This document shows positions 1-64,000 of a stretch of 64,000 bases of DNA, piece after piece. Positions within the stretch are counted from its first letter, which is position 1, and each line of letters begins with the position of its first letter. A program made the translations under genes and the position numbers. The DNA comes from Flavobacteriales bacterium. GTDB taxonomy: Bacteria > Bacteroidota > Bacteroidia > Palsa-965. The stretch lies in contig JBEIPA010000028.1 in NCBI GenBank assembly GCA_040377305.1, positions 1 to 64,000 on the forward strand, given 5' to 3'. The notes under the pieces were generated by a model. It worked only from the letters and a program-made list of their open reading frames with translations. It was not told where the DNA came from and searched no databases.

Positions 1-723
1 ACGGTAGATGTAACGTTGTCCGTTCCGTTTGCTCATGATCAATTCCCCATCCGACATCAGGAAAACATCGGCAGTATTGAAATCCGTCTGTGCTGAAAAT
101 TCACTGAGCACCACCGTTTCTTGCTCGTCGCCGAAAACGAATTGAACAACTTTTTTTACCGTCCGTGTTTTTTTGATAAAAGTTCCATCAGCAGTCCTGA
201 TCATTACAGGCGCCGTGACTCGGAATTTGATATCATCATAGTAATACGGTGCCGGAAAAAATCCCGCGCAATTTTTATCATCAGGGGTATAAAGATGGAT
301 GCCCGCCCCAGCGCGGAATGACGCGTTGCTGTAATATTCCTCCAACGATTTTACCTGTAGCGAGTAGATGTCTATTACATCCATGCCGACATCCGAAATA
401 TTATTGTCGGAAAAGTTTTCCTGGTAAGCAATGATCAGTCCTGTTTGTCCGTCAGGGTAGATGCTGCCGATCGGCCTGTTCTGGAGCCCATGTGTCTTCG
501 GTGTGAGCAACTGAAATTCCTGACCATCGAACCGGCAAAGTCCGTAAGGCGTCCCGATCCAGATAAATCCAAGCTGATCCTGATTAATGCAGGTTACTTT
601 ATTGCCAGGCAGTCCGTCGGTGTATGTGTAAAGCCGTTTCTGAATAATGTAATCCTGGTCTCCTCCAAAAACGAATGATGGAAGGAGCAGAAACAGAATG
701 ATGAAACAGGAAAGTGGTCTCAA
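1..723 (-). CDS. Two-component regulator-propeller (Reg_prop) sensor protein, 5' part; runs off the window edge
   Basis: Manually translated, not in the ORF track. TTG at 723, open to base 1: MRPLSCFIILFLLLPSFVFGG..YTYTDGLPGNKVTCINQDQLGFIWIGTPYGLCRFDG. Signal peptide plus the DGLP.N.V..I.QD..GFIWIGT propeller repeat. Confidence 0.85.
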   Translation of the reverse strand, partial: MRPLSCFIILFLLLPSFVFGGDQDYIIQKRLYTYTDGLPGNKVTCINQDQLGFIWIGTPYGLCRFDGQEFQLLTPKTHGLQNRPIGSIYPDGQTGLIIAYQENFSDNNISDVGMDVIDIYSLQVKSLEEYYSNASFRAGAGIHLYTPDDKNCAGFFPAPYYYDDIKFRVTAPVMIRTADGTFIKKTRTVKKVVQFVFGDEQETVVLSEFSAQTDFNTADVFLMSDGELIMSKRNGQRYIYR

Positions 724-845
724 GCAGCGGAAAATATTGATAAAGATACAGCAGGAGCTTCAATCGGGAAGTTTCAGGGGTGAATGGCGGAAGTTTGTGG
801 TTGGAGCGATTCGGACAATATTTTGACTCCTGTTTTGAAAAAGAA

Positions 846-872
846 AAATGCGCATGGCTTCCATGCGCATTT
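846..872. terminator. Hairpin, terminator-like
   Basis: 12-bp perfect inverted repeat aaatgcgcatgg / ccatgcgcattt with an A-rich left flank (U-tract on the minus strand). Confidence 0.6.
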
Positions 873-942
873 GATGTGTCCCAGGAGAGAGAAGAACCGT
901 TAAGAAAAGCTTTCGCTTGAGTGAAGCCAAATCTCTGCGGCA

Positions 943-1026
943 ATAAAATAGAAAAGTCTCTCAGAAATGAGAGACTTTCTTTGTAGCCTCGACGGGACGA
1001 ATATCGAACTTATTCCTTTTGGATTT
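943..1026. repeat. att-like scar A (terminator hairpin + gtag core + cgaatatcgaac)
   Basis: 84-bp ungapped alignment to 16764-16847, with conserved blocks ataaaa(t/c)agaaaagtctc, gagactttctttgtag, cgaatatcgaac and ggattt. Confidence 0.8.
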
Positions 1027-1060
1027 AGCGAAAATATAATGTACCAACTGCCAATCCGAC

Positions 1061-1204
1061 TCACCCGTCTGACTTAGGTGGGGATGGTGGGGGTGGTGGT
1101 GGGGGACTTTCATATTTTGGTAGGCTAAGCCCCTTGCCTCCACTGTGCTCCGGCTGCGGAACTTGTGGAGTCTGCGGTGGTGTTTTAGGATGATCGTTGT
1201 TCAT
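1061..1204 (-). CDS. 47-aa proline-rich micropeptide MNNDHPKTPPQTPQVPQPEHSGGKGLSLPKYESPPPPPPPSPPKSDG
   Basis: Manual translation ATG 1204 to TGA 1061. Shares PKYxxPPPPP with the neighbouring peptide and starts 11 nt after its stop. Confidence 0.65.
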   Translation of the reverse strand: MNNDHPKTPPQTPQVPQPEHSGGKGLSLPKYESPPPPPPPSPPKSDG

Positions 1205-1215
1205 GGCTATGGATT

Positions 1216-1329
1216 TTATTTTGGTTTTTTAGGTGGAGGCGGTGGATTTACATATTTAGGCATCGTCGAAAGTTTGGACTTCCTAGCCGGTGCTTGCTTT
1301 GTTGATCGCTTAGCTTTTTTCATTTGCAT
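1216..1329 (-). CDS. 37-aa basic proline-rich micropeptide MQMKKAKRSTKQAPARKSKLSTMPKYVNPPPPPKKPK
   Basis: Manual translation. The ATG overlaps the upstream stop (TGATG), suggesting translational coupling. Carries the PKYxxPPPPP motif. Confidence 0.65.
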   Translation of the reverse strand: MQMKKAKRSTKQAPARKSKLSTMPKYVNPPPPPKKPK

Positions 1330-1820
1330 CAAGTATTAAATACGCGTCGAAAGTAATCATCAGAGTGCTGTTTTGCTGTCAAAACGATTTTCCTCGGCTT
1401 GTAACGAATGGTCTCATTTATCAAAGTCGTTAATTCCAGTTCTTCGTTGCGATACTTATAAAACGCTTTTGAGACTTCCGCATTAGAGAGCACATTATTT
1501 TCCATATCTATCCACAGCTTTTCGAGTTTTGAGTACTGCCCTGTATAGAATTTTTCAATCTTATCAATATTGGCGATCATCTTTTCATCCATAACAATGT
1601 GAGATTGAAATAAGCGAACAATGGAGATTGCTGAAATAATTATGCACGCGACAAAAGAACTTTTATCCCAACAGTACCATCCGAAAATTCCAGAAGTCGA
1701 AAAAAGTAAAATACCAAAGTTGACCATTCTTAGAACGAATCTTTGCCTTTCTGAGTATAGAGCACAAAACTCTACGTGATGTTTAACTTGAGTCAATTCG
1801 CTCCAGAGAATTTCGCGCAT
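1329..1820 (-). CDS. SLATT-like two-TM membrane protein
   Basis: Probable start MREILW. N-terminal helix, two adjacent hydrophobic segments (VNFGILLFSTSGIFGW; FVACIIISAISIV) and a helical tail with Y..LE.LW, which is the SLATT-type layout. Confidence 0.6.
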   Translation of the reverse strand: MREILWSELTQVKHHVEFCALYSERQRFVLRMVNFGILLFSTSGIFGWYCWDKSSFVACIIISAISIVRLFQSHIVMDEKMIANIDKIEKFYTGQYSKLEKLWIDMENNVLSNAEVSKAFYKYRNEELELTTLINETIRYKPRKIVLTAKQHSDDYFRRVFNT

Positions 1821-1920
1821 TTTAAAAAATATCAGCGGTTCAATATGTGGTTTTTCATTCAATTACTATATCCTCATCGATGTTTGATAGAAAGATAGTA
1901 AAAGTGAGTAATTTCATCAA

Positions 1921-2460
1921 ATGTCAGAATTTGGGAACGCGTTTCTCGAATCCGAGTGGTTTCGTGGCTTCGTTGCGGGGGCTTTTGCCACAGTGTTTGG
2001 CTTTCTTCTCACTGTCCTTTGGGAGGTAATAAAAAGTAACCGAGATTCTAAACAAAAGGACAAGGCTATACTTCTGGCCATTGAACAGGATTTAATTGCA
2101 GGAGCAGAATTAGCGACAAGAAATATTAAACTACTCAATCAGGAATTGGTAGGACTAGAAACTGGTCTAACCTTAACTATTGCACTTGAACGGTTTTATA
2201 GTGGTTTCTGGGACTTGGTCAAAGTGAATGTTCCAAAGCAAATCCTTAATTCGGAAAATGGACTACGAAATTTAAGAGGTATAGCGGCGTTTATGTCCGA
2301 AGCAAATGCCACTATTGATTCACGAGAACAATATAAAATCACGAATTATAACGTGCATAATTATCACGAGCGGTTAAAGGACTACAATACAAAACTGGTT
2401 GGCGGTTTAATGTTGCTTATTGATGACATCGACACTGCTCTAAAATGCATTATGAAGTAG
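1921..2460 (+). CDS. Hypothetical protein, one N-terminal TM plus helical domain
   Basis: 179-aa ORF with GFVAGAFATVFGFLLTVLW followed by a charged helical region. Confidence 0.75.
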   Translation: MSEFGNAFLESEWFRGFVAGAFATVFGFLLTVLWEVIKSNRDSKQKDKAILLAIEQDLIAGAELATRNIKLLNQELVGLETGLTLTIALERFYSGFWDLVKVNVPKQILNSENGLRNLRGIAAFMSEANATIDSREQYKITNYNVHNYHERLKDYNTKLVGGLMLLIDDIDTALKCIMK

Positions 2461-2498
2461 CTAATCGGTTCTACGATTTGAATGGATCTAAGCCCACT

Positions 2499-2533
2499 TT
2501 CTGCCTGTGTTACGCAAAGCAGCACAGGCAGAA
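2499..2533. terminator. Hairpin between convergent genes
   Basis: 11-bp inverted repeat ttctgcctgtg / cacaggcagaa. Confidence 0.55.
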
Positions 2534-2565
2534 TATTAGGCAATCGAGAACGGTTATTATAAGGC

Positions 2566-4122
2566 TCATCTCTGTACGATAATTTTTTCAGCAATGAAAC
2601 TTTCTCCAGCATGAACATTTACGATATATAGACCATTTAGGTACAATGACAGGTCAATTTGAGAATCTATACTTGTTGTTGAAGTGATCGTTTCTTGATA
2701 AACCATTTGTCCAAAAACATCGAACACTTCGATATTTACATCTTGTGCTTCACTTAGCTGCCCGACAATTGTAACTATTCCCTCCGTTGGATTCGGATAC
2801 AACTGGAAGAATGAAGCGCGAAGATCAATGTTATGTATTGAAACTGAAGCGCAGTTTATCTCTCTCTGAAATTGTGTTGCGCGTATGATTGGATTGGTCG
2901 CCTGAACTGTAACTAGAGAATCGGTACCGGGTATAAGCGGCATCGTCGAATAGTTCCATTGTATATTCAATGGATACATACTGAGGGGTATTTCGTTACA
3001 ACCCGAATATCCATTCGAGTCAAAGCGAGAAATAATCACATTCGTTAGACCGCCACCATAGGAAGCAGTTGAACCTGTTAGTATGATTTCGCCTGTATTA
3101 GTAATGTCAAGAGCGTTTGGCCAATCATTCATACTTCCGGTTATCATTCGTGACCATAACCATGTTCCATTTGGGTCGATTCGAGTAAGTTCAATTTTAT
3201 TGATTGATGGTCCAATAAGTGTTATGGCAGAATAAGTTAAATTTCCGAGGGTATCTTCCATCAGCCCCTTAGTCAAAAACTCATTACCTACGCTGGTGTT
3301 CGAAAATGATTTGCACCAAACCGTATCGCCTACAGCATCTAATTTTAGTAGAATTGCTCTAGAGTTAGGAGCTTGAATACTGGATATAAGAACAACAAAA
3401 CCTGAATCGCGGGTTTGAATTAAGTCGCTACAGATATTAATTCCAGATCCATCATACAGCCTTTGCCAAATGATTGTTCCAGTAGAATCAACTTTGTAAA
3501 CAAGAATGTCGTTAGAACTACTGGTGGCGGCTATGACGAAGTTTCGGTCGTCGGTTTCAATAAACTCGATTGTCTCGGTCAGATATTGACTACTGAGTGA
3601 GTTGTTAAATTGCCATAACGTATTTCCGGCAGAATCTAGTTTGATAATACCAAACCCATAAAGTGACGTATAACTAAAGACTAATCCACAATCAGAGGAT
3701 TCATGTATCTCATAGTTCGCATATATCGGAAAAAACTTGCGAATCCATGTAAGTGTACCCACGGAGTCAAACTTTATCACCTCAGTAGCAAATGGTAAAG
3801 TATCGTAAACTGTCGTAATGCAAACAACTCCACCATCATGAGTTGCTGCAATTCCGGTTAACCATTCATCCTCGTAAGGTTCTCCTAAATATTTAGTCCA
3901 CAAAGTGTCTCCTAATGAATCGAACTTCATCACGAAAAAATCACGCCATTGAGGATCATAAAAATTTGAACGACCGCCAACATAGTATGAATTGTTTCTA
4001 GAGATTGAAATATAAGCTCCTTCTTCAGAACTATCCGTGGAATAAACTTTCTGATAGGTGTTCTGAGTATATATGCAGGTGTGAAGAGAAATCAATAAGA
4101 AAACAAAAACGCCCTTGATCAT
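2566..4122 (-). CDS. T9SS type-A sorting domain protein with beta-propeller repeats
   Basis: Signal peptide, repeated K.DS.G...W motifs, C-terminal LYPNP...GLYIV...KIIV. Confidence 0.9.
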   Translation of the reverse strand: MIKGVFVFLLISLHTCIYTQNTYQKVYSTDSSEEGAYISISRNNSYYVGGRSNFYDPQWRDFFVMKFDSLGDTLWTKYLGEPYEDEWLTGIAATHDGGVVCITTVYDTLPFATEVIKFDSVGTLTWIRKFFPIYANYEIHESSDCGLVFSYTSLYGFGIIKLDSAGNTLWQFNNSLSSQYLTETIEFIETDDRNFVIAATSSSNDILVYKVDSTGTIIWQRLYDGSGINICSDLIQTRDSGFVVLISSIQAPNSRAILLKLDAVGDTVWCKSFSNTSVGNEFLTKGLMEDTLGNLTYSAITLIGPSINKIELTRIDPNGTWLWSRMITGSMNDWPNALDITNTGEIILTGSTASYGGGLTNVIISRFDSNGYSGCNEIPLSMYPLNIQWNYSTMPLIPGTDSLVTVQATNPIIRATQFQREINCASVSIHNIDLRASFFQLYPNPTEGIVTIVGQLSEAQDVNIEVFDVFGQMVYQETITSTTSIDSQIDLSLYLNGLYIVNVHAGESFIAEKIIVQR

Positions 4123-4137
4123 AAGTCTTCTATTTCA

Positions 4138-5301
4138 CTATTCACCCTTAATCACACAAACCTTCTTGCAGATTTGCTCGCCATTAGGTCGGGTCAATAC
4201 TGCAACATACAATGCCTGACCTTCCGTCATAAATCTGAAATCATTTTGATAATCATCACTGGCATACACCAATCGTCCGCGAACATCATAAATATCCAAT
4301 TGCGAATTAGATTCGAGTCCAGAGATGAAAAATTCGTTCGTAGCTATAACCGCGGTAGGAATAAATATAGAAGCAGCACTGTGACAGTCACGGTTAACGG
4401 TTACGTTTACTGTATCATAAATTACTGCGTCACATTCCGTTTGCTTTAGAATGTATTGAATCGTAGTATCAGGAGAAGCAATGGGATTTGAAATATTTGG
4501 ATTGCTTAGCCCGTCTGCTGGTAACCATTCGTAAAGAACATTTGTCCTCGGTGCAGTTCCTAATTGAATACTATCCATATAACAAATTGAAATATCACTT
4601 CCGGCATTGCATTCTGCGAGTTCATATACCGCCACATCATCTATATAAAAATAGGCTAGCATATCATTGTTAAAAGGGAAAGCGATAGTGTCAGTCTGGT
4701 CGTCGGCATAGAAATTTCCGATTGTTATATAAGATTCATAACCATTGGCTAGGTAGACACCGTTAATTCTTACCCAGTTCATAGTGTCCGTGAACACGGC
4801 ATTAGAGTCAAATGAAATTTGGGGAATTACTGAAAGAGTATCAATTGCGATAAGATCCACGACGGGTAAATTGGAAATATGAAGGCCCAATCGGCTTATT
4901 GCCCAGTAAGAGCTGTCGGATAAAGAAGCATAAAATTCGACGCAATATATTCTGCCGACGACAAGCGGTTGAAGAAGCTGAACTTCGAGATATTGCCGCC
5001 GATTATCAGTGCCATTGTATGTATAGCCATAAGAGCCAACAGCAGCATAACCGTTTCCGGTTTTTGGGGCTTGTGTACCCATCCAGTTCTGCGGCACACT
5101 ACTTGTGAAAGATGAACTACATTCATTATATAAATCGGGAGTATCAGGATTGCCGCCAAACCACGGCGCGGCAAATGAAATTTGATCGGGAGTACTAGGA
5201 CAACTATCAATGATTTCAAAGCTCGGATTGGGCACAAGGTTGACCTGACACTGTGCGAGCGTCCCAATCATTAGAAAAGCGACCAAAATCAGCCTATTCA
5301 C
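4138..5301 (-). CDS. T9SS cargo with NLVPNPSFE carbohydrate-binding-like domain
   Basis: NLVPNPSFE..PDLY..YFYIDDV domain and CTD (IYDVRGRLVY). Start moved to GTG 5301 because the ORF-track start lies in a hairpin and TATCTTTG sits at 5314-5307. Confidence 0.85.
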   Translation of the reverse strand: MNRLILVAFLMIGTLAQCQVNLVPNPSFEIIDSCPSTPDQISFAAPWFGGNPDTPDLYNECSSSFTSSVPQNWMGTQAPKTGNGYAAVGSYGYTYNGTDNRRQYLEVQLLQPLVVGRIYCVEFYASLSDSSYWAISRLGLHISNLPVVDLIAIDTLSVIPQISFDSNAVFTDTMNWVRINGVYLANGYESYITIGNFYADDQTDTIAFPFNNDMLAYFYIDDVAVYELAECNAGSDISICYMDSIQLGTAPRTNVLYEWLPADGLSNPNISNPIASPDTTIQYILKQTECDAVIYDTVNVTVNRDCHSAASIFIPTAVIATNEFFISGLESNSQLDIYDVRGRLVYASDDYQNDFRFMTEGQALYVAVLTRPNGEQICKKVCVIKGE

Positions 5302-5315
5302 CTTGTCAAAGATAA

Positions 5316-5351
5316 GGAAACCCACCCCGCCGCATGTTGGGGTGGGTTTCC
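5316..5351 (-). terminator. Stem-loop downstream of the large T9SS gene
   Basis: 13-bp perfect inverted repeat ggaaacccacccc / ggggtgggtttcc. Confidence 0.65.
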
Positions 5352-5357
5352 AGTTAT

Positions 5358-8300
5358 TTACTCACGAATGATTACTAAACGATCAGACTTCAGCATTTCA
5401 CCTTGTGAACGAATACAATAGATATACGTTCCGGTTGGTAAATATGATGCGTCAAAAGTGTAAAGACCCTGACCACCTACAAACTTCCAAGTACCAACCA
5501 ATCGACCTGTAAGATCAATCAGTTCAAAAGTCCCCGTTTGTCCGTCAGCAATTTCCAGCTTGATTGAGACTGAACCATTCGACGGGTTCGGGAATGCAGG
5601 TGAGATTGAAGGAGCGTCAGCAAACGGTGTTGAGTATTGTTGCATCCTCACGGAACTACTGTCGTGCACCTCCAACATCATCATGTTCCGAGCATCGAAC
5701 ACTGCCGTTCCTCCCGTGAGCATTCCCTGATTGATAATAGCAGTGAGAATCGCTTTTTGAGTTGAGTCAAGATTCATGCTATCAATTGCCCACGTGTGCA
5801 GATACACATCCAAGACAGCTTTGCGATTTGTTTCATATTGTCCTGATGGAGTAATTGAATTGAGCAAGGTAATTGCTCCGTTCACCTGCCCGCTAGAAAT
5901 AGAATCTTCAACATCGGCAAACTTTCCAATGTTCGTGGAAGATGGTGTAGTGTAGAACCCTGAATAGTATGAATCGTCAGCAGTGCCCAATGATTTCCAC
6001 GAAGGATTTTGACGCAGCATCCTGTACGCAAAAACCTTGTCGTGATACTGAAACTGAGAATTCAGAGTATCATAAGTACGCGGCGTTTTGCAAATTCCTG
6101 CAAGACTGTAATTGCGGATTCCCTCTTGAGTCTGTGCAGGAGGTGCAAGCATGAATGTGCAACGATCACCATTTCCCGTATATACAGTAGCATTGTTAAA
6201 CAGACTATTGAAGAACATTGAACTTACATCAGGGTTATACGTAGTATAGTACCATTTAATTCCATTACCACTTACAGGCAGTATTCTGCCCGTAATGTCC
6301 TCTCCTCCCGCTGCTGTACTCCATGCGTTGCCCGTTGAATACGGTGTTCCTGCGGATGTCCAGGCAATCTGGTCATTAATTGATACACCTACGCCGTAGC
6401 CGTTCAGATAATTGAAGTTAACTCCAAACCAACACGTCGTCATGTTGTTACACGCGAGAATACAAGGGTTGTTCGTACCTTTTAAGAATACCCCACTGCC
6501 CATTCTCTGCACTGTATTCTTTGTAACCGTGTCATTCTTACAATTCGTCATGTGAATACCAAAAATCTCGTCATGCACCGCTTGCGTAGGTGAAGATTGC
6601 ATAGAAACACCATTCTGACGAATCATCGAGTTCGTAACTTCTTCGAGCTTAATTCCAATGCAAGGAACAAGCTGCGACATCGGTTGACCTGTCATAAAGT
6701 TGATCGGCGTGTTGTCTGTAATCTTGCACTTGTCTACACGACTCACCCAAATTCCATTTCTCATTTTCTTAATGGAATTATACTGGATAAACAGGTTAAC
6801 AGGTGTCAGTGCAGCTTGAACAACATAGATACCCGTATTTCCGAAATTACCCGGTACGTAGTTCTGCGAATTGTTAATCGAGTTGTATGTTATTCTAATC
6901 GTTGACGAGGTAGACTGAATACACTGAATATTTGTTCCTGTGCATTCCGTAAGTGTGTCTGCATTAATTAGAATAGTCCGGCTCTGGCAGTTCATCGTCG
7001 TTATTCCCGCAGTTTGACATGTATCAAAGCGATTGTATTCACAATTCAGGTTAACGTAGTTGTAGGCGTAAACACCGTAGTTGCATTTTGTGAATTTGTT
7101 TTTCGCTTTGTAGTTACCTACGCGTCCAACGGTTCCAGTTTTCGGTGTGAATTTACCTGCTGACATAAATACAGCAACTCCATTTGGAGGAAGGTTCTTA
7201 TTCAGAATCGTAGTGGTGAAATACTTGAAGTCATTGTTCCAAACTTTAACGTTGGAGCCTTTCGAGTAAACCCCGAACTGCGTACGTTCAAAGAGATTAC
7301 GATATGTGCTTGAGGTACTATCCCCTATGGTTACTGCATTGCAATCTTCAATGAATACTCCTGCTAAACCTTTACCGCTTACTGGTGCGCGACAAGTAGT
7401 CCCTGCGAACGTAATTCCTCCTGTTGATCCCGGTTGACCCGGTGCGTCACAAGCAAATATTGCATAGCGAATGACTCCGGGATGTGTTCCCGCATAAGCC
7501 TTGATATATACTCCGATATTATTCTTGTTGAACTTACAAGGTAAATTGGTTGTACCCCAGATAACGAACTTGCCACCGTTTGTAGAAACAATTGCATTCT
7601 TTGCGTCTTCAATAACAGTTCCGTTAAGAACGTTAACCAGTGAATTTGTATTTGTTCCGTCAACATAAATTCCATCCCACATATCAGAACACGCGTAGAG
7701 TTTTGTAGTTGTTGAACCACTGTTCGTCAACTCAAACACAATTCCGGGATTAACCACAATCTTAGCATTCGGTCCGAGTTTTACTTCACAGCCTTTCAAT
7801 CTTGTGTGCTTGTTGATTGTCCAGACACCGTTAACGGAGAATTGACCACCTACCGATTCGTAGTAGCCTGCATTGATGCTGAACAACGACGGGAAGCTGA
7901 CGCTATCGACATGACCAACGGTTTCATTGAGGATGTTTGCGTAGGAGCCTTCCTGACCTTCTTTGAAAGGACAACACGTGGGAACGTTGGTTAGAGCTGA
8001 ACCCTGACATCCATTCGCGTCAACGATTGATACGGAAACAACAACCGGAGAATTTAACGTGTCGTACGGATGACCGTTCCAGCAAGCTGAGAATGTTGCG
8101 CAGGAGGCACACGAACTACTGGTGGCACTTGTTGACCACAAGTAAGAAACTCCCGATGGAATTGTAGTAAATCCAAAACATCCACCACACATCGAAGCAC
8201 CTGGAGGTGAAACTATACTTACGGCTAGTGGTGTTACTGTAACCTTTACAGTGTCTTTCAACGTGCATCCAGTTGAGGAGTTGGTTACGGTGTATACATA

Positions 8301-9845
8301 AGACGTGGTGGAGGTAGGTGTAACAGTTGTGCTTGTGCATCCGGTACACAGTGTTGCACTATTAAGAATTGACCACGAAGTAGTAGTAAACGTTCCTGTA
8401 GCCGTTCCGGAAAGTGTTGCAGAACCTCCCAAACAAATGCTCTGATCTGCTCCAGCGGAAACTGTGAGAGGACTGGCAAGCCATGTCGGGGAAACAGTAG
8501 CCGTCGACGTACATCCATAAGTAGGCATGTAAGTGGAAACCGTATATGTTGCAGCGTAATTGATAGGCGACGTAACGTTTATTGTTGGACAACCTGCACC
8601 TGAACAGCTCCAGTTGGTTCCAACCGGTGCGCTCCACGTATAGGTACCATTGCTTAACGGTGAGTTAGCTGTGATGGAAACAGTATTTCCTGATTTACAC
8701 AGTGGATTAGGTAAATATGAAAAGGAGATCGGGTATTGTGGTTCAACAGTAAAATCGTCGATGTAATAATATGCTCCGAACTGCGGATATGTAACCGATG
8801 TATCAATTCCACTTGGTACAACAGAACTTCTTCCTTGCACCGCGTCAGCGTCAAAATTTCCGATTGTTGCCCAATACGTTCCGGTGACCGCAGGAGTATA
8901 GTTGCCCGTGATCTGCACCCATCCGTTTGTTGTGGTAATAATTGTTGGCGAGCTAATCTGTGGTGTAACGTTAATGATTGACGCCGGAAGAACAGGCAAA
9001 GGTTGAGTAGTGGAAAAATATACTCCGATGTGATTGACAGCAAAACCTGAATAATCTGACAAGCTCACCCAAAATGATACTTTGTAGGTAAGACCTGCCG
9101 TCATAGTTGTTCCTAACTGTGTCTGGACATACTCGCGAAAATCAGGGTCAGGGTAAAGTACATTCGGATTATGGTAGTACATGAAAGCACCAGTGTATGT
9201 AGAACCGCTATGTGAAGTTTCATTACCCCACGCGTTGGACGGAATGCTAACATGTGAACCAGAGGTTGAACTGGAATGGAAGTACTCAGGTGTACCTACT
9301 GGCTTCCAAAAGCAACATTTGTTATTTACCTGCGAAGGTCCTGTTGGAACACTACCCCAAGTATCAAAAGTGGGATTGCAAGCCAATTGACAAGTCGTTA
9401 TCGAACAGGCTCCGCAAGGTGGCGTTGCGCTTGCAGAAACAGATAGACAAGCATTGAACTGTATACTGGCAGTTGAAGTACGCGACACCTTCACCAGATA
9501 GTTGGTCGATGCACTTACCGCACTTTCAAGAATCAGCATACCATGATCATTTATACCCGTCTCAACCAAAGTCAATGTGCCGCAGCTACCAGTGTATAGC
9601 TTCACAGCACTCATTTGATTGGGCTGTCCTTCAGGACTTGTTACGTTCAGGTACATGGTGTGAGCGTTTGCTCCTGAATTGAACGAGAACCAAACAACCG
9701 TATCGGAAGTTGACACGCTATTGTTACAGCCATTAACCGTAAGCGCAATTGGAGATCCACACGTTTGAGCGTGGATGAACCCTGCGATGAGCAGGAAGAA
9801 AAGGAAGGCGGTTGCACGTTTAAACCGCGTGTGTGTTTTTTTCAT
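5358..9845 (-). CDS. 1495-aa T9SS-secreted protein (CBM-like, Ig-like and parallel beta-helix regions)
   Basis: Signal peptide, YYIDDF CBM-like domain, N-x-F/GI beta-helix repeats, CTD AFPNP...GTYIY...RLVII. Confidence 0.9.
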   Translation of the reverse strand: MKKTHTRFKRATAFLFFLLIAGFIHAQTCGSPIALTVNGCNNSVSTSDTVVWFSFNSGANAHTMYLNVTSPEGQPNQMSAVKLYTGSCGTLTLVETGINDHGMLILESAVSASTNYLVKVSRTSTASIQFNACLSVSASATPPCGACSITTCQLACNPTFDTWGSVPTGPSQVNNKCCFWKPVGTPEYFHSSSTSGSHVSIPSNAWGNETSHSGSTYTGAFMYYHNPNVLYPDPDFREYVQTQLGTTMTAGLTYKVSFWVSLSDYSGFAVNHIGVYFSTTQPLPVLPASIINVTPQISSPTIITTTNGWVQITGNYTPAVTGTYWATIGNFDADAVQGRSSVVPSGIDTSVTYPQFGAYYYIDDFTVEPQYPISFSYLPNPLCKSGNTVSITANSPLSNGTYTWSAPVGTNWSCSGAGCPTINVTSPINYAATYTVSTYMPTYGCTSTATVSPTWLASPLTVSAGADQSICLGGSATLSGTATGTFTTTSWSILNSATLCTGCTSTTVTPTSTTSYVYTVTNSSTGCTLKDTVKVTVTPLAVSIVSPPGASMCGGCFGFTTIPSGVSYLWSTSATSSSCASCATFSACWNGHPYDTLNSPVVVSVSIVDANGCQGSALTNVPTCCPFKEGQEGSYANILNETVGHVDSVSFPSLFSINAGYYESVGGQFSVNGVWTINKHTRLKGCEVKLGPNAKIVVNPGIVFELTNSGSTTTKLYACSDMWDGIYVDGTNTNSLVNVLNGTVIEDAKNAIVSTNGGKFVIWGTTNLPCKFNKNNIGVYIKAYAGTHPGVIRYAIFACDAPGQPGSTGGITFAGTTCRAPVSGKGLAGVFIEDCNAVTIGDSTSSTYRNLFERTQFGVYSKGSNVKVWNNDFKYFTTTILNKNLPPNGVAVFMSAGKFTPKTGTVGRVGNYKAKNKFTKCNYGVYAYNYVNLNCEYNRFDTCQTAGITTMNCQSRTILINADTLTECTGTNIQCIQSTSSTIRITYNSINNSQNYVPGNFGNTGIYVVQAALTPVNLFIQYNSIKKMRNGIWVSRVDKCKITDNTPINFMTGQPMSQLVPCIGIKLEEVTNSMIRQNGVSMQSSPTQAVHDEIFGIHMTNCKNDTVTKNTVQRMGSGVFLKGTNNPCILACNNMTTCWFGVNFNYLNGYGVGVSINDQIAWTSAGTPYSTGNAWSTAAGGEDITGRILPVSGNGIKWYYTTYNPDVSSMFFNSLFNNATVYTGNGDRCTFMLAPPAQTQEGIRNYSLAGICKTPRTYDTLNSQFQYHDKVFAYRMLRQNPSWKSLGTADDSYYSGFYTTPSSTNIGKFADVEDSISSGQVNGAITLLNSITPSGQYETNRKAVLDVYLHTWAIDSMNLDSTQKAILTAIINQGMLTGGTAVFDARNMMMLEVHDSSSVRMQQYSTPFADAPSISPAFPNPSNGSVSIKLEIADGQTGTFELIDLTGRLVGTWKFVGGQGLYTFDASYLPTGTYIYCIRSQGEMLKSDRLVIIRE

Positions 9846-9956
9846 TTGAGTTTTTTTTAGTTTGTGAAGAATTTAGGATGGATTAGGCATCATGTGGTTA
9901 ACTGGAGTCGTAGTTCATTTTGTTTAGATTAGTGTAGTAAATACAAAACACTCATT

Positions 9957-10622
9957 CACGTTGAAACACAACGTGGAAAACTAATTTTCACTCAGTAATC
10001 CCCCTCCACTACGGGTGAAGTCCGTAATGAAACAACACTAACCGCTGAACTATTCAGCAGTTGCGTCCTGTTCTAATGGAACAGTCTATAAGACCGAAGT
10101 GCTTCACACACGGTGAAAGTCACTTCGGTTGCGATCTCACATGGAACCCACATGAGTGGAACCGATTGCCGGGGGGAATTAGCAATCGTTCCGATCAGAA
10201 TTTCTTAAACGATTTCAGCAGATGGAAATCGAACACAAAGTAACTAGATGCTAAAGCAAAAAAGTGCTAATCTTCTGCCAGTTTATACACGTCAAGTATT
10301 TCTACGCTAGAGTTATTTTCCGAATCTCGTTTGTTTGTTTCTAAACAGCCTGATTTGATTTCCGAATTGTTTAAGTGGTAAACATAATTTCTGTGCGAAC
10401 GGGAACAATGTTGTAAGTAGACATTGTTCCCGTTCCTCTCGGAATTGTCCTGACCGCATAACCCCTTATTGAGCCAGTCCAACACGCACAGGAGGGGACT
10501 GCCGAAGCAGTAGTATTGTGCATCTACAATATCCGCTAATACAAATGGGGGCGCGGACACGCGGATCGTCCGCAATGGCGGTACTGGATACCGATGCGCA
10601 GGACAAGTCCACAGCCCGCGCC
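9957..10622 (-). ncRNA. Candidate structured RNA / long 5' leader
   Basis: More than 12 inverted repeats, a cUUCGg and a GAGA tetraloop on the minus strand, and crossing helices. Lies between a minus-strand promoter (10733-10726) and the ATG at 9845. Confidence 0.5.
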
Positions 10623-10725
10623 TTTTACGCGAGCGTGCAACTTGTAATTCCTGCGCTTTTGAAATTTTCCAGTTTTCCATTTGCAGAACTACAGCTAAAC
10701 GCTGTTTAAAATCTCACTAACAGGT

Positions 10726-10733
10726 CAAATATA
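10726..10733 (-). promoter_or_regulatory. Bacteroidota -7 promoter element TATATTTG
   Basis: Exact TAnnTTTG on the minus strand, pointing to the T9SS genes. Confidence 0.55.
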
Positions 10734-10745
10734 TAAATTATTTGA

Positions 10746-10774
10746 AATAGTGTCACCTAAAAGATGACACTATT
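10746..10774. promoter_or_regulatory. Operator-like palindrome
   Basis: aatagtgtca-N9-tgacactatt, perfect 10-bp arms, between divergent units next to an XRE gene. Confidence 0.65.
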
Positions 10775-10835
10775 GACACCCTAATGGGGACGGTATATTA
10801 ACCGTCTCAGAACTCCTTTTAGGCAGTTTTGCCCT

Positions 10836-11126
10836 ATGGTAATCCATATTGGAAATAAGATAAGGCAGATTGCAGATCAGAAGGGTTTAAAGATTGCCGA
10901 ATTAGGTCGTCGTATTAACACGGCTCGGCAAAACGTTTACAAGATTCTTTCAAAGAAAACGATAGATACAGGCTTGCTGTTGAAGATTTCAAAAGTGCTT
11001 GAGTACGATTTCTTTCAACACTACACATCGCTCAAAGACGAAAACCAAAAGCTCCGTGAAGACAATGCTCTGCTAAAAGAGATGATTGAACTCCTGAAAG
11101 AAAAAGGCGCTAAGAAAAAGAAGTGA
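10836..11126 (+). CDS. XRE-family HTH regulator with C-terminal coiled coil
   Basis: HIGNKIRQ..KGLKIAELGRRINTARQNVYKI..IDT.LL.KIS.VL.YDFF. Confidence 0.9.
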   Translation: MVIHIGNKIRQIADQKGLKIAELGRRINTARQNVYKILSKKTIDTGLLLKISKVLEYDFFQHYTSLKDENQKLREDNALLKEMIELLKEKGAKKKK

Positions 11127-11147
11127 CAATTTACAGAGACGAAACGA

Positions 11148-11993
11148 TTAGGCTCTAGTGAATTTTACTTCGCGTAATTTATCCGGTGGTTCTTCAAATA
11201 TAAAGTTGGTATTGCTATTAAGTTCATAAAAGATTATTTGGGGAGTCGTTTTGTATGGAGTTAAACTGGCTACGGCACTTTTCAGCTGTGCCTTGCATTC
11301 ATTATACAAGTTTTCTTCCAATTGCTTATCAGTTTCCCAGCCTTCTATAATAAAAGGAGACACTTTCAATTTGCAATTATCTTCAAGTTCTTTGATTTTT
11401 TCTTGTGATGTCTTGATATTTTGTAATCCAAAAAAAACGTTGTCATGAGGAATAGATGGCTGCTTTCTTCCAATAATGCTAAAGCCAAGAGCCATGTAAA
11501 TTCCAAAAACATTTTTTCCGTTTTCTCTACCGAAAAGCGAAATAGTTGTCACTTGAGTTTGGCTATTCTGAAGCGTTATTGATTCCTTTGCTATTTGCAA
11601 AAGTTCCGGTTCATTTTCCAAATGCTTGAACAGATCCTCCTGCTTCAATACACCATTTCCATCGTTAAACCTTGGTATGAGTGCGGATAACGTCCGAATA
11701 TTTTCAATCAGTTTTTCATGATTGGAATTGAAAATAAATTGTAAATCGCCTTCAACCGCGTCGTATGTTTTATTAGTATTCTGGATACTTAATATGTATT
11801 TGTAGATGTCCGTAATTTTGTGCGGTATACCGATTATAGAAATTGCAGTCTCATCGGATATTCGGTACACTTTCTTAGCATCAGTCAGAGTAAGCCTGAG
11901 TTGCTGATCTGCTTCCCCAATTGTTATTTCGAGGTTTTTATCCACGGCAATTAGGATGAAATTATTTGTAACAACGTATCCTAGGCTTTCCAT
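11148..11993 (-). CDS. Hypothetical protein, possible Ntn-hydrolase/proteasome-beta-like fold
   Basis: Probable start MESLGYVV. The pattern ILIAVD....KKVYRI...AISIIG resembles the beta-subunit AD/KI/G motif spacing. Confidence 0.6.
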   Translation of the reverse strand: MESLGYVVTNNFILIAVDKNLEITIGEADQQLRLTLTDAKKVYRISDETAISIIGIPHKITDIYKYILSIQNTNKTYDAVEGDLQFIFNSNHEKLIENIRTLSALIPRFNDGNGVLKQEDLFKHLENEPELLQIAKESITLQNSQTQVTTISLFGRENGKNVFGIYMALGFSIIGRKQPSIPHDNVFFGLQNIKTSQEKIKELEDNCKLKVSPFIIEGWETDKQLEENLYNECKAQLKSAVASLTPYKTTPQIIFYELNSNTNFIFEEPPDKLREVKFTRA

Positions 11994-12390
11994 ATTCTCT
12001 TGTTTGTATGATTTCACGAATATAGCCCCAAAAAAACAGAACACTTTGTCTGACGACATGGTTAGAATATTGACTGTTGATTTTGAGGGTGGGGCTGAAC
12101 TTGCTTTTCACATATTGGAACGGCTGCCGAATTCACAATAAAACGTACCAATTGTCAATTTGGGTGTAACAAACTTTATACCTCTGCGTTTTATAACCAG
12201 TACGCTGAAAGAATAGATCATCTTAACAATTTATGCGGTCAACATAAACCCAATGCCGAACCTTAAAACGTGCCGCCCATGATGAATCTGTGAAAAAGAA
12301 TTCCACGAAAAGTCTCCCCGTAATTTTATCCTAAACTTGAAGTGATCTCATGTCCGAAAGGTTTTTGAATAAGGGAAAAGAAAGTACACG

Positions 12391-12633
12391 ATGTTTCATG
12401 TACGCCCTTACAAAGTCAAAGAACTGGCGTCTCTATATCATATCAATCTAAGGACTTTTCAGCGGTGGCTTTACCGCATTAGAACTAAGCTAGGAAAGAT
12501 CGAAGGTCAGTATTTAATGATCGAGCAGGTCGAGATAATAATCAGTCATTACAAGATGCCCTATTTTATACAGGTCGAAGTTGTAAGTGAAGATGAGGCT
12601 GAAAGTAACGGCAGTAAAACTAGATCAGCATAA
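12391..12633 (+). CDS. Small HTH protein, DUF4248-like
   Basis: KELASLY.IN.RTF.RWL...QVE.I..H pattern. Confidence 0.7.
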   Translation: MFHVRPYKVKELASLYHINLRTFQRWLYRIRTKLGKIEGQYLMIEQVEIIISHYKMPYFIQVEVVSEDEAESNGSKTRSA

Positions 12634-12757
12634 CCCTGAATTCGATTTCAATGTTCAAAGTAAGAACCTATCAGTGGCAGGGATAACTACCCGCAAACCT
12701 GAGCCTATGCCAACGAAAAGTGTTTGATAGAGTCGTGCAGAAAGTGTTGCGCAAAGG

Positions 12758-12786
12758 AACGCCCCGCAATTGCATTGCGGGGCGTT
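12758..12786. terminator. Intrinsic terminator between convergent genes
   Basis: 13-bp GC-rich stem aacgccccgcaat / attgcggggcgtt followed by a T-tract. Confidence 0.8.
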
Positions 12787-12793
12787 TATTTTT

Positions 12794-14086
12794 TCATTGC
12801 TCAGACAAGTTGTCCAGCGGAATCCAACCAGTGAATTCTTCCGTCCCGGGATTTGGAATGTAACGGACTTTGACCCACTTCTGGTAAGTGTACAGAACCT
12901 CCACAGAAGCCGATGCTGGTAGATTTACAATTACAGCAGAACGACCTTTGGGCTCTGCAACTAACTTGCACTGAACTATCGTTGTTAGTCGCGTTTCTGT
13001 TGGCATATTATCTTGAACTTCCTGTAACAAACTCATAATCGCTGCATATTCTTTCGCCTGCCTTGCTTCCGCCCTTTTCTGTAAGGCGATATTTTGTTTA
13101 TTGCCTGCATTAATGCGTTCAGACTGTTCCTTGAATCGTGCATCAACGTACTCCTCAGTTGTTACGGGATGAGCGAAGGCATCATAAGCCGCGTAAACAG
13201 CGTAGATCGTTAGCACAAATTGAAGAAATAAATATGCTGCCTTTACATCCTTGTGATCCTTAAATCGAGTCAACGAAGCAACAATCGAGCTCGCGACCTG
13301 TTTTAGTTTCTTAGCTGATATTCTTTTACTCTTAATTGCACCACGCGAAATAGACGTGTTTACCTGTGCAAAATCTTCAAGCAGTTTCCATTGCTTGTTT
13401 TCAATTGCGAAATCCGTCAAGTGAACTGTTAACGGAATCACTGGTACTTGCAGAAGTTCTAGGCCAAGACCTTTAACGTTAGCATTAAAACCATCAATAC
13501 CTTTAACAACATTGACAGAACTGCCATGCAGACGAACAATAGCATCAAAAGCACTTTTAGGAGCGCTCACTGATGACAGCCGACCGAATAGTAAGTCAGT
13601 ACCTAAAGGTACTTTGACTGCATCGTAAGCTCCAGTAGCAAATGCAATTGAATTTATGGTATTGAGACTCTTGGTGAGGTCATCCAATACCTTTGGGATT
13701 TTACTGCAATTTTCAATAGCAAGGTTAAAGTCCGTTGCAAACACCTTTTCAGGCAAAGTATTTCGGAAAGCTAGATTTGAATTTGCAAGAACATCTATGC
13801 TCTCAAAAAAATTACGTGTCTTACTGGCACGGGTGTCCACTTGGTTCACGTTCAAGAGATACTTATCCAAAGCATTTGCCTTCTCAAAACTTTGAAGATA
13901 AGTGCTGATTTTATCATGACCATCTAAAGTCTTTTTTACCGAAAGGGAGAAAAGCTCATCATAATTTGTCACCGCTATCCTGCGATCTAATTTGCTCTGG
14001 AATAGATCTGTAAAGTGGAACGCTGATAGCCCTGTTCCTAAACCATCACCAGACCACGTTCCCAAATCACTTATACGCCTGCTCAT
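12794..14086 (-). CDS. Hypothetical protein with internal TM and C-terminal bacterial SH3-like domain
   Basis: C-terminus L...P...S.VI..L....VEVL....KWVKVRY....GWI. Confidence 0.75.
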   Translation of the reverse strand: MSRRISDLGTWSGDGLGTGLSAFHFTDLFQSKLDRRIAVTNYDELFSLSVKKTLDGHDKISTYLQSFEKANALDKYLLNVNQVDTRASKTRNFFESIDVLANSNLAFRNTLPEKVFATDFNLAIENCSKIPKVLDDLTKSLNTINSIAFATGAYDAVKVPLGTDLLFGRLSSVSAPKSAFDAIVRLHGSSVNVVKGIDGFNANVKGLGLELLQVPVIPLTVHLTDFAIENKQWKLLEDFAQVNTSISRGAIKSKRISAKKLKQVASSIVASLTRFKDHKDVKAAYLFLQFVLTIYAVYAAYDAFAHPVTTEEYVDARFKEQSERINAGNKQNIALQKRAEARQAKEYAAIMSLLQEVQDNMPTETRLTTIVQCKLVAEPKGRSAVIVNLPASASVEVLYTYQKWVKVRYIPNPGTEEFTGWIPLDNLSEQ

Positions 14087-14374
14087 CTTGGGTAAATTTT
14101 AAGGTTACACTCTACTTTCAAATTTACTGCACTGAATACTACTTTTCACAAAATGGACTAATAAAACTGTCCTACTGAGGTTCGCAAACTGAACCAAACA
14201 TCCCAAAACTCAGCTAACCTGCGACCCACCTCGCCAAACCTTGACATCACCCTTTTTCACTGGCGTAATTTTGTACAACCGAAATGAAGAGTGCGAACGT
14301 GATGTTGACGGCTTGCATCTGGTGTGCGAACCTTGATTTTGCAGGACTTGCCGACTATGCAATATAGGGAGGTC

Positions 14375-14722
14375 TTACAACGAAAAAACCGGACTAGTTG
14401 TTGAAGAAACAACCGAATCCGGTTTAGTAGCCCTAAGCGGACAAATATCGAACTTTTTAATAACGGTTTTAAGATACCAGTCGCCGTAAACGTCGAACCC
14501 AAAAAAGTCGCTGGCATAATGGTTCCTCTTCGACTTGTCGCGATCAAGCCGAACTGTGTGTTCATTCACCACAACGTCCTCTACAGAATTGCTCACTGAA
14601 TACAACGTTCCGATTGGAGTTTGGAGGATTTTCCATTCGCTATTGGAGCATTCCAGTAGAGCAAGTGCTTCACTCGTTGCAACGCACGTATAGCCGCCCT
14701 GCACAATAAACCGATGATACAT
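14375..14722 (-). CDS. Hypothetical protein
   Basis: 115-aa ATG ORF co-oriented with its neighbours; no motif recognised. Confidence 0.5.
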   Translation of the reverse strand: MYHRFIVQGGYTCVATSEALALLECSNSEWKILQTPIGTLYSVSNSVEDVVVNEHTVRLDRDKSKRNHYASDFFGFDVYGDWYLKTVIKKFDICPLRATKPDSVVSSTTSPVFSL

Positions 14723-14810
14723 GATGTTAGGATTTGATCAGTATCGAAGGTTATGTTGGTTTTTAGGAAGTCCGACTAAGAAAATTAGTTTTCTGTTAAG
14801 GATCAGAATT

Positions 14811-15200
14811 TCACCAAAGACCAATCATGAGTAGTCCGGAACATACAACAAAAAATAGCACCACAGAAAAACACCCGCCGCTGTTTCGGGATGCATCCTT
14901 AATCACATCATCCGTTGATTTTTTAGCATAAATAAAAACACTACTGCCGTGCCCATGTTGATAGGAGAGTTTGCTCAAGTGATAGCCCTTCCTAAGAAAA
15001 TATTCGACGACACTTACGGCCGCCGCGCTAGTCCGTAAATTCTCAAAATGCCAATGCTCCGGCAAGTCGGCTTGTGGCTTGACGTTGTGTTCTTCATCAA
15101 ACGTATAACCAGCGTAAAGAGTGTAATCTGAAGGAACATCCTTAAATGAATCTTCGACAGCTTTAATGAATTTTTCTGTATGTAATTCTACGCTGGACAT
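14811..15200 (-). CDS. Hypothetical protein with C-terminal TM anchor
   Basis: 129 aa ending SGGCFSVVLFFVVCSGLLMIGLW. Confidence 0.65.
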   Translation of the reverse strand: MSSVELHTEKFIKAVEDSFKDVPSDYTLYAGYTFDEEHNVKPQADLPEHWHFENLRTSAAAVSVVEYFLRKGYHLSKLSYQHGHGSSVFIYAKKSTDDVIKDASRNSGGCFSVVLFFVVCSGLLMIGLW

Positions 15201-15545
15201 GAAATAATCAGTGTGTTAAAACCAATTAACCTGATTTCAGAGTTGCTCCTGTCGCTTATATCCAGGGGGGCACTCTTTGTGGAATAAACCTCAGAAGGGT
15301 TTCCCCTCCTGAACATTCATAGCTTGCATCTTACGCTAGTTCATCACAATTTAATCCATTGGGGAAACAAAACAAAATGTCAGTCACATTATCTGTAACT
15401 AGCATTCTTCATTCTTGCAGCCCTGAGTGAGCAGATAACTAACTTTATAGTGGGTGATTTGGCTAAAATGGCAGATTAGCCGTTTACAAACGTTTGCTCC
15501 CGACTAGGGTGGGACATTTGGTCTACGTTTGATAAAACAACAAAA

Positions 15546-16172
15546 ATGGAGACAATTAAAAAAACAGGAATATTGTTCGATGGTTATCACACATGGCTGG
15601 GCTTCAAGGATATTTTGGGAGAGAGCAAGTTACATCTGCTAAATTTTACGAAGGCTGAATCTAACCTACGCGCATTTATCAAAGCGGAAATAAATTGGGA
15701 CAGTCAAATTATGTATCGGGGATGGTTCCAAGGAATAAGGAAGGGCTATTTGCCCTATAATGATGTGAAAAAACTCAGAGGTGAGGAGAAGGAAGGCCTT
15801 ATGAGGATAATCAATAAATACCATAGGGATCGAGAATTGCATTGGGCTTTAATTGAGGCTGGAATCGAGCCGCTTTGGTTGCAATTAAAAAAACTTCATG
15901 ATGCAAATGACGTTGAAGAGAAAGGGGTTGACGCGGCACTTGTCATAGCTGCACTGAGAAGAGTCGACTTTTACAATTTGGACACATTGATTGTTTTCAC
16001 AAACGATCGGGACTATGAACCGCTCTTTCATAATCTGCGCAAACACAACATTTCAGTGATAACCGTCGATTGTACACCGGAGGGGAGCAGAAACTATGTC
16101 AAGCCGTTTCGTTATGTCGATCGTTCCTTTTACTATAGGGAAATATTTCCAGACGAAAAACACATCAAATAG
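15546..16172 (+). CDS. NYN domain (LabA/DUF88, PIN-fold) protein
   Basis: ILFDG, EEKGVD and FTNDRDY.P acidic motifs. Confidence 0.9.
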   Translation: METIKKTGILFDGYHTWLGFKDILGESKLHLLNFTKAESNLRAFIKAEINWDSQIMYRGWFQGIRKGYLPYNDVKKLRGEEKEGLMRIINKYHRDRELHWALIEAGIEPLWLQLKKLHDANDVEEKGVDAALVIAALRRVDFYNLDTLIVFTNDRDYEPLFHNLRKHNISVITVDCTPEGSRNYVKPFRYVDRSFYYREIFPDEKHIK

Positions 16173-16251
16173 TAATTTACAGTGATACGACGAGTGTTAT
16201 AGATTATCAGTTTACAAGCATTTCCAAATTGCAGGATAATTAGAACTTAAG

Positions 16252-16639
16252 ATGAGCGAATTAAAAAAGAAGCAGCATTATGTTTGGCGGTATTACTTAA
16301 GATCCTGGGCAGTCGATGAGCGCATTTGGACTTACTTTAAGGAGTTGAAAAGTGACGCGCCCCAACCTGATGGGAGTAGGACAGGAGAAATATTTTTACA
16401 AACTGGTCAACCTAACTGACAAGGAGGAACAGTTACTTGAGTTGTTAATCATTGACCTTAGCCCTCCTTCGCTTCAAAAAGCCCATCTGGATTACCTGAA
16501 TATGTTTACAGCTCCGTACAAGCTAAAGGTGATCCTTGATTCTAAAGCAACAACCACCAAGAAAAAACAAATAGTTCAATCTGAAATTAAGAAGCTAGAG
16601 GCATACGCTTCAGTCAAAATTATTTTCCAAGGTCGATAG
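16252..16639 (+). pseudogene. Frameshifted, truncated DUF4238-like gene
   Basis: MSELKKKQHYVWRYYLRSW from ATG 16252, a frame change at the A-run near 16348-16351, then NLMGVGQEKYFY. It runs into the antisense of the GIY-YIG fragment. Confidence 0.7.
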
Positions 16640-16761
16640 CGCAGCGTAAAACCTTTCGTTGCTTTTTCATTGTGCGAAAGGAAACGATCTGCCGGATCTG
16701 AACTGTAACCGGTGTAGTGCTTGTTGTGCTTCTCCGAATATAAAACGTAAACGTACCACAT
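16576..16761 (-). pseudogene. GIY-YIG nuclease (YhbQ/UPF0213-like), C-terminally truncated
   Basis: YVYVLYS...HYTGYS.D...R...HN....FT..YRPW. The expected A..RE..LK catalytic helix is absent. Confidence 0.85.
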
Positions 16762-16763
16762 CT

Positions 16764-16847
16764 ATAAAACAGAAAAGTCTCCCATTTCTGAGAGACTTTC
16801 TTTGTAGACTGGAGGTCCCGAATATCGAACCGTTTTAAGGAGGATTT
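16764..16847. repeat. att-like scar B
   Basis: Second copy of the 84-bp unit at 943-1026, in direct orientation. The GIY-YIG ATG follows it almost immediately on the minus strand. Confidence 0.8.
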
Positions 16848-16936
16848 GAGGGTTTTTGAGGATATGAAGCTGAGAAAGGTTTTAATCTAATACGAAAAGA
16901 CTTGTTTTTGAACCCACCGTAATTCAGTGTAACTTC

Positions 16937-17287
16937 ATGTCCATGAGAACACTATCCACCATTTCGGCAATTGCTTTGCTTGTGATAACCTCCAGCTTTG
17001 CTAAACCCAAGCTTGCAGAGGTTGTTATCAAAACAACGTTTTACTGCAATCACTACGATCAATGTGAAAGCAAGCCTGCTTTGGAGAAAGAGATTATGCT
17101 GACGAGTGGCGTTAAATCGGTAGTGATTGATGGCAAGGCACAAACTATAACAGTACAGTACAAACCGAAGATGGTTACACCGGATAAAATACGCACGGTG
17201 ATTTCAAATGCAGGTTATGATGCCGATACTGTAAAGGCTAATCCGAATGCGTACGATAAGCTCGACGGTTGCTGCAAAAAGAAGTGA
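16937..17287 (+). CDS. Exported heavy-metal-associated (HMA) domain protein
   Basis: Signal peptide, C.H..QC, GVKSV..D.....I.V.Y......I...IS..GYDAD, C-terminal CCKK. Confidence 0.85.
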   Translation: MSMRTLSTISAIALLVITSSFAKPKLAEVVIKTTFYCNHYDQCESKPALEKEIMLTSGVKSVVIDGKAQTITVQYKPKMVTPDKIRTVISNAGYDADTVKANPNAYDKLDGCCKKK

Positions 17288-17330
17288 GTTGCTTCGATTT
17301 CTCGGACAGTTGAAGGGCTAACCCCTTTCT

Positions 17331-18563
17331 TTAAAAATACGAAGCTATTCCAAACTGTAAGGCGGCAGTTCGCGCCGGAGGATTTCCCAACAGATCTGTT
17401 TTCCATTCGTAGCGATAATTTAATCGCAATACTGTTGAGCCACCCGGTCTCCAGCTGATTGCTGGACAAATTGCGTAGATGTGATCAGAGATATTTCCAT
17501 CTGTCTCACGAAATTTTCCAATGTTCCAGTCAGTGTACTCCAACCGTAAAGCAGCATTGATCACCGACTTTTCGTAACCCAAGATTTTTTGTTTCACAAT
17601 GGGCTGGACGATATCCAGAAACCCTCCGAATTGTTTTTCTCCGAATGCCTGCGAGTACGTTTCCGGCACCTGTACCATCACTTGTGCAATTTCTCCAACG
17701 AAAGTTGTGCCGCATTTCGGAATGGTTGCGTTGAAATCAAACGCAAAAACATCAACACGACGCTTTGAATCGAGCGTGAGTCCGTCTTCCTGGAACAGGT
17801 TGTAATATCCGCCCATGTAAGAGAATCCGATTTCGAAAAGCTGACGACGCGCGATTGCAATTTTACCGGTGAAAAGTGGAGTGCCATTGAAACTTTCTTC
17901 AAATCGATCGGCATTTGCTTTTGAAGCACCGAGAAAAGTTCTATTCAGGTCATTCGCGATGATGCTGTGGTCGAATCCATTCGTGAAATAGGCTTCGTAA
18001 CCGAAGGACCATTTTGAAGTGTACATCTTTCCGTGTAATCCTGCTCCCGCATTCGACCATGTTGCAGGGAGCATTTGCGTTGAAGCAATTGGTCGCTCTA
18101 CAAATTCCCAGCGTGGACCATCGTGATTCTGGTTGAACGCACCAATGGGATTCATGATGATTCCAGTTCGCAGATTGAACAAGTGATGAAACTCGAAATC
18201 AACCGCAGCGTATTCGATATTGATTTCCTTCGTGCCATCTTCGAATTCCAATTCGCTTAAGAAACGAATGCGATTCGTCAAAGCTGATGACATGAATACT
18301 GTGAATCGTCGAAACTGAAACGAGAATCCTTCAGCAACTCCGTCTGTGCCGGAATAATTGGTGTTCATTTCCATGTAACCTCCAATGGCAATCGGCGATT
18401 TTCCGAGTTGCAAAAACGGACGATTATAAATCGCATCAGAATTCATGACGGGACGTGATGTATCCGGCGGCACTCTTTTAACAATTGCAGAAGAGTCTTT
18501 TTGTGCGAAAGTGGTCGTTGCAATAAGCAATGCAGAAACCGTTAAGAGCTTAAAGTTGAACAT
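17331..18563 (-). CDS. Outer-membrane porin-like beta-barrel
   Basis: Signal peptide, IGGY.E, F.SELEFE, IEYA.VD, amphipathic strands and a terminal Phe. Confidence 0.8.
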   Translation of the reverse strand: MFNFKLLTVSALLIATTTFAQKDSSAIVKRVPPDTSRPVMNSDAIYNRPFLQLGKSPIAIGGYMEMNTNYSGTDGVAEGFSFQFRRFTVFMSSALTNRIRFLSELEFEDGTKEINIEYAAVDFEFHHLFNLRTGIIMNPIGAFNQNHDGPRWEFVERPIASTQMLPATWSNAGAGLHGKMYTSKWSFGYEAYFTNGFDHSIIANDLNRTFLGASKANADRFEESFNGTPLFTGKIAIARRQLFEIGFSYMGGYYNLFQEDGLTLDSKRRVDVFAFDFNATIPKCGTTFVGEIAQVMVQVPETYSQAFGEKQFGGFLDIVQPIVKQKILGYEKSVINAALRLEYTDWNIGKFRETDGNISDHIYAICPAISWRPGGSTVLRLNYRYEWKTDLLGNPPARTAALQFGIASYF

Positions 18564-18975
18564 AGAAGTAATCGGTATCGGTGGTAATGGTGTACTGTTT
18601 CAGATCGCGTTCAGCAGGTGGATTCAAAACTTTTCCTGTGTTGGAGAATTCGCTTCCGTGGCAAGGACAAACGAGGGAAACATTATTCGGTTGAACTTCG
18701 CATCCGCTGTGAGTGCATTGAGTTGACAGCGCAGTGTACGTTTCATTTGATTTGTAAACTGCAATCGGAAAGTTGAGCTTGTCGCTCCGAAGAACCACGA
18801 ATTGTCGTATTTGTGAATTTTCATCAGTGAATTCACTCTTCTTTACCTTGAGTTGATTATTCTCAACAGAAGAAGTGGCAACGTATGCGGTCTTACAACT
18901 TTGCAAGGCAATTGCGAGTACACTTCCAGCAGCGCAGGCAGCCACGCATGACTTTAGAAAATCGCGGCGTTCCAT
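18550..18975 (-). CDS. Tat-exported Rieske 2Fe-2S protein
   Basis: MERRDFLK, lipobox-like LQSC, CTHSGC and CPCHGS. Confidence 0.95.
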   Translation of the reverse strand: MERRDFLKSCVAACAAGSVLAIALQSCKTAYVATSSVENNQLKVKKSEFTDENSQIRQFVVLRSDKLNFPIAVYKSNETYTALSTQCTHSGCEVQPNNVSLVCPCHGSEFSNTGKVLNPPAERDLKQYTITTDTDYFYVQL

Positions 18976-20195
18976 TAGAGCGATTCTAAGAATTTGATGA
19001 GTTGATCTTTCTCAGTCTGCGACAATCCGGTGTACGCGTTCTTACTGTTTTGTGCTTCGCCACCGTGAAGCAGAATAGCATCGTCAATGGAGTGAGCGCG
19101 TCCATCGTGCATGAGGTAATAACTTCCACCCTGTGAATCGGGAGAAAGTCCTAGTCCCCAAAGTGGAGGAGTGCGCCACTCAGATGTAAGAGCGTTTCCT
19201 TCTGTGTATCCGTCATCTAATCCAGCGCCCATGTCATGCAATAACAAATCGGTGTACGGATGGAAAGTTTGATTTGCCAGAACCGAGATTTGCGAAGGAC
19301 CTGTTTGCATCGTTGGCAAATGACAACCGCTACAATTGATCGTTGAGAAAATATTTTCTCCTGCGATTACATCAGCTTCACTCGTGTTTCTTCTGATTGG
19401 CGCTTTCAACGTTTGCAAGTAGAACACAACCGCATTTACGTCGGCAGCCGGAACTTCAGGATCGGGACAACCATCTGTTCCGAAAACTCCGTTGTTGAAG
19501 TGAAACAAATCGAATGGATAATATTCCGATGTGATTCCCATATCCTGAACGTATGCGTTCACCGTTTGGTTGAGCAAGTTGATTGCAGCCGCTTTTCTTC
19601 CGAAGCGACCGATGTATTTTCCGCCGAGTGTAATGGCATTCGGATCAGGATTCAGAAATGAAGGCGAAACAACCCAGTTTACTACTCCGGTAATTCCATC
19701 GCCGTTGGAATCGTTAGGATCTTGCAACGCGATTAGATAAGCATCCGTTACCGCTTCGAGATACCCGAGTCCTGTGTTCGCAGGTGGAGTGAAATTTGCG
19801 TGCGAAGCACCAACGGGTAAAGTTTCTGGCGTGTGTCCTGGAATCGCGCGATTCTGCAATTGTGGTCCGCCTAAATTCGCGAACATGTTTCCGGTGCTGT
19901 CGAATTGCCCGAAGCGAGTAAGTGTTGTGAATGGATGTCCGCGTCCATCACCGGCGTGACAAGAGCCGCAAGATGTTGCAACGAAAATCGGACCGAGTCC
20001 TGTTTCCGGTGTAAACACTTTATCATTGAACGCGATATCTCCTTGGAGAAAAATTGCGTGTTGCTCGTTAGTGAGGCCTTCAATCGGTCCGTCGAGAAGC
20101 TCATTGTCTTCTGGAGCCGGAGGAAGTAATTTCTGACACGCGGTTGCTGCAACTACAATTATTGCGACAACGGTCAACGTACGAAGTGAAGACAT
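18975..20195 (-). CDS. Di-haem oxidoreductase (DHOR / thiol oxidoreductase) lipoprotein
   Basis: GLGP.F...SCGSCH, GRFG.KA, CSGCH, PYTDLLLHDMG, EWRTPPLWGLG, HDGRA; lipobox ATAC. Confidence 0.95.
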   Translation of the reverse strand: MSSLRTLTVVAIIVVAATACQKLLPPAPEDNELLDGPIEGLTNEQHAIFLQGDIAFNDKVFTPETGLGPIFVATSCGSCHAGDGRGHPFTTLTRFGQFDSTGNMFANLGGPQLQNRAIPGHTPETLPVGASHANFTPPANTGLGYLEAVTDAYLIALQDPNDSNGDGITGVVNWVVSPSFLNPDPNAITLGGKYIGRFGRKAAAINLLNQTVNAYVQDMGITSEYYPFDLFHFNNGVFGTDGCPDPEVPAADVNAVVFYLQTLKAPIRRNTSEADVIAGENIFSTINCSGCHLPTMQTGPSQISVLANQTFHPYTDLLLHDMGAGLDDGYTEGNALTSEWRTPPLWGLGLSPDSQGGSYYLMHDGRAHSIDDAILLHGGEAQNSKNAYTGLSQTEKDQLIKFLESL

Positions 20196-20226
20196 TTTCT
20201 ATATTTTTAGAAGGCTTTGCAAATTA

Positions 20227-20246
20227 AATTTAGACAAATCTAAATT
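20227..20246. promoter_or_regulatory. DtxR/MntR-type operator overlapping a promoter-like element
   Basis: aatttaga-caaa-tctaaatt (TTTAG-N6-CTAAA). Contains TAGATTTG on the minus strand, about 35 nt upstream of the DHOR start. Confidence 0.65.
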
Positions 20247-20513
20247 AATTTCGTGACACATCAAAATTTGAATTGCCGTAAAGCCCGCAAGAGAGCAATT
20301 AGAGTGAACTACTGAATTTCGAAGTATCCCTAGAATGAGTACTTCTGACCTCCCAAAACCGCTGTTTCGGGATAAGTACGGTGTACAGGATTGCCCAAAA
20401 TCTCGACAAATGCAATGGTTCGCCAACCGATCATTGAAATGCGGACCCGATTGATTAAGTTTGTTATGCATGTTTTGGCTTTCAACTGCATCAATACCTC
20501 AAAATCAGATCAA

Positions 20514-21251
20514 ATGAAAAAACTATTACTCATTTCAGTTCCTGCGTTGTTGGCTCTTAGTCTTTCCGCGCAATCCAGTTTCTCTCTTACTGATGTGAAT
20601 CAGGCATCCGTAGTAAGCGGCTCAACGATCGTTTACTATGTTGATCAGGCGACATCGCTGGAAACACATGATTTCGACGTGCATAATATTTCGGGCAATA
20701 ACTTAACGGTTAAGGTTCGTAAAGCAGTGCAATCTTTTGCGTCTGCGGGCAGTGTATTTTATTTCTGTACTGACCAGCTATGTTATACTCCAAGTACCAA
20801 TCTGTCCGGCAATGTGACTTTAAATGCAGCCTCACAGTTTCTACTTGTGACTGATTTTACTCCCGATAACACTACTGGTATTTCAATTGTGCGCTATTCT
20901 GTTTTTAACACCGCAAACCCAAGTGATTCGATTTACTTCTTCATAGAATACCATGTTTCTCCAACGGGAATTGCAGACAATAGCGTGAAGGCAAACATTG
21001 GTTCACCAATGCCGAATCCTGCAAGTTTTGTGTTCAACATGACTTACAATCTTGGTACATCTTATGGAAAAGGTCAGGCGACTATTGTTGTTTACAACAT
21101 GCTTGGAGCAATCGTAAGAACAGAAACACTGGAAGCTGCTGAAGGAACTTTCCGCATGGATGTTTCTACGCTAGAGAACGGAGTTTATTTCACTTCACTC
21201 GAAGTTGACGGCAAGCAGGTATCTGCAAAGCGACTTATTGTAAGCCATTAA
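20514..21251 (+). CDS. Small T9SS type-A sorting domain protein
   Basis: Start MKKLLL at 20514; YFC...CY motif; CTD PNPA...GVYF...KRLIV. Confidence 0.9.
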   Translation: MKKLLLISVPALLALSLSAQSSFSLTDVNQASVVSGSTIVYYVDQATSLETHDFDVHNISGNNLTVKVRKAVQSFASAGSVFYFCTDQLCYTPSTNLSGNVTLNAASQFLLVTDFTPDNTTGISIVRYSVFNTANPSDSIYFFIEYHVSPTGIADNSVKANIGSPMPNPASFVFNMTYNLGTSYGKGQATIVVYNMLGAIVRTETLEAAEGTFRMDVSTLENGVYFTSLEVDGKQVSAKRLIVSH

Positions 21252-21278
21252 AAAAGACTAAAAAAATGATTAATACTC

Positions 21279-21310
21279 AAAGCGATTCCGGTTCACGGGA
21301 TCGCTTTTTT
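21279..21310 (+). terminator. Intrinsic terminator
   Basis: aagcgattcc-loop-gggatcgctt followed by a T-tract. Confidence 0.75.
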
Positions 21311-21444
21311 GTTGAAAACAACTGCAAAAAGTGTGGGCGATTCGCAAACTTCGAGATCGTTGCTAAAAGTCAGGTTATATACTGATCAAAACTGCATTCT
21401 TTGAATCCTTACGGCATTCAGAATTGCCAAGAGAGCTAGGCTAA

Positions 21445-21825
21445 TTACAGTATATTTTCATCCCGATATTTATTCAGAACTACCTCAATATCCTTCGGAA
21501 TCTCCATCGCCTGCAATGGCGGCACATTTGCGCCTCCGGTATTGCCCACAGGAATCTTTCCAACAAAAGATTTAACTCCGCCTACCAATAAGCGCGGAAT
21601 TTGTCCTATGATCTCCTTGGTATTCTTGATTCTGAATCCGAACCTCAGCATGTACCAATGTACACGTGTGTGTTGATATGGAGAAGATTGTCCAAGAATG
21701 TGTGCTCGCTCAAGATGTTGCCATGAGTTACTAAGGTCGCCGCGCAAGTACAATTCGTGTGATTGAGCAAGTTCCTTATCAACTTCCTTTACCAGTCCGC
21801 TTGGTATGTTGAAATGTAATTTCAT
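21445..21825 (-). CDS. DUF3703 family protein
   Basis: WQHLERAHILGQ...H..VH..ML...EIIGQ..RL...P.GNTGGANV. Confidence 0.85.
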   Translation of the reverse strand: MKLHFNIPSGLVKEVDKELAQSHELYLRGDLSNSWQHLERAHILGQSSPYQHTRVHWYMLRFGFRIKNTKEIIGQIPRLLVGGVKSFVGKIPVGNTGGANVPPLQAMEIPKDIEVVLNKYRDENIL

Positions 21826-21829
21826 GTGT

Positions 21830-22375
21830 TCACGCTTTTCGGGATAACTTGTACATGCCCCACCATGCAACAGGTGCAAGTATTACAACACTCGCCATTC
21901 CAGGAAAATACCCATAGGGTTCTTCAGTAAAAAACGGAAGAACAAAATGCGCCAGTTCGGTAATTCCCATCGCAGCAAAAAATGTCCACGCGAAATAATA
22001 TCCTAATGCGAATCCACGCTTCATGAGAAGTGGAATAACGAGCCACGCACCTACCGATGCTAACAACAAAAGAATGATTTGCCATGAAACAATTTCAGGA
22101 GTGGCAACTCCGGTTATCTCCGACAGTTTTGCAAAGAAGCCCATTCCCTTTTCTTCGACACGGTGAACCATGAAAAGTCCGAATGCTATCCAGAACGGAG
22201 CTTTAATTGAAGAAAACGAAACTGTATCCGGCACAAAAAGCCAGATAAGAAAACCTCCCAGGAATCCGGATATGAAAATTACAGTAGTAAGAACATCAAA
22301 TGAGAAGTAGCCAAGCGCAAGGACCGCGACTGTAAACAGGAAGGCAATCGCTACGATTGATAAATTTTTCTTCAT
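21830..22375 (-). CDS. HXXEE-motif membrane protein
   Basis: Multi-TM protein with HRVEE, a later His and YFPG. Confidence 0.8.
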   Translation of the reverse strand: MKKNLSIVAIAFLFTVAVLALGYFSFDVLTTVIFISGFLGGFLIWLFVPDTVSFSSIKAPFWIAFGLFMVHRVEEKGMGFFAKLSEITGVATPEIVSWQIILLLLASVGAWLVIPLLMKRGFALGYYFAWTFFAAMGITELAHFVLPFFTEEPYGYFPGMASVVILAPVAWWGMYKLSRKA

Positions 22376-22385
22376 AATAAATAAG

Positions 22386-24428
22386 TTAATGTTTCTCCTG
22401 AAACTTCATCTTCTGAATCCTCACCGCGTTCAGGATCGCCAATAGCGCAACGCCTACATCTGCAAACACTGCTTCCCACATCGTTGCAATTCCTCCGGCG
22501 CCGAGAATCAGTACAACAACTTTGATGCTCATGGCTAAACCAATATTCTGCCACACAATTTTGTTGGTGGTTTGTCCGATGGCAATGGCAGTTACTATTC
22601 TTGAAGGCTGATCGGTTTGTATGACAACATCTGCTGTTTCAATCGCAGCATCACTTCCCAAACCACCCATTGCAATTCCTACATCGCTCAATGCAAGTAC
22701 CGGGGCATCGTTAATTCCATCACCCGCGAACGCGATTACACGTTTTGAGTCTTTCTTCAGTTCTTCCACCTTCTGCACTTTGTGCTCCGGTAATAAATCT
22801 CCGTACGCCTGATCAATACCAAGCTCCTTTGCAACGCGATCAACAACGGCTTGCTTATCGCCGGAAAGCATCACCGTTTCAATGCCGCGAGAATGTAGGT
22901 CGGCAATTGTTTGCTTGCTATCCTCTTTTATTTCGTCCGCGATGGTCACGTAGCCTGCCAACTTACCATCAACGGTGACTACGATAATTGTGTCCGGAAT
23001 ATTTTTCACTTCCTGTGGAACAGCAACATTCAGTTTATCGAGAAGCTTCACATTTCCTGCCGCGACAGATTTTCCATTGATCGTTCCTTTAATGCCATGA
23101 CCACTGATTTCTTCCGGATCATTTACGGTCAATCCTTTTCCTTTATCACCAACATATTCTACGAGAGCTTTCGCGACTGGATGCGTTGAACCAGATTCCA
23201 ATGCAGCCGCCATCGGTAACCATTCCTCCGGTGGAAGCGCAAGACCTTTCACTTCCTGCACTTTGAAAACGCCTTTGGTGAGCGTTCCGGTTTTGTCGAT
23301 GACAACCGTATTTACTGTTCGCATCAGGTCAAGAAAATTTGAACCCTTGAATAGAATTCCGGATCGTGACGCAGCTCCGATTCCACCGAAGTAGCCGAGT
23401 GGAATGGAAATTACCAATGCGCAGGGACAGGAGATTACCAGAAAGATCAGTCCTCGGTATAACCATTCAGAAAACACATAGTTGCTCACAAAGAAAAATG
23501 GCAACAACACGATTCCTACGGCAAGGAAAAAAACAATCGGAGTATAAACTCGTGAGAACTTCCGGATGAACTGTTCGGTTTTTGCTTTTCGGGTTGTAGC
23601 CTCCTGCACCATGGTAAGAATGCGGGCAAGTGAACTGTCATTGTAAAGTTTCGTTACCTCAAGTTCAACAACTTTACTTTGATTGACCATTCCGGCTAAT
23701 ACAGTTTCTCCTTTGTGAATGTCTGATGGTTTGCTCTCTCCGGTCAACGCCGCTGTATTGAAACTACTTTCTTCGCTCAGCATTGTCCCATCGAGCGGAA
23801 CTTTATCGCCTGCTTTTATTTGTATTCTGTCTCCTACTTTTACTGTCTCAGGAGAAACTTCCGTGTAAGAACCGTTCACGAACAAATTTGCTGTTGCCGG
23901 CCGAATATCAAGCAACGCTTTTATACTTCGCTTTGCACGCGTAACGGCAGCCGATTGCACCAGTTCACCGATCGTATAAAAGACCATCACTGCAACACCC
24001 TCAGGATATTCCCTGATGCAAAATGCGCCGATAGTTGCCAATGCCATCAGAAGAAACTCAGTAAATATTTCTCCCTTGGAAATTGCCTTGAACGCATCAC
24101 GCAGAACCGGAATCGCTACCGGTAAATATGCGATCGCATACCATACTAAGCGGATTGTTTCTGTGAAAAATGCGGGCTTCAGAAATTCATCTATCAAGAT
24201 TCCGCTTAACAGCAATCCGGAACTGATGATCAGGGGCAGAAATTCTTTCAGTTTAGAAGTTCCTTCATTTCCTCCGTGCGCATGATCGTGATCATGGTCG
24301 TGATCGTGTCCATCGTGATCATGATCATCCTCGTCACTTTGCCGGTTTATTTTTTCTTCCAGCGTACAACATATCTGCCTGCCCTGATTGTCGTAGATAT
24401 GTTTGTGATCAGCTTCTTGGGATTTCAT
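22386..24428 (-). CDS. cadA: Heavy-metal P1B-type ATPase (Zn/Cd)
   Basis: His/Asp-rich N-terminus, TGES, SCPC, DKTGT, HP, GDGINDAP, EAVFADVG. Confidence 0.93.
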   Translation of the reverse strand: MKSQEADHKHIYDNQGRQICCTLEEKINRQSDEDDHDHDGHDHDHDHDHAHGGNEGTSKLKEFLPLIISSGLLLSGILIDEFLKPAFFTETIRLVWYAIAYLPVAIPVLRDAFKAISKGEIFTEFLLMALATIGAFCIREYPEGVAVMVFYTIGELVQSAAVTRAKRSIKALLDIRPATANLFVNGSYTEVSPETVKVGDRIQIKAGDKVPLDGTMLSEESSFNTAALTGESKPSDIHKGETVLAGMVNQSKVVELEVTKLYNDSSLARILTMVQEATTRKAKTEQFIRKFSRVYTPIVFFLAVGIVLLPFFFVSNYVFSEWLYRGLIFLVISCPCALVISIPLGYFGGIGAASRSGILFKGSNFLDLMRTVNTVVIDKTGTLTKGVFKVQEVKGLALPPEEWLPMAAALESGSTHPVAKALVEYVGDKGKGLTVNDPEEISGHGIKGTINGKSVAAGNVKLLDKLNVAVPQEVKNIPDTIIVVTVDGKLAGYVTIADEIKEDSKQTIADLHSRGIETVMLSGDKQAVVDRVAKELGIDQAYGDLLPEHKVQKVEELKKDSKRVIAFAGDGINDAPVLALSDVGIAMGGLGSDAAIETADVVIQTDQPSRIVTAIAIGQTTNKIVWQNIGLAMSIKVVVLILGAGGIATMWEAVFADVGVALLAILNAVRIQKMKFQEKH

Positions 24429-24532
24429 TAGATCAACATAAAGTGATTGTCAAATATGGCGGGCGGGAGAATCTGGTTATGAAAATATTTCATTCTCAAA
24501 AAACCAAAACCCAGACCTCCGCCCATGTACTA

Positions 24533-25837
24533 TTAATGTGAATGTCCCTCGCCCTGATTCGTCATTTTAGCAAGTACAAAAAATGCACCCTTCGTAACGA
24601 TTCTGCTATTTGCAGGAATTTCCTGAAGCAAAGTGATTTCACTGTAACCTACATCTGTAGTTCCTTTACGTACCGGAATCTTCTCAAACGTCAATGAGCC
24701 TGCGGTGTCGGTGTAAGCTTCACTCTCTCCATGTTCGTGACCATGCTCGTCGTGGTTGTGTTCTTCCTCCTCAACGGCAGCACTGTCCCCATCATGGTGA
24801 TGTTCTTCCTCACTATGTTCATCGGTTACAATGAAAATAAAATCCTGTCCCTGAAAATTGGCAATGGCGTCGGTTGGAACTGCATCCACAGTAGCATCTT
24901 CCAGGCTCACAAGTGCTGTGATATTCATGCCATCAATCAAACCTGTTTTGTCTCCCTGCACTTCAGCATGAACGGCGATAGCCTGTGTGTTTTCTTCGAA
25001 TGTATTGCCGATACCGTAAATCTTCGCATCATACTCCTTGCCTGCGTTGTTCGTCAGTGTAAAATGGATGATCTGTCCCACCTGAAGTTTCGACAGGTCT
25101 TTCTCATATACGAATAGGTCAAGATGAAGCTGGCTGTTGTCGACTACTTTGGCAATAACTGTTCCCGGCTCTACGTTGCTGCCGATGTTTACTTCAACAT
25201 GACTCACAGCACCGGCAATCGGACTTCGGATGGTGAGCACAGAAGAAATATTATCACTGGTCAGCGTTTTCGTGTTGACACCCGTGAGCTCTAATTGCTT
25301 CTCAAGGCTCGCCCGTTTTGCATTCAACACAGCCAGATCAGTTTGACTTTGTTCCAACGTTTTCGTTGACCCCACATTGCCCTTGTTAAGTTCAGTCTGA
25401 CGATTGAATTCTTTCAGCGCAAGATCTGCTTGTGCAGACACACTGAGGAATTCCTCCTGCAACTTGATAAATCCAGGATCGGCGATTGTTGCGATGGCTT
25501 GTCCTTTCATGATCGTGTTACCCGGCTGAACCAGGATCGTTTGGATCACCCCACCAAGCGGAGAAGTGATACTCGCTTTGTTCTGATTCGGAACATTCAG
25601 AATACCATTGGCCTTTAACGAAGACGTGAGTTGCTTTTTTTCAATGCTGCCTAACTCAAGTCCGATGGACAGCATTTGCTCCGCAGTTAGTGTTGCGGTG
25701 TTTGCGTTTTCGTGCTCTTCGTGATGCCCTTCTTCTTCTTCTCCGTGTTCATCATGTTCTTCCGTTGTACCACCACCGCATGAAAGCAGAAGCATTGTAA
25801 CGAAGAAGATTGAAAGTGTTTTCAGAATATTTTTCAT
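24533..25837 (-). CDS. czcB: RND efflux periplasmic adaptor, His-rich lipoprotein
   Basis: Lipobox LLSC, His/Glu tracts, IRSPIAG, V.KGAF. Confidence 0.88.
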   Translation of the reverse strand: MKNILKTLSIFFVTMLLLSCGGGTTEEHDEHGEEEEGHHEEHENANTATLTAEQMLSIGLELGSIEKKQLTSSLKANGILNVPNQNKASITSPLGGVIQTILVQPGNTIMKGQAIATIADPGFIKLQEEFLSVSAQADLALKEFNRQTELNKGNVGSTKTLEQSQTDLAVLNAKRASLEKQLELTGVNTKTLTSDNISSVLTIRSPIAGAVSHVEVNIGSNVEPGTVIAKVVDNSQLHLDLFVYEKDLSKLQVGQIIHFTLTNNAGKEYDAKIYGIGNTFEENTQAIAVHAEVQGDKTGLIDGMNITALVSLEDATVDAVPTDAIANFQGQDFIFIVTDEHSEEEHHHDGDSAAVEEEEHNHDEHGHEHGESEAYTDTAGSLTFEKIPVRKGTTDVGYSEITLLQEIPANSRIVTKGAFFVLAKMTNQGEGHSH

Positions 25838-25868
25838 AGCTGCTATTTTATAGATGTTGAATGCTTCT

Positions 25869-28800
25869 TTAAGATGGGTTAGTGTTTACATCCGGTGTAG
25901 GTTCCGGTAATGGCTTAGGTCTTCCAGTAAACAAAATGTAAAGTAATGGAAGTACAAAAAGCGTAAGGAAGGTGGCTGTGATCAATCCACCAATGACAAC
26001 AGTTGCCAGTGGTCGCTGTACTTCAGCTCCCGCGCTGCCCGATAGAGCCATTGGCAAGAAACCTAATGAGGCGACCATTGCCGTCATAAGCACGGGACGC
26101 AAACGCATTTTCGTTCCTTCTTTCACGCGTAGAATCACATCGTCCATTCCGTCTTTAGCAAGTTGGTTAAACGTGCTGACGAGAACGATACCATTCAGGA
26201 CGGCGACTCCAAACAATGCGATGAATCCGACTCCCGCTGAAATACTGAATGGCATATCCCGAATTAAGAGTGCAAATACTCCGCCGATTGCCGCCATAGG
26301 GATAGCCATGAAAATAAGTGTGGCTTGAGGAATTGACCGGAACGTAAAATAGAGGAGCATAAAAATTAAAGCAAGTGCCACGGGAACAGCAATTTTCAAT
26401 CGCGCAGATGCGGCTTGCAGATTCTCGAATGTACCACCGTAGGAATAATAATATCCGGCAGGAAGTTTCACCTTCTTATCCAGTTCTTCCTGTATCTCTT
26501 CCACAACGCTTGCTACATCACGGTCTTTTACGTTGAAGCCAATCACGATTCGTCGCTTCCCACCTTCGCGACTGATTTGTGCCGGACCTAATTCCATCTT
26601 TATCTCCGCTAATTGCGATAGAGGTATCTGTGTGCCACCCGCTGTCGGAATAAACAAGCCGCTTACATCATCTATGCTTTTTCGATGGGCGCTGTCAAGC
26701 CGAACGACCAGATCAAACTTGCGCTCGTTCTCATAAACCACTCCGGCTGTTCCCCCGGCAAATGCAGTGCTGATTACGTGGTTAATGTCTTCGATATTCA
26801 AACCGTGCAGTGCGATCTGAGCGCGATTATATTTAATCACGATCTGCGGAAGGCCTTCAACCCTTTCTACCATTGGTTCAGTTGCACCATCAACGGCTTG
26901 AACCACTCCTGCAACTTTGTTGGCATAAGCTATGAGTGTATCCAGATTCTCACCGAAGATTTTAACCGCCACGTCCTGACGTACTCCGGTCATCAATTCA
27001 TTAAAACGCATTTGAATCGGTTGACTCGTTTCAAAGAAGACACCGGGAATTGTCGAAAGCCGTTCGTTCATTTCATCTGCCAGTTCTTCGTAGGAAATAT
27101 CACGCGTCCATTCATTCTGTGGCTTTAGGATGATCATCATGTCCGATGCTTCGGGCGGCATTGGATCAGTGGGAACTTCCGCACTACCTGTTTTGCCTAC
27201 CACCATTTTTACCTCCGGAAACTCTTTGAGTATGCGTGAAGCCTGCATACTCGTTTCTATACTCTGAGTAAGCGAAGTTCCTTGCGGTAAAATACAGTGA
27301 AAAGCAAAATCACCTTCCGCCAGCGTGGGAATGAATTCTCCTCCCATGTTTTTGAAAATGATTAAAGCGATCACAAATACGAATACTGTAAACGATATAA
27401 CCGCAACTTTTGCTTTGATCGCGCGCTGGAGCAATGGCGCGTACATGCGCTGAAAGAAATCCATCATGCGATCTGATATATTTCTTTTGTGATGTACTTT
27501 CTTACTCAGGAAAAGTGCAGAAATCATCGGGATGTAGGTTAACGAGAGAATGAATGCTCCGAGGATAGCAAACGAGACCGTCTGCGCCATAGGACCGAAC
27601 ATTTTTCCTTCAATACCAATGAGCGATAAAATCGGGAGATAGACGATGAGAATAATAATTTGACCGAATGCCGCTGAGTTCATCATGCGTCTCGCACTCT
27701 GAAAAACAGTTTCGTCCATTTGTTTGCTGGTGAGTTTGAGCTGACCACCTTGTAACTGCGTGGTGGATATTCGATGGAATATACTTTCGACAATGATCAC
27801 GGCACCGTCAACGATCAAACCAAAGTCAATTGCACCAAGACTCATCAGGTTGGCACTTACGCCGAACAGGTTCATCATTCCCAATGCAAACAACATGGAC
27901 AACGGAATGGCAGAAGCCACAATCAATCCCGCCCTGAAATTTCCAAGGAATAGTACCAATACAAAAATGACGATGAGCGCTCCTTCAATGAGATTCGTTT
28001 TTACAGTTCCGATTGCGCGATCGACCAGATCTGTTCTGTCGAGATACGGTTCAATGACAATATCCTCCGGCAATGATTTCTGAATCGTGCCCATCTTCTC
28101 TTTCACCCGATTGACCACTTCAGCGCTGTTCGCACCTTTGAGCATCATAACTACGCCGCCAACTGCGTCAACTTCTCCATTGTAAGTCAATGCACCATAC
28201 CGGACAGCACTTCCGAAACGCACCACTGCTACATCTTTGATCAGCACCGGAATTCCATTCGGATTATTCTTGATCACGATGTTGCGTATGTCATCGAACG
28301 TACTGATCAATCCGAGACTACGGATGAAATATGCGTTTGGACCTTTCTCAATGTAGGCACCACCCGTATTCTCATTATTCTTTTCCAATGCGGTGAAAAT
28401 TTCCGGGATCGAAACATCCATCGCAAGCAACCTGTTCGGATCAATTGCCACTTCGTATTCTTTCAACTCTCCTCCGAAACTGTTTACTTCTGCAATCCCT
28501 TCTGTGCCGTAGAGCTGTCGCGCTACAATCCAATCCTGCATGGTGCGTAAATCCATTGCAGTGTACTTATCCTCGCTGCCTTCCTTCGGGTGAATGATGT
28601 ACTGGTATATTTCACCGAGTCCGGTACTCACGGGAGCTAATTCGGGTGCGCCAACTCCAGCCGGAATATTCTCCTGTGCTTCCTGCAATTTTTCGTTGAT
28701 CTGCTGACGCGCAAAATAAATATTTACGTCATCTTCGAACACAACCGTAATTACAGATAAGCCGAAACGTGAAATACTTCGCAATTCAACAACGTCCGGA

Positions 28801-29027
28801 AGATTTGCAATACTTTGTTCAATCGGGTACGTAACCAATTGTTCTACTTCCTGACCAGCAAGCGTAGGACACAACGTAATAATCTGAACCTGGTTGTTGG
28901 TAATATCCGGCAGGGCATCAATCGGCAGCCGTGTGGCGCTCCATGTGCCCCAAATGATCAGTGCCAAAGTCATCAACCCTATGATGAATTTGTTTTTTAT
29001 ACTGAATGAAATTATTTTATCGAGCAT
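25869..29027 (-). CDS. czcA: CusA/CzcA heavy-metal RND permease
   Basis: Start MLDKII at 29027; LPIDALPDIT, LMSLGAIDFG, RLRPVLMTA, GAEVQRPLATVVIGG. Confidence 0.95.
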   Translation of the reverse strand: MLDKIISFSIKNKFIIGLMTLALIIWGTWSATRLPIDALPDITNNQVQIITLCPTLAGQEVEQLVTYPIEQSIANLPDVVELRSISRFGLSVITVVFEDDVNIYFARQQINEKLQEAQENIPAGVGAPELAPVSTGLGEIYQYIIHPKEGSEDKYTAMDLRTMQDWIVARQLYGTEGIAEVNSFGGELKEYEVAIDPNRLLAMDVSIPEIFTALEKNNENTGGAYIEKGPNAYFIRSLGLISTFDDIRNIVIKNNPNGIPVLIKDVAVVRFGSAVRYGALTYNGEVDAVGGVVMMLKGANSAEVVNRVKEKMGTIQKSLPEDIVIEPYLDRTDLVDRAIGTVKTNLIEGALIVIFVLVLFLGNFRAGLIVASAIPLSMLFALGMMNLFGVSANLMSLGAIDFGLIVDGAVIIVESIFHRISTTQLQGGQLKLTSKQMDETVFQSARRMMNSAAFGQIIILIVYLPILSLIGIEGKMFGPMAQTVSFAILGAFILSLTYIPMISALFLSKKVHHKRNISDRMMDFFQRMYAPLLQRAIKAKVAVISFTVFVFVIALIIFKNMGGEFIPTLAEGDFAFHCILPQGTSLTQSIETSMQASRILKEFPEVKMVVGKTGSAEVPTDPMPPEASDMMIILKPQNEWTRDISYEELADEMNERLSTIPGVFFETSQPIQMRFNELMTGVRQDVAVKIFGENLDTLIAYANKVAGVVQAVDGATEPMVERVEGLPQIVIKYNRAQIALHGLNIEDINHVISTAFAGGTAGVVYENERKFDLVVRLDSAHRKSIDDVSGLFIPTAGGTQIPLSQLAEIKMELGPAQISREGGKRRIVIGFNVKDRDVASVVEEIQEELDKKVKLPAGYYYSYGGTFENLQAASARLKIAVPVALALIFMLLYFTFRSIPQATLIFMAIPMAAIGGVFALLIRDMPFSISAGVGFIALFGVAVLNGIVLVSTFNQLAKDGMDDVILRVKEGTKMRLRPVLMTAMVASLGFLPMALSGSAGAEVQRPLATVVIGGLITATFLTLFVLPLLYILFTGRPKPLPEPTPDVNTNPS

Positions 29028-29037
29028 AATGAGTTGT

Positions 29038-30279
29038 TTAGCGAGCCGTGAGGTATTCGATGTAGATAACTGTCTGGTTGTATTCGTTAACAGCAGATAA
29101 ATAACTTTCCTGAATTGCAATTGCCTGTTGCAGATTTAAGAGGTGCTGTGTGTATCCGATGTCACCATTTTTATAAGAGAGCTTCGACTGTGTTTCAATC
29201 AACACTGCATTGGGCAACGCGCTCTTTTCATAATATGCGAGATTGCTCTGTGCAGCGAGATAGCGTTGAATCGCCTGATCGTACAGTGACTGATACATGA
29301 TCTGTTCACTTTCGTAATTCAGTTGTGCAATTTCCACCTGCGTCCCTGCTGCTTTAGAACTGTTAACGTTCGGATAAAACCACAACGGAAATACCAAGCC
29401 GACCTGCACTCCCTGAAATCGGTTGTTCGGTCCGGCAAACTGACTGTTCGCAGCATCGAGTGGCGCACCGTACAGCGTCTGATTGAAATAACCGATCTTG
29501 AATTCCGGCAATGCTGAATTTGAAATCACTGATTTTTCTCTTTCCGCAATTTCAATTTGCTGCTTCATGTATGCAAGCTGTGGATTCGCGGCTACTGCGG
29601 CGCTATCATTCAACATCGTAAACGGGCGGATCAGAGAATCGGATGAGTTAATTTGGACAGCATACGTGACGCCCATCAGTTGTTGCAATTGCGAATTCAG
29701 TCCTAGTATTTCCGCGGCAACCTGCATCTGCGTATTGCGTGTTTCACTCAATCGCGTTTCAGCCGAAGTTTTATCCAGCAAAGTTCCATCACCGGTTTTG
29801 TACCGAAGCGCTGCACCTGTTGCCAATTGACTGTAAGACGAATCCTGATTCTGCAACATCTGCTTATAGCGATTCCAGAACAGCAATTGATAGTACACCT
29901 GTTTCACCTGATACGCCAACTCGTTTTTTGTAGAAGCAACTTGTAAGCTTGCACCTTTCAGTTGTGCATTCGCAAGCGAAGACTTTGCACTGAAGACAGT
30001 AGGAAACGGAATAGTTTGAGCTACGGTGATGTTGTTGTCTTGCTTATAAAAGCTGTTGTACTGACCGTACGTCAGTGTAACATCCGTCTTCGGAAGCTCG
30101 GTACTCGCCTTTTTTTGGTACTGATAGTATTCAGTTTGCGCCGAGACAGCTTGCAGGTTCTTATTGTTGGCATAGGCAATTGAAACCGCAGTGTCGAGCG
30201 AAACTACTTTCGTTTGTGCGAATGCCGTTGATCCCGTTAATAATAACGCGGATACGATTGTTCTCAATGGATTGATCAT
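29038..30279 (-). CDS. TolC-family outer-membrane factor (CzcC-like)
   Basis: Signal peptide, two helical repeats with A..RY..G and Y..G.I, adjacent to czcA. Confidence 0.9.
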   Translation of the reverse strand: MINPLRTIVSALLLTGSTAFAQTKVVSLDTAVSIAYANNKNLQAVSAQTEYYQYQKKASTELPKTDVTLTYGQYNSFYKQDNNITVAQTIPFPTVFSAKSSLANAQLKGASLQVASTKNELAYQVKQVYYQLLFWNRYKQMLQNQDSSYSQLATGAALRYKTGDGTLLDKTSAETRLSETRNTQMQVAAEILGLNSQLQQLMGVTYAVQINSSDSLIRPFTMLNDSAAVAANPQLAYMKQQIEIAEREKSVISNSALPEFKIGYFNQTLYGAPLDAANSQFAGPNNRFQGVQVGLVFPLWFYPNVNSSKAAGTQVEIAQLNYESEQIMYQSLYDQAIQRYLAAQSNLAYYEKSALPNAVLIETQSKLSYKNGDIGYTQHLLNLQQAIAIQESYLSAVNEYNQTVIYIEYLTAR

Positions 30280-30427
30280 AGACTAAGTATGTTAATTGAT
30301 GCTTGCATGAGGCATGTTTCCCGAACAGGAACAAGCCAATGCATCAAAAACTATTTTTCCTGATAAAATGGAAGTAGACGCAGGTCGAAATACCCGCATC
30401 TGGAATGTTCTCGCATTCAGAATTCAA

Positions 30428-30820
30428 TTATGCAGTCTTAGGAGGCTGCCAGATGCAGTCGAGGTAGCTGACAGGAATATCCGTTTCGGACATCAGCTGA
30501 AAAGAGTATTCAGAAAATTGTGCCGGAAAAGAACCGACCGGCTCAATAACTTCAAAAGATGAAATAGAAGTACTGTGTGTGCAGCAATCGTTGCAATGCT
30601 TGAAAGGCATCTTCTCATCGCAATGACCAGTCGCCTCGTCTTCGTGATGGTCATCTGAATAATGCTCTGCAATAAAGTCCGAAAAACTTAAGTCGGGATG
30701 CTCCGTGCTTTCATGTTCAAAATAATGCTGAATCATGACCGGCATTTTCAATAACTCCATTGCAAAGGCATTGCCCGACAGAATCTGCAAACAGAAAAAC
30801 AGAGCAATTGCCTTTTTCAT
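30428..30820 (-). CDS. Small His/Cys-rich protein leading the czc operon
   Basis: Start MKKAIA at 30820; ELLK.P..IQHY.EH..LSF.DF..EHY..H..PFK...IWQPPK; TAACTTTG promoter immediately upstream. Confidence 0.8.
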   Translation of the reverse strand: MKKAIALFFCLQILSGNAFAMELLKMPVMIQHYFEHESTEHPDLSFSDFIAEHYSDDHHEDEATGHCDEKMPFKHCNDCCTHSTSISSFEVIEPVGSFPAQFSEYSFQLMSETDIPVSYLDCIWQPPKTA

Positions 30821-30879
30821 TGAATCAAAGTTAGGAAATTGGAGAGTCATCGCGCACCTGAGCACTGATCCCACCCGAA

Positions 30880-31385
30880 TGTTCTGAGAATTGTACGAAA
30901 TCCGTACCAGAATACTTCCATTCAACGTCTGAGCGGACTGAAACCCGCGTGAGAACTGACTGAAACCTGTCTGAGAACTCACCTGAATTTTCTAAGAATA
31001 GTCACATCAACATTGAGAATTTCTAAGAATTCAGCTGAATTTTCTGAGAACCGACTGAGAACTTTGCGAAATTTTCTAAGAACAGAACAGGTGCCGGTCA
31101 GGAACAGTAACGGAACAGCATGAACTTTAGAGAAAACGGACGTCTGGCAACAGCGTTCCGGATGAAAACAGGAGTATCCAGGCTGCAAATAGCAGGATGC
31201 GGGCTGGAAGCGGGTTGAAAGCAGCTTGGTGGCAGGAGGAAACAGCTAGAAAACAGCAGGAAACAGGAGTTTTCAGCAGGAAACAGCTTGTGGGCAGGGG
31301 TAAACAGGGCAAATGCACTACTTCGGAACCCATGTTGAACGGATATTGAACGGAAAAGCAACGGATATTGAACGAAAACGGCACG
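30880..31385. repeat. Non-coding tract of short degenerate direct repeats
   Basis: Blocks of (ttt)ctRagaa, gaaacag(c/g) and aacggatattgaacg repeats. Confidence 0.7.
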
Positions 31386-31524
31386 AATCTGCAACCAATA
31401 CTCAACCGAAATTCAGGTCTTGGTTTGCAAGATTTCGCGCTTTACTTTCATAAGTGCTGATAGCCGGAACCATCTTCTGTGGTGCTGAAATATTGCATCT
31501 TTGGTTTTATCAAAGTAAACAAGG

Positions 31525-32421
31525 ATGAAACGTCAGATCAAAGAGGTCGAATTTTTCGACCGACTTAATAAGCGGCTCCGAAAGTATGCGCAGGCAATAC
31601 CGGTGCGAGGAGATGGGACAATGATAATGCATATGCTCCAAAAGGCAGGCTTACTTGTATCGCACATCAAAAACGACAATATAAAATTCAAAACGCTCGG
31701 GCCTGGTGTATGGGGTTACGGTGTAAATGCTTGTTGTGATGGAACCGAAGAATATGCAAACACTGACGTTCTGAAAATTGAGAAGATTGGTGAGCTAAAC
31801 AAGCATGTTAAGTACAACTTACTTTGGTTAATCATTTTCAAAATTGACGGCGATATGTTCAAGTATCATCTTTATTGCATGGACACCGTTAAGGGTGTTT
31901 TTAATAGCAATATTGATAGATCAATTCCATTGCAGGATTTGAAGTCTGTTTCTCTTCGCAAGCGCGCAAGCTCCTACATCCTTGACCTAGAATTTGTTTC
32001 GCTTGCCAAACCTTTTTCCTTCGAGCTGGACTCAATGTACTCCCCAGCGGATATGGCAAGTGACTACAAGGAAGTATTTGAAGAAATTTTGATTAAACAA
32101 AAGAGTACCGATACAGAAAGTGAGCCGAAGCAAAAACTAGAGGCAGCAAATGCAAACTACACGCCCCAAATAACGGCTCAAAATGTTACTATACACAACG
32201 CGCCAGTAACAAATAATAATACGATCACCGATTCAGTGATTAACACGGGTGAAATGTCCAACTCCACAATTTCAAAATCTCGTACTTCCATCGAATCAAA
32301 CAAAAAAATAAAGCGTTGGGAGATTTTGAAAAAATGGTGGTGGTCTTTTGTAATTCCAATTGTAATAGGATTGTTTTTACTTTACTGCGAAAAGGAAAAT
32401 TGGATCGACTGGTTTAAATAG
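31525..32421 (+). CDS. Hypothetical protein with C-terminal TM
   Basis: 298-aa ORF with an N/T-rich linker and KWWWSFVIPIVIGLFLLY. Confidence 0.75.
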   Translation: MKRQIKEVEFFDRLNKRLRKYAQAIPVRGDGTMIMHMLQKAGLLVSHIKNDNIKFKTLGPGVWGYGVNACCDGTEEYANTDVLKIEKIGELNKHVKYNLLWLIIFKIDGDMFKYHLYCMDTVKGVFNSNIDRSIPLQDLKSVSLRKRASSYILDLEFVSLAKPFSFELDSMYSPADMASDYKEVFEEILIKQKSTDTESEPKQKLEAANANYTPQITAQNVTIHNAPVTNNNTITDSVINTGEMSNSTISKSRTSIESNKKIKRWEILKKWWWSFVIPIVIGLFLLYCEKENWIDWFK

Positions 32422-32428
32422 AATGTAT

Positions 32429-33229
32429 TCACGTCGCTTGAGTTCGAAGTTCCATAATTTCTGACTTAAAGAAATTCAACAAAAATATTCTGTTAAACTT
32501 AGTCACGAATATTGAATCGCTCACGCTCTCTTCGATATAGGAGTAGTCTTCAGAAGTTTGCGCTCCGCCAATCACCATTACCAACCAAACTTCAGAGAAT
32601 AGAGAAGTTTCATTTGGTATATTTTTCTCCTTATTCATTATACTTGCTTCCACAGTTGATCTATTCAAAGAACCTACTGTATGAGCCTGACTGCAGTAAA
32701 GGTGAATGCCCGTGTGCGGCGTCTTTCGAACCTTATTAACTACTGTTCCATGTGAATATTTACCATCAATAATATTTCTGATTTCAGTCTTTATTAATTG
32801 TCTTCCTGCGGAACTTAAGTCCACATTTGAAGGCAACCCCACTGAATAAATACCTTTGTACTGCGAGTCGTGCTTGGATAAATCATTTTTGATCTGTTCA
32901 AACATTTTTTTCAATATTCCCTCCTTTTCCTTTTCGTCTTGCCGAATAACCAAATCACTTAACTCTAATCCGACAACTCGATTCTCGAATGCAATTGTGA
33001 AGTCGGGTCTTTCGCGAAATCCGTCAACAATGGCGATATTTTGATTGAACAAATAAATAAACTTTCCTAAGTCAATCAGTTCCTTAATTTTTTGCTTCCT
33101 CTCATTGTCAGATTTATGGGAGCTGCTGATTCTTTCAATCCACGGATCAATTTTGCCGTGAACAAATGATTTTTCCATAGCCATCTTGATTAGCCCCTCC
33201 GAAATAATATCCGACAATTCTTTCTTCAT
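32429..33229 (-). CDS. PD-(D/E)XK nuclease-like protein
   Basis: ERPDF.......GLEL motif; WLV and F.RIFL strands. Confidence 0.65.
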   Translation of the reverse strand: MKKELSDIISEGLIKMAMEKSFVHGKIDPWIERISSSHKSDNERKQKIKELIDLGKFIYLFNQNIAIVDGFRERPDFTIAFENRVVGLELSDLVIRQDEKEKEGILKKMFEQIKNDLSKHDSQYKGIYSVGLPSNVDLSSAGRQLIKTEIRNIIDGKYSHGTVVNKVRKTPHTGIHLYCSQAHTVGSLNRSTVEASIMNKEKNIPNETSLFSEVWLVMVIGGAQTSEDYSYIEESVSDSIFVTKFNRIFLLNFFKSEIMELRTQAT

Positions 33230-33322
33230 TTCGCAAGTAAGAATTTAAGTTAAGCAGGAACATAAATTTCTCTCGTAACAGAACGTTGCCAAGTACATCG
33301 TCCTCAAGGATTGGAGTACACT

Positions 33323-34159
33323 TCAAATTGCTCTTCTAAACATCATTACATATTTTGAATCGTAACCCGCGCGATCGACGATCTCAACTATTTCAAATGG
33401 ATTTCGATCACCACCTGTATCGCTACCGTCAGCACCAAGCCATCGACTTTCCACTTCATCAAAATCAAACGGCACGGACTCAGTTAAGAGTTTATAGGTT
33501 TCAACATAGTTCTTGATTTGGTTAGTCGAATACAATCTTCTGTTGACTGGTGGCTTACAACAAGTCAAGATTCTCCACGGTGACGCATAGTTGGGATGTA
33601 AATCTTCAAATCTTGGATTTATGTAGTTCAAGTTCCAGTCTTGGCGAAGAGCAACAACCTTGATATTTTGCACTGTGACTAACGAACAACCAAACTGTTC
33701 AGTAGTAAACGGCCTATTGCAGACGTCAAATAGATTTCTGTTCGAATATCTTTCGCGACCATTATAGAGTAGATAGTACGGCATACAATCCGATAGCTGT
33801 TGAAGGCGCAATAGTTTTTCCCACTGATACTCTCCATTAGGTCGGTCTCGCAGATTAATATAGCGACCATTCATTTTTAGTGCCTTAGCCTGCATCGCAT
33901 ACCACACAAAAAAACCGGGAAGGCTTTCAACGAAAATGTCAACATCACTCCCGTGCAATATTTCCTGATACCCTGGATTGGCCCATGCACCAAAATTTGA
34001 ATCCCGGTTGAACTCGTCTCTAATTCGGGAAATAATTTCCGCTGTGATTCCTATCTCCGGAGGATCAATTCCATTTCGGTGATGCCGGTTGACCTTATCC
34101 CAGGTTTCGGCTGCCACATCGTTGAAGAGTTTACACTTGTTTGATATTAAAGGGTGCAT
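33323..34159 (-). CDS. Restriction-endonuclease-fold protein, DUF6615-like
   Basis: E..IT, E...G.D, QAK, Q...L, PYYLLYN, GCSL motifs. Confidence 0.7.
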   Translation of the reverse strand: MHPLISNKCKLFNDVAAETWDKVNRHHRNGIDPPEIGITAEIISRIRDEFNRDSNFGAWANPGYQEILHGSDVDIFVESLPGFFVWYAMQAKALKMNGRYINLRDRPNGEYQWEKLLRLQQLSDCMPYYLLYNGRERYSNRNLFDVCNRPFTTEQFGCSLVTVQNIKVVALRQDWNLNYINPRFEDLHPNYASPWRILTCCKPPVNRRLYSTNQIKNYVETYKLLTESVPFDFDEVESRWLGADGSDTGGDRNPFEIVEIVDRAGYDSKYVMMFRRAI

Positions 34160-34347
34160 ACAGCAGTTGGGTTAGCTTCATCTAAATTACAAACAAGAAA
34201 ACAGCTGGGCTAATTCGTTCATTTGAAATGTCGGTGAATTCGGAGTTTCTTCGGTTTAAAACCGGTTAATAACTCCGGCGTTTTGAAGAAATTCTTCGCG
34301 GGTCTGTGCTCGTAACTTCACGGTACAAATCGCTAAAATATACAGAT

Positions 34348-35565
34348 ATGGACAGTGGAGAGAAAAACCGAATCAAGTTTACAGTTCTCGGTAGCAAAGA
34401 AGAATATGATAAAGTGTTCAAGGAGATTGAGAACTTATCCGACCAGTTACGCCCCGAAGAAATCCTATCACAAATTCAAAAGAGAGTTTCTTTAGCAGTT
34501 ATTTGGGGAATGCCATTGGAAAGAAAAGTGCTGGAAACTTTTCCAATGCATCGCATTCGAGTAGAGAAACTAGGCGAAACCATAGATGAGACAAATCCTC
34601 AATCGTATTATTATCCACCGAATCCGAAACGAGGCCGTGCGAACGTGGAAGGACAACATGTCTTTTATGCGTCGGGAGATAATCATACTCCATTTCATGA
34701 GCTTGCGGAAGACATCAAAGTAGGTGAGTCAATCGTTTACTACTCACAGTGGGGCATGAAGGATTGCCCTGAAGAAGTGTTCATGCGAACCTTCTTTATG
34801 GGAATCGAAAAAGGTAAAGAAGAAGATTACGCTTCTATTATGGCGGGCGGATTAAATGAGAAAGTGGAAGAATGGTTGCAAATATTTGACGAAAAACCTC
34901 GGGAGTTAGTTCGTTATTGTCAGGAACGATATAACGGATTATTCAGGATAAAAGGAAAAGAATTTCATCACCTTAGTTCTGCAATTGCACACGACACGTT
35001 TGTTTCCGCACTAAGTCAAGGTGTGAACATTCCCATCCTAACTTATCCCGCGGTTTCTAAAGACAATCGTGCTGTGAACTTCGCGATACGCAAAGACTTC
35101 GCGGACAAACACATTTATCTGAAACAGGTAGATAAGGTTCGCGTTACGAAGATTGAAGACGAGCATGTAGGATTCGAGGTAATTGGTCGAGGATATCCTA
35201 AGAACGGTAAAGTTGAGTGGCACCACTTCAACATTAAACCAACACCAGATTATGGAGGTGTTTGGGTTTGTTTTGACAAGATTGCTAGACCATTAAAAGC
35301 GGGAGAGGGTGTCACTATGTGTTGTGAGAAACATCGGATGTCAATGAAGGAGTTTTTAGAACAGAACCATGTAGTGTCCGCCGAAACGTTGGTACAAGGT
35401 ATTACGACAATGCCACAAGAGTTGATGGAAGGGAAACAGGTTAGTATCCAGAAGCGGGAAATCTTCGTTGAACCGAAAAAACTTTTCATTGAATCGGACA
35501 TTTCACAAAACGGAAAGATTAAGTACATCCGTGTTCCTATCAATTATGCTGTAGGTTACGAATAA
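34348..35565 (+). CDS. RES-domain protein
   Basis: R.R, YPP...GRAN..G..VFYAS......E, I.YP.V.....N.AI. Confidence 0.75.
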   Translation: MDSGEKNRIKFTVLGSKEEYDKVFKEIENLSDQLRPEEILSQIQKRVSLAVIWGMPLERKVLETFPMHRIRVEKLGETIDETNPQSYYYPPNPKRGRANVEGQHVFYASGDNHTPFHELAEDIKVGESIVYYSQWGMKDCPEEVFMRTFFMGIEKGKEEDYASIMAGGLNEKVEEWLQIFDEKPRELVRYCQERYNGLFRIKGKEFHHLSSAIAHDTFVSALSQGVNIPILTYPAVSKDNRAVNFAIRKDFADKHIYLKQVDKVRVTKIEDEHVGFEVIGRGYPKNGKVEWHHFNIKPTPDYGGVWVCFDKIARPLKAGEGVTMCCEKHRMSMKEFLEQNHVVSAETLVQGITTMPQELMEGKQVSIQKREIFVEPKKLFIESDISQNGKIKYIRVPINYAVGYE

Positions 35566-35567
35566 AA

Positions 35568-35590
35568 GAAGGAGGCTCTCCGCCTCCTTC
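35568..35590. terminator. Hairpin between convergent ORFs
   Basis: gaaggaggc / gcctccttc. Confidence 0.65.
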
Positions 35591-35596
35591 CGACCT

Positions 35597-35749
35597 TTAC
35601 TTCTGGTCTTTCTTGTCAATATGAACAGTTATATCAATGAGTTTTACGATGAATTTTACTTTGATTTTCGATTTGATTTGAGTTTTTACGTTTTGGAGTT
35701 TAATCAACTGTCCCATTAACGATTTCAGAATCGTTTTAAGGGTCTCCAT
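35597..35749 (-). CDS. 50-aa basic peptide METLKTILKSLMGQLIKLQNVKTQIKSKIKVKFIVKLIDITVHIDKKDQK
   Basis: Manual translation; AAGGAGGT upstream and a hairpin right after the stop. Confidence 0.45.
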   Translation of the reverse strand: METLKTILKSLMGQLIKLQNVKTQIKSKIKVKFIVKLIDITVHIDKKDQK

Positions 35750-35985
35750 TAAAATACTAATACCTCCTTTCGACTAGGTTAAACAATCTCGTCTCCAACT
35801 TGGGACGGTCTCCGGGAAAAGTGTGAGTTTACTTTTACGAGTTTTCGAAGGAGTTTTACGTGATTTTACGGAGTTTACTCCCGAAGACAGGTGCTTTTAC
35901 GAAAAGGGACTGAAAAGGTTGCGCACGGAATATGCATTGAACAAGCGGCGTGGATAGTCGCAGTGTGAAATTGATTAATCTTGTT

Positions 35986-36021
35986 AATTACTAATTATAC
36001 TATATGGTATAATTAGTAATT
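35986..36021. promoter_or_regulatory. 15-bp perfect palindrome upstream of the MerR-like gene
   Basis: aattactaattatac-N6-gtataattagtaatt, then TATCTTTG (36027-36034) and ATG 36039. Confidence 0.75.
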
Positions 36022-36038
36022 CCTGCTATCTTTGCCCT

Positions 36039-36851
36039 ATGCCTCCCAAACCCAGCATAGCCGCACCCTACATTTCCACCTTGCGGCAGCAGTCACTACT
36101 TCTGAGTCACTTCCTGCACGAAACTGGCGGAGAGATTTCCGAAATGCTCAACAACAAGACCTTGAAGGTTGCTGATCTCGGTTTCACTTATCGTCAGATC
36201 AACTCATGGGATGAACACGGACTTCTGCATTTAAATCGCGATGGTACCGAATGGCGCTGCTTCAGCATTATGGATCGCATTTGGATCGGGTTGATTGGAG
36301 AAATGCGCAAGTATGGTATTTCGTTGAAGCAGATCGGGAAAATCAAAACTTATTTGACCGAATATCCGGTCGCGGTGGGTAACAAGATTGCTGTACTGGA
36401 ATTCTATACGGCTCACGCGGCGCCGCGAAAACATCCATGCGTGGTTGTCATTTTCGAAGACGCTTCAGCGCTGATCTGTCAATACCAGGAATGGTTACGG
36501 ATGCAGCTTGCAGATAAGGTGCCGAATCATGTGCTCATTCACCTCAATCCCATCTTTGAACAGGTGTTTCCGAAAAGTAAGATTGGTGCAAACTACAAGG
36601 ACGTTACTGGCTTTGAACAACAGGATTTCGAAATGCTCGCAGCGATCAGTAATTGTGAGTTTGAAAAAGTAGAAGTCACCTACAAGGATGGAAAAGCTGA
36701 TCTGCTCAAAGGGTTGAAACGACATAAAGTGAATGCAAAAATTGCAGACATCCTGCGTGAAAATGCATATCAAAAGTTGGAGGTCGAACTTGCAGGTGGT
36801 GAAGTTTCACGGATATTTCAATGGAAAAGAATAAAACTCAATAAAGCCTAA
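36039..36851 (+). CDS. MerR-type HTH DNA-binding protein
   Basis: LGFTYRQINSWDEHGLL....WR.FS..D..W...I.E.R..G.SL..I. Confidence 0.8.
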   Translation: MPPKPSIAAPYISTLRQQSLLLSHFLHETGGEISEMLNNKTLKVADLGFTYRQINSWDEHGLLHLNRDGTEWRCFSIMDRIWIGLIGEMRKYGISLKQIGKIKTYLTEYPVAVGNKIAVLEFYTAHAAPRKHPCVVVIFEDASALICQYQEWLRMQLADKVPNHVLIHLNPIFEQVFPKSKIGANYKDVTGFEQQDFEMLAAISNCEFEKVEVTYKDGKADLLKGLKRHKVNAKIADILRENAYQKLEVELAGGEVSRIFQWKRIKLNKA

Positions 36852-36927
36852 AGGGATAACGAACCCTGGGCAAACTCAGATAGCTATGCTACGTCAGACG
36901 GACGATGCACTGCGCACACTCTGAACA

Positions 36928-37105
36928 ATGTCAACTCAAAATGAAAAGGACGACTTAAAAGGACCATCCCCATTAACAACAGAAAAACTAAGAACATATC
37001 CCGGATTTGAAAATCTATCCGATGAAGAAGCGACGGAAGCTATTCGCACAATAAGAACGTGCGCCCGATTCTTCTTTGAATTGTACGTTTCTGATAAGAG
37101 AGAAA

Positions 37106-37125
<20 letters not shown>
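36928..37125 (+). CDS. Small protein overlapping the recombinase start (possible accessory/directionality factor)
   Basis: LT.EKLRTYPGFENLSDEEA..AI..I; overlaps the recombinase ATG. Function is inference only. Confidence 0.7.
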
Positions 37126-38744
<1,619 letters not shown>

Positions 38745-38775
38745 TCGTATGTTTCAACAACTTCTTCGCTTCATT

Positions 38776-38822
38776 CTCGAACCTATGTCCGCCGCGGCGG
38801 ATATGAGACCGATGAGCTACCA
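38776..38822 (-). pseudogene. Degenerate partial tRNA-fMet copy with a 14-bp palindrome
   Basis: ctcgaacctatg-[tccgccgcggcgga]-tatgagaccgatgagctacca versus the tRNA ctcgaacctatg-[accttcgggt]-tatgagcccgacgagctacca. Confidence 0.85.
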
Positions 38823-38874
38823 TCGTTGAGGTATTTCTTTTCGGCCTGACATAATACTCGGCTGAAAAGCGGTG

Positions 38875-38882
38875 CAAATATA
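38875..38882 (-). promoter_or_regulatory. Promoter for the tRNA locus
   Basis: TATATTTG followed by caccgc on the minus strand. Confidence 0.7.
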
Positions 38883-39039
38883 CGGTTTTTTGGGGCTGCT
38901 GATTTTCGAGTTATGCACATTTGGGTAAAAGGGCTGATTATCCACTATTTAGACAATGGAATTTCGGAGAATTACCTTCGAAAACACCCAAATCAGGTCT
39001 TACCTTAGTTAAACCAAGCCCTCAACGAATCAATTTATC

Positions 39040-41151
39040 ATGAAACATAAGTACATCATTCTGAACCTTGCATTGGGATTAGTTGGCTTTAACCTAAGTG
39101 CACAAGTTGAAGAATATAAATATTGCGGCTCCGATGAAATTATGCGTCAGGAGTATCTCGCAAATCCTGCACTTCAGCAAGAGGAAGAATATCTGCATCA
39201 GCGTTCTTGGGAAGAAGGCATGATGAACGTGATGAATAACCGTGCGTCACTTCCTTCACCGTACATTATTCCGGTTGTGTTTCATGTGATGCATGATCAT
39301 GGCGGAGAAAATATTTCGGATGCACAGATTCTTGATGCTGTTGCAGTACTCAATCAGGATTTCAGAAAGACGAATGCCGATACATCGCAGATTGTTGCTC
39401 CATTCGGATTGCTTGCTGCTGATACAGATATAGAATTTCGTCTCGCTCAAATTGATCCGAACGGAAATTGCACAAACGGAATCGATCGCATTCAGTCGAT
39501 GGAAACGTACGTTGGCGACAACGATTGCAAACTGAATCAGTGGCCGCGCAATATGTACCTCAATATTTGGGTGGTGCGTACCATTGCATCAGGAGCTGCG
39601 GGATATGCATACTATCCTTCTTCTGTCAACAGCACGAATGATGCTTACAAGGATGGAATCGTAATTCTCTCGACATACGTTGGTCGCATCGGAACGGGAA
39701 ATGTTTCGACTGCGCGCGCGTTAACGCATGAAGTGGGACATTACCTCAGCTTGCCGCACGTTTGGGGAAGCACGAACAATCCCGGTGTTGCTTGTGGCGA
39801 CGATGGAATTTTCGATACGCCCGAAACAAAAGGTTGGACAACATGTAATCTCACCTCAAACGATGTTTGCAATCCGGGACAAGACGAAAATGTCCAGAAC
39901 TTCATGGAGTACGCGTATTGCCAACGCATGTACACGTATGGTCAGGGAGCAGCGATGCAATATGCTTTGAACAGTGCTGTTTCAGGAAGAAACAACTTAT
40001 GGTCACCAGCTAATCTCGCTGCAACCGGATGTATGAATGTCCAACCTGTTTGCGCACCGCATGCCGACTTCGACGCAACAAAAACCATGGTGTGCGCCGG
40101 TGGAGCGTTAACGCTGCTGGATAATTCCTGGTCGAGTGATGCAACAGCATGGAACTGGACAATTACGGGTCCTGCGAATTTCAATTTCACAACTCAGAAT
40201 CCTTCAATCAGTCCGCTCACCGTTCCGGGATCATATACCGTTTCATTAATCGCGTCGAACTCTGCAGGATCAGATACCATTACGCGCCCTGATTATTTCT
40301 ACGTGAGTCCTACAACCGCAACTTTCACACAATTGAATTCCGAAGGCTTCGAAGATCCGAACTTCATGTACTACGGTTACATGATAAACAACCGGGGCAA
40401 TAACGCGAATTATTTTTTCCGCACACCAGGAACTTCACACAGTGGAAATGCCTGTTTGATGCTGAGTAATTTCGGTACAACCGACAGAGGAGATAAGGAT
40501 GAACTCATCACGCCTTCGTATCACCTCGATTTCTCAACCGGATTGCAGCTGCAGTTTTCATACTCACATGCAACAGCGTGTGTGGACGAAGACGATAACG
40601 AAGAAGCATTGAAAGTTTATACTTCAATCGACTGCGGGCAAACATGGACGCTGCGTTGGACACGATACGGAACTGCATTGTGCTCTGCTGGTTACGACGC
40701 TAACTTTTTTGTACCCAACAGTCAGTCACTCTGGGAAACGGTCACTGTGAATATTCCTGCAACGGCTGCTGCAGCTAACGTGCGATTCAAGTTTGAGTAT
40801 TCCGCAACGAACGATAATTGCGGTAATAGCTTTTATCTCGACGACATCAATATTCTCGGAACGAATGTTGGTGTTGGAGAAGCTTCAGCACCAAATCTCT
40901 TCAGTATTTATCCGAATCCATCCGATGGGAATAGTGTAATCAGCTATTCACTCGCAGAACAATCCGATGTTCAAATTCAGATGTTTGATCTGACTGGCCG
41001 ATTGGTGCAAAATGTTTTCGCAGGAAAACAGCAGGCGGGAAGCTACACGCAGCCGTTAGAAGGTGAATCACTTGCAACAGGAACTTACTTAGTTCAGATG
41101 ATTGTTGGAGACAAAGTTTCGACGCAGAAATTGATAATGAACGCACAGTGA
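39040..41151 (+). CDS. M43 (ulilysin/pappalysin-like) zinc metalloprotease with PKD domain and T9SS CTD
   Basis: Pro-region CG, IPVVFHV, HEVGHYLSLPH, NFMEY Met-turn, PKD, IYPNP CTD. Confidence 0.93.
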   Translation: MKHKYIILNLALGLVGFNLSAQVEEYKYCGSDEIMRQEYLANPALQQEEEYLHQRSWEEGMMNVMNNRASLPSPYIIPVVFHVMHDHGGENISDAQILDAVAVLNQDFRKTNADTSQIVAPFGLLAADTDIEFRLAQIDPNGNCTNGIDRIQSMETYVGDNDCKLNQWPRNMYLNIWVVRTIASGAAGYAYYPSSVNSTNDAYKDGIVILSTYVGRIGTGNVSTARALTHEVGHYLSLPHVWGSTNNPGVACGDDGIFDTPETKGWTTCNLTSNDVCNPGQDENVQNFMEYAYCQRMYTYGQGAAMQYALNSAVSGRNNLWSPANLAATGCMNVQPVCAPHADFDATKTMVCAGGALTLLDNSWSSDATAWNWTITGPANFNFTTQNPSISPLTVPGSYTVSLIASNSAGSDTITRPDYFYVSPTTATFTQLNSEGFEDPNFMYYGYMINNRGNNANYFFRTPGTSHSGNACLMLSNFGTTDRGDKDELITPSYHLDFSTGLQLQFSYSHATACVDEDDNEEALKVYTSIDCGQTWTLRWTRYGTALCSAGYDANFFVPNSQSLWETVTVNIPATAAAANVRFKFEYSATNDNCGNSFYLDDINILGTNVGVGEASAPNLFSIYPNPSDGNSVISYSLAEQSDVQIQMFDLTGRLVQNVFAGKQQAGSYTQPLEGESLATGTYLVQMIVGDKVSTQKLIMNAQ

Positions 41152-41164
41152 TTCCAAATGTAGG

Positions 41165-42289
41165 GTGAGTAGCATTCAAACCTTTCGGATTTATTTCTCC
41201 AGTGCGCTCACGTGCATTTCGATATTGCTATGTGCGCAGTCAGACACCATCAATCAAGTCGACTCACTTGGTCGCAGACAGGGTTTTTGGAAATTGACGA
41301 GTGCAACGGAGTACCAGAACATTCCTGCTCAGTATAAGGATTCAATTGCTGCTTTCGGTTATTATGTAGATGGAATGAAAGAAGGGAAGTGGATCCACAA
41401 TGATTATTCAGGTCAAATTTACAGCGAAACATATTTTCTACATGACAGCGTCAATGGCACAGTAACAATTTTCGGAGCGGGTGGCGTACCATTTGAATCG
41501 TACCAGGTGCGGGGTGGTGAGAAGGTTGGGCCACATTATTATTACGGAAAGGATTCTACAGGCAAATACGTCGCGCATACTACCGGCGGTGTTGAAGGAA
41601 GAATAACGAAGAAGCAACCAAAAAAAATTCAGGGCTCTGTACATGTTCAAATTCATACAGCGCAGTATGGATATGGAGAAGTTGGTTGGCAATGCGAGAC
41701 CGATTCATCCGGTTACTACAAATTCACTGATCTGCCTCCTGGATATTATACAATAAGATTGACACACCCGTCGATAGGTTATTTAGATGAACATGTGACG
41801 ATAGTTTGGGACAGCATGTCAGTATGTAACGTAGAGGTTCAAGTTGATAAACCAGATAAAACAGATCGGCCCGTACCCATAATGCTAGCTGGCTTCAATA
41901 ACGGAACATGGTCAACCGTAGAGCTTCGTTTCGGATTACAGTACGATAAGAATATCACTTCTTTTGTGGGCCGCGTTGATGAATTCACCTTGGGATCTGA
42001 ATTAAATTTTAATCCTTCAGGAATCATTCTTGGACCGAAGCTGAATTACGTTCGTTCGTGTGTCTTCCTCTTATTCGGGATACCGCTGGGTGCTTCCCTG
42101 ATTTACTTTACAGATTTTGCAACAGGCGGACTCTATTTTACTCCACAGGCCGGGTTCGAATTTTTATGGTTTTTTCGCGCAGTTGGTTGCTACAACATTC
42201 CAGTGAGTTCAGATCATCAACTGGAGCGTGTTTCAAAATTTACATTCTCACTACAGTTGAAGATTTTCAACATTAAGCGTTATTGGTAG
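41165..42289 (+). CDS. Exported protein with MORN-variant repeats, carboxypeptidase-regulatory-like domain and beta-rich C-terminus
   Basis: DTINQVD..GRRQG.W, G.Y..G.KEG.W, TDSSGYYKFTDLPPG.Y. Confidence 0.75.
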   Translation: MSSIQTFRIYFSSALTCISILLCAQSDTINQVDSLGRRQGFWKLTSATEYQNIPAQYKDSIAAFGYYVDGMKEGKWIHNDYSGQIYSETYFLHDSVNGTVTIFGAGGVPFESYQVRGGEKVGPHYYYGKDSTGKYVAHTTGGVEGRITKKQPKKIQGSVHVQIHTAQYGYGEVGWQCETDSSGYYKFTDLPPGYYTIRLTHPSIGYLDEHVTIVWDSMSVCNVEVQVDKPDKTDRPVPIMLAGFNNGTWSTVELRFGLQYDKNITSFVGRVDEFTLGSELNFNPSGIILGPKLNYVRSCVFLLFGIPLGASLIYFTDFATGGLYFTPQAGFEFLWFFRAVGCYNIPVSSDHQLERVSKFTFSLQLKIFNIKRYW

Positions 42290-42432
42290 GATGGATAACA
42301 AACCGATTATACACGTTTGCCGCCAACGGTTACCAAAATCTACAATTTGGGTTAACAGAGTGATCCTTAATTCGACCTTTTATTGCCAAAGACAATTATC
42401 CTTACCCAACATCACCGCTCAAATCAAATTTC

Positions 42433-44673
42433 ATGACGCCAATTAAAATTGCACAACTCGCACTTGCTCTTTGTTTATGTACAGCAGCGAAGTCACAGAA
42501 TTATATTGATCAGTATTTTACTGATCCGCTTTCGTACGACACGGTACTGACTTCTGTAAACAACATTTCTCAACCGCGCGATCTCGATTTCAAGCCGGGT
42601 ACCGATGAGTTGTGGGTCATGAATCGCGGAGTTGCATCAGGATCGAGTTGGGTGATAGCTTATCATGCAGGAACGCCGCAGCAATCCATTCAATACCGAA
42701 AAGATTCTCACAGTTCTCACTTTACGGTTTACGGTACGGCGATGGCATTTGGTAATGTGGGAGAATTCGCTGCGTTGAGTGAGATCCGCAATACGAATAG
42801 CTCGAGTACCTCAACTTTTATGGGGCCGAGTCTGTGGTCAGCAGATACTGCAATTACTGCACGTGTGTTTCAGAACAACTGGGTAAGCGGATATCCGCTC
42901 GGAAGTCACCTCGACATGTTGCATCAAAGTCCGTTTGGAATGGGTGTTGCTCACGACACTGCAAATCGCTATTGGGTAACCGATGGACATTTCGGAAACA
43001 TTGTGTTGTATGATTACGGTGTTGATCATGGTCCGGGTTACGACAATCACAGCGATGGAAGAATCTGGAGATACACGGATATTCCTTTCGTGCGTGTAGT
43101 GAATATTCCCGGTCACATCGTGAAGGATACAGTAAGCGGTTGGATGTACTACGTGAACTCGGGTCCGAAAACGCTGTGCCGCTTCAATCCGGCTGCAGCA
43201 AGTGTTGCAGGCATTCTAAGTGCTCCATCAACATCCAACGAACCGCTGCAAGGTTATTGGGATATGCAGGGAGCAACGTATGAAGTGATCGACACATTTG
43301 CAACACAGATTTGCGGGATCGAAGTCTTCAACGACCGATTGCTTGTGAGCGATTACGACAACGGAAATATTTATGTCTACGATCTCAGCAGTGGCACACC
43401 GGTGTTTATGGATACGATCATTACCGGACAAGCCACGATGGAAGGAATCAAGATCGGTGTGGACGGTAAGATTTGGTTCGTGAATAATGCTGCAAGTACA
43501 GTTTGCAAAATTGATCTGGCGCTTGCACAGAACGATGCGTCACTCGAAATTGTTTCGCCAATTCTGTATAACACAGCACCGTTATTCTACAATACGAAAT
43601 TCGATTTGTGTGCACCGGCAACTTCGGTAACGGTTACAATTACGAATAGCGGAGCTACTGCATTTGATTCATGCCTCGTGATCTTAGCTGTCGACGATTC
43701 AATTTACAGCACAACCAATTTGGTGGCGACTTTGAATTCCGGTGACGATACAACAATTACATTGCCCACTGCAATACTTGCGCACGGTGAACATCATATT
43801 GTTGCGTGGGTTGAACAACCAAATAGCATGACGGATGGTAATCCGGCGAACAACATGAAGTCAGGAGCAATCCGTACGATCGATGCTAACGAAGGTTATC
43901 CATACTTCTACGGGTTTGATTCTACATCAACTTTCCCGGCGAATGGTTGGACGTACATCGGTTATAACCGCACGCACAAAATGACACGTGTTACCAACTG
44001 CAGCGGATACAGTAACAGTACAGGTTGTATGCGCATGAATAACATGGCGAACGTCAATATCATTGGTCAAAGAGATTATTTGTTCTCTCCAATGATTGAT
44101 CTTTCAGCAGCACCTGTTGCAACTTCGCTTTCATTTAGTCTCGCTTATACCGGGAAGTATGCAAGTGACACGGATAGTCTGATCGTGAGTGTGTCAAACG
44201 ATTGCGGTGCAACATGGACTGCGATTTCACGAATGGGAGAAAGCCCAATGGCAACAGCGCCACACGGAACAGCAGCGTTTGTTCCGGATGCTGCAGAATG
44301 GGAAACGATAAATCTGAGCCTGGCATCGTACGTCGGAAGTCCGAACGTAATGATCATGTTCGAAACTTACAGTGGTTGGGGCAATCACCTTTACATCGAT
44401 GATATTCGCGTGGAAGATGTTACCGGTGTAGATGAGCACACCACTTCAACACTGAAAGTTTATCCGAATCCTTCTGCCGGAATATTTACACTCGAGAATT
44501 CGCAAGCAGGACAAGTTGTGGTGACTGACATTGCTGGTCGCATTGTTACAACCCAGAAGGTGAACGGCGGAGTAAACAGTATTGATCTTTCGGCAGAAGC
44601 AATAGGTTGCTACTTCATGACGATGCAGTTTTCGGATGGCACTGTTGCTACCGAGCGAATTGTGATTCAGTAG
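42433..44673 (+). CDS. T9SS cargo: beta-propeller, Ig-like and jelly-roll domains, CTD
   Basis: PRDLDF.P..ELWV, HLDMLH.SP..MG, YIDDI, VYPNP CTD. Confidence 0.88.
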   Translation: MTPIKIAQLALALCLCTAAKSQNYIDQYFTDPLSYDTVLTSVNNISQPRDLDFKPGTDELWVMNRGVASGSSWVIAYHAGTPQQSIQYRKDSHSSHFTVYGTAMAFGNVGEFAALSEIRNTNSSSTSTFMGPSLWSADTAITARVFQNNWVSGYPLGSHLDMLHQSPFGMGVAHDTANRYWVTDGHFGNIVLYDYGVDHGPGYDNHSDGRIWRYTDIPFVRVVNIPGHIVKDTVSGWMYYVNSGPKTLCRFNPAAASVAGILSAPSTSNEPLQGYWDMQGATYEVIDTFATQICGIEVFNDRLLVSDYDNGNIYVYDLSSGTPVFMDTIITGQATMEGIKIGVDGKIWFVNNAASTVCKIDLALAQNDASLEIVSPILYNTAPLFYNTKFDLCAPATSVTVTITNSGATAFDSCLVILAVDDSIYSTTNLVATLNSGDDTTITLPTAILAHGEHHIVAWVEQPNSMTDGNPANNMKSGAIRTIDANEGYPYFYGFDSTSTFPANGWTYIGYNRTHKMTRVTNCSGYSNSTGCMRMNNMANVNIIGQRDYLFSPMIDLSAAPVATSLSFSLAYTGKYASDTDSLIVSVSNDCGATWTAISRMGESPMATAPHGTAAFVPDAAEWETINLSLASYVGSPNVMIMFETYSGWGNHLYIDDIRVEDVTGVDEHTTSTLKVYPNPSAGIFTLENSQAGQVVVTDIAGRIVTTQKVNGGVNSIDLSAEAIGCYFMTMQFSDGTVATERIVIQ

Positions 44674-44682
44674 ACAAGCAAA

Positions 44683-45714
44683 TTAAACTTTCACGACTTT
44701 GAACGTGTAGGTGCGGAAGTAAGTCTCAATTCTCAGGAAATAATACCCGCACGCATACGACGTCATGTTAATGGTACGTTGTTGCAAAGGATCTTCTACT
44801 GTGTAAACGATTCTTCCAACTTCGTCGTAGAGTACTGCTGTATATATTTCCGTATTTGCTTCAGGCAGCCAGGAGAGCAGATCAGTAACCGGGTTCGGGA
44901 AACAATCTACTCCGCTTGGAGGTGCAACCGGAAGAGGCTGGATTTGACTATTGCTCGCAGCAATAAAACCACCGGAATCAAAGTGCGCATCGTCGCGATC
45001 ACCGATTAGAAACACGATGTGATATATCTCGCCAGGCACTACATGCACACTGGCATACATGATATTTGTTAATCCATCGTATTCAATGTAGCTGCCAAAA
45101 GGAAACATATTGTTGTAAAACAACGTCGGATTGTTTTGGTCATTCACATTGTTAATGCTTAGCGTTGTATAGTCAGGAAGCCAGGCAAAATTCCAGTGTA
45201 TATAATTTCCTCCATCCGGACTGATTCCGTTGATCTGAATCTCAAATTCGTCGTCGTATGCAGAGTGGACGTATTCCGGATACTCTTCCGATCCGAAAGA
45301 GATAGGAAAGGTGATTGTATTGGAAGTGGAGACGGCATCAAATTCGAACGAACAAATATCATAGGTAGGATGGAAGGCGGGAATGGTTGCCATCGTGTTG
45401 TATGCTGTTGAACTGTTTGCAGAATCGTTTCTGGTAAAGCAGTTGTAAAAGCTTCCGGTCGTGATTGCAATTCCATGAGAAAACGGAAGTTCCGTATTGC
45501 CTTCGAATTCGCCGTATGCCATAGAATCACAGGAGATCGTGACATTCGTAATATCAAGTCCGGGCTGAGTGAGAAGAGAATCAATTCGAAGTGCAGTAAT
45601 CCCGGAACGCGTTACAACCTGCGCACTGATGCACTGCGAAATGCACAAGGCACCACATCCAATAAGGAGGCTGAGAATATTCCGAAGCATCGTTTTAGTT
45701 ACGGTGATGTTCAA
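44683..45714 (-). CDS. Choice-of-anchor L-like domain protein with T9SS CTD
   Basis: GI.I.TG, FEFD, FGSEEYPEYV, IEYDG.T, IGD..D..FDSG, FPNP. The start may be 45690. Confidence 0.8.
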   Translation of the reverse strand: MNITVTKTMLRNILSLLIGCGALCISQCISAQVVTRSGITALRIDSLLTQPGLDITNVTISCDSMAYGEFEGNTELPFSHGIAITTGSFYNCFTRNDSANSSTAYNTMATIPAFHPTYDICSFEFDAVSTSNTITFPISFGSEEYPEYVHSAYDDEFEIQINGISPDGGNYIHWNFAWLPDYTTLSINNVNDQNNPTLFYNNMFPFGSYIEYDGLTNIMYASVHVVPGEIYHIVFLIGDRDDAHFDSGGFIAASNSQIQPLPVAPPSGVDCFPNPVTDLLSWLPEANTEIYTAVLYDEVGRIVYTVEDPLQQRTINMTSYACGYYFLRIETYFRTYTFKVVKV

Positions 45715-45789
45715 AAATAGACCAACATCCGTAATGAATGGCTGGCAAATAAGTGCCAGTTACAAAGCCGAAGCAGCCACATTGAGAAT

Positions 45790-46362
45790 TTACAGTTTCT
45801 TTCTTGTAATCTGCTTCCTTCCGCGTTTGTTCTGAGCAGGAGCTTTGTCTTTGCCTGCATCCGGGATTGCGACATCCACAGGAATGTTACCTATGCTTTT
45901 CGCGTACTCCTCATCGTAACCGAAACCTGTCTTTGAATCGTCGTAGATAATTCGTGCAATAGGTTGCACCGCGTAGTATCCGGTGTCGCAATAACGGAAA
46001 GGCATTTCAATTTCAAAATCGTATTGGAAACGTTTACGATCCTTTCCGGCTGGAACTTTTGTGTCGACCAGAATCAGTCGCTCCATAAATCCCGGCTTGG
46101 AAAATTCCAGCAGGTACGATTTATTGAGATCGAGTTGGATGTAAATCGGCAACGTAAGATCCGCATAGATCGTATCGAAGATGGTGTCGTTTTCGATGAT
46201 CAGAATCTGGTAATCGCGCATCGGATTACTCTTCTGGGAAATACTGCAGGAAATTTCAAGACCCGCTCGGGGAAATGTGAAGCTGGTGTACGTAGCGTTA
46301 CGTGCGCTGAATTCTGAATGGGCAAGCAGCACGCAGAAAAAGAGAAGTACCTGATTCTTCAT
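45790..46362 (-). CDS. Exported hypothetical protein
   Basis: Signal peptide; LDLN..Y..EFSK.G....I.VDT.VP; F.YD.EY. Confidence 0.8.
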   Translation of the reverse strand: MKNQVLLFFCVLLAHSEFSARNATYTSFTFPRAGLEISCSISQKSNPMRDYQILIIENDTIFDTIYADLTLPIYIQLDLNKSYLLEFSKPGFMERLILVDTKVPAGKDRKRFQYDFEIEMPFRYCDTGYYAVQPIARIIYDDSKTGFGYDEEYAKSIGNIPVDVAIPDAGKDKAPAQNKRGRKQITRKKL

Positions 46363-46544
46363 GGGAGACTCCTTTCTGTTGGTTCATAATCTGAGATGGC
46401 TGGTTATGCTTCTTATGAAACGAGTTTGGATGCGTTACGGTTTCGGAATTATGCACGCATAGTAACAGTTAATTCAGCGAATCTGTCGCAGAATCGGCGA
46501 CGGAAAAAAGGTTTCGTTTATTCGGGGGGATTTTCAATAAAAAG

Positions 46545-46568
46545 GCCCCAACATTTAACGGTTGGGGC
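46545..46568 (-). terminator. Intrinsic terminator
   Basis: gccccaac / gttggggc with an A-tract on the left. Confidence 0.7.
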
Positions 46569-46591
46569 TCTCCATTCCTGATCTATTGTTT

Positions 46592-48424
46592 CTAATTCTC
46601 CTTCACCATGCGGAGATATTTCACGCTGTTATTCGACGATACTTTGACCACATAAATTCCAACCGATGATTGACCGAGTGAAAGATTGTTCTTTCCTGCC
46701 GGAATATTCTGTGTGAGCACGAGCTCGCCCAATGGATTAAATATTTCTACGAGAGTGGGTGTTACCGATTCGATCGTAAACAGTCCGTTATTCGGATTCG
46801 GGTAAATAGTAACCGCGCTTAAGTTGTCAGCAGCAGCAATTCCTAAGCAGATGTCCACATAAATAATATCGGTACCGGTGCTCGTGCAGCTGTCAACATT
46901 GTATGCGGTGTAAGTAACAACATGCGCTCCCACACCAGCTACAGAAGGATCAAATGTGTTCGCAGTTACTCCGGGGCCCGACCAAACTCCACCTGCAGGA
47001 GTTGCAAAACTGTTGAGACTAACCGGACCATCAATGATGCACATCGTATCGAGCAGGCTCGTGTTCACATCTACTACAACGGGTGAACTTACCGTTACAG
47101 AAATTGTATCGGAAGCTGTACAGCCATTTGCATCAGTACCAATTACGATCCATTGTGTTGTTGCCGGTGAATGTACAACCACCAGAGAATCGTTCGTTGA
47201 ACTTGTACTCCATACGTACGTGCTTGCACCGCTTGCAACTAAAGTATCCGTTTCTCCTTCGCATACAATAGGATCCATCATGGAGGTAATTGTTACAATG
47301 GCTGGATTAACGACGGTAACATCAAAGCTGCAGGTGGAAGAATTACCAGCAGGATCGGTTGCCGTGTACATCACAGTTGTTGTTCCCAATGGAAAAACAG
47401 ATCCCGACACGTGTGTCGAATTAAGCGTTGCGGAACAATTATCGGTTGCAACCGGGCTTGACCAATTTACGATAGCACTGCATCCTGCTGTATTCGCAGG
47501 AACAGTCATATTCGTAGGACAACCCGCAATTGCAGGCGATTCAACATCGTTTACAGTAACGGTGAATGTGCATATATCTGTGTTGCTTGCAAAATCAGTA
47601 GCAGTAGCAGTTACTGTGGTAGTCCCAACCGGGAAGAATGAGCCGCTGGCTTGACTATATGTTATGGTTGGAATAGGAGAGGAAGATCCGGTTGTAATTG
47701 TGATGTTGTTGATCGCAACGGAAGGATCTGTTCCAACGTTGTCGTTGTTATTGGTCCAGTTGAAACCAATTCTGAAGTTAGGATTGTTCTCACAGGCAAC
47801 AGGAAGTGTAGCTGTGTAAGCAGTCCACTGTCCTTGTCCGCTTACACAGTTTACTGATTTAATACTTGCCGTAAGTGTTTGCCACGAAGTACCATCGAAG
47901 TAAACGACCGATGCATTGTCATTCATCCCATCACCCATGGAAATGAAGTCGAAATTTAAAGTGAGTCCCGTGTAACCTGTTGTATTGATCACCGGCGATT
48001 CAGTGCGTTTGTTTGAAGTGATCGAAGCATTATACACAGCACCGGTGATAAATGAACCACAAAATAAAGAGGTACAAGTAATGTGTAGGGTGAGATCCCC
48101 ATTGTTAGCCACACCACATCCCGGAGGTAGTACACCACCTTCAGTTGCATTTATTTCCCACGTGTTCGGAGTTGTACCATTAGTGCCCGTGTTTGTGTTT
48201 AACGTCCACCCTACGGTTGACTGGAAGTTTTCAGAATATATCACATTGGTACTCGTGCAGGTAGTTGTTGCTGTTGCCGGCGAGTAGGTAACGTTTGCGC
48301 CACACTGTCCTGTCGTGTTGTTAACGGTTACGTTCGATGGACAAATTACAGTTGGTCCGCATTGTGCATGTGCGAAATGGGTCATGGCAACGATACCGAT
48401 CAGAGCCGGGAAAAAGTGTTTCAT
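46592..48424 (-). CDS. HYR-domain T9SS cargo protein
   Basis: Start MKHFF at 48424; two SGS.FP.GTTTV...ATD..N...C.F.VTV repeats; IYPNP CTD. Confidence 0.9.
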   Translation of the reverse strand: MKHFFPALIGIVAMTHFAHAQCGPTVICPSNVTVNNTTGQCGANVTYSPATATTTCTSTNVIYSENFQSTVGWTLNTNTGTNGTTPNTWEINATEGGVLPPGCGVANNGDLTLHITCTSLFCGSFITGAVYNASITSNKRTESPVINTTGYTGLTLNFDFISMGDGMNDNASVVYFDGTSWQTLTASIKSVNCVSGQGQWTAYTATLPVACENNPNFRIGFNWTNNNDNVGTDPSVAINNITITTGSSSPIPTITYSQASGSFFPVGTTTVTATATDFASNTDICTFTVTVNDVESPAIAGCPTNMTVPANTAGCSAIVNWSSPVATDNCSATLNSTHVSGSVFPLGTTTVMYTATDPAGNSSTCSFDVTVVNPAIVTITSMMDPIVCEGETDTLVASGASTYVWSTSSTNDSLVVVHSPATTQWIVIGTDANGCTASDTISVTVSSPVVVDVNTSLLDTMCIIDGPVSLNSFATPAGGVWSGPGVTANTFDPSVAGVGAHVVTYTAYNVDSCTSTGTDIIYVDICLGIAAADNLSAVTIYPNPNNGLFTIESVTPTLVEIFNPLGELVLTQNIPAGKNNLSLGQSSVGIYVVKVSSNNSVKYLRMVKEN

Positions 48425-48571
48425 AAGTTGGTGTTTTGCTAATACAATATAGCCTAAATTATCGAGACATGCAGCCGGCACGTGAGCAACTACGCGCATA
48501 TCGTGATATTATGATCTTAATAAGATGCGTGTAGAGAGATGCGTATTATCTTAGCCTGAGAACAAACCCAA

Positions 48572-50572
48572 ATGCGCAACAGGATTTCATCCTTACAGTT
48601 CAGGTATTTCTTTATTTCGGCGTGCCTGATTGTTTCGTTAGGTAGGCGAGCGGCTGCACAAAACACTCCATTTACAGATTCTATTTTTACTATCATTTAC
48701 GCAATGCCTGATGATAGCGTCAAAGCGCAATACATCAATGATATTTATGAACAGGAATTGTGGGCGTACAATTTACCGGAGGCGTACAATCAATTAAAGC
48801 TGGCTGCGCGAATCAGTGAAGCGTGCGGAGCGGATACACTCCTGTACGACACATATCACAATATGGGTGGTTTTTGTATTCGGGCGAACGCCCACGAGTA
48901 TGCTCTTCAGCACAGGGAAAAGCAAATGGAACTTGCGAAGAGCTGGAATGATAGCACACGAATCGGTTATCTGTGGGGAGCGATGGCTATGTCGTGGGGT
49001 GGACTTGGTGAGCACGAACTTTCGATCGCCTATTACAAAAAAGCAATAGCAGTTATTGAGAAGATCGCCAAGCTGGAAAACATCGGTCGTATGCACACGT
49101 TTCTCGGTTGGGCGTATGATGCAAACGGGCAACTCGATTCGGCAATAAAATACTGTGAGATTGGATTTGAAGAAAGGGAGCGGGGTAAATATGTTCCAGG
49201 AATGTACGCGTCCGGTGGCAGCTTATTAGGTATGCACATGCGTGACTCCAATTACGTGCGTGTACGTGAGATAATTGAGAAACTGGTGTATGCAACAGAT
49301 AGTTCATACACTGGCCCAACGAGAGATGGATTTGTTACCTGGTATGGCGCGATACACGAGAAGCAAGGGAATCTCGATTCAGCGTTGTGGTATTACAAGA
49401 AAGGTCTTGAAGTGCAAACCAAAGGGCACAACATTCCAATGATGAAGGATATATACCTTCAGCTATCCACGGTGCTTTCCAAAATGAACAGGACAGATGA
49501 AGCTTATGATTACCTGTTAAAGCACAATCATCTGAAGGATTCAATCCGGGACTGGGAAACGAAGAACAATCTCGAACGTCAAAGGGAGATTTACGATGTG
49601 GAAAGCAAGAATGCGGAGATAGAAAAATTGATGCAGGAAACGGAGTTGCAGCAGTTGGAAAGTACAGAGAAGGACAAACAACGTACCTGGTTACTCGTTG
49701 TACTCGGTGTAACCACGATTCTTGTTTTTGTTGCATTGCTTGCTTACCGCCAGAAACGAAAGTCAGCAATTCTTCTGAAACAGCAGAATGCAATCATTGC
49801 AGAAAAAAATCACGACATCACCGATAGTATTCAGTATGCAAAGCGTATTCAGCAAGCCATACTTCCTTCCTTGGAGCAGATTAAAGCCGCGTTGCCCGAT
49901 TCGTTTGTGTTCTTCGCTCCGAAAGATATTGTGAGCGGAGATTTTTTCTGGTTCACTGAAACACCCAAAGCATTTTTCATTGCGGTGGTCGACTGCACAG
50001 GACACGGTGTGCCGGGCGCCATGATGAGCATGATCGGTTACAATTATCTGGGGCAGATCGTCAATGAGCAGGACGTAGATTCTCCGGTAGATATTCTGAA
50101 TGAACTTCATCGTAAAGTAATTCTTGCGCTGAACAAAGATTACACCTCGCGTTTGATGAAGGACGGAATGGATGTGGCATTACTGCGCATAGACAAGAAG
50201 ACCAAACAGATTCTTTTCACGGGTGCGGTAAGACCTTTGTACATCATTGCAAACGGTGTGCTCTCTGAAATCAAAGGCGACATTTATTCTATTGGTGGAA
50301 TTAAGGACGTGACCACACAAACATTCACTGTACATGAAGTGAATGCTCCAGTTGGAAGTTGTCTCTATTTATTCTCGGACGGTTACGCAGATCAGTTCGG
50401 TGGTCCGGGCGGAAAGAAATTCAAATATAAAAATCTGCGTGCACTGCTTCTCAAAAACGCTTCATTACCTATGGAAGAACAACGTGCGGAGATCGAGAAG
50501 ACTTTTCACGGTTGGAGAGCAGAGCTGGAGCAGGTGGATGATGTTTGTGTGATGGGGTTGAGGATTGTTTAG
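48572..50572 (+). CDS. TPR-periplasmic, TM, SpoIIE/PP2C phosphatase sensor
   Basis: TPR helices, TM, DSIQYAKRIQ, PKDIVSGDF, DCTGHGVPGA, DGMD, SDGYADQFGG, QVDD. Confidence 0.93.
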   Translation: MRNRISSLQFRYFFISACLIVSLGRRAAAQNTPFTDSIFTIIYAMPDDSVKAQYINDIYEQELWAYNLPEAYNQLKLAARISEACGADTLLYDTYHNMGGFCIRANAHEYALQHREKQMELAKSWNDSTRIGYLWGAMAMSWGGLGEHELSIAYYKKAIAVIEKIAKLENIGRMHTFLGWAYDANGQLDSAIKYCEIGFEERERGKYVPGMYASGGSLLGMHMRDSNYVRVREIIEKLVYATDSSYTGPTRDGFVTWYGAIHEKQGNLDSALWYYKKGLEVQTKGHNIPMMKDIYLQLSTVLSKMNRTDEAYDYLLKHNHLKDSIRDWETKNNLERQREIYDVESKNAEIEKLMQETELQQLESTEKDKQRTWLLVVLGVTTILVFVALLAYRQKRKSAILLKQQNAIIAEKNHDITDSIQYAKRIQQAILPSLEQIKAALPDSFVFFAPKDIVSGDFFWFTETPKAFFIAVVDCTGHGVPGAMMSMIGYNYLGQIVNEQDVDSPVDILNELHRKVILALNKDYTSRLMKDGMDVALLRIDKKTKQILFTGAVRPLYIIANGVLSEIKGDIYSIGGIKDVTTQTFTVHEVNAPVGSCLYLFSDGYADQFGGPGGKKFKYKNLRALLLKNASLPMEEQRAEIEKTFHGWRAELEQVDDVCVMGLRIV

Positions 50573-50901
50573 GATGAAAAGGCAAAGTTCCGATGCTGAC
50601 AATTCTTGATTCTGTGCGCCCAAGCAAGAGGAGTGTTCGCTTGTGGCTGTGAATGCAGAGCTGCTTAAAACGTATAATGGTTTTTAATTATCCGCCGTCT
50701 GGCTGCTCAACTTCTGCGGGTCAACTATAGGTCAGCACCAGGCAATTTAAAAGGTGTTAAACCTGACCATACCTACGCGTTCCTTAAACCACTTTTCGAA
50801 AAGTTGGCGCGTTTATCAAAAGGGTCTACGCGGTTCTCGTTTATCTATTGAAATCGCCTCGTCGTTGAAGTTTCTTGCAGACATATTAGAAACCCAACTT
50901 C

Positions 50902-51645
50902 ATGTCTCGACTTCTTTTCATATTGGCTTTTGTGTTCGCAGTATACGGAATTACACGAGCACAAAACTTTAACTACACAGTTTCCACCGATTCGGTTTCG
51001 TGGAATGAACTAAACACGCAGACCATTCTTAATGGTAATAATAGCGCGTGGAATTTCTCATATAAAATTCCAATTGGATTCACCTTTTCGTTTCTGGGAA
51101 GAAGTTTCGATTCATTAACAATTGAAACGAACGGATATCTCGTTTTCGACAATGATCGAAATTATGCCATGACCGCATTTTCAGGTGTGGGAGATCATAT
51201 TGATTCTCTTGGTAATCATGCAATCATTGGTTACGAATTGTCGGGTACGAATGGAAATCACATTCTGAAGATTCAGTATCTGAATTGCAGTCCGTATGCA
51301 ACCGGTAATGAGGTTCAATCGTGGCAGGTATGGCTTAAAGAAAACGGGAACGCGGAGTTTAGAATCGGATGCGGACAATTGAGACATAACAATGTTACGA
51401 CCACTGTGTGGAGCACATTTTCACAGGAGGATTCGTCCTATGCTGAGATTGTGATTGATACAATACAACGATTTCGCCTGGGATTCCTAAACATGAATAT
51501 GAATGACACACTTACGAACGGAATAGTGCTTGAAGGCAATCCGGTTTCGCCACAGTCTGAACCGCTAGTGCCCGGTGAAGCAATTCCTATTCTGACTTGT
51601 GTGCCTGCTCAAGGTTATCGTTATGTTTTTACTCCACAATTCTAA
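50902..51645 (+). CDS. Exported hypothetical protein, first gene of the operon
   Basis: Signal peptide; IPIGFTF.F.G..F.....TNG.L.F; G..GN.ILKIQY.N. Confidence 0.8.
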   Translation: MSRLLFILAFVFAVYGITRAQNFNYTVSTDSVSWNELNTQTILNGNNSAWNFSYKIPIGFTFSFLGRSFDSLTIETNGYLVFDNDRNYAMTAFSGVGDHIDSLGNHAIIGYELSGTNGNHILKIQYLNCSPYATGNEVQSWQVWLKENGNAEFRIGCGQLRHNNVTTTVWSTFSQEDSSYAEIVIDTIQRFRLGFLNMNMNDTLTNGIVLEGNPVSPQSEPLVPGEAIPILTCVPAQGYRYVFTPQF

Positions 51646-51657
51646 ACTACACTGTGC

Positions 51658-54600
51658 ATGATACGGATATTTTTCATTTTAATTATCTTCCTTCTGTTCG
51701 GATCGATTGACGCATTTGCGGCGAAGAGATACTGGGTTGGCCCGGGAACAAAGTGGAGTGTGACTACGCATTGGTCAACGACGAGTGGCGGTGGCGGTGG
51801 CGCATCTGTACCCGGAAGCAGTGATACGGCGTATTTCGACGGGAGCTGGACGGGAGGCTGTGAGATTAACGCTGTGGCAAGCGTGAAGCGTTTCGACGTT
51901 GCGGCGGGTTATAGTGGCACTATTACGCAAACTTCTGCTTTGACTATCGGAACGGGTAATGGGTTTTTTAGTGGAGGGAATTTTGCCGGAGGATCAAGTG
52001 CAGTTACTTGCGATGGTTCACTTACGATTAGTGGAACCGCGTTTACATCAACGAGCAATACTCTTACGTGTGTCGGCAATTTTTCTCTGAGCAGCGGATC
52101 ATTTACGCACAATAGCGGTACGCTATTATTTACAACGAGCAATACAATTTCCGGCACCATCAACCTCAATCATCTTACGTTCACACCTGCGTCTGCAGCC
52201 ACTCATACTATCAGCAACACGCTTACTGTAAACGGAACCTTAACGCTGAGCGGGTCGAATCAACTTACACTTAATACCGGAACTATCGACACGAAGTCGA
52301 CCATTACAATTACGAATTCCGGAACGGGAGGAGGAGGATCAGCAACAATCAGTATGACTGGAACAGCAAGCCCAACGTTGACGGGAAGCGGGACTATCGG
52401 ACAAGGTGCATTGCCAAAAGTAGTAATCAATAAGTCGAGTGGGACGTTGACAATCGCCAGCACAGTCAGTTCCGCAAATGACTGGACATGGACTTCCGGA
52501 ACGTTGACCACAACCAGTAGTACAGTTGCGTTTCTCGGTACCTGTACTATTGCGGGAAGTCACACTTTGAATAATGTTACGTTTCAATCTAACAGTACTA
52601 CTACTTACACGGTCAGCAATACCCTCACGGTGAATGGCACTTTGACTACTGCAGGTAGCGGAACGCTCACTTTTGAAACTGGTACAATTGATGCGAAAGG
52701 CGCGGTGACATTAAGTAATACCGGGCTTGGTGGAGGTGGTACTGCTTTGATAACCATGACGGGAGGCGGTTCGGTAAATCTAACTGGCAACTCAGGTGTT
52801 GGAATGAGCGCACTTCCAAGATTTCAGATCAATCGTGCAGGCACAGGAGGTGCGGTCACAATTGTAGATACAGTGAGTGCCGGAAACGATTGGACTTGGA
52901 CTTCGGGAACGTTGACAACAACGAATAGTCATGTCGCATTTCTTAACACGAGTACAATTACAGGCAGCCAGACATTGAACAACGTTACTTTCAGGAACAG
53001 TACGTTGGCTACGTATGCAATTGCCAACACTTTAACCGTGAACGGAATTTTATCAACGAGAGGGGCTGGTACCTTAACATTCAATACCGGTACGATTGAT
53101 ACAAAGAGTACAATCAAACTTCACAACACGGGATCGGGGGGAGGAGGATCCGCGACGATTACTCTTACAGGTAGCTCCAGCCTTACGATGTATGGTAACA
53201 GTACGATCGGACATAGCGCACTCCCAAAGTTGACAATTAACAAAACGGGAGGTACACTAACGATTGCGAATGTAGTTTCGGCAGCAAATAACTGGACATG
53301 GACCGCTGGTACATTGTCTACTACCGGAAGCACTGTTGCTTTTATAAATAATTGCACAATCGCAGGTTCTCACGGATTAAACAACGTTACGTTTCAGTCA
53401 AACAGTCTTACTCCTATTACATATACGATCAGCAATACCCTCACAGTTAACGGAACTCTGGAAACCGGAGGAAGTGCGACGCTGAAATTTATGACGGGAA
53501 CAATTGATACGAAGAGTACAATTAATCTCAACAATGCCGGAACAAATGGTGGAGGGAATGCAACTATAACTCTGACGGGCACCAATAGCCTGAGCATGAC
53601 AGGAAACTCAACCGTCGGTCAGAGCGCACTGCCAAAAATTACGATTAACAAGGCCAGCGGAACGCTGACCCTGGCAAGTACGATCAGCGTACAGAACGAT
53701 TGGACATGGACGGCGGGATCAATTTCGTATGGATCGAGTACGGTCGCGTTTGTTGATACTTTGACAATTTCAGGTAGTCACGGATTAAATAGTGTGACGT
53801 TTCAGCCCTCAACTGATACTAGTGCAGTATACACATTGGGAACGACAACGACATTGACCGTTAACGGGACATTGACAACAGGTGGAAACGGTACTCTGAA
53901 ATTTAATACATCAGGCAGCGGAAAGATTGATGCGGCTGGCAATATTACCATAAACAATACAGGAGCAAACGGAGGTGGAACTTCCACTATAACAGTCACT
54001 GGTTCAGGTACGGTAAACTTTGATTCCAATGTTAGTTCGAATAAGGGACGGCTTCCAAGCTTGATTGTCAACAAAGCAGGAGGGAGTGTGACACTATTGG
54101 ATACAATCACCGTTGCCGGAAACTGGACGTGCTCGACGGACGCGTATCTCACCGAAGGTAGCAGCACCTTGTATCTGGTCGGAAGCAAAACAATTTCAGG
54201 AACTCACACGCTCAATAATGTATTTCTTGATGGTGGCACATATACGCTTGGGAGCAGCGATACAATGAAAGTCGGCGGCTTGTTGAAATATGTTGGCACA
54301 ACTTCAGTATTAGTAAACACCGGGGTAATCGCTGCACGGGGACATATTACCCTTGCAAATACAGCCAGCAGCGGTGGAGGCACCGGTCAACTCCTTATTG
54401 ATGGAACCGCCGTACAAACATTCACCGGAGTCGCATCTGTTTCTGATCAGTCAATGCTGCCAGGTGTGCGATTCAAGAAGACCGGAGGATCCGTAAGCCT
54501 CGTTCAATATTTTACTGTCACCGGCGATTGGACCTATACATCCGGAAATACTCTGCACGGTACAAGTACAGTAAGTTTTACAAAATCAAAAACCATTACA

Positions 54601-56199
54601 GGCAGTGATACTCTTTACAATGTTTGGTTCAGAGGTAATACCGCAACTTTTACCATTGACGGATCAACTACTCTTACAGTTGCCGGAACACTTACCGTTG
54701 AAGGAGCAAGCGCCTTGACGCTCAATACCGGAACAATCAATGCACGAGGCAACATTACTTATGCAAACACGCACGCTTCTACTGGAGGAACAGCAACATT
54801 GAATATCGGTGGTAGTTCTTCGCAAACGCTCACGGGAAGCGGAACTGTAGGGCAAGGCTCATTGCCTAACGTGGTGATTAATAATTCGGGAACACTTTCA
54901 CTCTCTAGTATAATCACATGTGCAGGCAACTGGACTTATACGGGTGGTACTGTTAGTGCCGGCACGTCTACAGTTGCGTTCACCGGCACGTTCAATCTGG
55001 ATGGACAGGGTTCTGTTAACATGGGATTCTGGAATGTGCAGATCCACAGCGGAACAAGAACACTTACCGGCAATCTCGATGTTAATAACAATCTTGCTGT
55101 AACCGGTGGTGCAACATTCAGTGCATCTTCCTACACAATTTATCTCGCGGGGAACTGGACTAATTCAGGAACATTTACTTCCGGCACTTCGACTTTGGTT
55201 CTTGATGGCGTGAAGTACAATACGATTTCTCGTCCTGGAGCGGTTGAGTCACTGTATAACTTAACTGTTAACCGCGCTTATGATGCTGGTGTGAAGAAAT
55301 CTGTGACATTGGGCTCTCGTGTAGATGTGACCAATTCGCTCACGCTTACGAAGGGACGTATAAAAACCACATCAAGTTTCTATCTCCGTCTTACGGACAA
55401 TGCAATCTGTACTGGGGGAAGTGATACGGCATACGTGGACGGACCTATGCGTAAGTTAGGGAATGATGCATTTACGTTTCCGCTAGGAGATACAATTTTT
55501 GTAGATACAGCTTCTTATCATCCGCTTGGAATTTCCATACCATCCAATGCAAGTGATGAATACATTGCGGAATATAAAGGTGCTGTACAAACGGCAGGAA
55601 GTACGCTGGTCGACACTCTGGAGTCGGTAAGCACCTGTGAGCACTGGTTACTCGATCGAACTCCGGGCTCTTCTAATGTCAAAGCAACACTGGGCTGGAA
55701 TAAAAACTGCCAACCTTCAAATTTTGCGGAGCGTACTATTGGTACGTGGGATGGATCGAAGTGGATTGATCAGGGTATTGCATCTTCAACACTCACATGG
55801 CCTACGGGTACAATTACGAGTGCACTGAACATCACATTCGTTTCGAATGCAGCTGTACTGGCAATGGCTGGAAAGAAACGTCCTTATCATGCTTACGTAG
55901 TATTGAAGCACGAACTCGACGGTGGATTTTATCAGGCGTACAATTCACTCTGGTTTCGTCTTGACCAGGAATACTACAACGCAAGCTCGCAACTCACCTA
56001 TACGATCAGAAGTGTCGCAACCAATAATACGGTAACACTCATCAACACTACGAATAACATAATGCTGCCAGTGTATGGCGATAACCGCTATCGGTTTGAC
56101 TTATACACGAGCTCTGGAGCATTGCCTTCCGGATTCTACATCATGGAAGTGACTAACGAGAAAAACGAAAAACAATTTATCCGATTCAGAAACTATTAA
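51658..56199 (+). CDS. 1513-aa G/T/S-rich repeat (beta-solenoid-like) surface protein with atypical CTD
   Basis: RYWVG..W....WS..SGG.GGASVP N-terminus, seven ~135-aa repeats, YVDGP.RK.G...F.FP.G domain, terminal GFY.MEV.NEK.E..F.RF. Confidence 0.9.
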   Translation: MIRIFFILIIFLLFGSIDAFAAKRYWVGPGTKWSVTTHWSTTSGGGGGASVPGSSDTAYFDGSWTGGCEINAVASVKRFDVAAGYSGTITQTSALTIGTGNGFFSGGNFAGGSSAVTCDGSLTISGTAFTSTSNTLTCVGNFSLSSGSFTHNSGTLLFTTSNTISGTINLNHLTFTPASAATHTISNTLTVNGTLTLSGSNQLTLNTGTIDTKSTITITNSGTGGGGSATISMTGTASPTLTGSGTIGQGALPKVVINKSSGTLTIASTVSSANDWTWTSGTLTTTSSTVAFLGTCTIAGSHTLNNVTFQSNSTTTYTVSNTLTVNGTLTTAGSGTLTFETGTIDAKGAVTLSNTGLGGGGTALITMTGGGSVNLTGNSGVGMSALPRFQINRAGTGGAVTIVDTVSAGNDWTWTSGTLTTTNSHVAFLNTSTITGSQTLNNVTFRNSTLATYAIANTLTVNGILSTRGAGTLTFNTGTIDTKSTIKLHNTGSGGGGSATITLTGSSSLTMYGNSTIGHSALPKLTINKTGGTLTIANVVSAANNWTWTAGTLSTTGSTVAFINNCTIAGSHGLNNVTFQSNSLTPITYTISNTLTVNGTLETGGSATLKFMTGTIDTKSTINLNNAGTNGGGNATITLTGTNSLSMTGNSTVGQSALPKITINKASGTLTLASTISVQNDWTWTAGSISYGSSTVAFVDTLTISGSHGLNSVTFQPSTDTSAVYTLGTTTTLTVNGTLTTGGNGTLKFNTSGSGKIDAAGNITINNTGANGGGTSTITVTGSGTVNFDSNVSSNKGRLPSLIVNKAGGSVTLLDTITVAGNWTCSTDAYLTEGSSTLYLVGSKTISGTHTLNNVFLDGGTYTLGSSDTMKVGGLLKYVGTTSVLVNTGVIAARGHITLANTASSGGGTGQLLIDGTAVQTFTGVASVSDQSMLPGVRFKKTGGSVSLVQYFTVTGDWTYTSGNTLHGTSTVSFTKSKTITGSDTLYNVWFRGNTATFTIDGSTTLTVAGTLTVEGASALTLNTGTINARGNITYANTHASTGGTATLNIGGSSSQTLTGSGTVGQGSLPNVVINNSGTLSLSSIITCAGNWTYTGGTVSAGTSTVAFTGTFNLDGQGSVNMGFWNVQIHSGTRTLTGNLDVNNNLAVTGGATFSASSYTIYLAGNWTNSGTFTSGTSTLVLDGVKYNTISRPGAVESLYNLTVNRAYDAGVKKSVTLGSRVDVTNSLTLTKGRIKTTSSFYLRLTDNAICTGGSDTAYVDGPMRKLGNDAFTFPLGDTIFVDTASYHPLGISIPSNASDEYIAEYKGAVQTAGSTLVDTLESVSTCEHWLLDRTPGSSNVKATLGWNKNCQPSNFAERTIGTWDGSKWIDQGIASSTLTWPTGTITSALNITFVSNAAVLAMAGKKRPYHAYVVLKHELDGGFYQAYNSLWFRLDQEYYNASSQLTYTIRSVATNNTVTLINTTNNIMLPVYGDNRYRFDLYTSSGALPSGFYIMEVTNEKNEKQFIRFRNY

Positions 56200-56201
56200 T
56201 C

Positions 56202-56729
56202 ATGAAAAAGCGACTCATCATTTTGTTCAGCATTCAGGCTGTATTATTTATCGCACTCGGTTGGGTGGTATTGTCAAACAGCAATAGCGAACAACACACG
56301 GCTTATATAGAAGTGGCCAAAGTTTACGATGCATTTAAGATGAAGAAAGAACTTGAAGGCAAGTTTACCAATGTAGAACAGTACCGTAAATCTGTGCTTG
56401 ATAGTCTTGAGCTCGAATTGCAGCTCATGGCAGTAACCTATGAGCAGACAAAATCAGAAGACATAAAAACGAATTATCTCGTGAAGAAGCAGGAATATCT
56501 TGGAAAGAAAAAACAATTCGAGGAAGACAATGCCATGGTTTCTCAGCAATACACGGAGGAAATTTTCCAACAACTGAATCAGTATATCACTGAGTACGGA
56601 AAAGAGCACGGCTATCAATACATTTTTGGAGCAGAAGGAAGTGGTTCGCTGATGTACGCCAATGACTCTGAAAACATCACGGAAGAAATCACCAGTTACG
56701 TCAACGAAAAATATTCGGGAGTAAACTAA
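56202..56729 (+). CDS. OmpH/Skp-family chaperone
   Basis: AYIE..KVY..F, coiled coil, LN.YI.EYG...GY.YIFG....LMYA....IT. Confidence 0.88.
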   Translation: MKKRLIILFSIQAVLFIALGWVVLSNSNSEQHTAYIEVAKVYDAFKMKKELEGKFTNVEQYRKSVLDSLELELQLMAVTYEQTKSEDIKTNYLVKKQEYLGKKKQFEEDNAMVSQQYTEEIFQQLNQYITEYGKEHGYQYIFGAEGSGSLMYANDSENITEEITSYVNEKYSGVN

Positions 56730-56730
56730 T

Positions 56731-57327
56731 ATGAGAACCTGGCTTTTTATGATCGGAATTGTTTTGTTCAGCGGGTGCTTTGAAACACGCAAACCTGCAG
56801 GCGAATTACTGAAGTGGGTCGAAGATCCGGACAACGGATTACGTCGTGAAAAAGCCGTGGGCGATTTTGAAATAATTGCCCAATACAAGCCCTTGAGCTA
56901 CATCATCTGCAATGAATCAAAAAATATAACACTCACTCCGGATGAATACAACACCCGTGAGAAGGAATTATGTGGCATGGAATATTTTCAGGTGCGTTTG
57001 AAATCTCCTTCGCCTGATCCATTGATTTACGGAGGAGGAGATCAAAACGTCTATCACATGCGCAATGACTTTCTCATGTTCGGACAAAAAGATTATGTCT
57101 ACCTCCTGCGCGGAGAAGACACGGTGAGTTGCAATATGTATCACTTCGTGAATTACCAGGGACTCGCTCCGTATGCAGATATCCTTCTCGGATTTCCTGC
57201 CGACAGTACAAAATTGAATACCGACAGGGAATTAGTTTATGATGACCAATTGTTTGGCCTCGGCCCCGTGCATTTTACGTTTACCCGCGATGAAATTGAA
57301 TCTGTACCACAATTAGAACTGAATTAA
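56731..57327 (+). CDS. Hypothetical lipoprotein
   Basis: Lipobox FSGC; W......NGL..K; QYKP; D..FG.G...F.F. Confidence 0.8.
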   Translation: MRTWLFMIGIVLFSGCFETRKPAGELLKWVEDPDNGLRREKAVGDFEIIAQYKPLSYIICNESKNITLTPDEYNTREKELCGMEYFQVRLKSPSPDPLIYGGGDQNVYHMRNDFLMFGQKDYVYLLRGEDTVSCNMYHFVNYQGLAPYADILLGFPADSTKLNTDRELVYDDQLFGLGPVHFTFTRDEIESVPQLELN

Positions 57328-57328
57328 G

Positions 57329-60300
57329 ATGACACCACTGGAAATTGTCCGCAAGAAAAAAATCTTCCGCTACATCTCTGCATTTCTTGCAGTGAATATG
57401 TTGGTAGAGTATGTGCAACCCATGAAAGCATTTGCGCTCACCTCCGGTCCCGGACAGGAAGAGTTTGCAAGCTTCGAACCGGTGAGTACATCAGACATGG
57501 TTGATCTCTACACCGGAGATTTCAACTACAATATTCCGCTTATGTCTGTACCAGGACCGAACGGAGGTTATCCAATAAACATTGCTTATCACTCTGGTGT
57601 AGGCATGGATCAGGAGGCAAGTTGGGTTGGTCTTGGATGGAACATCAGCGTTGGTGCGATCAACAGGCAGATGAGAGGATTGCCGGATGATTTTAATGGG
57701 GATGCGGTAATTAATAAGTATAGCATGAGAGATAATACAACAGTTGGTATAGGTTTCGATGCGACATACGACTATACAGAGTATTTGGGTGTGCCAACAA
57801 ATACTCCGTTTAATCCTATAGGCGGTCCACAGGTTCAGTTTCAACTTTATTACAATACCTATCGTGGAGTAGGCTACCGTATTGGATACAGCGGACTAAG
57901 CTGGCCGATGAGCACTGGGTCTGTTGGCGCCGGACTACACTTTGATTCTCAAGGAGGGATAGGTGTAGAACCGAATTTCAGTCTAGGGTGGTCAGCAAAG
58001 CACAGAAATTTTGGAATGGGTTTCTCCAGTGGAATGAGCATCAATTCGCGAGAAGGTCTGTCCGGATTTTCATTTGCATTGTCTGCACATGGAAGACAGA
58101 GTCGTCCACATTGGCAAAACAGCAATAGAAAGTTCTTGGGATATTCTGCGACTTCCAATCTTTCCTTTGGAATCGACCAGAATGTTCCTACAGCAACAAT
58201 TCCGTACACGAATTCTGCTTATGCATTTGACATTCGCGGAGGTGAAGCTGGAAAATTTGCTTCCCTTCACAACATTATGGGTGCCTTTGAATCGGGGATG
58301 CCTTATCTCTGGTCAGGTTTCTTGAACGTGTCAGGTTTATCAGAACAAGAAGTCACTTCAGGTGCGTATGGTTATTTGTATGACTATAATTCAACTGACG
58401 CTGCCATTCGAGATTTTAATCGTGATCAGTTTACTTACAATAAGAAAATTCCAAACCTTCCTAGCTCTGTGGTTACGCATGATATTTACATGACGAGTGG
58501 TCAGGGAATTGGAGGTTGTTTCAGACCTGTACATCAAAGTGTAAAAATATTCTCCCCTCAACAAAGGGAAAATCCAACGCTAGTTGCAAGACTTAATATT
58601 GAACTTGGTTTGGATAATTATCCCGGTGTGGGCTTGGATGAGTATCATATTGGTTTGGGTGCGAGCGTAGGTGTGGGAGGGAATGTTTCCGGATCATGGG
58701 ATAACATTTACAGCAGTGACGTTCGATTTGCAGACGACTTTAACTTGTATGAAGTTTCGGGCGACCCTGGTTATGAACTCTCACCGTTTAAAATGTTTGG
58801 GGAGAAAACTGCGATGTTAATTGCAGATGAAGATCATTTGGCGGCGTGGGACAATTCAAATGCTGTAAGAGTAGAATTGGAAAAGGAAACATCAGAGGAC
58901 ACTTGGTTGAATGCACATTTTGAAGCAACCACAACCTACTCAGATGGAACTGCAGGCTATACTCCTGTGTCTTTTGTAAGTGATGATTTACAGCTCCATT
59001 CTGCCCAACGCGAGCGAAGAGCTACGGATATTGAATACTATACTGCGGCGCAATGCAATGATTATGGTTTTACACATTATACCGGCTACGACACAGCATT
59101 TGATCTAGGACTTGAAAAATATGTTTTGGAGAATATTGAAAAGGCATATCCAGACTATGGAAGTACACATCATATTTCTGAAATCAGCATATTGAAGCCT
59201 GATGGAATGCGCTACACTTACGGACTCTCGGCGTATAACAGGGAACAATCTGATAATTATTTTTCGTACGACGCTTCTGCAACCGGTTCCACTTTTAATA
59301 CGCCGATAATTGAAGCCGAAATTCCAAATAGTGATGACATGGTTGATCCATCCGGCACTCCGGATAATTTTGTGAGTGAAACTCAATTACCAGCTTATAC
59401 TCATTCATGGTTACTTACATCTGTTGTATCTGCCGATTATCTCGATCTTACCGGAGATGGCCCTTCTGATGATGACTATGGTTATTGGGTCCGCTTCAAC
59501 TATTCAAAAACATCTGAGGATTACACCTGGAGAACACCGTATTATGGTGCAACATTTATTGCGGGTAATGCCAGTGACGTGAATGATGATAAAGGTTCGT
59601 TCAGCTATGGTAAAAAGGAAGTTTACTTCATTCAATCAATTGAAACGAAAACACACATTGCTACTTTTTCTGTAAGTAAACGGGAAGATGCACTAGCGGC
59701 GAATAATAAGTTTGAAGGAGGCCAACCTGGCACACCTACTGATGCACAGCGCATGTTCAAATTGGATCATGTTGATCTTTACACCAAAGCCGAATATTTT
59801 GAAAACATTGAGGACCGCGTAATGCGTCCTGCTCCAACACCAATTCAATCGGCCAACTTCAGATATTCATACGATTTGTGCCCAGGTGCTCTGAATAATA
59901 CAGGAGCGGATATGGATGTATTTGGAAACACCGTGTCAGGCGGAGATCCGAGTAACATCAATTCTGCCGGGGGCAAACTCACATTGGATACCTTGTTCTT
60001 TACTTATCAGACTTCTGAACGAGGAAAGTACAGTCCGTATATCTTCGAATATGATAACAGCAATCCTGATTATGACAAAAAGAATATGGATAGATGGGGA
60101 CATTATAAAGACAATGATGCGTATGAAACAGGCGGCTACTATCCGTATGTAGATTTCCCTTACACAGAACAGGATGCTGCTCCTGATGCAGGCACGTGGT
60201 CACTCTCCCGTATTGAATTACCAACCGGAGCTACCATGGAAATTGAATATGAATCGGATGACTACCAATACGTAGAAGGAAAGAAGGCACAACGCATGTA

Positions 60301-63300
60301 CGATATTGTTGGCACCTGGGGTGACATCTATCCAAGTGAAAATTTCGCGACGAATAGAAATACTTCCCCCAAAACTACAAATCTTGAATACAGTGCAGAA
60401 AGTGATGAGTATAAGCTTTATTTCAAACTCGAAGATACTTATGCGTCCGCCAGCCTACCCAATGAGGAAGACTTCTATGAAAAGTATCTCGACGGCGGTA
60501 GATTAGATACGGTATTTTTCAAAGCATACCTCGACATCAAAGGCTGGAATGGTAATTACTATGATTGGGTTACAGGGTATGCAAGAATTAGCACTGATCA
60601 GGCCGATTGCGGATTAGAATCCAGCAATGGCGGTAGTACTTACGATGTCGGCTATGTAACACTGCTTGGAGAGGATCTGGATCGCTATGCGGCCATCTTA
60701 CCTAAAGTTCATCCGTTCATTCGTGCCGGAATAGAACACCTGCACTACAATCGTCCTGATATTGCGAATACACCTGTTCCGCAGACGGCTGATCCATTTG
60801 ACCAGGTAACAAATTTTATTTCCAGCGTTCCGGGTATGGCCAATGATGTGGTAAGCATGCTTGCCGGATACAATAACTGGGCATACCTGAAAGGATCAAG
60901 TAAAAAAATGCGCCTGAATGGTTGGTCAACGATTCGTCTTCAGGATCCTGACAAAAAATATGGTGGTGGCGACCGAGTGAGCCAGCTGAGTCTCACTGAT
61001 AACTGGGCGAATGATGAAACCGCAACCAATACTTATGGTGAGTTCAGCTACGGGCAGAAGTATTCTTATTTACTCGAGGACGGTACATCAAGCGGGGTTG
61101 CGTATGAACCACAAATCGGCGGAGATGAAAGTGCGCTGAGAAGCCCTCGTCCATATGAACACTCCGTGCCGGTGAAAGGAACTGAACACCTGTATATCGA
61201 AAATCCTATCATGGAAAGTTATTATCCGGGAGCACAGGTAGGCTACAGTCGTGTTACTGTGCAAAGTATTGCTCCTGATCGTGCATTTAGTGAGAGTGCT
61301 GGTACCAACGAATTGAAGTTTACTGCGACTCCGCTTTCTATCTATGAATTTTACACACCGCGAGATTTTCCGGTGTTAGTGGATGAAACACCGATAACAG
61401 CCGATCCTTCTATTATTCGACCAATTATTATTCCAGGCATCTATACCAACTTCAAAAAATATGCGGCCCGATCTCAAGGATACTCCGTTGTTCTGAACGA
61501 CATGGCGGGCAAACTTAAATCTGTTGAAATCAGAACACGGCCTAGTGATACTAACCCAACCGGCAATTTATTGTCCCGCCAGCGCTTCGTCTATAATACC
61601 GAACAACCGTATTCAGAGGATGTTGTCAATAAGCTTTCTTCCATGGTGCAGGTGATGTCCTGCGATGGGGATCAGGTCCAATACCAAACTGCAGTTGTTG
61701 GTCAGTCGCATGATATTTTCGTCGACATGAACGAGAATCGCGAATGGATGACAACAGTGGGACTTGACGTTAATCTTGATTTGCAATTTACATCTACAGG
61801 TATTCCAACGTTCATTTTTATTATGCCGCTGGTTAACGTTGCTCGCAATGATGTGCGTCAGCGGACAGTTGTAGTTAACAAAATCATCCACCGCTCAGGA
61901 ATACTCAAAGAAGTAATCACCACTGATCACGAATCAACTGTGAAGAGTTCTTATATCGCTTTCGACCAGGAAACAGGAGAACCTTTACTCACGCAGATTG
62001 AAAATGAATTCAATGATACACTTTACAACATGACGTATCCTGGGCATTGGTACTATCCTGCAATGCGCGGTGCTTATCAGAACTTCGGAGTGGAATTCAG
62101 TGCTTCAACTGCCGGCGGATCATTCCCGATTCCGGTTGATCCTGACGGGCGAATTGTAGTAGACGCGAGCATTCCGGTTGGAAGAACTGTGAACGATTAC
62201 TTCATGGAAGGCGATCAGGTGTGGGTTGTACCTTTCGGTGATGACGGTGCAATTTATACGGTGATTAAGGTGGGCGATGATGCGGGCGATCAGTACATTG
62301 ATCTGATTGACCAGGCTGGAAATTTCATTGACGATGCACTCTCTGTAGAAAGTATCCGTGTCATCAAATCCGGTTACCAGAACCTTCAGGTACTTGCGGC
62401 CGGTGCGGTCACTGCAAAACACATGTTGGTGTGGAGCTATGATCCGAACAATTCTGATTATGAATACGACACACCTCAGAATTTTAATCTTGGAACGGAT
62501 AGTGCTATCATCAACGCAAGTGCAGTAGAGTATGCCGACATCTGGCAAACTCCTTGTAAAGATTGTGAAGGTGTAACGATGCCGAATGGTACAACGAATC
62601 CGTTCCGTTGGGGAGTACGCGGAAAATGGAGACCGTTACAATCGTATGCATTCGTAACGCAGCGTACACAGAACGATGACATCGCAGAAGATGGAGTATA
62701 TACTTTGTTCGAACAGTTTGACTGGCTGGATCCTTCTTCTTCGAATGCAGCGTGGACCGCAGCAACAACAGTAACGAAATATTCTCCAAACGGATTTGAA
62801 CTGGAGAATCGTGACGCACTCGGAAATTACTCAGCCGCACTGTTCGAGTTCGGTGAATCGGTGGTAACTGCCATTGCGTCCAATGCGCGACACAAAGAAA
62901 TTGCATTCGACAGCTTCGAAGATTACGATTTCATGGCAAGCTGCCAGTTGCAGTATGACCACTGGGGATTTGATCCTTCTGATATTGAACGCAGCGATGA
63001 TCAGTATCACACCGGAACGTTTAGTCTCAAGGTGAGCGAAGCTACCGGCACAGAAGTGATTACACGTACACTGATCAACAAGAACTGTGAAACGTATCGT
63101 GCGGTTGCAAAACGTGTGGGACCGTTGGTAGATGGAGATGCTTCTGTTGAGTATGAAATGGACACGTGCGACTGCGTGGGTAAATTCTCGCCAATCATAG
63201 GAAAACAATATGTGCTCAGTGCATGGGTGAAAGAAACCGGGAATGCAACACCTCCACTGAACTATACCAATGCGAAGATCAAAGTGGAAGTCCTGAATAG

Positions 63301-63670
63301 CCTTGCAGCTGTTATTGAAACAGAAACGTTCTCTCCTTCCGGCCCTATCATTGAAGGATGGCAGCGTGTATTCGGAACATTTGACGTGCCTGTTGGCGCT
63401 TACCAGGTACGCGTGACTTATATCAATAACACGTCAACCGGTGAAGATTGTTTTTACGACGACACGCGTATTCATCCGTTCGATGCTAACATGGTGACGT
63501 ATGTGTATGATCCGTTCTCTTTCCGAAGAGTAGCCGAGCTGGATGCGAACAATTTTGCAACGTTCTATGTCTACGACGAAGAAGGACAGTTAACTGCAAT
63601 CAAGAAAGAAACTTCAGGCGGAATCAAAACACTGCGTGAAGGAAAAACAGTTCTCAAACCAAGTTACTAG
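57329..63670 (+). CDS. 2113-aa TcB/SpvB-like, YD/RHS-shell-like secreted protein
   Basis: VDLYTGDFNYNIPL..VPG..GYPINIAYHSG....EASWVGLGWNI..GAINR.MRGLPDD; SWLLT; GGG.RV; GYS.VTV; C-terminal TYVYDP...D.NN....Y.YD..G.L. Confidence 0.85.
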   Translation: MTPLEIVRKKKIFRYISAFLAVNMLVEYVQPMKAFALTSGPGQEEFASFEPVSTSDMVDLYTGDFNYNIPLMSVPGPNGGYPINIAYHSGVGMDQEASWVGLGWNISVGAINRQMRGLPDDFNGDAVINKYSMRDNTTVGIGFDATYDYTEYLGVPTNTPFNPIGGPQVQFQLYYNTYRGVGYRIGYSGLSWPMSTGSVGAGLHFDSQGGIGVEPNFSLGWSAKHRNFGMGFSSGMSINSREGLSGFSFALSAHGRQSRPHWQNSNRKFLGYSATSNLSFGIDQNVPTATIPYTNSAYAFDIRGGEAGKFASLHNIMGAFESGMPYLWSGFLNVSGLSEQEVTSGAYGYLYDYNSTDAAIRDFNRDQFTYNKKIPNLPSSVVTHDIYMTSGQGIGGCFRPVHQSVKIFSPQQRENPTLVARLNIELGLDNYPGVGLDEYHIGLGASVGVGGNVSGSWDNIYSSDVRFADDFNLYEVSGDPGYELSPFKMFGEKTAMLIADEDHLAAWDNSNAVRVELEKETSEDTWLNAHFEATTTYSDGTAGYTPVSFVSDDLQLHSAQRERRATDIEYYTAAQCNDYGFTHYTGYDTAFDLGLEKYVLENIEKAYPDYGSTHHISEISILKPDGMRYTYGLSAYNREQSDNYFSYDASATGSTFNTPIIEAEIPNSDDMVDPSGTPDNFVSETQLPAYTHSWLLTSVVSADYLDLTGDGPSDDDYGYWVRFNYSKTSEDYTWRTPYYGATFIAGNASDVNDDKGSFSYGKKEVYFIQSIETKTHIATFSVSKREDALAANNKFEGGQPGTPTDAQRMFKLDHVDLYTKAEYFENIEDRVMRPAPTPIQSANFRYSYDLCPGALNNTGADMDVFGNTVSGGDPSNINSAGGKLTLDTLFFTYQTSERGKYSPYIFEYDNSNPDYDKKNMDRWGHYKDNDAYETGGYYPYVDFPYTEQDAAPDAGTWSLSRIELPTGATMEIEYESDDYQYVEGKKAQRMYDIVGTWGDIYPSENFATNRNTSPKTTNLEYSAESDEYKLYFKLEDTYASASLPNEEDFYEKYLDGGRLDTVFFKAYLDIKGWNGNYYDWVTGYARISTDQADCGLESSNGGSTYDVGYVTLLGEDLDRYAAILPKVHPFIRAGIEHLHYNRPDIANTPVPQTADPFDQVTNFISSVPGMANDVVSMLAGYNNWAYLKGSSKKMRLNGWSTIRLQDPDKKYGGGDRVSQLSLTDNWANDETATNTYGEFSYGQKYSYLLEDGTSSGVAYEPQIGGDESALRSPRPYEHSVPVKGTEHLYIENPIMESYYPGAQVGYSRVTVQSIAPDRAFSESAGTNELKFTATPLSIYEFYTPRDFPVLVDETPITADPSIIRPIIIPGIYTNFKKYAARSQGYSVVLNDMAGKLKSVEIRTRPSDTNPTGNLLSRQRFVYNTEQPYSEDVVNKLSSMVQVMSCDGDQVQYQTAVVGQSHDIFVDMNENREWMTTVGLDVNLDLQFTSTGIPTFIFIMPLVNVARNDVRQRTVVVNKIIHRSGILKEVITTDHESTVKSSYIAFDQETGEPLLTQIENEFNDTLYNMTYPGHWYYPAMRGAYQNFGVEFSASTAGGSFPIPVDPDGRIVVDASIPVGRTVNDYFMEGDQVWVVPFGDDGAIYTVIKVGDDAGDQYIDLIDQAGNFIDDALSVESIRVIKSGYQNLQVLAAGAVTAKHMLVWSYDPNNSDYEYDTPQNFNLGTDSAIINASAVEYADIWQTPCKDCEGVTMPNGTTNPFRWGVRGKWRPLQSYAFVTQRTQNDDIAEDGVYTLFEQFDWLDPSSSNAAWTAATTVTKYSPNGFELENRDALGNYSAALFEFGESVVTAIASNARHKEIAFDSFEDYDFMASCQLQYDHWGFDPSDIERSDDQYHTGTFSLKVSEATGTEVITRTLINKNCETYRAVAKRVGPLVDGDASVEYEMDTCDCVGKFSPIIGKQYVLSAWVKETGNATPPLNYTNAKIKVEVLNSLAAVIETETFSPSGPIIEGWQRVFGTFDVPVGAYQVRVTYINNTSTGEDCFYDDTRIHPFDANMVTYVYDPFSFRRVAELDANNFATFYVYDEEGQLTAIKKETSGGIKTLREGKTVLKPSY

Positions 63671-63677
63671 TTAGATT

Positions 63678-64000
63678 ATGAAAAAATTACTGCTGATGCT
63701 CACCCTGTGCGGTGCAGGTTTAATCCTGCACGCACAGACGCCCGGAGAATTGCTGAAGGAAACCACCCTGGCTTATCTCGAGGCAAAAAATCTTTCGATG
63801 GATGTAGTTGTACATACGTTCACTTCTGCATCCGATCCTGGAACTCTTCTTGGAAACGGAATGATCCGGAAATCAGAAGAGAATTACTATTCCAAATTCC
63901 TCACCGATGAACTGATCGTAAATGGCACCTGTACTGTGGTTCTTGATCACCAGGAAAAAACAGTGACCTGGTACGATGCTGAAAAAGAAAAGAAGAAGAA
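63678..64000 (+). CDS. LolA-like exported protein, partial
   Basis: Manual translation, open to the window end: MKKLLLMLTLCGAGLILHAQTPGELLKETTLAYLEAKNLSMDVVV...GMIRKSEENYYSKF..ELIVNG..TVVLDHQEKTVT. LolA-type helix-then-strand pattern. Confidence 0.65.
   Translation, partial: MKKLLLMLTLCGAGLILHAQTPGELLKETTLAYLEAKNLSMDVVVHTFTSASDPGTLLGNGMIRKSEENYYSKFLTDELIVNGTCTVVLDHQEKTVTWYDAEKEKKK

Follow-up and report, generated by a model that had tools for sequence, protein, structure and literature searches.

Serine integrases are assumed to need two short, roughly symmetric sites of ~50 bp and a separate directionality factor and, to our knowledge, have long been said not to use tRNA genes. The available text of the Islander report of 2015 describes serine recombinases as not known to target tRNA genes (PMC4383910). 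A published precedent for a large serine recombinase (LSR) gene that crosses its att site in tandem islands is dsiB of the Dehalococcoides ssrA islands. As far as the accessible parts of that report go, DsiB is a serine recombinase of ~540 aa whose gene overlaps attL with its 3′ end, the islands stand in tandem, many of them without an integration module, and the authors suggested that full function of dsiB requires either the circle or a position downstream of another, adjacent island; the insertion site, with a direct repeat of 20 bp, is the T-loop of ssrA, and besides a module of six genes the islands have DsiA, another recombinase (McMurdie 2011, PMC3146451). In tyrosine integrases of the Mx8 and SSV types, the gene extends across attP and integration changes the C-terminus, according to the available text (PMC4383910).

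The locus described here lies in a window of 64,000 nucleotides, the whole stretch of DNA analysed, from a Flavobacteriales bacterium. The best explanation overall, to which we give a probability of about 0.78, is an island stack built by an LSR at a tRNA-fMet gene; we infer both the mechanism and the history. Judged by the published description, the present LSR resembles DsiB in that its 3′ end overlaps attL and that the islands form tandem arrays, but it differs in using the last 4-5 bases of many tRNAs, in being the only recombinase and in carrying a terminator inside its gene. The target at the locus is tRNA-fMet and not ssrA with a 20-bp repeat, and the Pfam annotation shows no dsiA-containing module of six genes. 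An integrase C-terminus that would be altered on integration is shared with the Mx8/SSV type, whose members are, however, tyrosine recombinases with longer tRNA identity blocks and an unrelated fold. As in Islander/TIGER islands and tycheposons, insofar as these are described in the accessible text, cargo lies at a tRNA 3′ end, the tRNA is restored, elements are stacked and older ones decay; island stacking at a tRNA is in itself ordinary. In contrast to Islander/TIGER islands, the present enzyme is a serine and not a tyrosine recombinase, only 4-5 bp are common to island and tRNA, and there is no BLAST partner. The combination of a tyrosine integrase with a displaced tDNA fragment that Islander looks for is absent from the present island, and a tRNA-fragment search would likely miss such islands because the displaced fragment is too short for BLAST.

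Junctions behind the tRNA-fMet gene

The target is a tRNA-Met(CAT) on the minus strand (38672..38744; ARAGORN and Rfam calls) with an unpaired 1:72 position and three G-C pairs in the anticodon stem, which we take to be initiator identity elements. It ends in the core GTAG (38672-38675), carries TCGAAC at +16 in its T-loop (38688-38693) and is left intact by integration, with the cargo genes between the island ends. Far downstream of it lie two 84-bp scars (943-1026 and 16764-16847) that, as a preliminary description had it, align without gaps in the layout hairpin-ttgtag-11-cgaatatcgaac-11-ggattt. Identity is 63/84; the hairpin loop is inverted (I2) between the scars. The next-best 84-mer in an ungapped scan of the full 5.18-Mb genome matches at only 45/84, so the pair is neither chance nor a high-copy repeat. 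In each scar, a host-type terminator hairpin is followed by the GTAG core, which also forms the end of tRNA-fMet, and then by an island arm. The identity of core and tRNA end supports the proposal of att-type junctions linked to the tRNA; the match extends to 5 bp (GTAGC) at the 983 scar and to only 4 bp at 16804. A real att partner with a longer tRNA match elsewhere had been named as refuting this; when the genome was searched by BLAST with the tRNA end, no longer match turned up. The shortness of the common core, 4-5 bp, limits the explanation given above. The two blocks of 11 variable positions lie where they had been placed but are codons of a conserved peptide, and the right half of the scar, formerly read as a tRNA relic, is the attP arm of an island and encodes a recombinase tail.

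This right half has a third copy at 14427 (repeat family D8), overlooked before, and a fourth on contig C49, ~1.3 kb from a tRNA-Arg(CCT). At the distal end, a hairpin on the minus strand (943..982; −19.8 kcal/mol, T-rich tail) forms the left, B′-like arm; the same host-type terminator stands 3′ of tRNA-fMet and of a tRNA copy in the same-genus genome G007. It is followed on the plus strand by the core of junction 1 (983..986), equal to the tRNA end, and by island (P) arm 1 (987..1039), with TCGAAC at +21 (1004-1009) and 18 codons of the tail peptide in the GTA frame. Junction 2 (14427..14489, plus), between tandem islands, joins the core to P arm 2 with TCGAAC at +21 (14448-14453), and junction 3 (16804..16890, plus) joins it to P arm 3 (TCGAAC at +21, 16825-16830), which encodes a tail of 28 codons; a joint at the core would bring this tail into the reading frame of the recombinase. 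Upstream of junction 3, directly before the start of a GIY-YIG gene, lies the second host-type hairpin, a B′ arm (16764..16803, minus; −18.7 kcal/mol); by comparison with G007, it was likely the terminator of the tRNA before insertion.

That the scars are merely a dispersed REP-like or nuclease-associated palindromic repeat with no integration role is hardly credible. The inverted hairpin loop and weakly similar hairpins on contigs C28 and C60 would fit such a repeat, but in the whole 5.18 Mb no more than two 84-mers exceed 45/84, and strict arms number four. This copy number, together with the pairing of the arms, contradicts the high-copy dispersed motif that had earlier been named as a refuting case. 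None of the four strict arms is more than 38 kb away from a tRNA end; in other genomes, too, core and orientation pair the arms with LSR/tRNA loci, and the arms encode recombinase tails.

Since a junction is present at 14427, there are three stacked elements and not two, and the two scars and the copy at 14427 likely mark where three islands behind the tRNA-fMet gene end on the side away from the tRNA. The island proposed for the first site is supported: putative island C (16808..38671, 21.9 kb) has an intact LSR and a heavy-metal cargo of a CusA/CzcA RND system, a cadmium-family P-type ATPase and an HMA protein. The related island thought to run from 987 is, however, two elements that meet at 14427 and reach to 16.6 kb. 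Putative element X (987..14426), bounded by the junctions at 983 and 14427, has a GC content of 0.415 against 0.451 for the genome and carries T9SS-type genes and two small HTH genes. It is without an intact recombinase, but the supposed loss of its recombinase end is incomplete: ~130 bp of a decayed 3′ end survive (14300..14426, plus; in translation an xRT remnant and KKxG...SxxV-type codons), with an embedded terminator hairpin (−19.4 kcal/mol) and a degenerate GCGAAC box at −101. This remnant gave no tblastn match, for which it is too short. Of element Y, whose recombinase end is missing, a putative remnant (14431..16596) holds a gene with an NYN domain and, frameshifted and truncated, a DUF4238-like gene whose match (E 5e-4) does not reach the gathering cut-off. 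One X1 contig covers 15478-38719 unbroken. No excision or empty-site joint was seen in the contigs, from which rare forms are lost. Among the relatives' genomes there was no syntenic empty allele; G008 has a match to the left flank at 83%, though not beside a tRNA.

The recombinase gene and its tail

The LSR gene (37106..38713, plus; 535 aa from the ATG, open from 37076) crosses the core and ends in tRNA-antisense codons. Its product has an N-terminal resolvase domain with the catalytic serine (PF00239, E 1.7e-29; YTRVSS motif) and then a Recombinase domain (PF07508, E 1.5e-11), as expected of an LSR, and it is the only serine recombinase in the genome (tblastn, E<=0.01). Scores of 117 bits for XisF (NCBIfam equivalog cut-off 375) and of 91 and 72 bits for the SCCmec recombinases CcrB and CcrC (cut-off 900) stay below what these identities require. 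The zinc-ribbon domain with an inserted coiled coil was recognized in models of two homologues, P0030 and the C-terminal part of L207, the latter 34% identical to the window protein; they match chains of LI, SprA, Bxb1 and phiC31 with Z about 10, and the Cys pairs are present in P0001. In nearly all alignments the known structures reach only to model residue ~229-236 of 290; therefore, the family has an extension of ~55 residues that crosses the att site. With LI/A118 of Listeria, SprA of SPbeta, phiC31 and Bxb1 it shares the two domains, a short core and a 5-bp motif shift; this extension sets it apart. Just upstream lies a MerR-type HTH gene (36039..36851, plus; PF13411, E 7e-6), a candidate for a regulator or directionality factor. 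Inside the coding sequence, the P′ arm supplies a replacement terminator for the tRNA (38625..38667, minus; −21.2 kcal/mol, then a T run), a layout also found in homologues.

Of 47 LSR loci, 29 have a called tRNA or tmRNA, and at each of these the core lies in frame 0; an open frame 0, seen in 38/46 Bacteroidota matches and 27/34 controls, discriminates weakly. The arms encode a conserved, helix-type C-terminal peptide of the recombinase: when the six-frame genome is scored with a tail profile, the four arms take ranks 1-4 (P arm 1 second), and the motif occurs in 21/46 Bacteroidota and 0/34 other-phylum pattern matches. Natural fusions of LSR and tail exist at tandem junctions (P0030, L093, L107, L119, L207, L216). 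The tail had a pLDDT below 50 in the first model and is a confident helix (about 87-92) in one homologue model. A relaxed arm pattern gave 21 matches against 10 in a reversed control, at least 2 of the 21 being due to chance. In ten pairs of LSR and nearest arm, the four-base core agrees at 40/40 positions, against a mean of 30.0 after permutation (p=1e-4), and the dinucleotide in front of the box at 16/20, against 8.7 (p=3e-4), kinship being ignored in both; G121 has four stacked arms before one tRNA-Ala LSR. The arms belong to a Bacteroidota LSR family, and this family, whose gene crosses its joining site, likely built the stack. Integration would swap the conserved C-terminal helix for a tRNA-antisense peptide.

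TCGAAC boxes in arm, tRNA and gene

At the sequence level, TCGAAC lies 5 bp further out in the three window arms (+21) than in the tRNA (+16), as is the case for zinc-ribbon-domain (ZD) motifs in attP and attB; the +21 box recurs in the ten LSR/arm pairs, for which the search pattern itself fixed +21. In the accessible text on LI integrase, the binding motif is likewise 5 bp further out in attP than in attB (PMC3783163), and our offset matches this shift if TA is the crossover dinucleotide. A two-fold pseudo-symmetric att site with the motif in both halves was not found in a search for GTTCGA: none of 27 loci has the mirrored box within 100 nt left of the core, the nearest leftward offsets being −111 (2 loci) and −152 (4 loci), although a weaker motif of another kind may lie in the left half. 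Unlike in LI/A118, SprA, phiC31 and Bxb1, there are instead two direct copies on the plus strand of the gene, at −109 (38563..38568; x-Arg-Thr codons) and −258 (38414..38419; Ser-Asn codons). The first is present in 24/27 loci, the second in 16/27, and no other offset occurs more than once. In the literature searched we found no report of in-gene TCGAAC at fixed distances of 109 and 258 bp from a core.

Even if the att reading holds, the internal boxes might reflect conserved residues and shared ancestry and not DNA sites, which we consider improbable. Arg/Thr and Ser/Asn are nearly invariant, the −258 box is missing from 8/8 loci under 30% identity, and the permutation statistics ignore kinship; the −109 box encodes the last conserved zinc-ribbon strand, so protein constraint contributes. 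Against this, the synonymous codons are fixed (CGA 17/18, ACC 17/19, TCG 12/17, AAC 15/15, among 100 conserved columns) over backgrounds of 0.14-0.47. The boxes lie in different reading frames and yet have common element-specific flanks (TA, GT, TT, TG, CC), and L003 has TCTAAC at both, turning Arg into Leu. In the 18 loci with a −258 box or the TCTAAC variant (9/27 omitted), the flanks co-vary at 30/36 positions against 15.1 expected (0/20000 shuffles, kinship ignored). Flanks also agree with the element's own distant arm, but not with the tRNA box (p=0.15). As DNA sites, the direct copies are probably accessory sites; their fixed codons, their co-variation and the box-less mirrored half-site suggest a one-sided, extended att recognition, in which the in-gene boxes, as predicted additional binding sites, would enable insertion at many tRNA gene ends.

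In the mechanism that we propose, one half of attB would be the acceptor/T arm of the tRNA, which the LSR would read with the T-loop box as its ZD motif (+16); the corresponding half of attP would be the island arm (+21), and crossover would take place inside the 4-5 bp core. The island would supply a new tRNA terminator from inside the recombinase gene, and the attP-encoded tail of ~25 residues would be exchanged for codons antisense to the tRNA; this exchange may reduce or redirect the activity of the enzyme once integrated.

The GIY-YIG module and a proposed history of the stack

Between element Y and the second hairpin lies the 5′ part of a stand-alone GIY-YIG nuclease gene (16597..16761, minus), cut after about 55 codons; the remnant reported there is real (PF01541, E 6.7e-12) and 79% identical in nucleotides to an intact 80-aa gene in G007 (E 7e-16). 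In G007, tRNA-fMet is followed by the AAAGTCTC hairpin, an intact GIY-YIG gene, a degenerate copy of the tRNA and a second copy of that hairpin, and so the postulated ancestral module of tRNA, terminator, GIY-YIG, tRNA copy and terminator does exist. Its hairpin copies are identical, unlike the window pair. The module also occurs in G018 and at two other places in the present genome, and in L104 an island arm directly precedes it at another tRNA. In the window, the tRNA copy between GIY-YIG and Y is absent and would formerly have been there; a degenerate partial tRNA-fMet copy with the CCGCCGCGGCGG palindrome lies upstream of the tRNA (38776..38822, minus; 79% over 47 nt), and similar copies with a palindrome occur in G007 and G018. 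The gene resembles those of the Ssn single-strand nucleases, which in the accessible text are small, single-domain GIY-YIG genes flanked by hairpin repeats (Chenal 2025, PMC11893778): it is single-domain, below 150 aa in the G007 orthologue and hairpin-flanked. It differs in its place between a tRNA and a degenerate tRNA copy; the available main text on Ssn contains neither 'tRNA' nor 'Bacteroid' (PMC11893778).

It is plausible that the second terminator arose by in-place GIY-YIG duplication. The module would first have duplicated the tRNA end and its terminator; X and then Y would have entered the second site and C the true tRNA, and a deletion would have joined the GIY-YIG remnant to the cargo of Y. 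Alternatively, with the junctions still LSR att sites, the second terminator may have been brought by mobile, recombinase-free cassettes of hairpin, cargo and P arm, each of which would have taken along a host terminator as its left arm on excision and then have been integrated at a tRNA end in trans, so that the 987-16803 block accreted by such insertions. We regard this as unlikely. Recombinase-free units of tRNA, hairpin, single gene, P arm and hairpin do occur in G024, G007, G023 (three arms) and on C49, G007 has an arm+hairpin+GIY-YIG unit (75% nt to 16652-16862) downstream of an intact module, the four arms of G121 span 80 kb with no recombinase or GIY-YIG match between them, and the two window hairpins have diverged. 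The same layouts are, however, explained by deletion of recombinase ends from ordinary tandem arrays, a decayed recombinase end is retained at 14427, and in an unsystematic look no two genomes or sites had an identical cassette.

Starting from the likely LSR-built stack, it is tempting to combine one-sided recognition, accessory boxes, helix switch and cassette mobility, a tentative reading of the sequences whose chances we put at rather less than even. The universal tRNA T-loop would be the binding box; the −109/−258 boxes would take the place of the missing mirror box and, much as arm sites do for tyrosine integrases, form a synapse with a loop, while the attP-encoded helix would be a directionality switch inherent in the enzyme. 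With the downstream half left free, recombinase-free cassettes of hairpin, cargo and arm could be moved, GIY-YIG-made tRNA copies would serve as extra docks, and tRNA ends would be integron-like accretion sites across Bacteroidota.

If true, reading of the tRNA half only, boxes within the gene and a changed C-terminus would amount to a different logic of recognition and control, and would explain a class of islands likely overlooked by tRNA-fragment finders. Such islands could then be mapped by the signature of core, TCGAAC at +21 and tail peptide, and integrases would be available for native tRNA ends in Bacteroidota.

Three elements stacked behind a tRNA-fMet gene

The two 84-bp repeats at 943-1026 and 16764-16847, described earlier as att scars, are real: they align without gaps at 63 of 84 positions, and elsewhere in the 5.18-Mb genome no ungapped match exceeds 45/84. 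In each copy the left 40 bp form a minus-strand hairpin that looks like a terminator, with the loop inverted between the two. As claimed, their GTAG core equals the end of tRNA-Met(CAT) (38672-38744, minus strand), which has an unpaired 1:72 position and an anticodon stem with three G-C pairs, both features of initiator tRNAs. The strict right half of the motif occurs four times in the genome (983, 14427, 16804 and on contig C49 near tRNA-Arg(CCT)), and a partner with a longer tRNA match is found nowhere else in it. With the next-best match at 45/84, four strict right halves and no such partner, the scars are neither a high-copy dispersed repeat nor the wrong partners of an att site located elsewhere, the two objections raised in the preliminary description. 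Two near-matches to the island (P) arm on contig C7 are chance matches inside coding sequence. Apart from the tRNA, no RNA family reached its gathering score in window positions 1-40000. A degenerate tRNA-fMet copy with a CCGCCGCGGCGG palindrome lies upstream of the tRNA (38776-38822); similar copies, upstream or downstream of the tRNA, are present in the relatives G003, G007 and G018. On C7 (88552-97060), 15 tRNA genes on the same strand, with unusual Ile(TAT) and short Leu genes among them, look like a mobile-element tRNA array.

The idea of stacked islands holds, but the stack consists of three elements, not two, since there is an additional junction at 14427. Its left side is a decayed recombinase 3' end and not a host hairpin, which identifies it as a tandem-island junction. 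We read the elements as X (987-14426, GC 0.415), Y (14431 to about 16596, GC 0.408) and C (16808-38671, GC 0.436), compared to 0.451 for the genome. Left of 16804 a host-type hairpin is followed by a GIY-YIG gene that borders directly on a DUF4238-like gene; both genes are truncated. The large serine recombinase (LSR) gene (37106..38713, plus strand; Resolvase and Recombinase domains) crosses the core, so that its final codons are tRNA-antisense, and the codons just before the core double as the tRNA terminator (-21.2 kcal/mol). The stretch from this gene back to 16808 contains a MerR-type HTH gene along with heavy-metal cargo.

The cargo of C includes a cadmium-family P-type ATPase and a CusA/CzcA RND efflux set (22386-30279). 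Upstream of the efflux cluster are short low-complexity repeats (30953-31405), where 209-272 nt are skipped in contigs of other runs. Element X has an 80-aa excisionase-like HTH gene (12391-12633; weak Pfam HTH matches), possibly the remnant of a directionality factor. The window also encodes T9SS domains (Pfam), which together with the labels of homologues place the host in Bacteroidota, and a 1513-aa ORF (51658-56199) with internal repeats of about 135 residues (402-414 nt); neither this ORF nor the adjoining 2113-aa ORF has a Pfam match.

GIY-YIG modules and the history of the locus

The preliminary description had proposed an ancestral locus of the order tRNA, terminator, GIY-YIG, tRNA copy, terminator. 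This layout exists: it is found at 3 of 19 non-self tRNA-fMet matches in the genus (L036, L047 and L050, the latter two both in G007). L047 carries the hairpin of the window and a GIY-YIG gene (Pfam GIY-YIG) that is 79% identical. The GIY-YIG gene is truncated in L037 and a variant is present in L049; at the remaining matches the tRNA end is duplicated without the nuclease or single. At L104 an arm directly precedes a GIY-YIG/tRNA-copy module, and similar modules are present in the own genome on C21 and C49. These modules and the arm at L104 make the ancestral locus realistic. On C21 (1-400) the GIY-YIG gene is flanked by two copies of a tRNA 3' end with its terminator; the second copy has a GC-rich palindrome in its T-loop region. 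On C49 (161812-163208), tRNA-Arg(CCT) is followed by an intact GIY-YIG gene, an intact tRNA 3' copy, a hairpin, a palindromic insert, one hydrolase-like gene, a P arm and the same hairpin; this is a recombinase-free cassette.

However, recombinase-free units in which gene and arm lie between two hairpins next to a tRNA ('tRNA|hairpin-gene-arm|hairpin') occur in G007, G023 and G024 as well as on C49, and the empty site expected in close relatives was not found as a syntenic allele in 26 genus genomes. Both speak against a simple history of the locus. The predicted junctions and circles were likewise not seen: Logan contigs of 6 runs, which drop rare forms, contained no joint at any att core (window 1-20000 and 30000-41000). 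Run X1, possibly the source sample, is the only one to cover the region, and runs with a small share were left out of the evidence; the 38671-16808 joint spans wider than one reference segment of this search.

The LSR family and its exchangeable tail

LSR homologues are present in 30/61 relatives at E<=0.001 and in 14/201 genomes of the phylum at E<=1e-30, the own genome counted in both. A core-defining tRNA or tmRNA was called at 29 of 47 strong-match loci, and at all 29 the core is in the LSR frame. Targets include Met, Arg, Ala, Ser, Leu, Pro, Glu and Asn tRNAs. The G043 genome has a broken LSR beside tmRNA and, elsewhere, a P arm that shares its left-arm sequence (L011 / L174), which suggests that the family also uses tmRNA ends. 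In a search for circular or attP forms, viral contigs gave no match to the single protein used; phage and plasmid collections had only distant LSRs (22-32% identity in the best rows), and none of the plasmid records reached 80% coverage of the query.

A relaxed arm pattern is noisy by itself, with 21 matches against 10 for the reversed control in 10 chosen genomes. Its arms sit upstream of LSR/tRNA loci in the correct orientation, and in 10 hand-chosen pairs of LSR and nearest arm the 4-base core equals the target tRNA at 40/40 positions (permuted, 30.0). In G121, which has seven LSR matches, a single tRNA-Ala LSR is preceded by a stack of four P arms with a GTGG core that spans about 80 kb (L241-L244, G121:C1:4502624-4581178), and between these arms there is no recombinase or GIY-YIG match. 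Arm placement, core match and the G121 stack support the view that the scars are attR-type junctions.

Every arm encodes a V-x4-[QR]ISN-x-F-x2-DL-type peptide in the frame of the core. In a genome-collection scan with at least 121 matches, 80 with titles were classified and 41 without were left out. Among these 80, the motif lies downstream in 21/46 assigned to Bacteroidota but in 0/34 others; open frames are less telling (38/46 versus 27/34). Natural LSR-tail fusions exist (P0030, L093, L107, L119 and the full-length L207 and L216). A profile search matched 150 proteins, 47 with this tail, 47 with a tRNA tail and 56 unclassified, but the profile itself contained the tail, so these numbers do not estimate prevalence. 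A tail profile places the four arms of the own genome first to fourth. The tail has a median length of 25 residues, and its hydrophobic moment peaks at 100-120 degrees (45 tails). A structure model from a shallow alignment left it unresolved; with a tail-rich alignment it was predicted confidently as a helix following a disordered linker, beyond the point, mostly residue ~234, where known LSR structures cease to align with the model. It follows from the sequence that integration swaps this predicted helix for a tRNA-antisense peptide, and we infer that the exchange may work as a switch.

A proposed one-sided att architecture

The reverse complement of the T-loop, TCGAAC, lies at +16 relative to the core in the tRNA and at +21 in the arms. 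If TA is assumed to be the crossover dinucleotide, it ends at positions 19 (tRNA) and 24 (arms), the same as the ZD motif of LI integrase in attB and attP (PMC3783163). In 27 de-duplicated LSR loci there is no mirrored box within 100 nt left of the core. Instead, direct copies lie inside the LSR gene, exactly at -109 in 24/27 and at -258 in 16/27, the latter limited to the 19 loci with >=35% identity; no other offset within 1500 nt recurs. Among 100 conserved columns of 21 coding sequences, near-duplicates included, codon bias reaches p<1e-4 only at box codons and the core region (CGA 17/18, ACC 17/19, TCG 12/17, AAC 15/15). The two boxes are in different reading frames, yet their two 5' bases agree at 30/36 positions (shuffled mean 15.1; 18 loci with the -258 box or a variant, 9 left out, kinship ignored). 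Co-variation of these bases was seen with the element's own arm (16/20 versus 8.7 and 8.3, kinship ignored) but not with the tRNA box. This is strong evidence for a DNA-level function of the internal boxes, but not final, since the statistics ignore kinship and a structural strand of the protein is encoded at -109.

The stack resembles serine integrase islands and its recombinase has their domains, but, unlike for canonical serine integrases, no symmetric pair of boxes was found at its att sites. Among published systems Dehalococcoides dsiB comes nearest, a gene that overlaps attL in islands arranged in tandem at ssrA (PMC3146451); the Mx8 and SSV tyrosine integrase genes are also described as crossing attP. 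Islander 2015 states that serine recombinases were not known to target tRNA genes (PMC4383910), and the main text of the Durrant LSR preprint has 0 occurrences of 'tRNA'. The main text of the Ssn nuclease paper (PMC11893778) does not mention 'tRNA', whereas the GIY-YIG gene of the modules here sits between a tRNA and a tRNA copy. The literature searched contained no report on Bacteroidota tRNA-end LSRs, on boxes inside the LSR gene or on GIY-YIG/tRNA-copy modules; such islands may be recorded in supplements or in the TIGER database. Altogether, the locus is a real three-element stack, and what is most interesting about it is the extended att architecture with its one-sided boxes.

Follow-up and report, generated by a model that had tools for sequence, protein, structure and literature searches.

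What kind of system is encoded by the tightly packed genes at the end of this Flavobacteriales contig, and how would their giant product of 2113 aa be put to use? Six genes of the plus strand, on which all features described here lie, extend from position 50902 to the end of the window (the whole stretch of 64,000 nt that was analyzed). The ORF coordinates confirm both the co-orientation of these genes, named here g1 to g6, and the gaps of 12, 2, 1, 1, and 7 nt on which the proposal of an operon was based. Past the window the contig continues for just 984 nt; in this stretch a seventh gene, g7, starts at contig position 64376, 2 nt past g6, and breaks off with the contig at 64984.

The anchor gene of the system is g5 (57329..63670), encoding a Sec-signal-bearing TcB-like shell protein. 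As was predicted, it begins with a signal-like stretch of 36 aa, ending AFA/LTSGP, and finishes with YD-like strands (YVYDPFS...YVYDEEGQL, aa 2054-2113, 63488..63667) without an RHS core or a toxin tip: the motif PxxxxDPxG is absent, and there is no match to the Rhs core HMM. A very conserved SpvB-like N-terminal segment, YNIPL...GYP...SWVGLGWN...GLPDDF, occupies aa 57-128 (57497..57712). By sequence, g5 is below every threshold of the Tc and RHS families. Nothing significant was found in Pfam and NCBIfam, including the autotransporter, TPS, and POTRA domains of Pfam; the PDB yielded no matches with either the single protein or a 9-sequence profile; and the SpvB family PF03534 reached 12.8 bits (E 0.068) with a cut-off of 22, two of nine g5 homologues matching it with a best E of 0.0039. 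The terminal strands have no significant relation to the RHS repeats of g7 (hhalign E 0.032, probability 1.6%). At E <= 1e-5 there are 495 homologues of g5, and all of those with a source name are "hypothetical".

The original assignment of g5 to SpvB/TcB-like proteins is supported at the level of the predicted fold, but not at that of sequence families. AlphaFold2 models (pLDDT 73 and 82), from which all claims on the fold of g5 are derived, contain an SpvB-type N-domain and RHS shell segments collinear in their fold matches with the solved TcB structures YenB and TcdB2, in agreement with the proposed beta-shell. The RHS/TcB-type segments cover aa ~600-1834 (59126..62830), with further inserts, among them a helical stretch (aa ~1129-1187) and a long hairpin (aa 1459-1523), and are followed by a CBM-type jelly-roll insert at aa ~1835-2053 (62831..63487). 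In Foldseek, the C-terminal model matched Tc BC entries with probabilities of 0.99-1.0, but its TM-scores against RHS/Tc shells were just 0.06-0.16, with rmsd above 25 Å, and a closed shell therefore stays putative. For the N-terminal model, the sole match at E <= 0.001 was a secretin with a TM-score of 0.04. No TcB-type beta-propeller was seen by Pfam or by fold matches, in which large parts of the model are barely tested. A fold likeness to the mosquito protein SGS1 was also observed.

The models add one feature that the original prediction missed and that likely changes the mechanism. Of 37 mid-ranked fold matches, 36 are membrane barrels, which align to g5 over aa 127-458, and the dyad hydrophobicity of this region shows one face that is 71-89% hydrophobic in five consecutive modelled strands. 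Hence aa ~129-458 (57713..58702) are predicted to form an outer-membrane-type beta-barrel, and g5 as a whole would be a TcB-like fold with a barrel insert and a CBM insert. The barrel insert was found in all 50 g5 homologues considered. Since it is placed within a folded SpvB-like domain, both flanks would be on the same side of the membrane.

The original reading expected an RHS-core gene with a variable tip, accompanied by immunity genes, downstream of the window. In relatives such an RHS-core partner, g7, is indeed located there, at 50 of the 53 informative loci. Its product has 2400-2700 aa, with a signal peptide, DUF6443, numerous conserved cysteines, RHS repeats, a core with the motif PxxxxDxxGL, and a variable tip of 220-300 aa, after which a small gene comes. 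Rhs_assc_core (TIGR03696) is present in all five full-length homologues (35.5-59.5 bits, cut-off 32.5), and DUF6443, which is not mentioned in the literature searched, in four of the five at E < 0.001. A 16-sequence profile of g7 identified in the PDB RhsA (7q97, 5e-16), YenC2 (6e-14), RHS2, Tse5, and a teneurin-like protein, the teneurin-like entries 9pt5 (9.8e-5) and 9ifo being matched by the core region only; NHL had no Pfam match on g5 or on the homologues of g7. Past the core motif the consensus of the g7 alignment vanishes, the tip lengths being those of sequences where the motif was found. The small ORFs located 3' of the tips encode 138-295 aa. A signal peptide or a lipobox is present in five of the seven candidate immunity genes examined and neither in two, and one gene downstream of a tip has MORN_2 repeats, presumably a mark of the YwqK immunity type.

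The genome studied here carries the N-terminal 203 aa of its own g7 at the end of the window's contig (C47), with 42-45% identity to the relatives. Its only two RHS cores are located at the ends of contigs C1 and C3, the former exceeding the cut-off with 53.4 bits and the latter falling short of it with 28 bits; after each of them come a tip and an ORF with a signal peptide. Contig C47 presumably connects to one of these two as a single g7 gene, of which ~1450-1600 middle residues are absent from the assembly. Scanned against Pfam, the toxin tips matched no family over threshold; the C1 tip has a sub-threshold match to Abhydrolase_6 (E 0.003).

Three small genes upstream and downstream of g5 encode envelope proteins, as was proposed in the original prediction. 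The 175-aa product of g3 (56202..56729) belongs to the Skp/OmpH family PF03938 with 58 bits (E 1.5e-15, gathering cut-off 32.4). The genome has eight OmpH matches at five loci, including two in tandem on contig C9, which we read as the housekeeping copies, and g3 is an extra copy of this periplasmic chaperone dedicated to the operon; the predicted barrel of g5 would explain its presence. The 198-aa lipoprotein g4 (56731..57327), with the lipobox LFSGC read from its sequence, is of no known fold or family: it has no match in Pfam, NCBIfam, or PDB by sequence. The Atlas clusters closest to it consist of hypothetical proteins of Bacteroidota; one cluster has the automatic name "outer membrane lipoprotein-sorting protein family", which is a lead only. 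We considered g4 as a LolB-like partner of LolA3 and rejected it, as hhalign of g4 against g6 gave a probability of 1.3%, that is, no profile relation; profile searches of the PDB with g4 and g6 gave nothing meaningful.

The periplasmic LolA-like protein is g6 (63678..64000, incomplete in the window; the entire gene, at contig positions 63678-64373, encodes 231 aa). It passes the cut-off of the LolA3 family NF053579 (88 bits, cut-off 83, profile positions 1-232), as do six of seven scanned copies of g6, and is the sole LolA3 match in its genome. In a sample of 301 genomes all five above-cut-off LolA3 genes are located between g5 and g7, which provides a genomic context for LolA3; among 25 sub-cut-off loci of the same sample, g5 is a neighbour in four and not in the other 21. 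LolA3 is known from Flavobacterium johnsoniae (Fjoh_0605) and Porphyromonas gingivalis (PGN0947), where it was described in two recent papers (PMC11885536, PMC13103446). According to the available parts of these papers, the lolA3 mutant has no gliding or T9SS phenotype, LolA3 binds LolB weakly, and a "separate function" was suggested. Rhs does not occur in either text, nor do toxin and Skp in PMC11885536, and in the literature searched the genes Fjoh_0601-0606 are mentioned in the LolA paper alone. The link between LolA3 and an RHS operon is new here.

The first two genes of the operon have no match in Pfam or NCBIfam. The 247-aa product of g1 (50902..51645) has a signal peptide and belongs to no known family; the gene was found at seven genus-level loci but at only 4 of 49 distant ones, and it is peripheral to the system. 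The 1513-aa protein g2 (51658..56199), also of no known family, is rich in Thr, Gly, and Asn and is built of repeat units of ~135 aa. The length of its N-terminal repeat region differs among loci, the ORFs at the g2 position encoding 154-1572 aa, and the only part conserved across the phylum is the C-terminal domain (aa ~1400-1513, 55855..56196). This domain of ~110 aa is common to 30 of 46 ORFs immediately upstream of g3/g4, as found by jackhmmer. It produced Atlas leads, and only leads, of 0.82-0.87 to FlgD_ig, Por_Secre_tail, and CHU_C, and a sub-threshold match to Por_Secre_tail (PF18962) was seen in 4 of 30 copies (29 homologues and that of the window; best E 0.0031). No T9SS sorting domain (PF18962/TIGR04183, PF13585) was detected in g2 of the window even at E <= 1. 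We consider the domain a candidate for a divergent T9SS-type sorting or docking domain. The original suggestion that the repeat protein displays the shell is not supported by these sub-threshold matches.

The predicted conservation of the gene set was confirmed across Bacteroidota. The order g1-g2-(g3)-g4-g5-g6-g7 is retained at nine loci of relatives, and g3-g4-g5-g6-g7 is conserved in Flavobacteriales, Cytophagales, Chitinophagales, Sphingobacteriales, Saprospiraceae, and Bacteroidales. Among 71 loci taken from named records, with each gene counted over its informative loci, g4 is present at 62 of 66, g3 at 44 of 65, and g6 at 49 of 56, the Skp gene thus missing at 21 and the LolA3 gene at seven. 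These synteny counts, together with the housekeeping OmpH copies elsewhere in the genome, led us to drop the explanation that the genes are chance neighbours serving general envelope biogenesis. Alignment to g5 located its family at 649 loci in species-representative genomes, and the family is present in 41 of 401 sampled Bacteroidota genomes (about one in ten). According to database records, the carriers are free-living environmental Bacteroidota, the cultured ones including Fulvivirga sediminis, Fulvivirga sp. M361, Chryseolinea lacunae, Rapidithrix thailandica, and Chitinophaga sp. S165. A profile search of the genome studied here gave no match to the T6SS sheath VipB (PF05943), and neither PAAR nor VgrG is present. 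The TcA families PF03538 and PF18276 had zero matches in it and none in the control genomes, so that this search is without a positive control.

Overall, the original reading of the locus is partly supported: the modelled structure, the downstream partner, and the joint conservation, the three points on which it could have failed, all came out in its favour, but no Tc/RHS threshold was reached by the g5 sequence. In our opinion these genes probably constitute a Bacteroidota-wide polymorphic RHS toxin operon, in which the TcB-like g5 with its predicted barrel insert would pair with g7 around the variable tip, and Skp, the lipoprotein, and LolA3 would serve outer-membrane assembly. For the topology, pairing, and delivery of the g5/g7 complex we infer the following scheme. 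Both proteins would be exported by Sec in an unfolded form; Skp would keep the barrel segment of g5 ready for insertion into the outer membrane, and LolA3 may ferry the g4 lipoprotein, or shield another hydrophobic part, toward this membrane. Then g5 and g7 would form a closed cocoon in the manner of TcB and TcC, either at the cell surface or beneath the outer membrane, with the RHS core cutting off the tip inside. The barrel would stand in for the absent TcA channel or T6SS spike as an anchor, an exit, or both; the toxin would target bacterial competitors, and immunity would come from the small genes downstream. A bolder version of this scheme is tentative, and we find it rather doubtful as a whole: g5 would be a TcB integrated in the outer membrane, its barrel taking the place of a TcA channel or T6SS spike, and g5, g7, g4, LolA3, and Skp would constitute a self-contained, previously unrecognised pathway for secretion and delivery of RHS toxins in Bacteroidota, with LolA3, hitherto an orphan paralogue lacking a phenotype, as its dedicated assembly factor.

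The closest known system is the BC subcomplex of Tc toxins (TcdB2-TccC3 of Photorhabdus, YenB-YenC2/RHS2 of Yersinia entomophaga). In contrast to it, both large proteins described here have Sec signal peptides, there is no TcA match and no detected beta-propeller gate, and the similarity of g5 to TcB in sequence is under every threshold. Moreover, g5 adds the predicted membrane-type barrel and the CBM insert, g7 is ~2.5 times as long as the matched TcC chains (965-970 aa) and has in addition DUF6443 and a cysteine-rich region, genes for Skp, the lipoprotein, and LolA3 are interleaved, and immunity-like genes follow. The "TcdB/TcaC export pathway" class of Zhang et al. (2012, PMC3482391), where a signal peptide and an SpvB domain are associated with RHS polymorphic toxins and bacteroidetes are listed, includes an integrin-like beta-propeller that was not detected in g5; in the available part of that description no counterpart of the barrel insert is mentioned, and the words Skp, OmpH, and LolA do not occur in the text. 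The T6SS-linked Rhs effectors RhsA, Tse5, Tse15, and RhsP differ in that here there is no PAAR, VgrG, or sheath and the shell would be split over two Sec-exported proteins. Teneurin-like proteins (PMC13018210) share the YD shell around a polymorphic toxin, the downstream immunity gene, and, in Gram-negative carriers, the Sec or lipoprotein signals. As described in the accessible portion of that paper, they are single chains of FN-plug, NHL, and YD-shell from six phyla, Bacteroidota not being among them; Skp and LolA are absent from its text. Unlike the components of type V secretion (autotransporters, inverse autotransporters, CdiB/CdiA), g5 lacks the corresponding domains and its predicted barrel is internal, not terminal. 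Finally, the Rhs locus PGN_1816-1825 of P. gingivalis (PMC6775972) combines the core PxxxxDPxGE and variable tips with a T9SS-cargo gene immediately upstream, and is strongly induced in surface translocation. The part of the paper available mentions no TcB-like, Skp, or LolA3 partner for this locus, and its authors state that no study had addressed how Rhs genes are organized in Bacteroidetes and what role they have. The operon reported here was not described in the literature searched (titles and abstract openings). The system is likely of the TcB/TcC-RHS polymorphic-toxin type, and its anchoring and delivery route would be undescribed.

The same two-part RHS cocoon could also operate without g5 being embedded in a membrane. 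The "barrel" would then be soluble or internal to the shell, folding would be periplasmic, as the many conserved cysteines of g7 suggest, and exit would proceed by T9SS, lysis, or vesicles, with Skp and LolA3 as mere holdases for very long unfolded chains and the g2-type protein with its CTD-like end as the T9SS link. Such a route agrees with the T9SS leads of the g2 C-terminal domain, with four T9SS cargo genes within 12 kb upstream, and, as far as the P. gingivalis locus is described in the available text (PMC6775972), with the cargo gene upstream of its largest Rhs gene. Nevertheless we regard it as unlikely, since neither g5, which ends in YD strands, nor g7, which ends in a toxin tip, has a T9SS CTD, the hydrophobic face of the five consecutive strands is hard to square with a soluble domain, and membrane barrels dominate the mid-ranked fold matches.

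Two further readings retain the shell and change its role. A Tc-like BC toxin directed against eukaryotes (protists, nematodes, or insects), whose CBM would bind host glycans and which would be followed by small genes for chaperones or for unrelated proteins, could account for the fold likeness to TcB and SGS1, the CBM insert, and the free-living habit of the carriers. It is improbable given the lack of a TcA match, although the search had no positive control, and given the polymorphic-toxin layout: a variable tip with a small gene adjoining it, and another tip module in the same genome that likewise comes with a small gene, to which the MORN_2 repeats of one downstream gene and the signal peptides of several, as in periplasmic immunity proteins, may be added. 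We see very little chance that the complex is a non-toxic teneurin-like surface structure for adhesion or kin recognition, with shell and CBM binding cells or substrate and a vestigial tip. The g7 profile does touch bacterial teneurin-like proteins, and these are tied to social behaviour in the accessible part of the paper on them (PMC13018210), where they are also shown to carry toxins and immunity genes themselves; but the RHS core and cleavage motif are kept in all five full-length g7 homologues, and the tips are diversified and paired with small genes.

Five gene families of the operon, namely g1, the C-terminal domain of g2, g4, g5, and the N-terminal part of g7, have no Pfam model, and LolA3, characterized without a function in two recent studies, acquires a testable role. 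An RHS toxin depends on a vehicle, and those known are T6SS spikes and Tc A-channels. Here we describe a large Bacteroidota RHS family with neither of these found, and, if the barrel is real, it would represent a new way to mount or export an RHS cocoon.

Six co-oriented genes, g1 to g6, and the beginning of a seventh, g7, form an operon whose ORF calls agree with the places and intergenic gaps of the original prediction (12, 2, 1, 1 and 7 nt between g1 and g6). On the forward strand these are g1 (50902-51645, 247 aa), g2 (51658-56199, 1513 aa), g3 (56202-56729, 175 aa), g4 (56731-57327, 198 aa), g5 (57329-63670, 2113 aa) and g6, which starts at 63678, crosses the window end and finishes at contig position 64373 (231 aa on the contig); g7 begins at contig position 64376 and is cut after 203 codons by the end of the contig (64984). 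No Pfam or NCBIfam family was found in family scans of g1, g2, g4 and g5. The central inference, that g5 is one half of a shell whose RHS-core partner lies downstream in a conserved gene set, was borne out by all three tests set for it, namely the predicted structure of g5, the downstream partner and the joint conservation of the genes.

By sequence, g5 stays under every family threshold, and a search of it found no RHS core motif. Its signal-like N-terminus ends AFA/LTSGP, with the A-L-T-x-G-P positions invariant across 51 aligned sequences. Two AlphaFold2 models were built from 51-row alignments, covering aa 1-1150 (pLDDT 73.3, pTM 0.69) and aa 1001-2113 (pLDDT 82.0, pTM 0.67). Matches of the first model to structure representatives fall into two groups, one of which covers model residues ~57-977 and comprises the SpvB N-domain 6p0x_B (score 13.7; 237 aa, rmsd 3.7 A), Tse15 (13.5; 227 aa), TcdB2-TccC3 6sue_F (13.4; 284 aa, chain 29..717), Tse5 (13.2; 234 aa), RhsA (11.1; 220 aa), YenB 5kis_A (9.3; 304 aa, chain 29..727) and the teneurins (8.3-9.5; 196-199 aa). 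In the fold matches, aa 57-978 of g5 correspond to YenB 29-727 and aa 1211-2113 to YenB 749-1269, and no beta-propeller was seen among them. Thus g5 is predicted to have a collinear, TcB-like layout, a prediction that extends to closure of neither the barrel nor the shell, and its modelled structure contains segments of the beta-shell type originally proposed. A carbohydrate-binding (CBM) insert is also predicted; iota/CDTb toxin entries were matched by Foldseek, and VIA-align puts them mainly on this CBM-like domain. Another feature of the models is one very long beta-hairpin with two ~30-residue strands at aa 1459-1523 (window ~61703-61897).

The SpvB-like domain of g5 is interrupted by a ~330-aa insert (aa ~129-458), which takes the form of an outer-membrane-type barrel in the model and is present in 50 of the 50 aligned homologues. 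Several sequence properties agree with a membrane barrel: in strands of aa 136-239 one face is 71-89% LIVFWYAM and the other 2-25% (means over 51 sequences), the region contains 13.9% glycine and few charged residues, and the nearly invariant G455 and W457 follow the last modelled strand. The SpvB-like segment just before the barrel, aa 57-128 (window 57497-57712), has a median identity of 79% across 50 homologues, whereas the barrel has 30% and the shell 46%; this conservation suggests contact with a conserved partner.

The RHS-core partner with a variable tip and a small gene, expected downstream of g5, is present in relatives. The order g1-g2-(g3)-g4-g5-g6-g7 was seen again in nine loci from the same genus and class, and g5 was matched in 22 of 41 genomes, a tally that counts both the genome of the window and the unpublished G012, whose sequence was used for this count alone. 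Complete g7 copies from relatives (2402-2729 aa) have a tip of 220-300 aa as well as a signal peptide and a motif of the PxxxxDxxGL type; the RHS repeat-associated core was found in all five, and DUF6443 in four of the five at E < 0.001. A g7 profile of 16 sequences matched RhsA, YenC2, RHS2, Tse5, SGS4 and one bacterial teneurin-like protein in PDB, and beyond the core the consensus of the g7 alignment is wholly gone. In relatives, g7 is followed by small ORFs of 138-277 aa, one with MORN_2 and one with TPR repeats; a signal peptide or lipobox was found in five of seven such genes examined and neither in the other two. In one Flavobacteriales locus (L068) the usual downstream g7 is accompanied by another g7-like RHS gene that lies upstream of Skp (3-6368 and 17540-26794).

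The assembly of the window's genome lacks ~4.5 kb from the middle of g7. Its only RHS cores lie at the ends of contigs C3 (3742 nt) and C1, each followed by a tip and then by an ORF with a signal peptide, and C3 also carries an IS200-like transposase gene and another RHS fragment. These pieces, together with the window's contig C47, look as a main rhs gene with an orphan tip module usually does once fragmented by assembly; we infer the physical join between the three contigs. The C3 transposase (247-846, minus strand) is of the IS200-like Y1 type (PF01797, 23.8 bits against a cut-off of 23) and is flanked by the RHS tip/small-gene module and the further RHS fragment. On C1, the terminal RHS tip/small-gene pair faces a convergently oriented T2SS protein F gene (6482-7669, plus strand; PF00482, E 2.2e-48) and, upstream of that gene, ORFs that by eye resemble pseudopilins.

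The gene set is conserved together, as was predicted. There are 495 homologues of g5 at E <= 1e-5, every named one a 'hypothetical protein'; among 120 homologues listed, CBM_4_9, on five of them, is the only Pfam annotation. Species-representative genomes yielded at least 649 g5 relatives among 682 candidate stretches. We kept 71 loci from Flavobacteriales, Cytophagales, Chitinophagales, Sphingobacteriales, Saprospiraceae and Bacteroidales, with Fulvivirga, Chryseolinea, Rapidithrix and Chitinophaga as cultured carriers. HMMs of genus-level copies, run against locus ORFs and counted only at loci with enough flank to be informative, detected g4 in 62 of 66, g3 in 44 of 65, g6 in 49 of 56, g7 in 50 of 53, g2 in 17 of 49 and g1 in 4 of 49. 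In an even draw of Bacteroidota, residues 1-700 of g5 had a match (E <= 1e-10) in 41 of 401 genomes, part of these matches spanning the SpvB-like motif region alone. In many Cytophagales and Chitinophagales loci (L060, L061, L065, L066, L069, L080, L088, L090, L095, L096) g5 is divided into an ORF of 1600-1750 aa, which covers the SpvB-like part and barrel plus most of the shell, and another of 780-1240 aa; the split point may be a natural domain boundary. Locus L094, from a complete MAG chromosome of the Sphingobacteriales, has five or six ORFs in place of g5 and likewise in place of g7, a fragmentation due either to decay of the locus or to frameshifts introduced in assembly.

The proposed Skp and LolA-like genes were confirmed by family thresholds. 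The product of g3 is Skp/OmpH (PF03938, 58 bits against a cut-off of 32.4). The genome has eight OmpH matches at five loci, including a tandem pair on contig C9 that we read as housekeeping copies, so g3 is an extra copy. Full-length g6 belongs to the LolA3 family (NF053579, 88 bits against 83) and is the sole LolA3 match in its genome. Among 301 Bacteroidota genomes, 76 have a LolA3 match at E <= 1e-5, and five, the window's own included, pass the curated cut-off. We fetched 30 loci, these five and 25 below the cut-off. All five over-cut-off genes lie between g5 and g7 homologues; of the 25 others, four adjoin g5, three of them also g7, and 21 adjoin neither and mostly cover only the first ~170 profile positions, the coverage expected of a housekeeping LolA. 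Deletion of the LolA3 gene Fjoh_0605 in F. johnsoniae reportedly left gliding and T9SS amylase secretion unaffected (PMC11885536); the LolA3 protein PGN0947 of P. gingivalis was crystallised, is reported to bind LolB only weakly and was assigned a 'separate function' (PMC13103446). Rhs is absent from both texts, and toxin and Skp from that of PMC11885536. The g4 product has the lipobox LFSGC and no recognisable relative of known fold was found for it. An iterative search showed the last ~110 aa of g2 to be the sole part common to 30 of 46 ORFs directly upstream of g3/g4, in proteins of 154-1572 aa; this C-terminal domain has a weak likeness to the T9SS CTD, and as a lead only, g2-type proteins may be surface partners.

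Directly upstream of g1, across a 329-nt gap, lies a TPR and PP2C (SpoIIE) phosphatase gene (48572-50572), its phosphatase resembling SiaA at 186.6 bits, far under the equivalog cut-off of 700. C-terminal sorting domains of the T9SS occur in the products of four genes at 39040-48499: an M43 peptidase (39040-41151), a CARDB protein (42433-44673), a further gene (44683-45714, minus strand) and an HYR-domain protein (46592-48499, minus strand); thus the organism has T9SS cargo adjoining the operon. A mobile island may have its border ~12 kb before the operon, at a MerR-like gene (36039-36851) and the gene of a large serine recombinase with Resolvase and Recombinase domains (37076-38713).

The system is of a kind already known, that of the TcB/TcC-RHS polymorphic toxins. 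Among RHS polymorphic toxins, bacteroidetes included, Zhang et al. 2012 (PMC3482391) list a 'TcdB/TcaC export pathway' that they define by a signal peptide, an SpvB domain and an integrin-like propeller. In contrast, g5 has the predicted barrel insert and no detected propeller, genes for Skp, a lipoprotein and LolA3 are interleaved in the operon, and g7 is a very long protein. Bacterial teneurin-like proteins, unlike the g5-g7 pair, are single-chain and are not reported from Bacteroidota (PMC13018210). In P. gingivalis a T9SS-cargo gene lies upstream of an Rhs gene, and according to the authors of that work Rhs organisation in Bacteroidetes was unstudied (PMC6775972). No description of the operon was found in the literature covered, which lay outside subscription journals and supplements. 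Neither TcA, in a search run without a positive control, nor a T6SS sheath gene was found in the genome. That the operon forms a distinct outer-membrane-integrated delivery pathway is a tentative and rather doubtful proposition.

In the mechanism we propose, the giant g5 and g7 proteins would both be exported by Sec, Skp would assist insertion of the g5 barrel, and the g4 lipoprotein would reach the outer membrane with LolA3 help. Joined, g5 and g7 would make a cocoon holding the tip released by autoproteolysis, and the barrel would be an anchor and/or exit, replacing a TcA channel or T6SS spike. An even-stranded barrel has both ends on the same side of the membrane, and the two flanking segments are modelled as parts of a single folded domain; the cocoon would therefore either hang beneath the outer membrane or be displayed wholly outside. 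Conserved cysteines of g7 fit an oxidising compartment. Ligands of the g5 CBM could be glycans of the target or the cell wall of the producer itself. The system would act against bacteria, and the small genes downstream would be its immunity genes.
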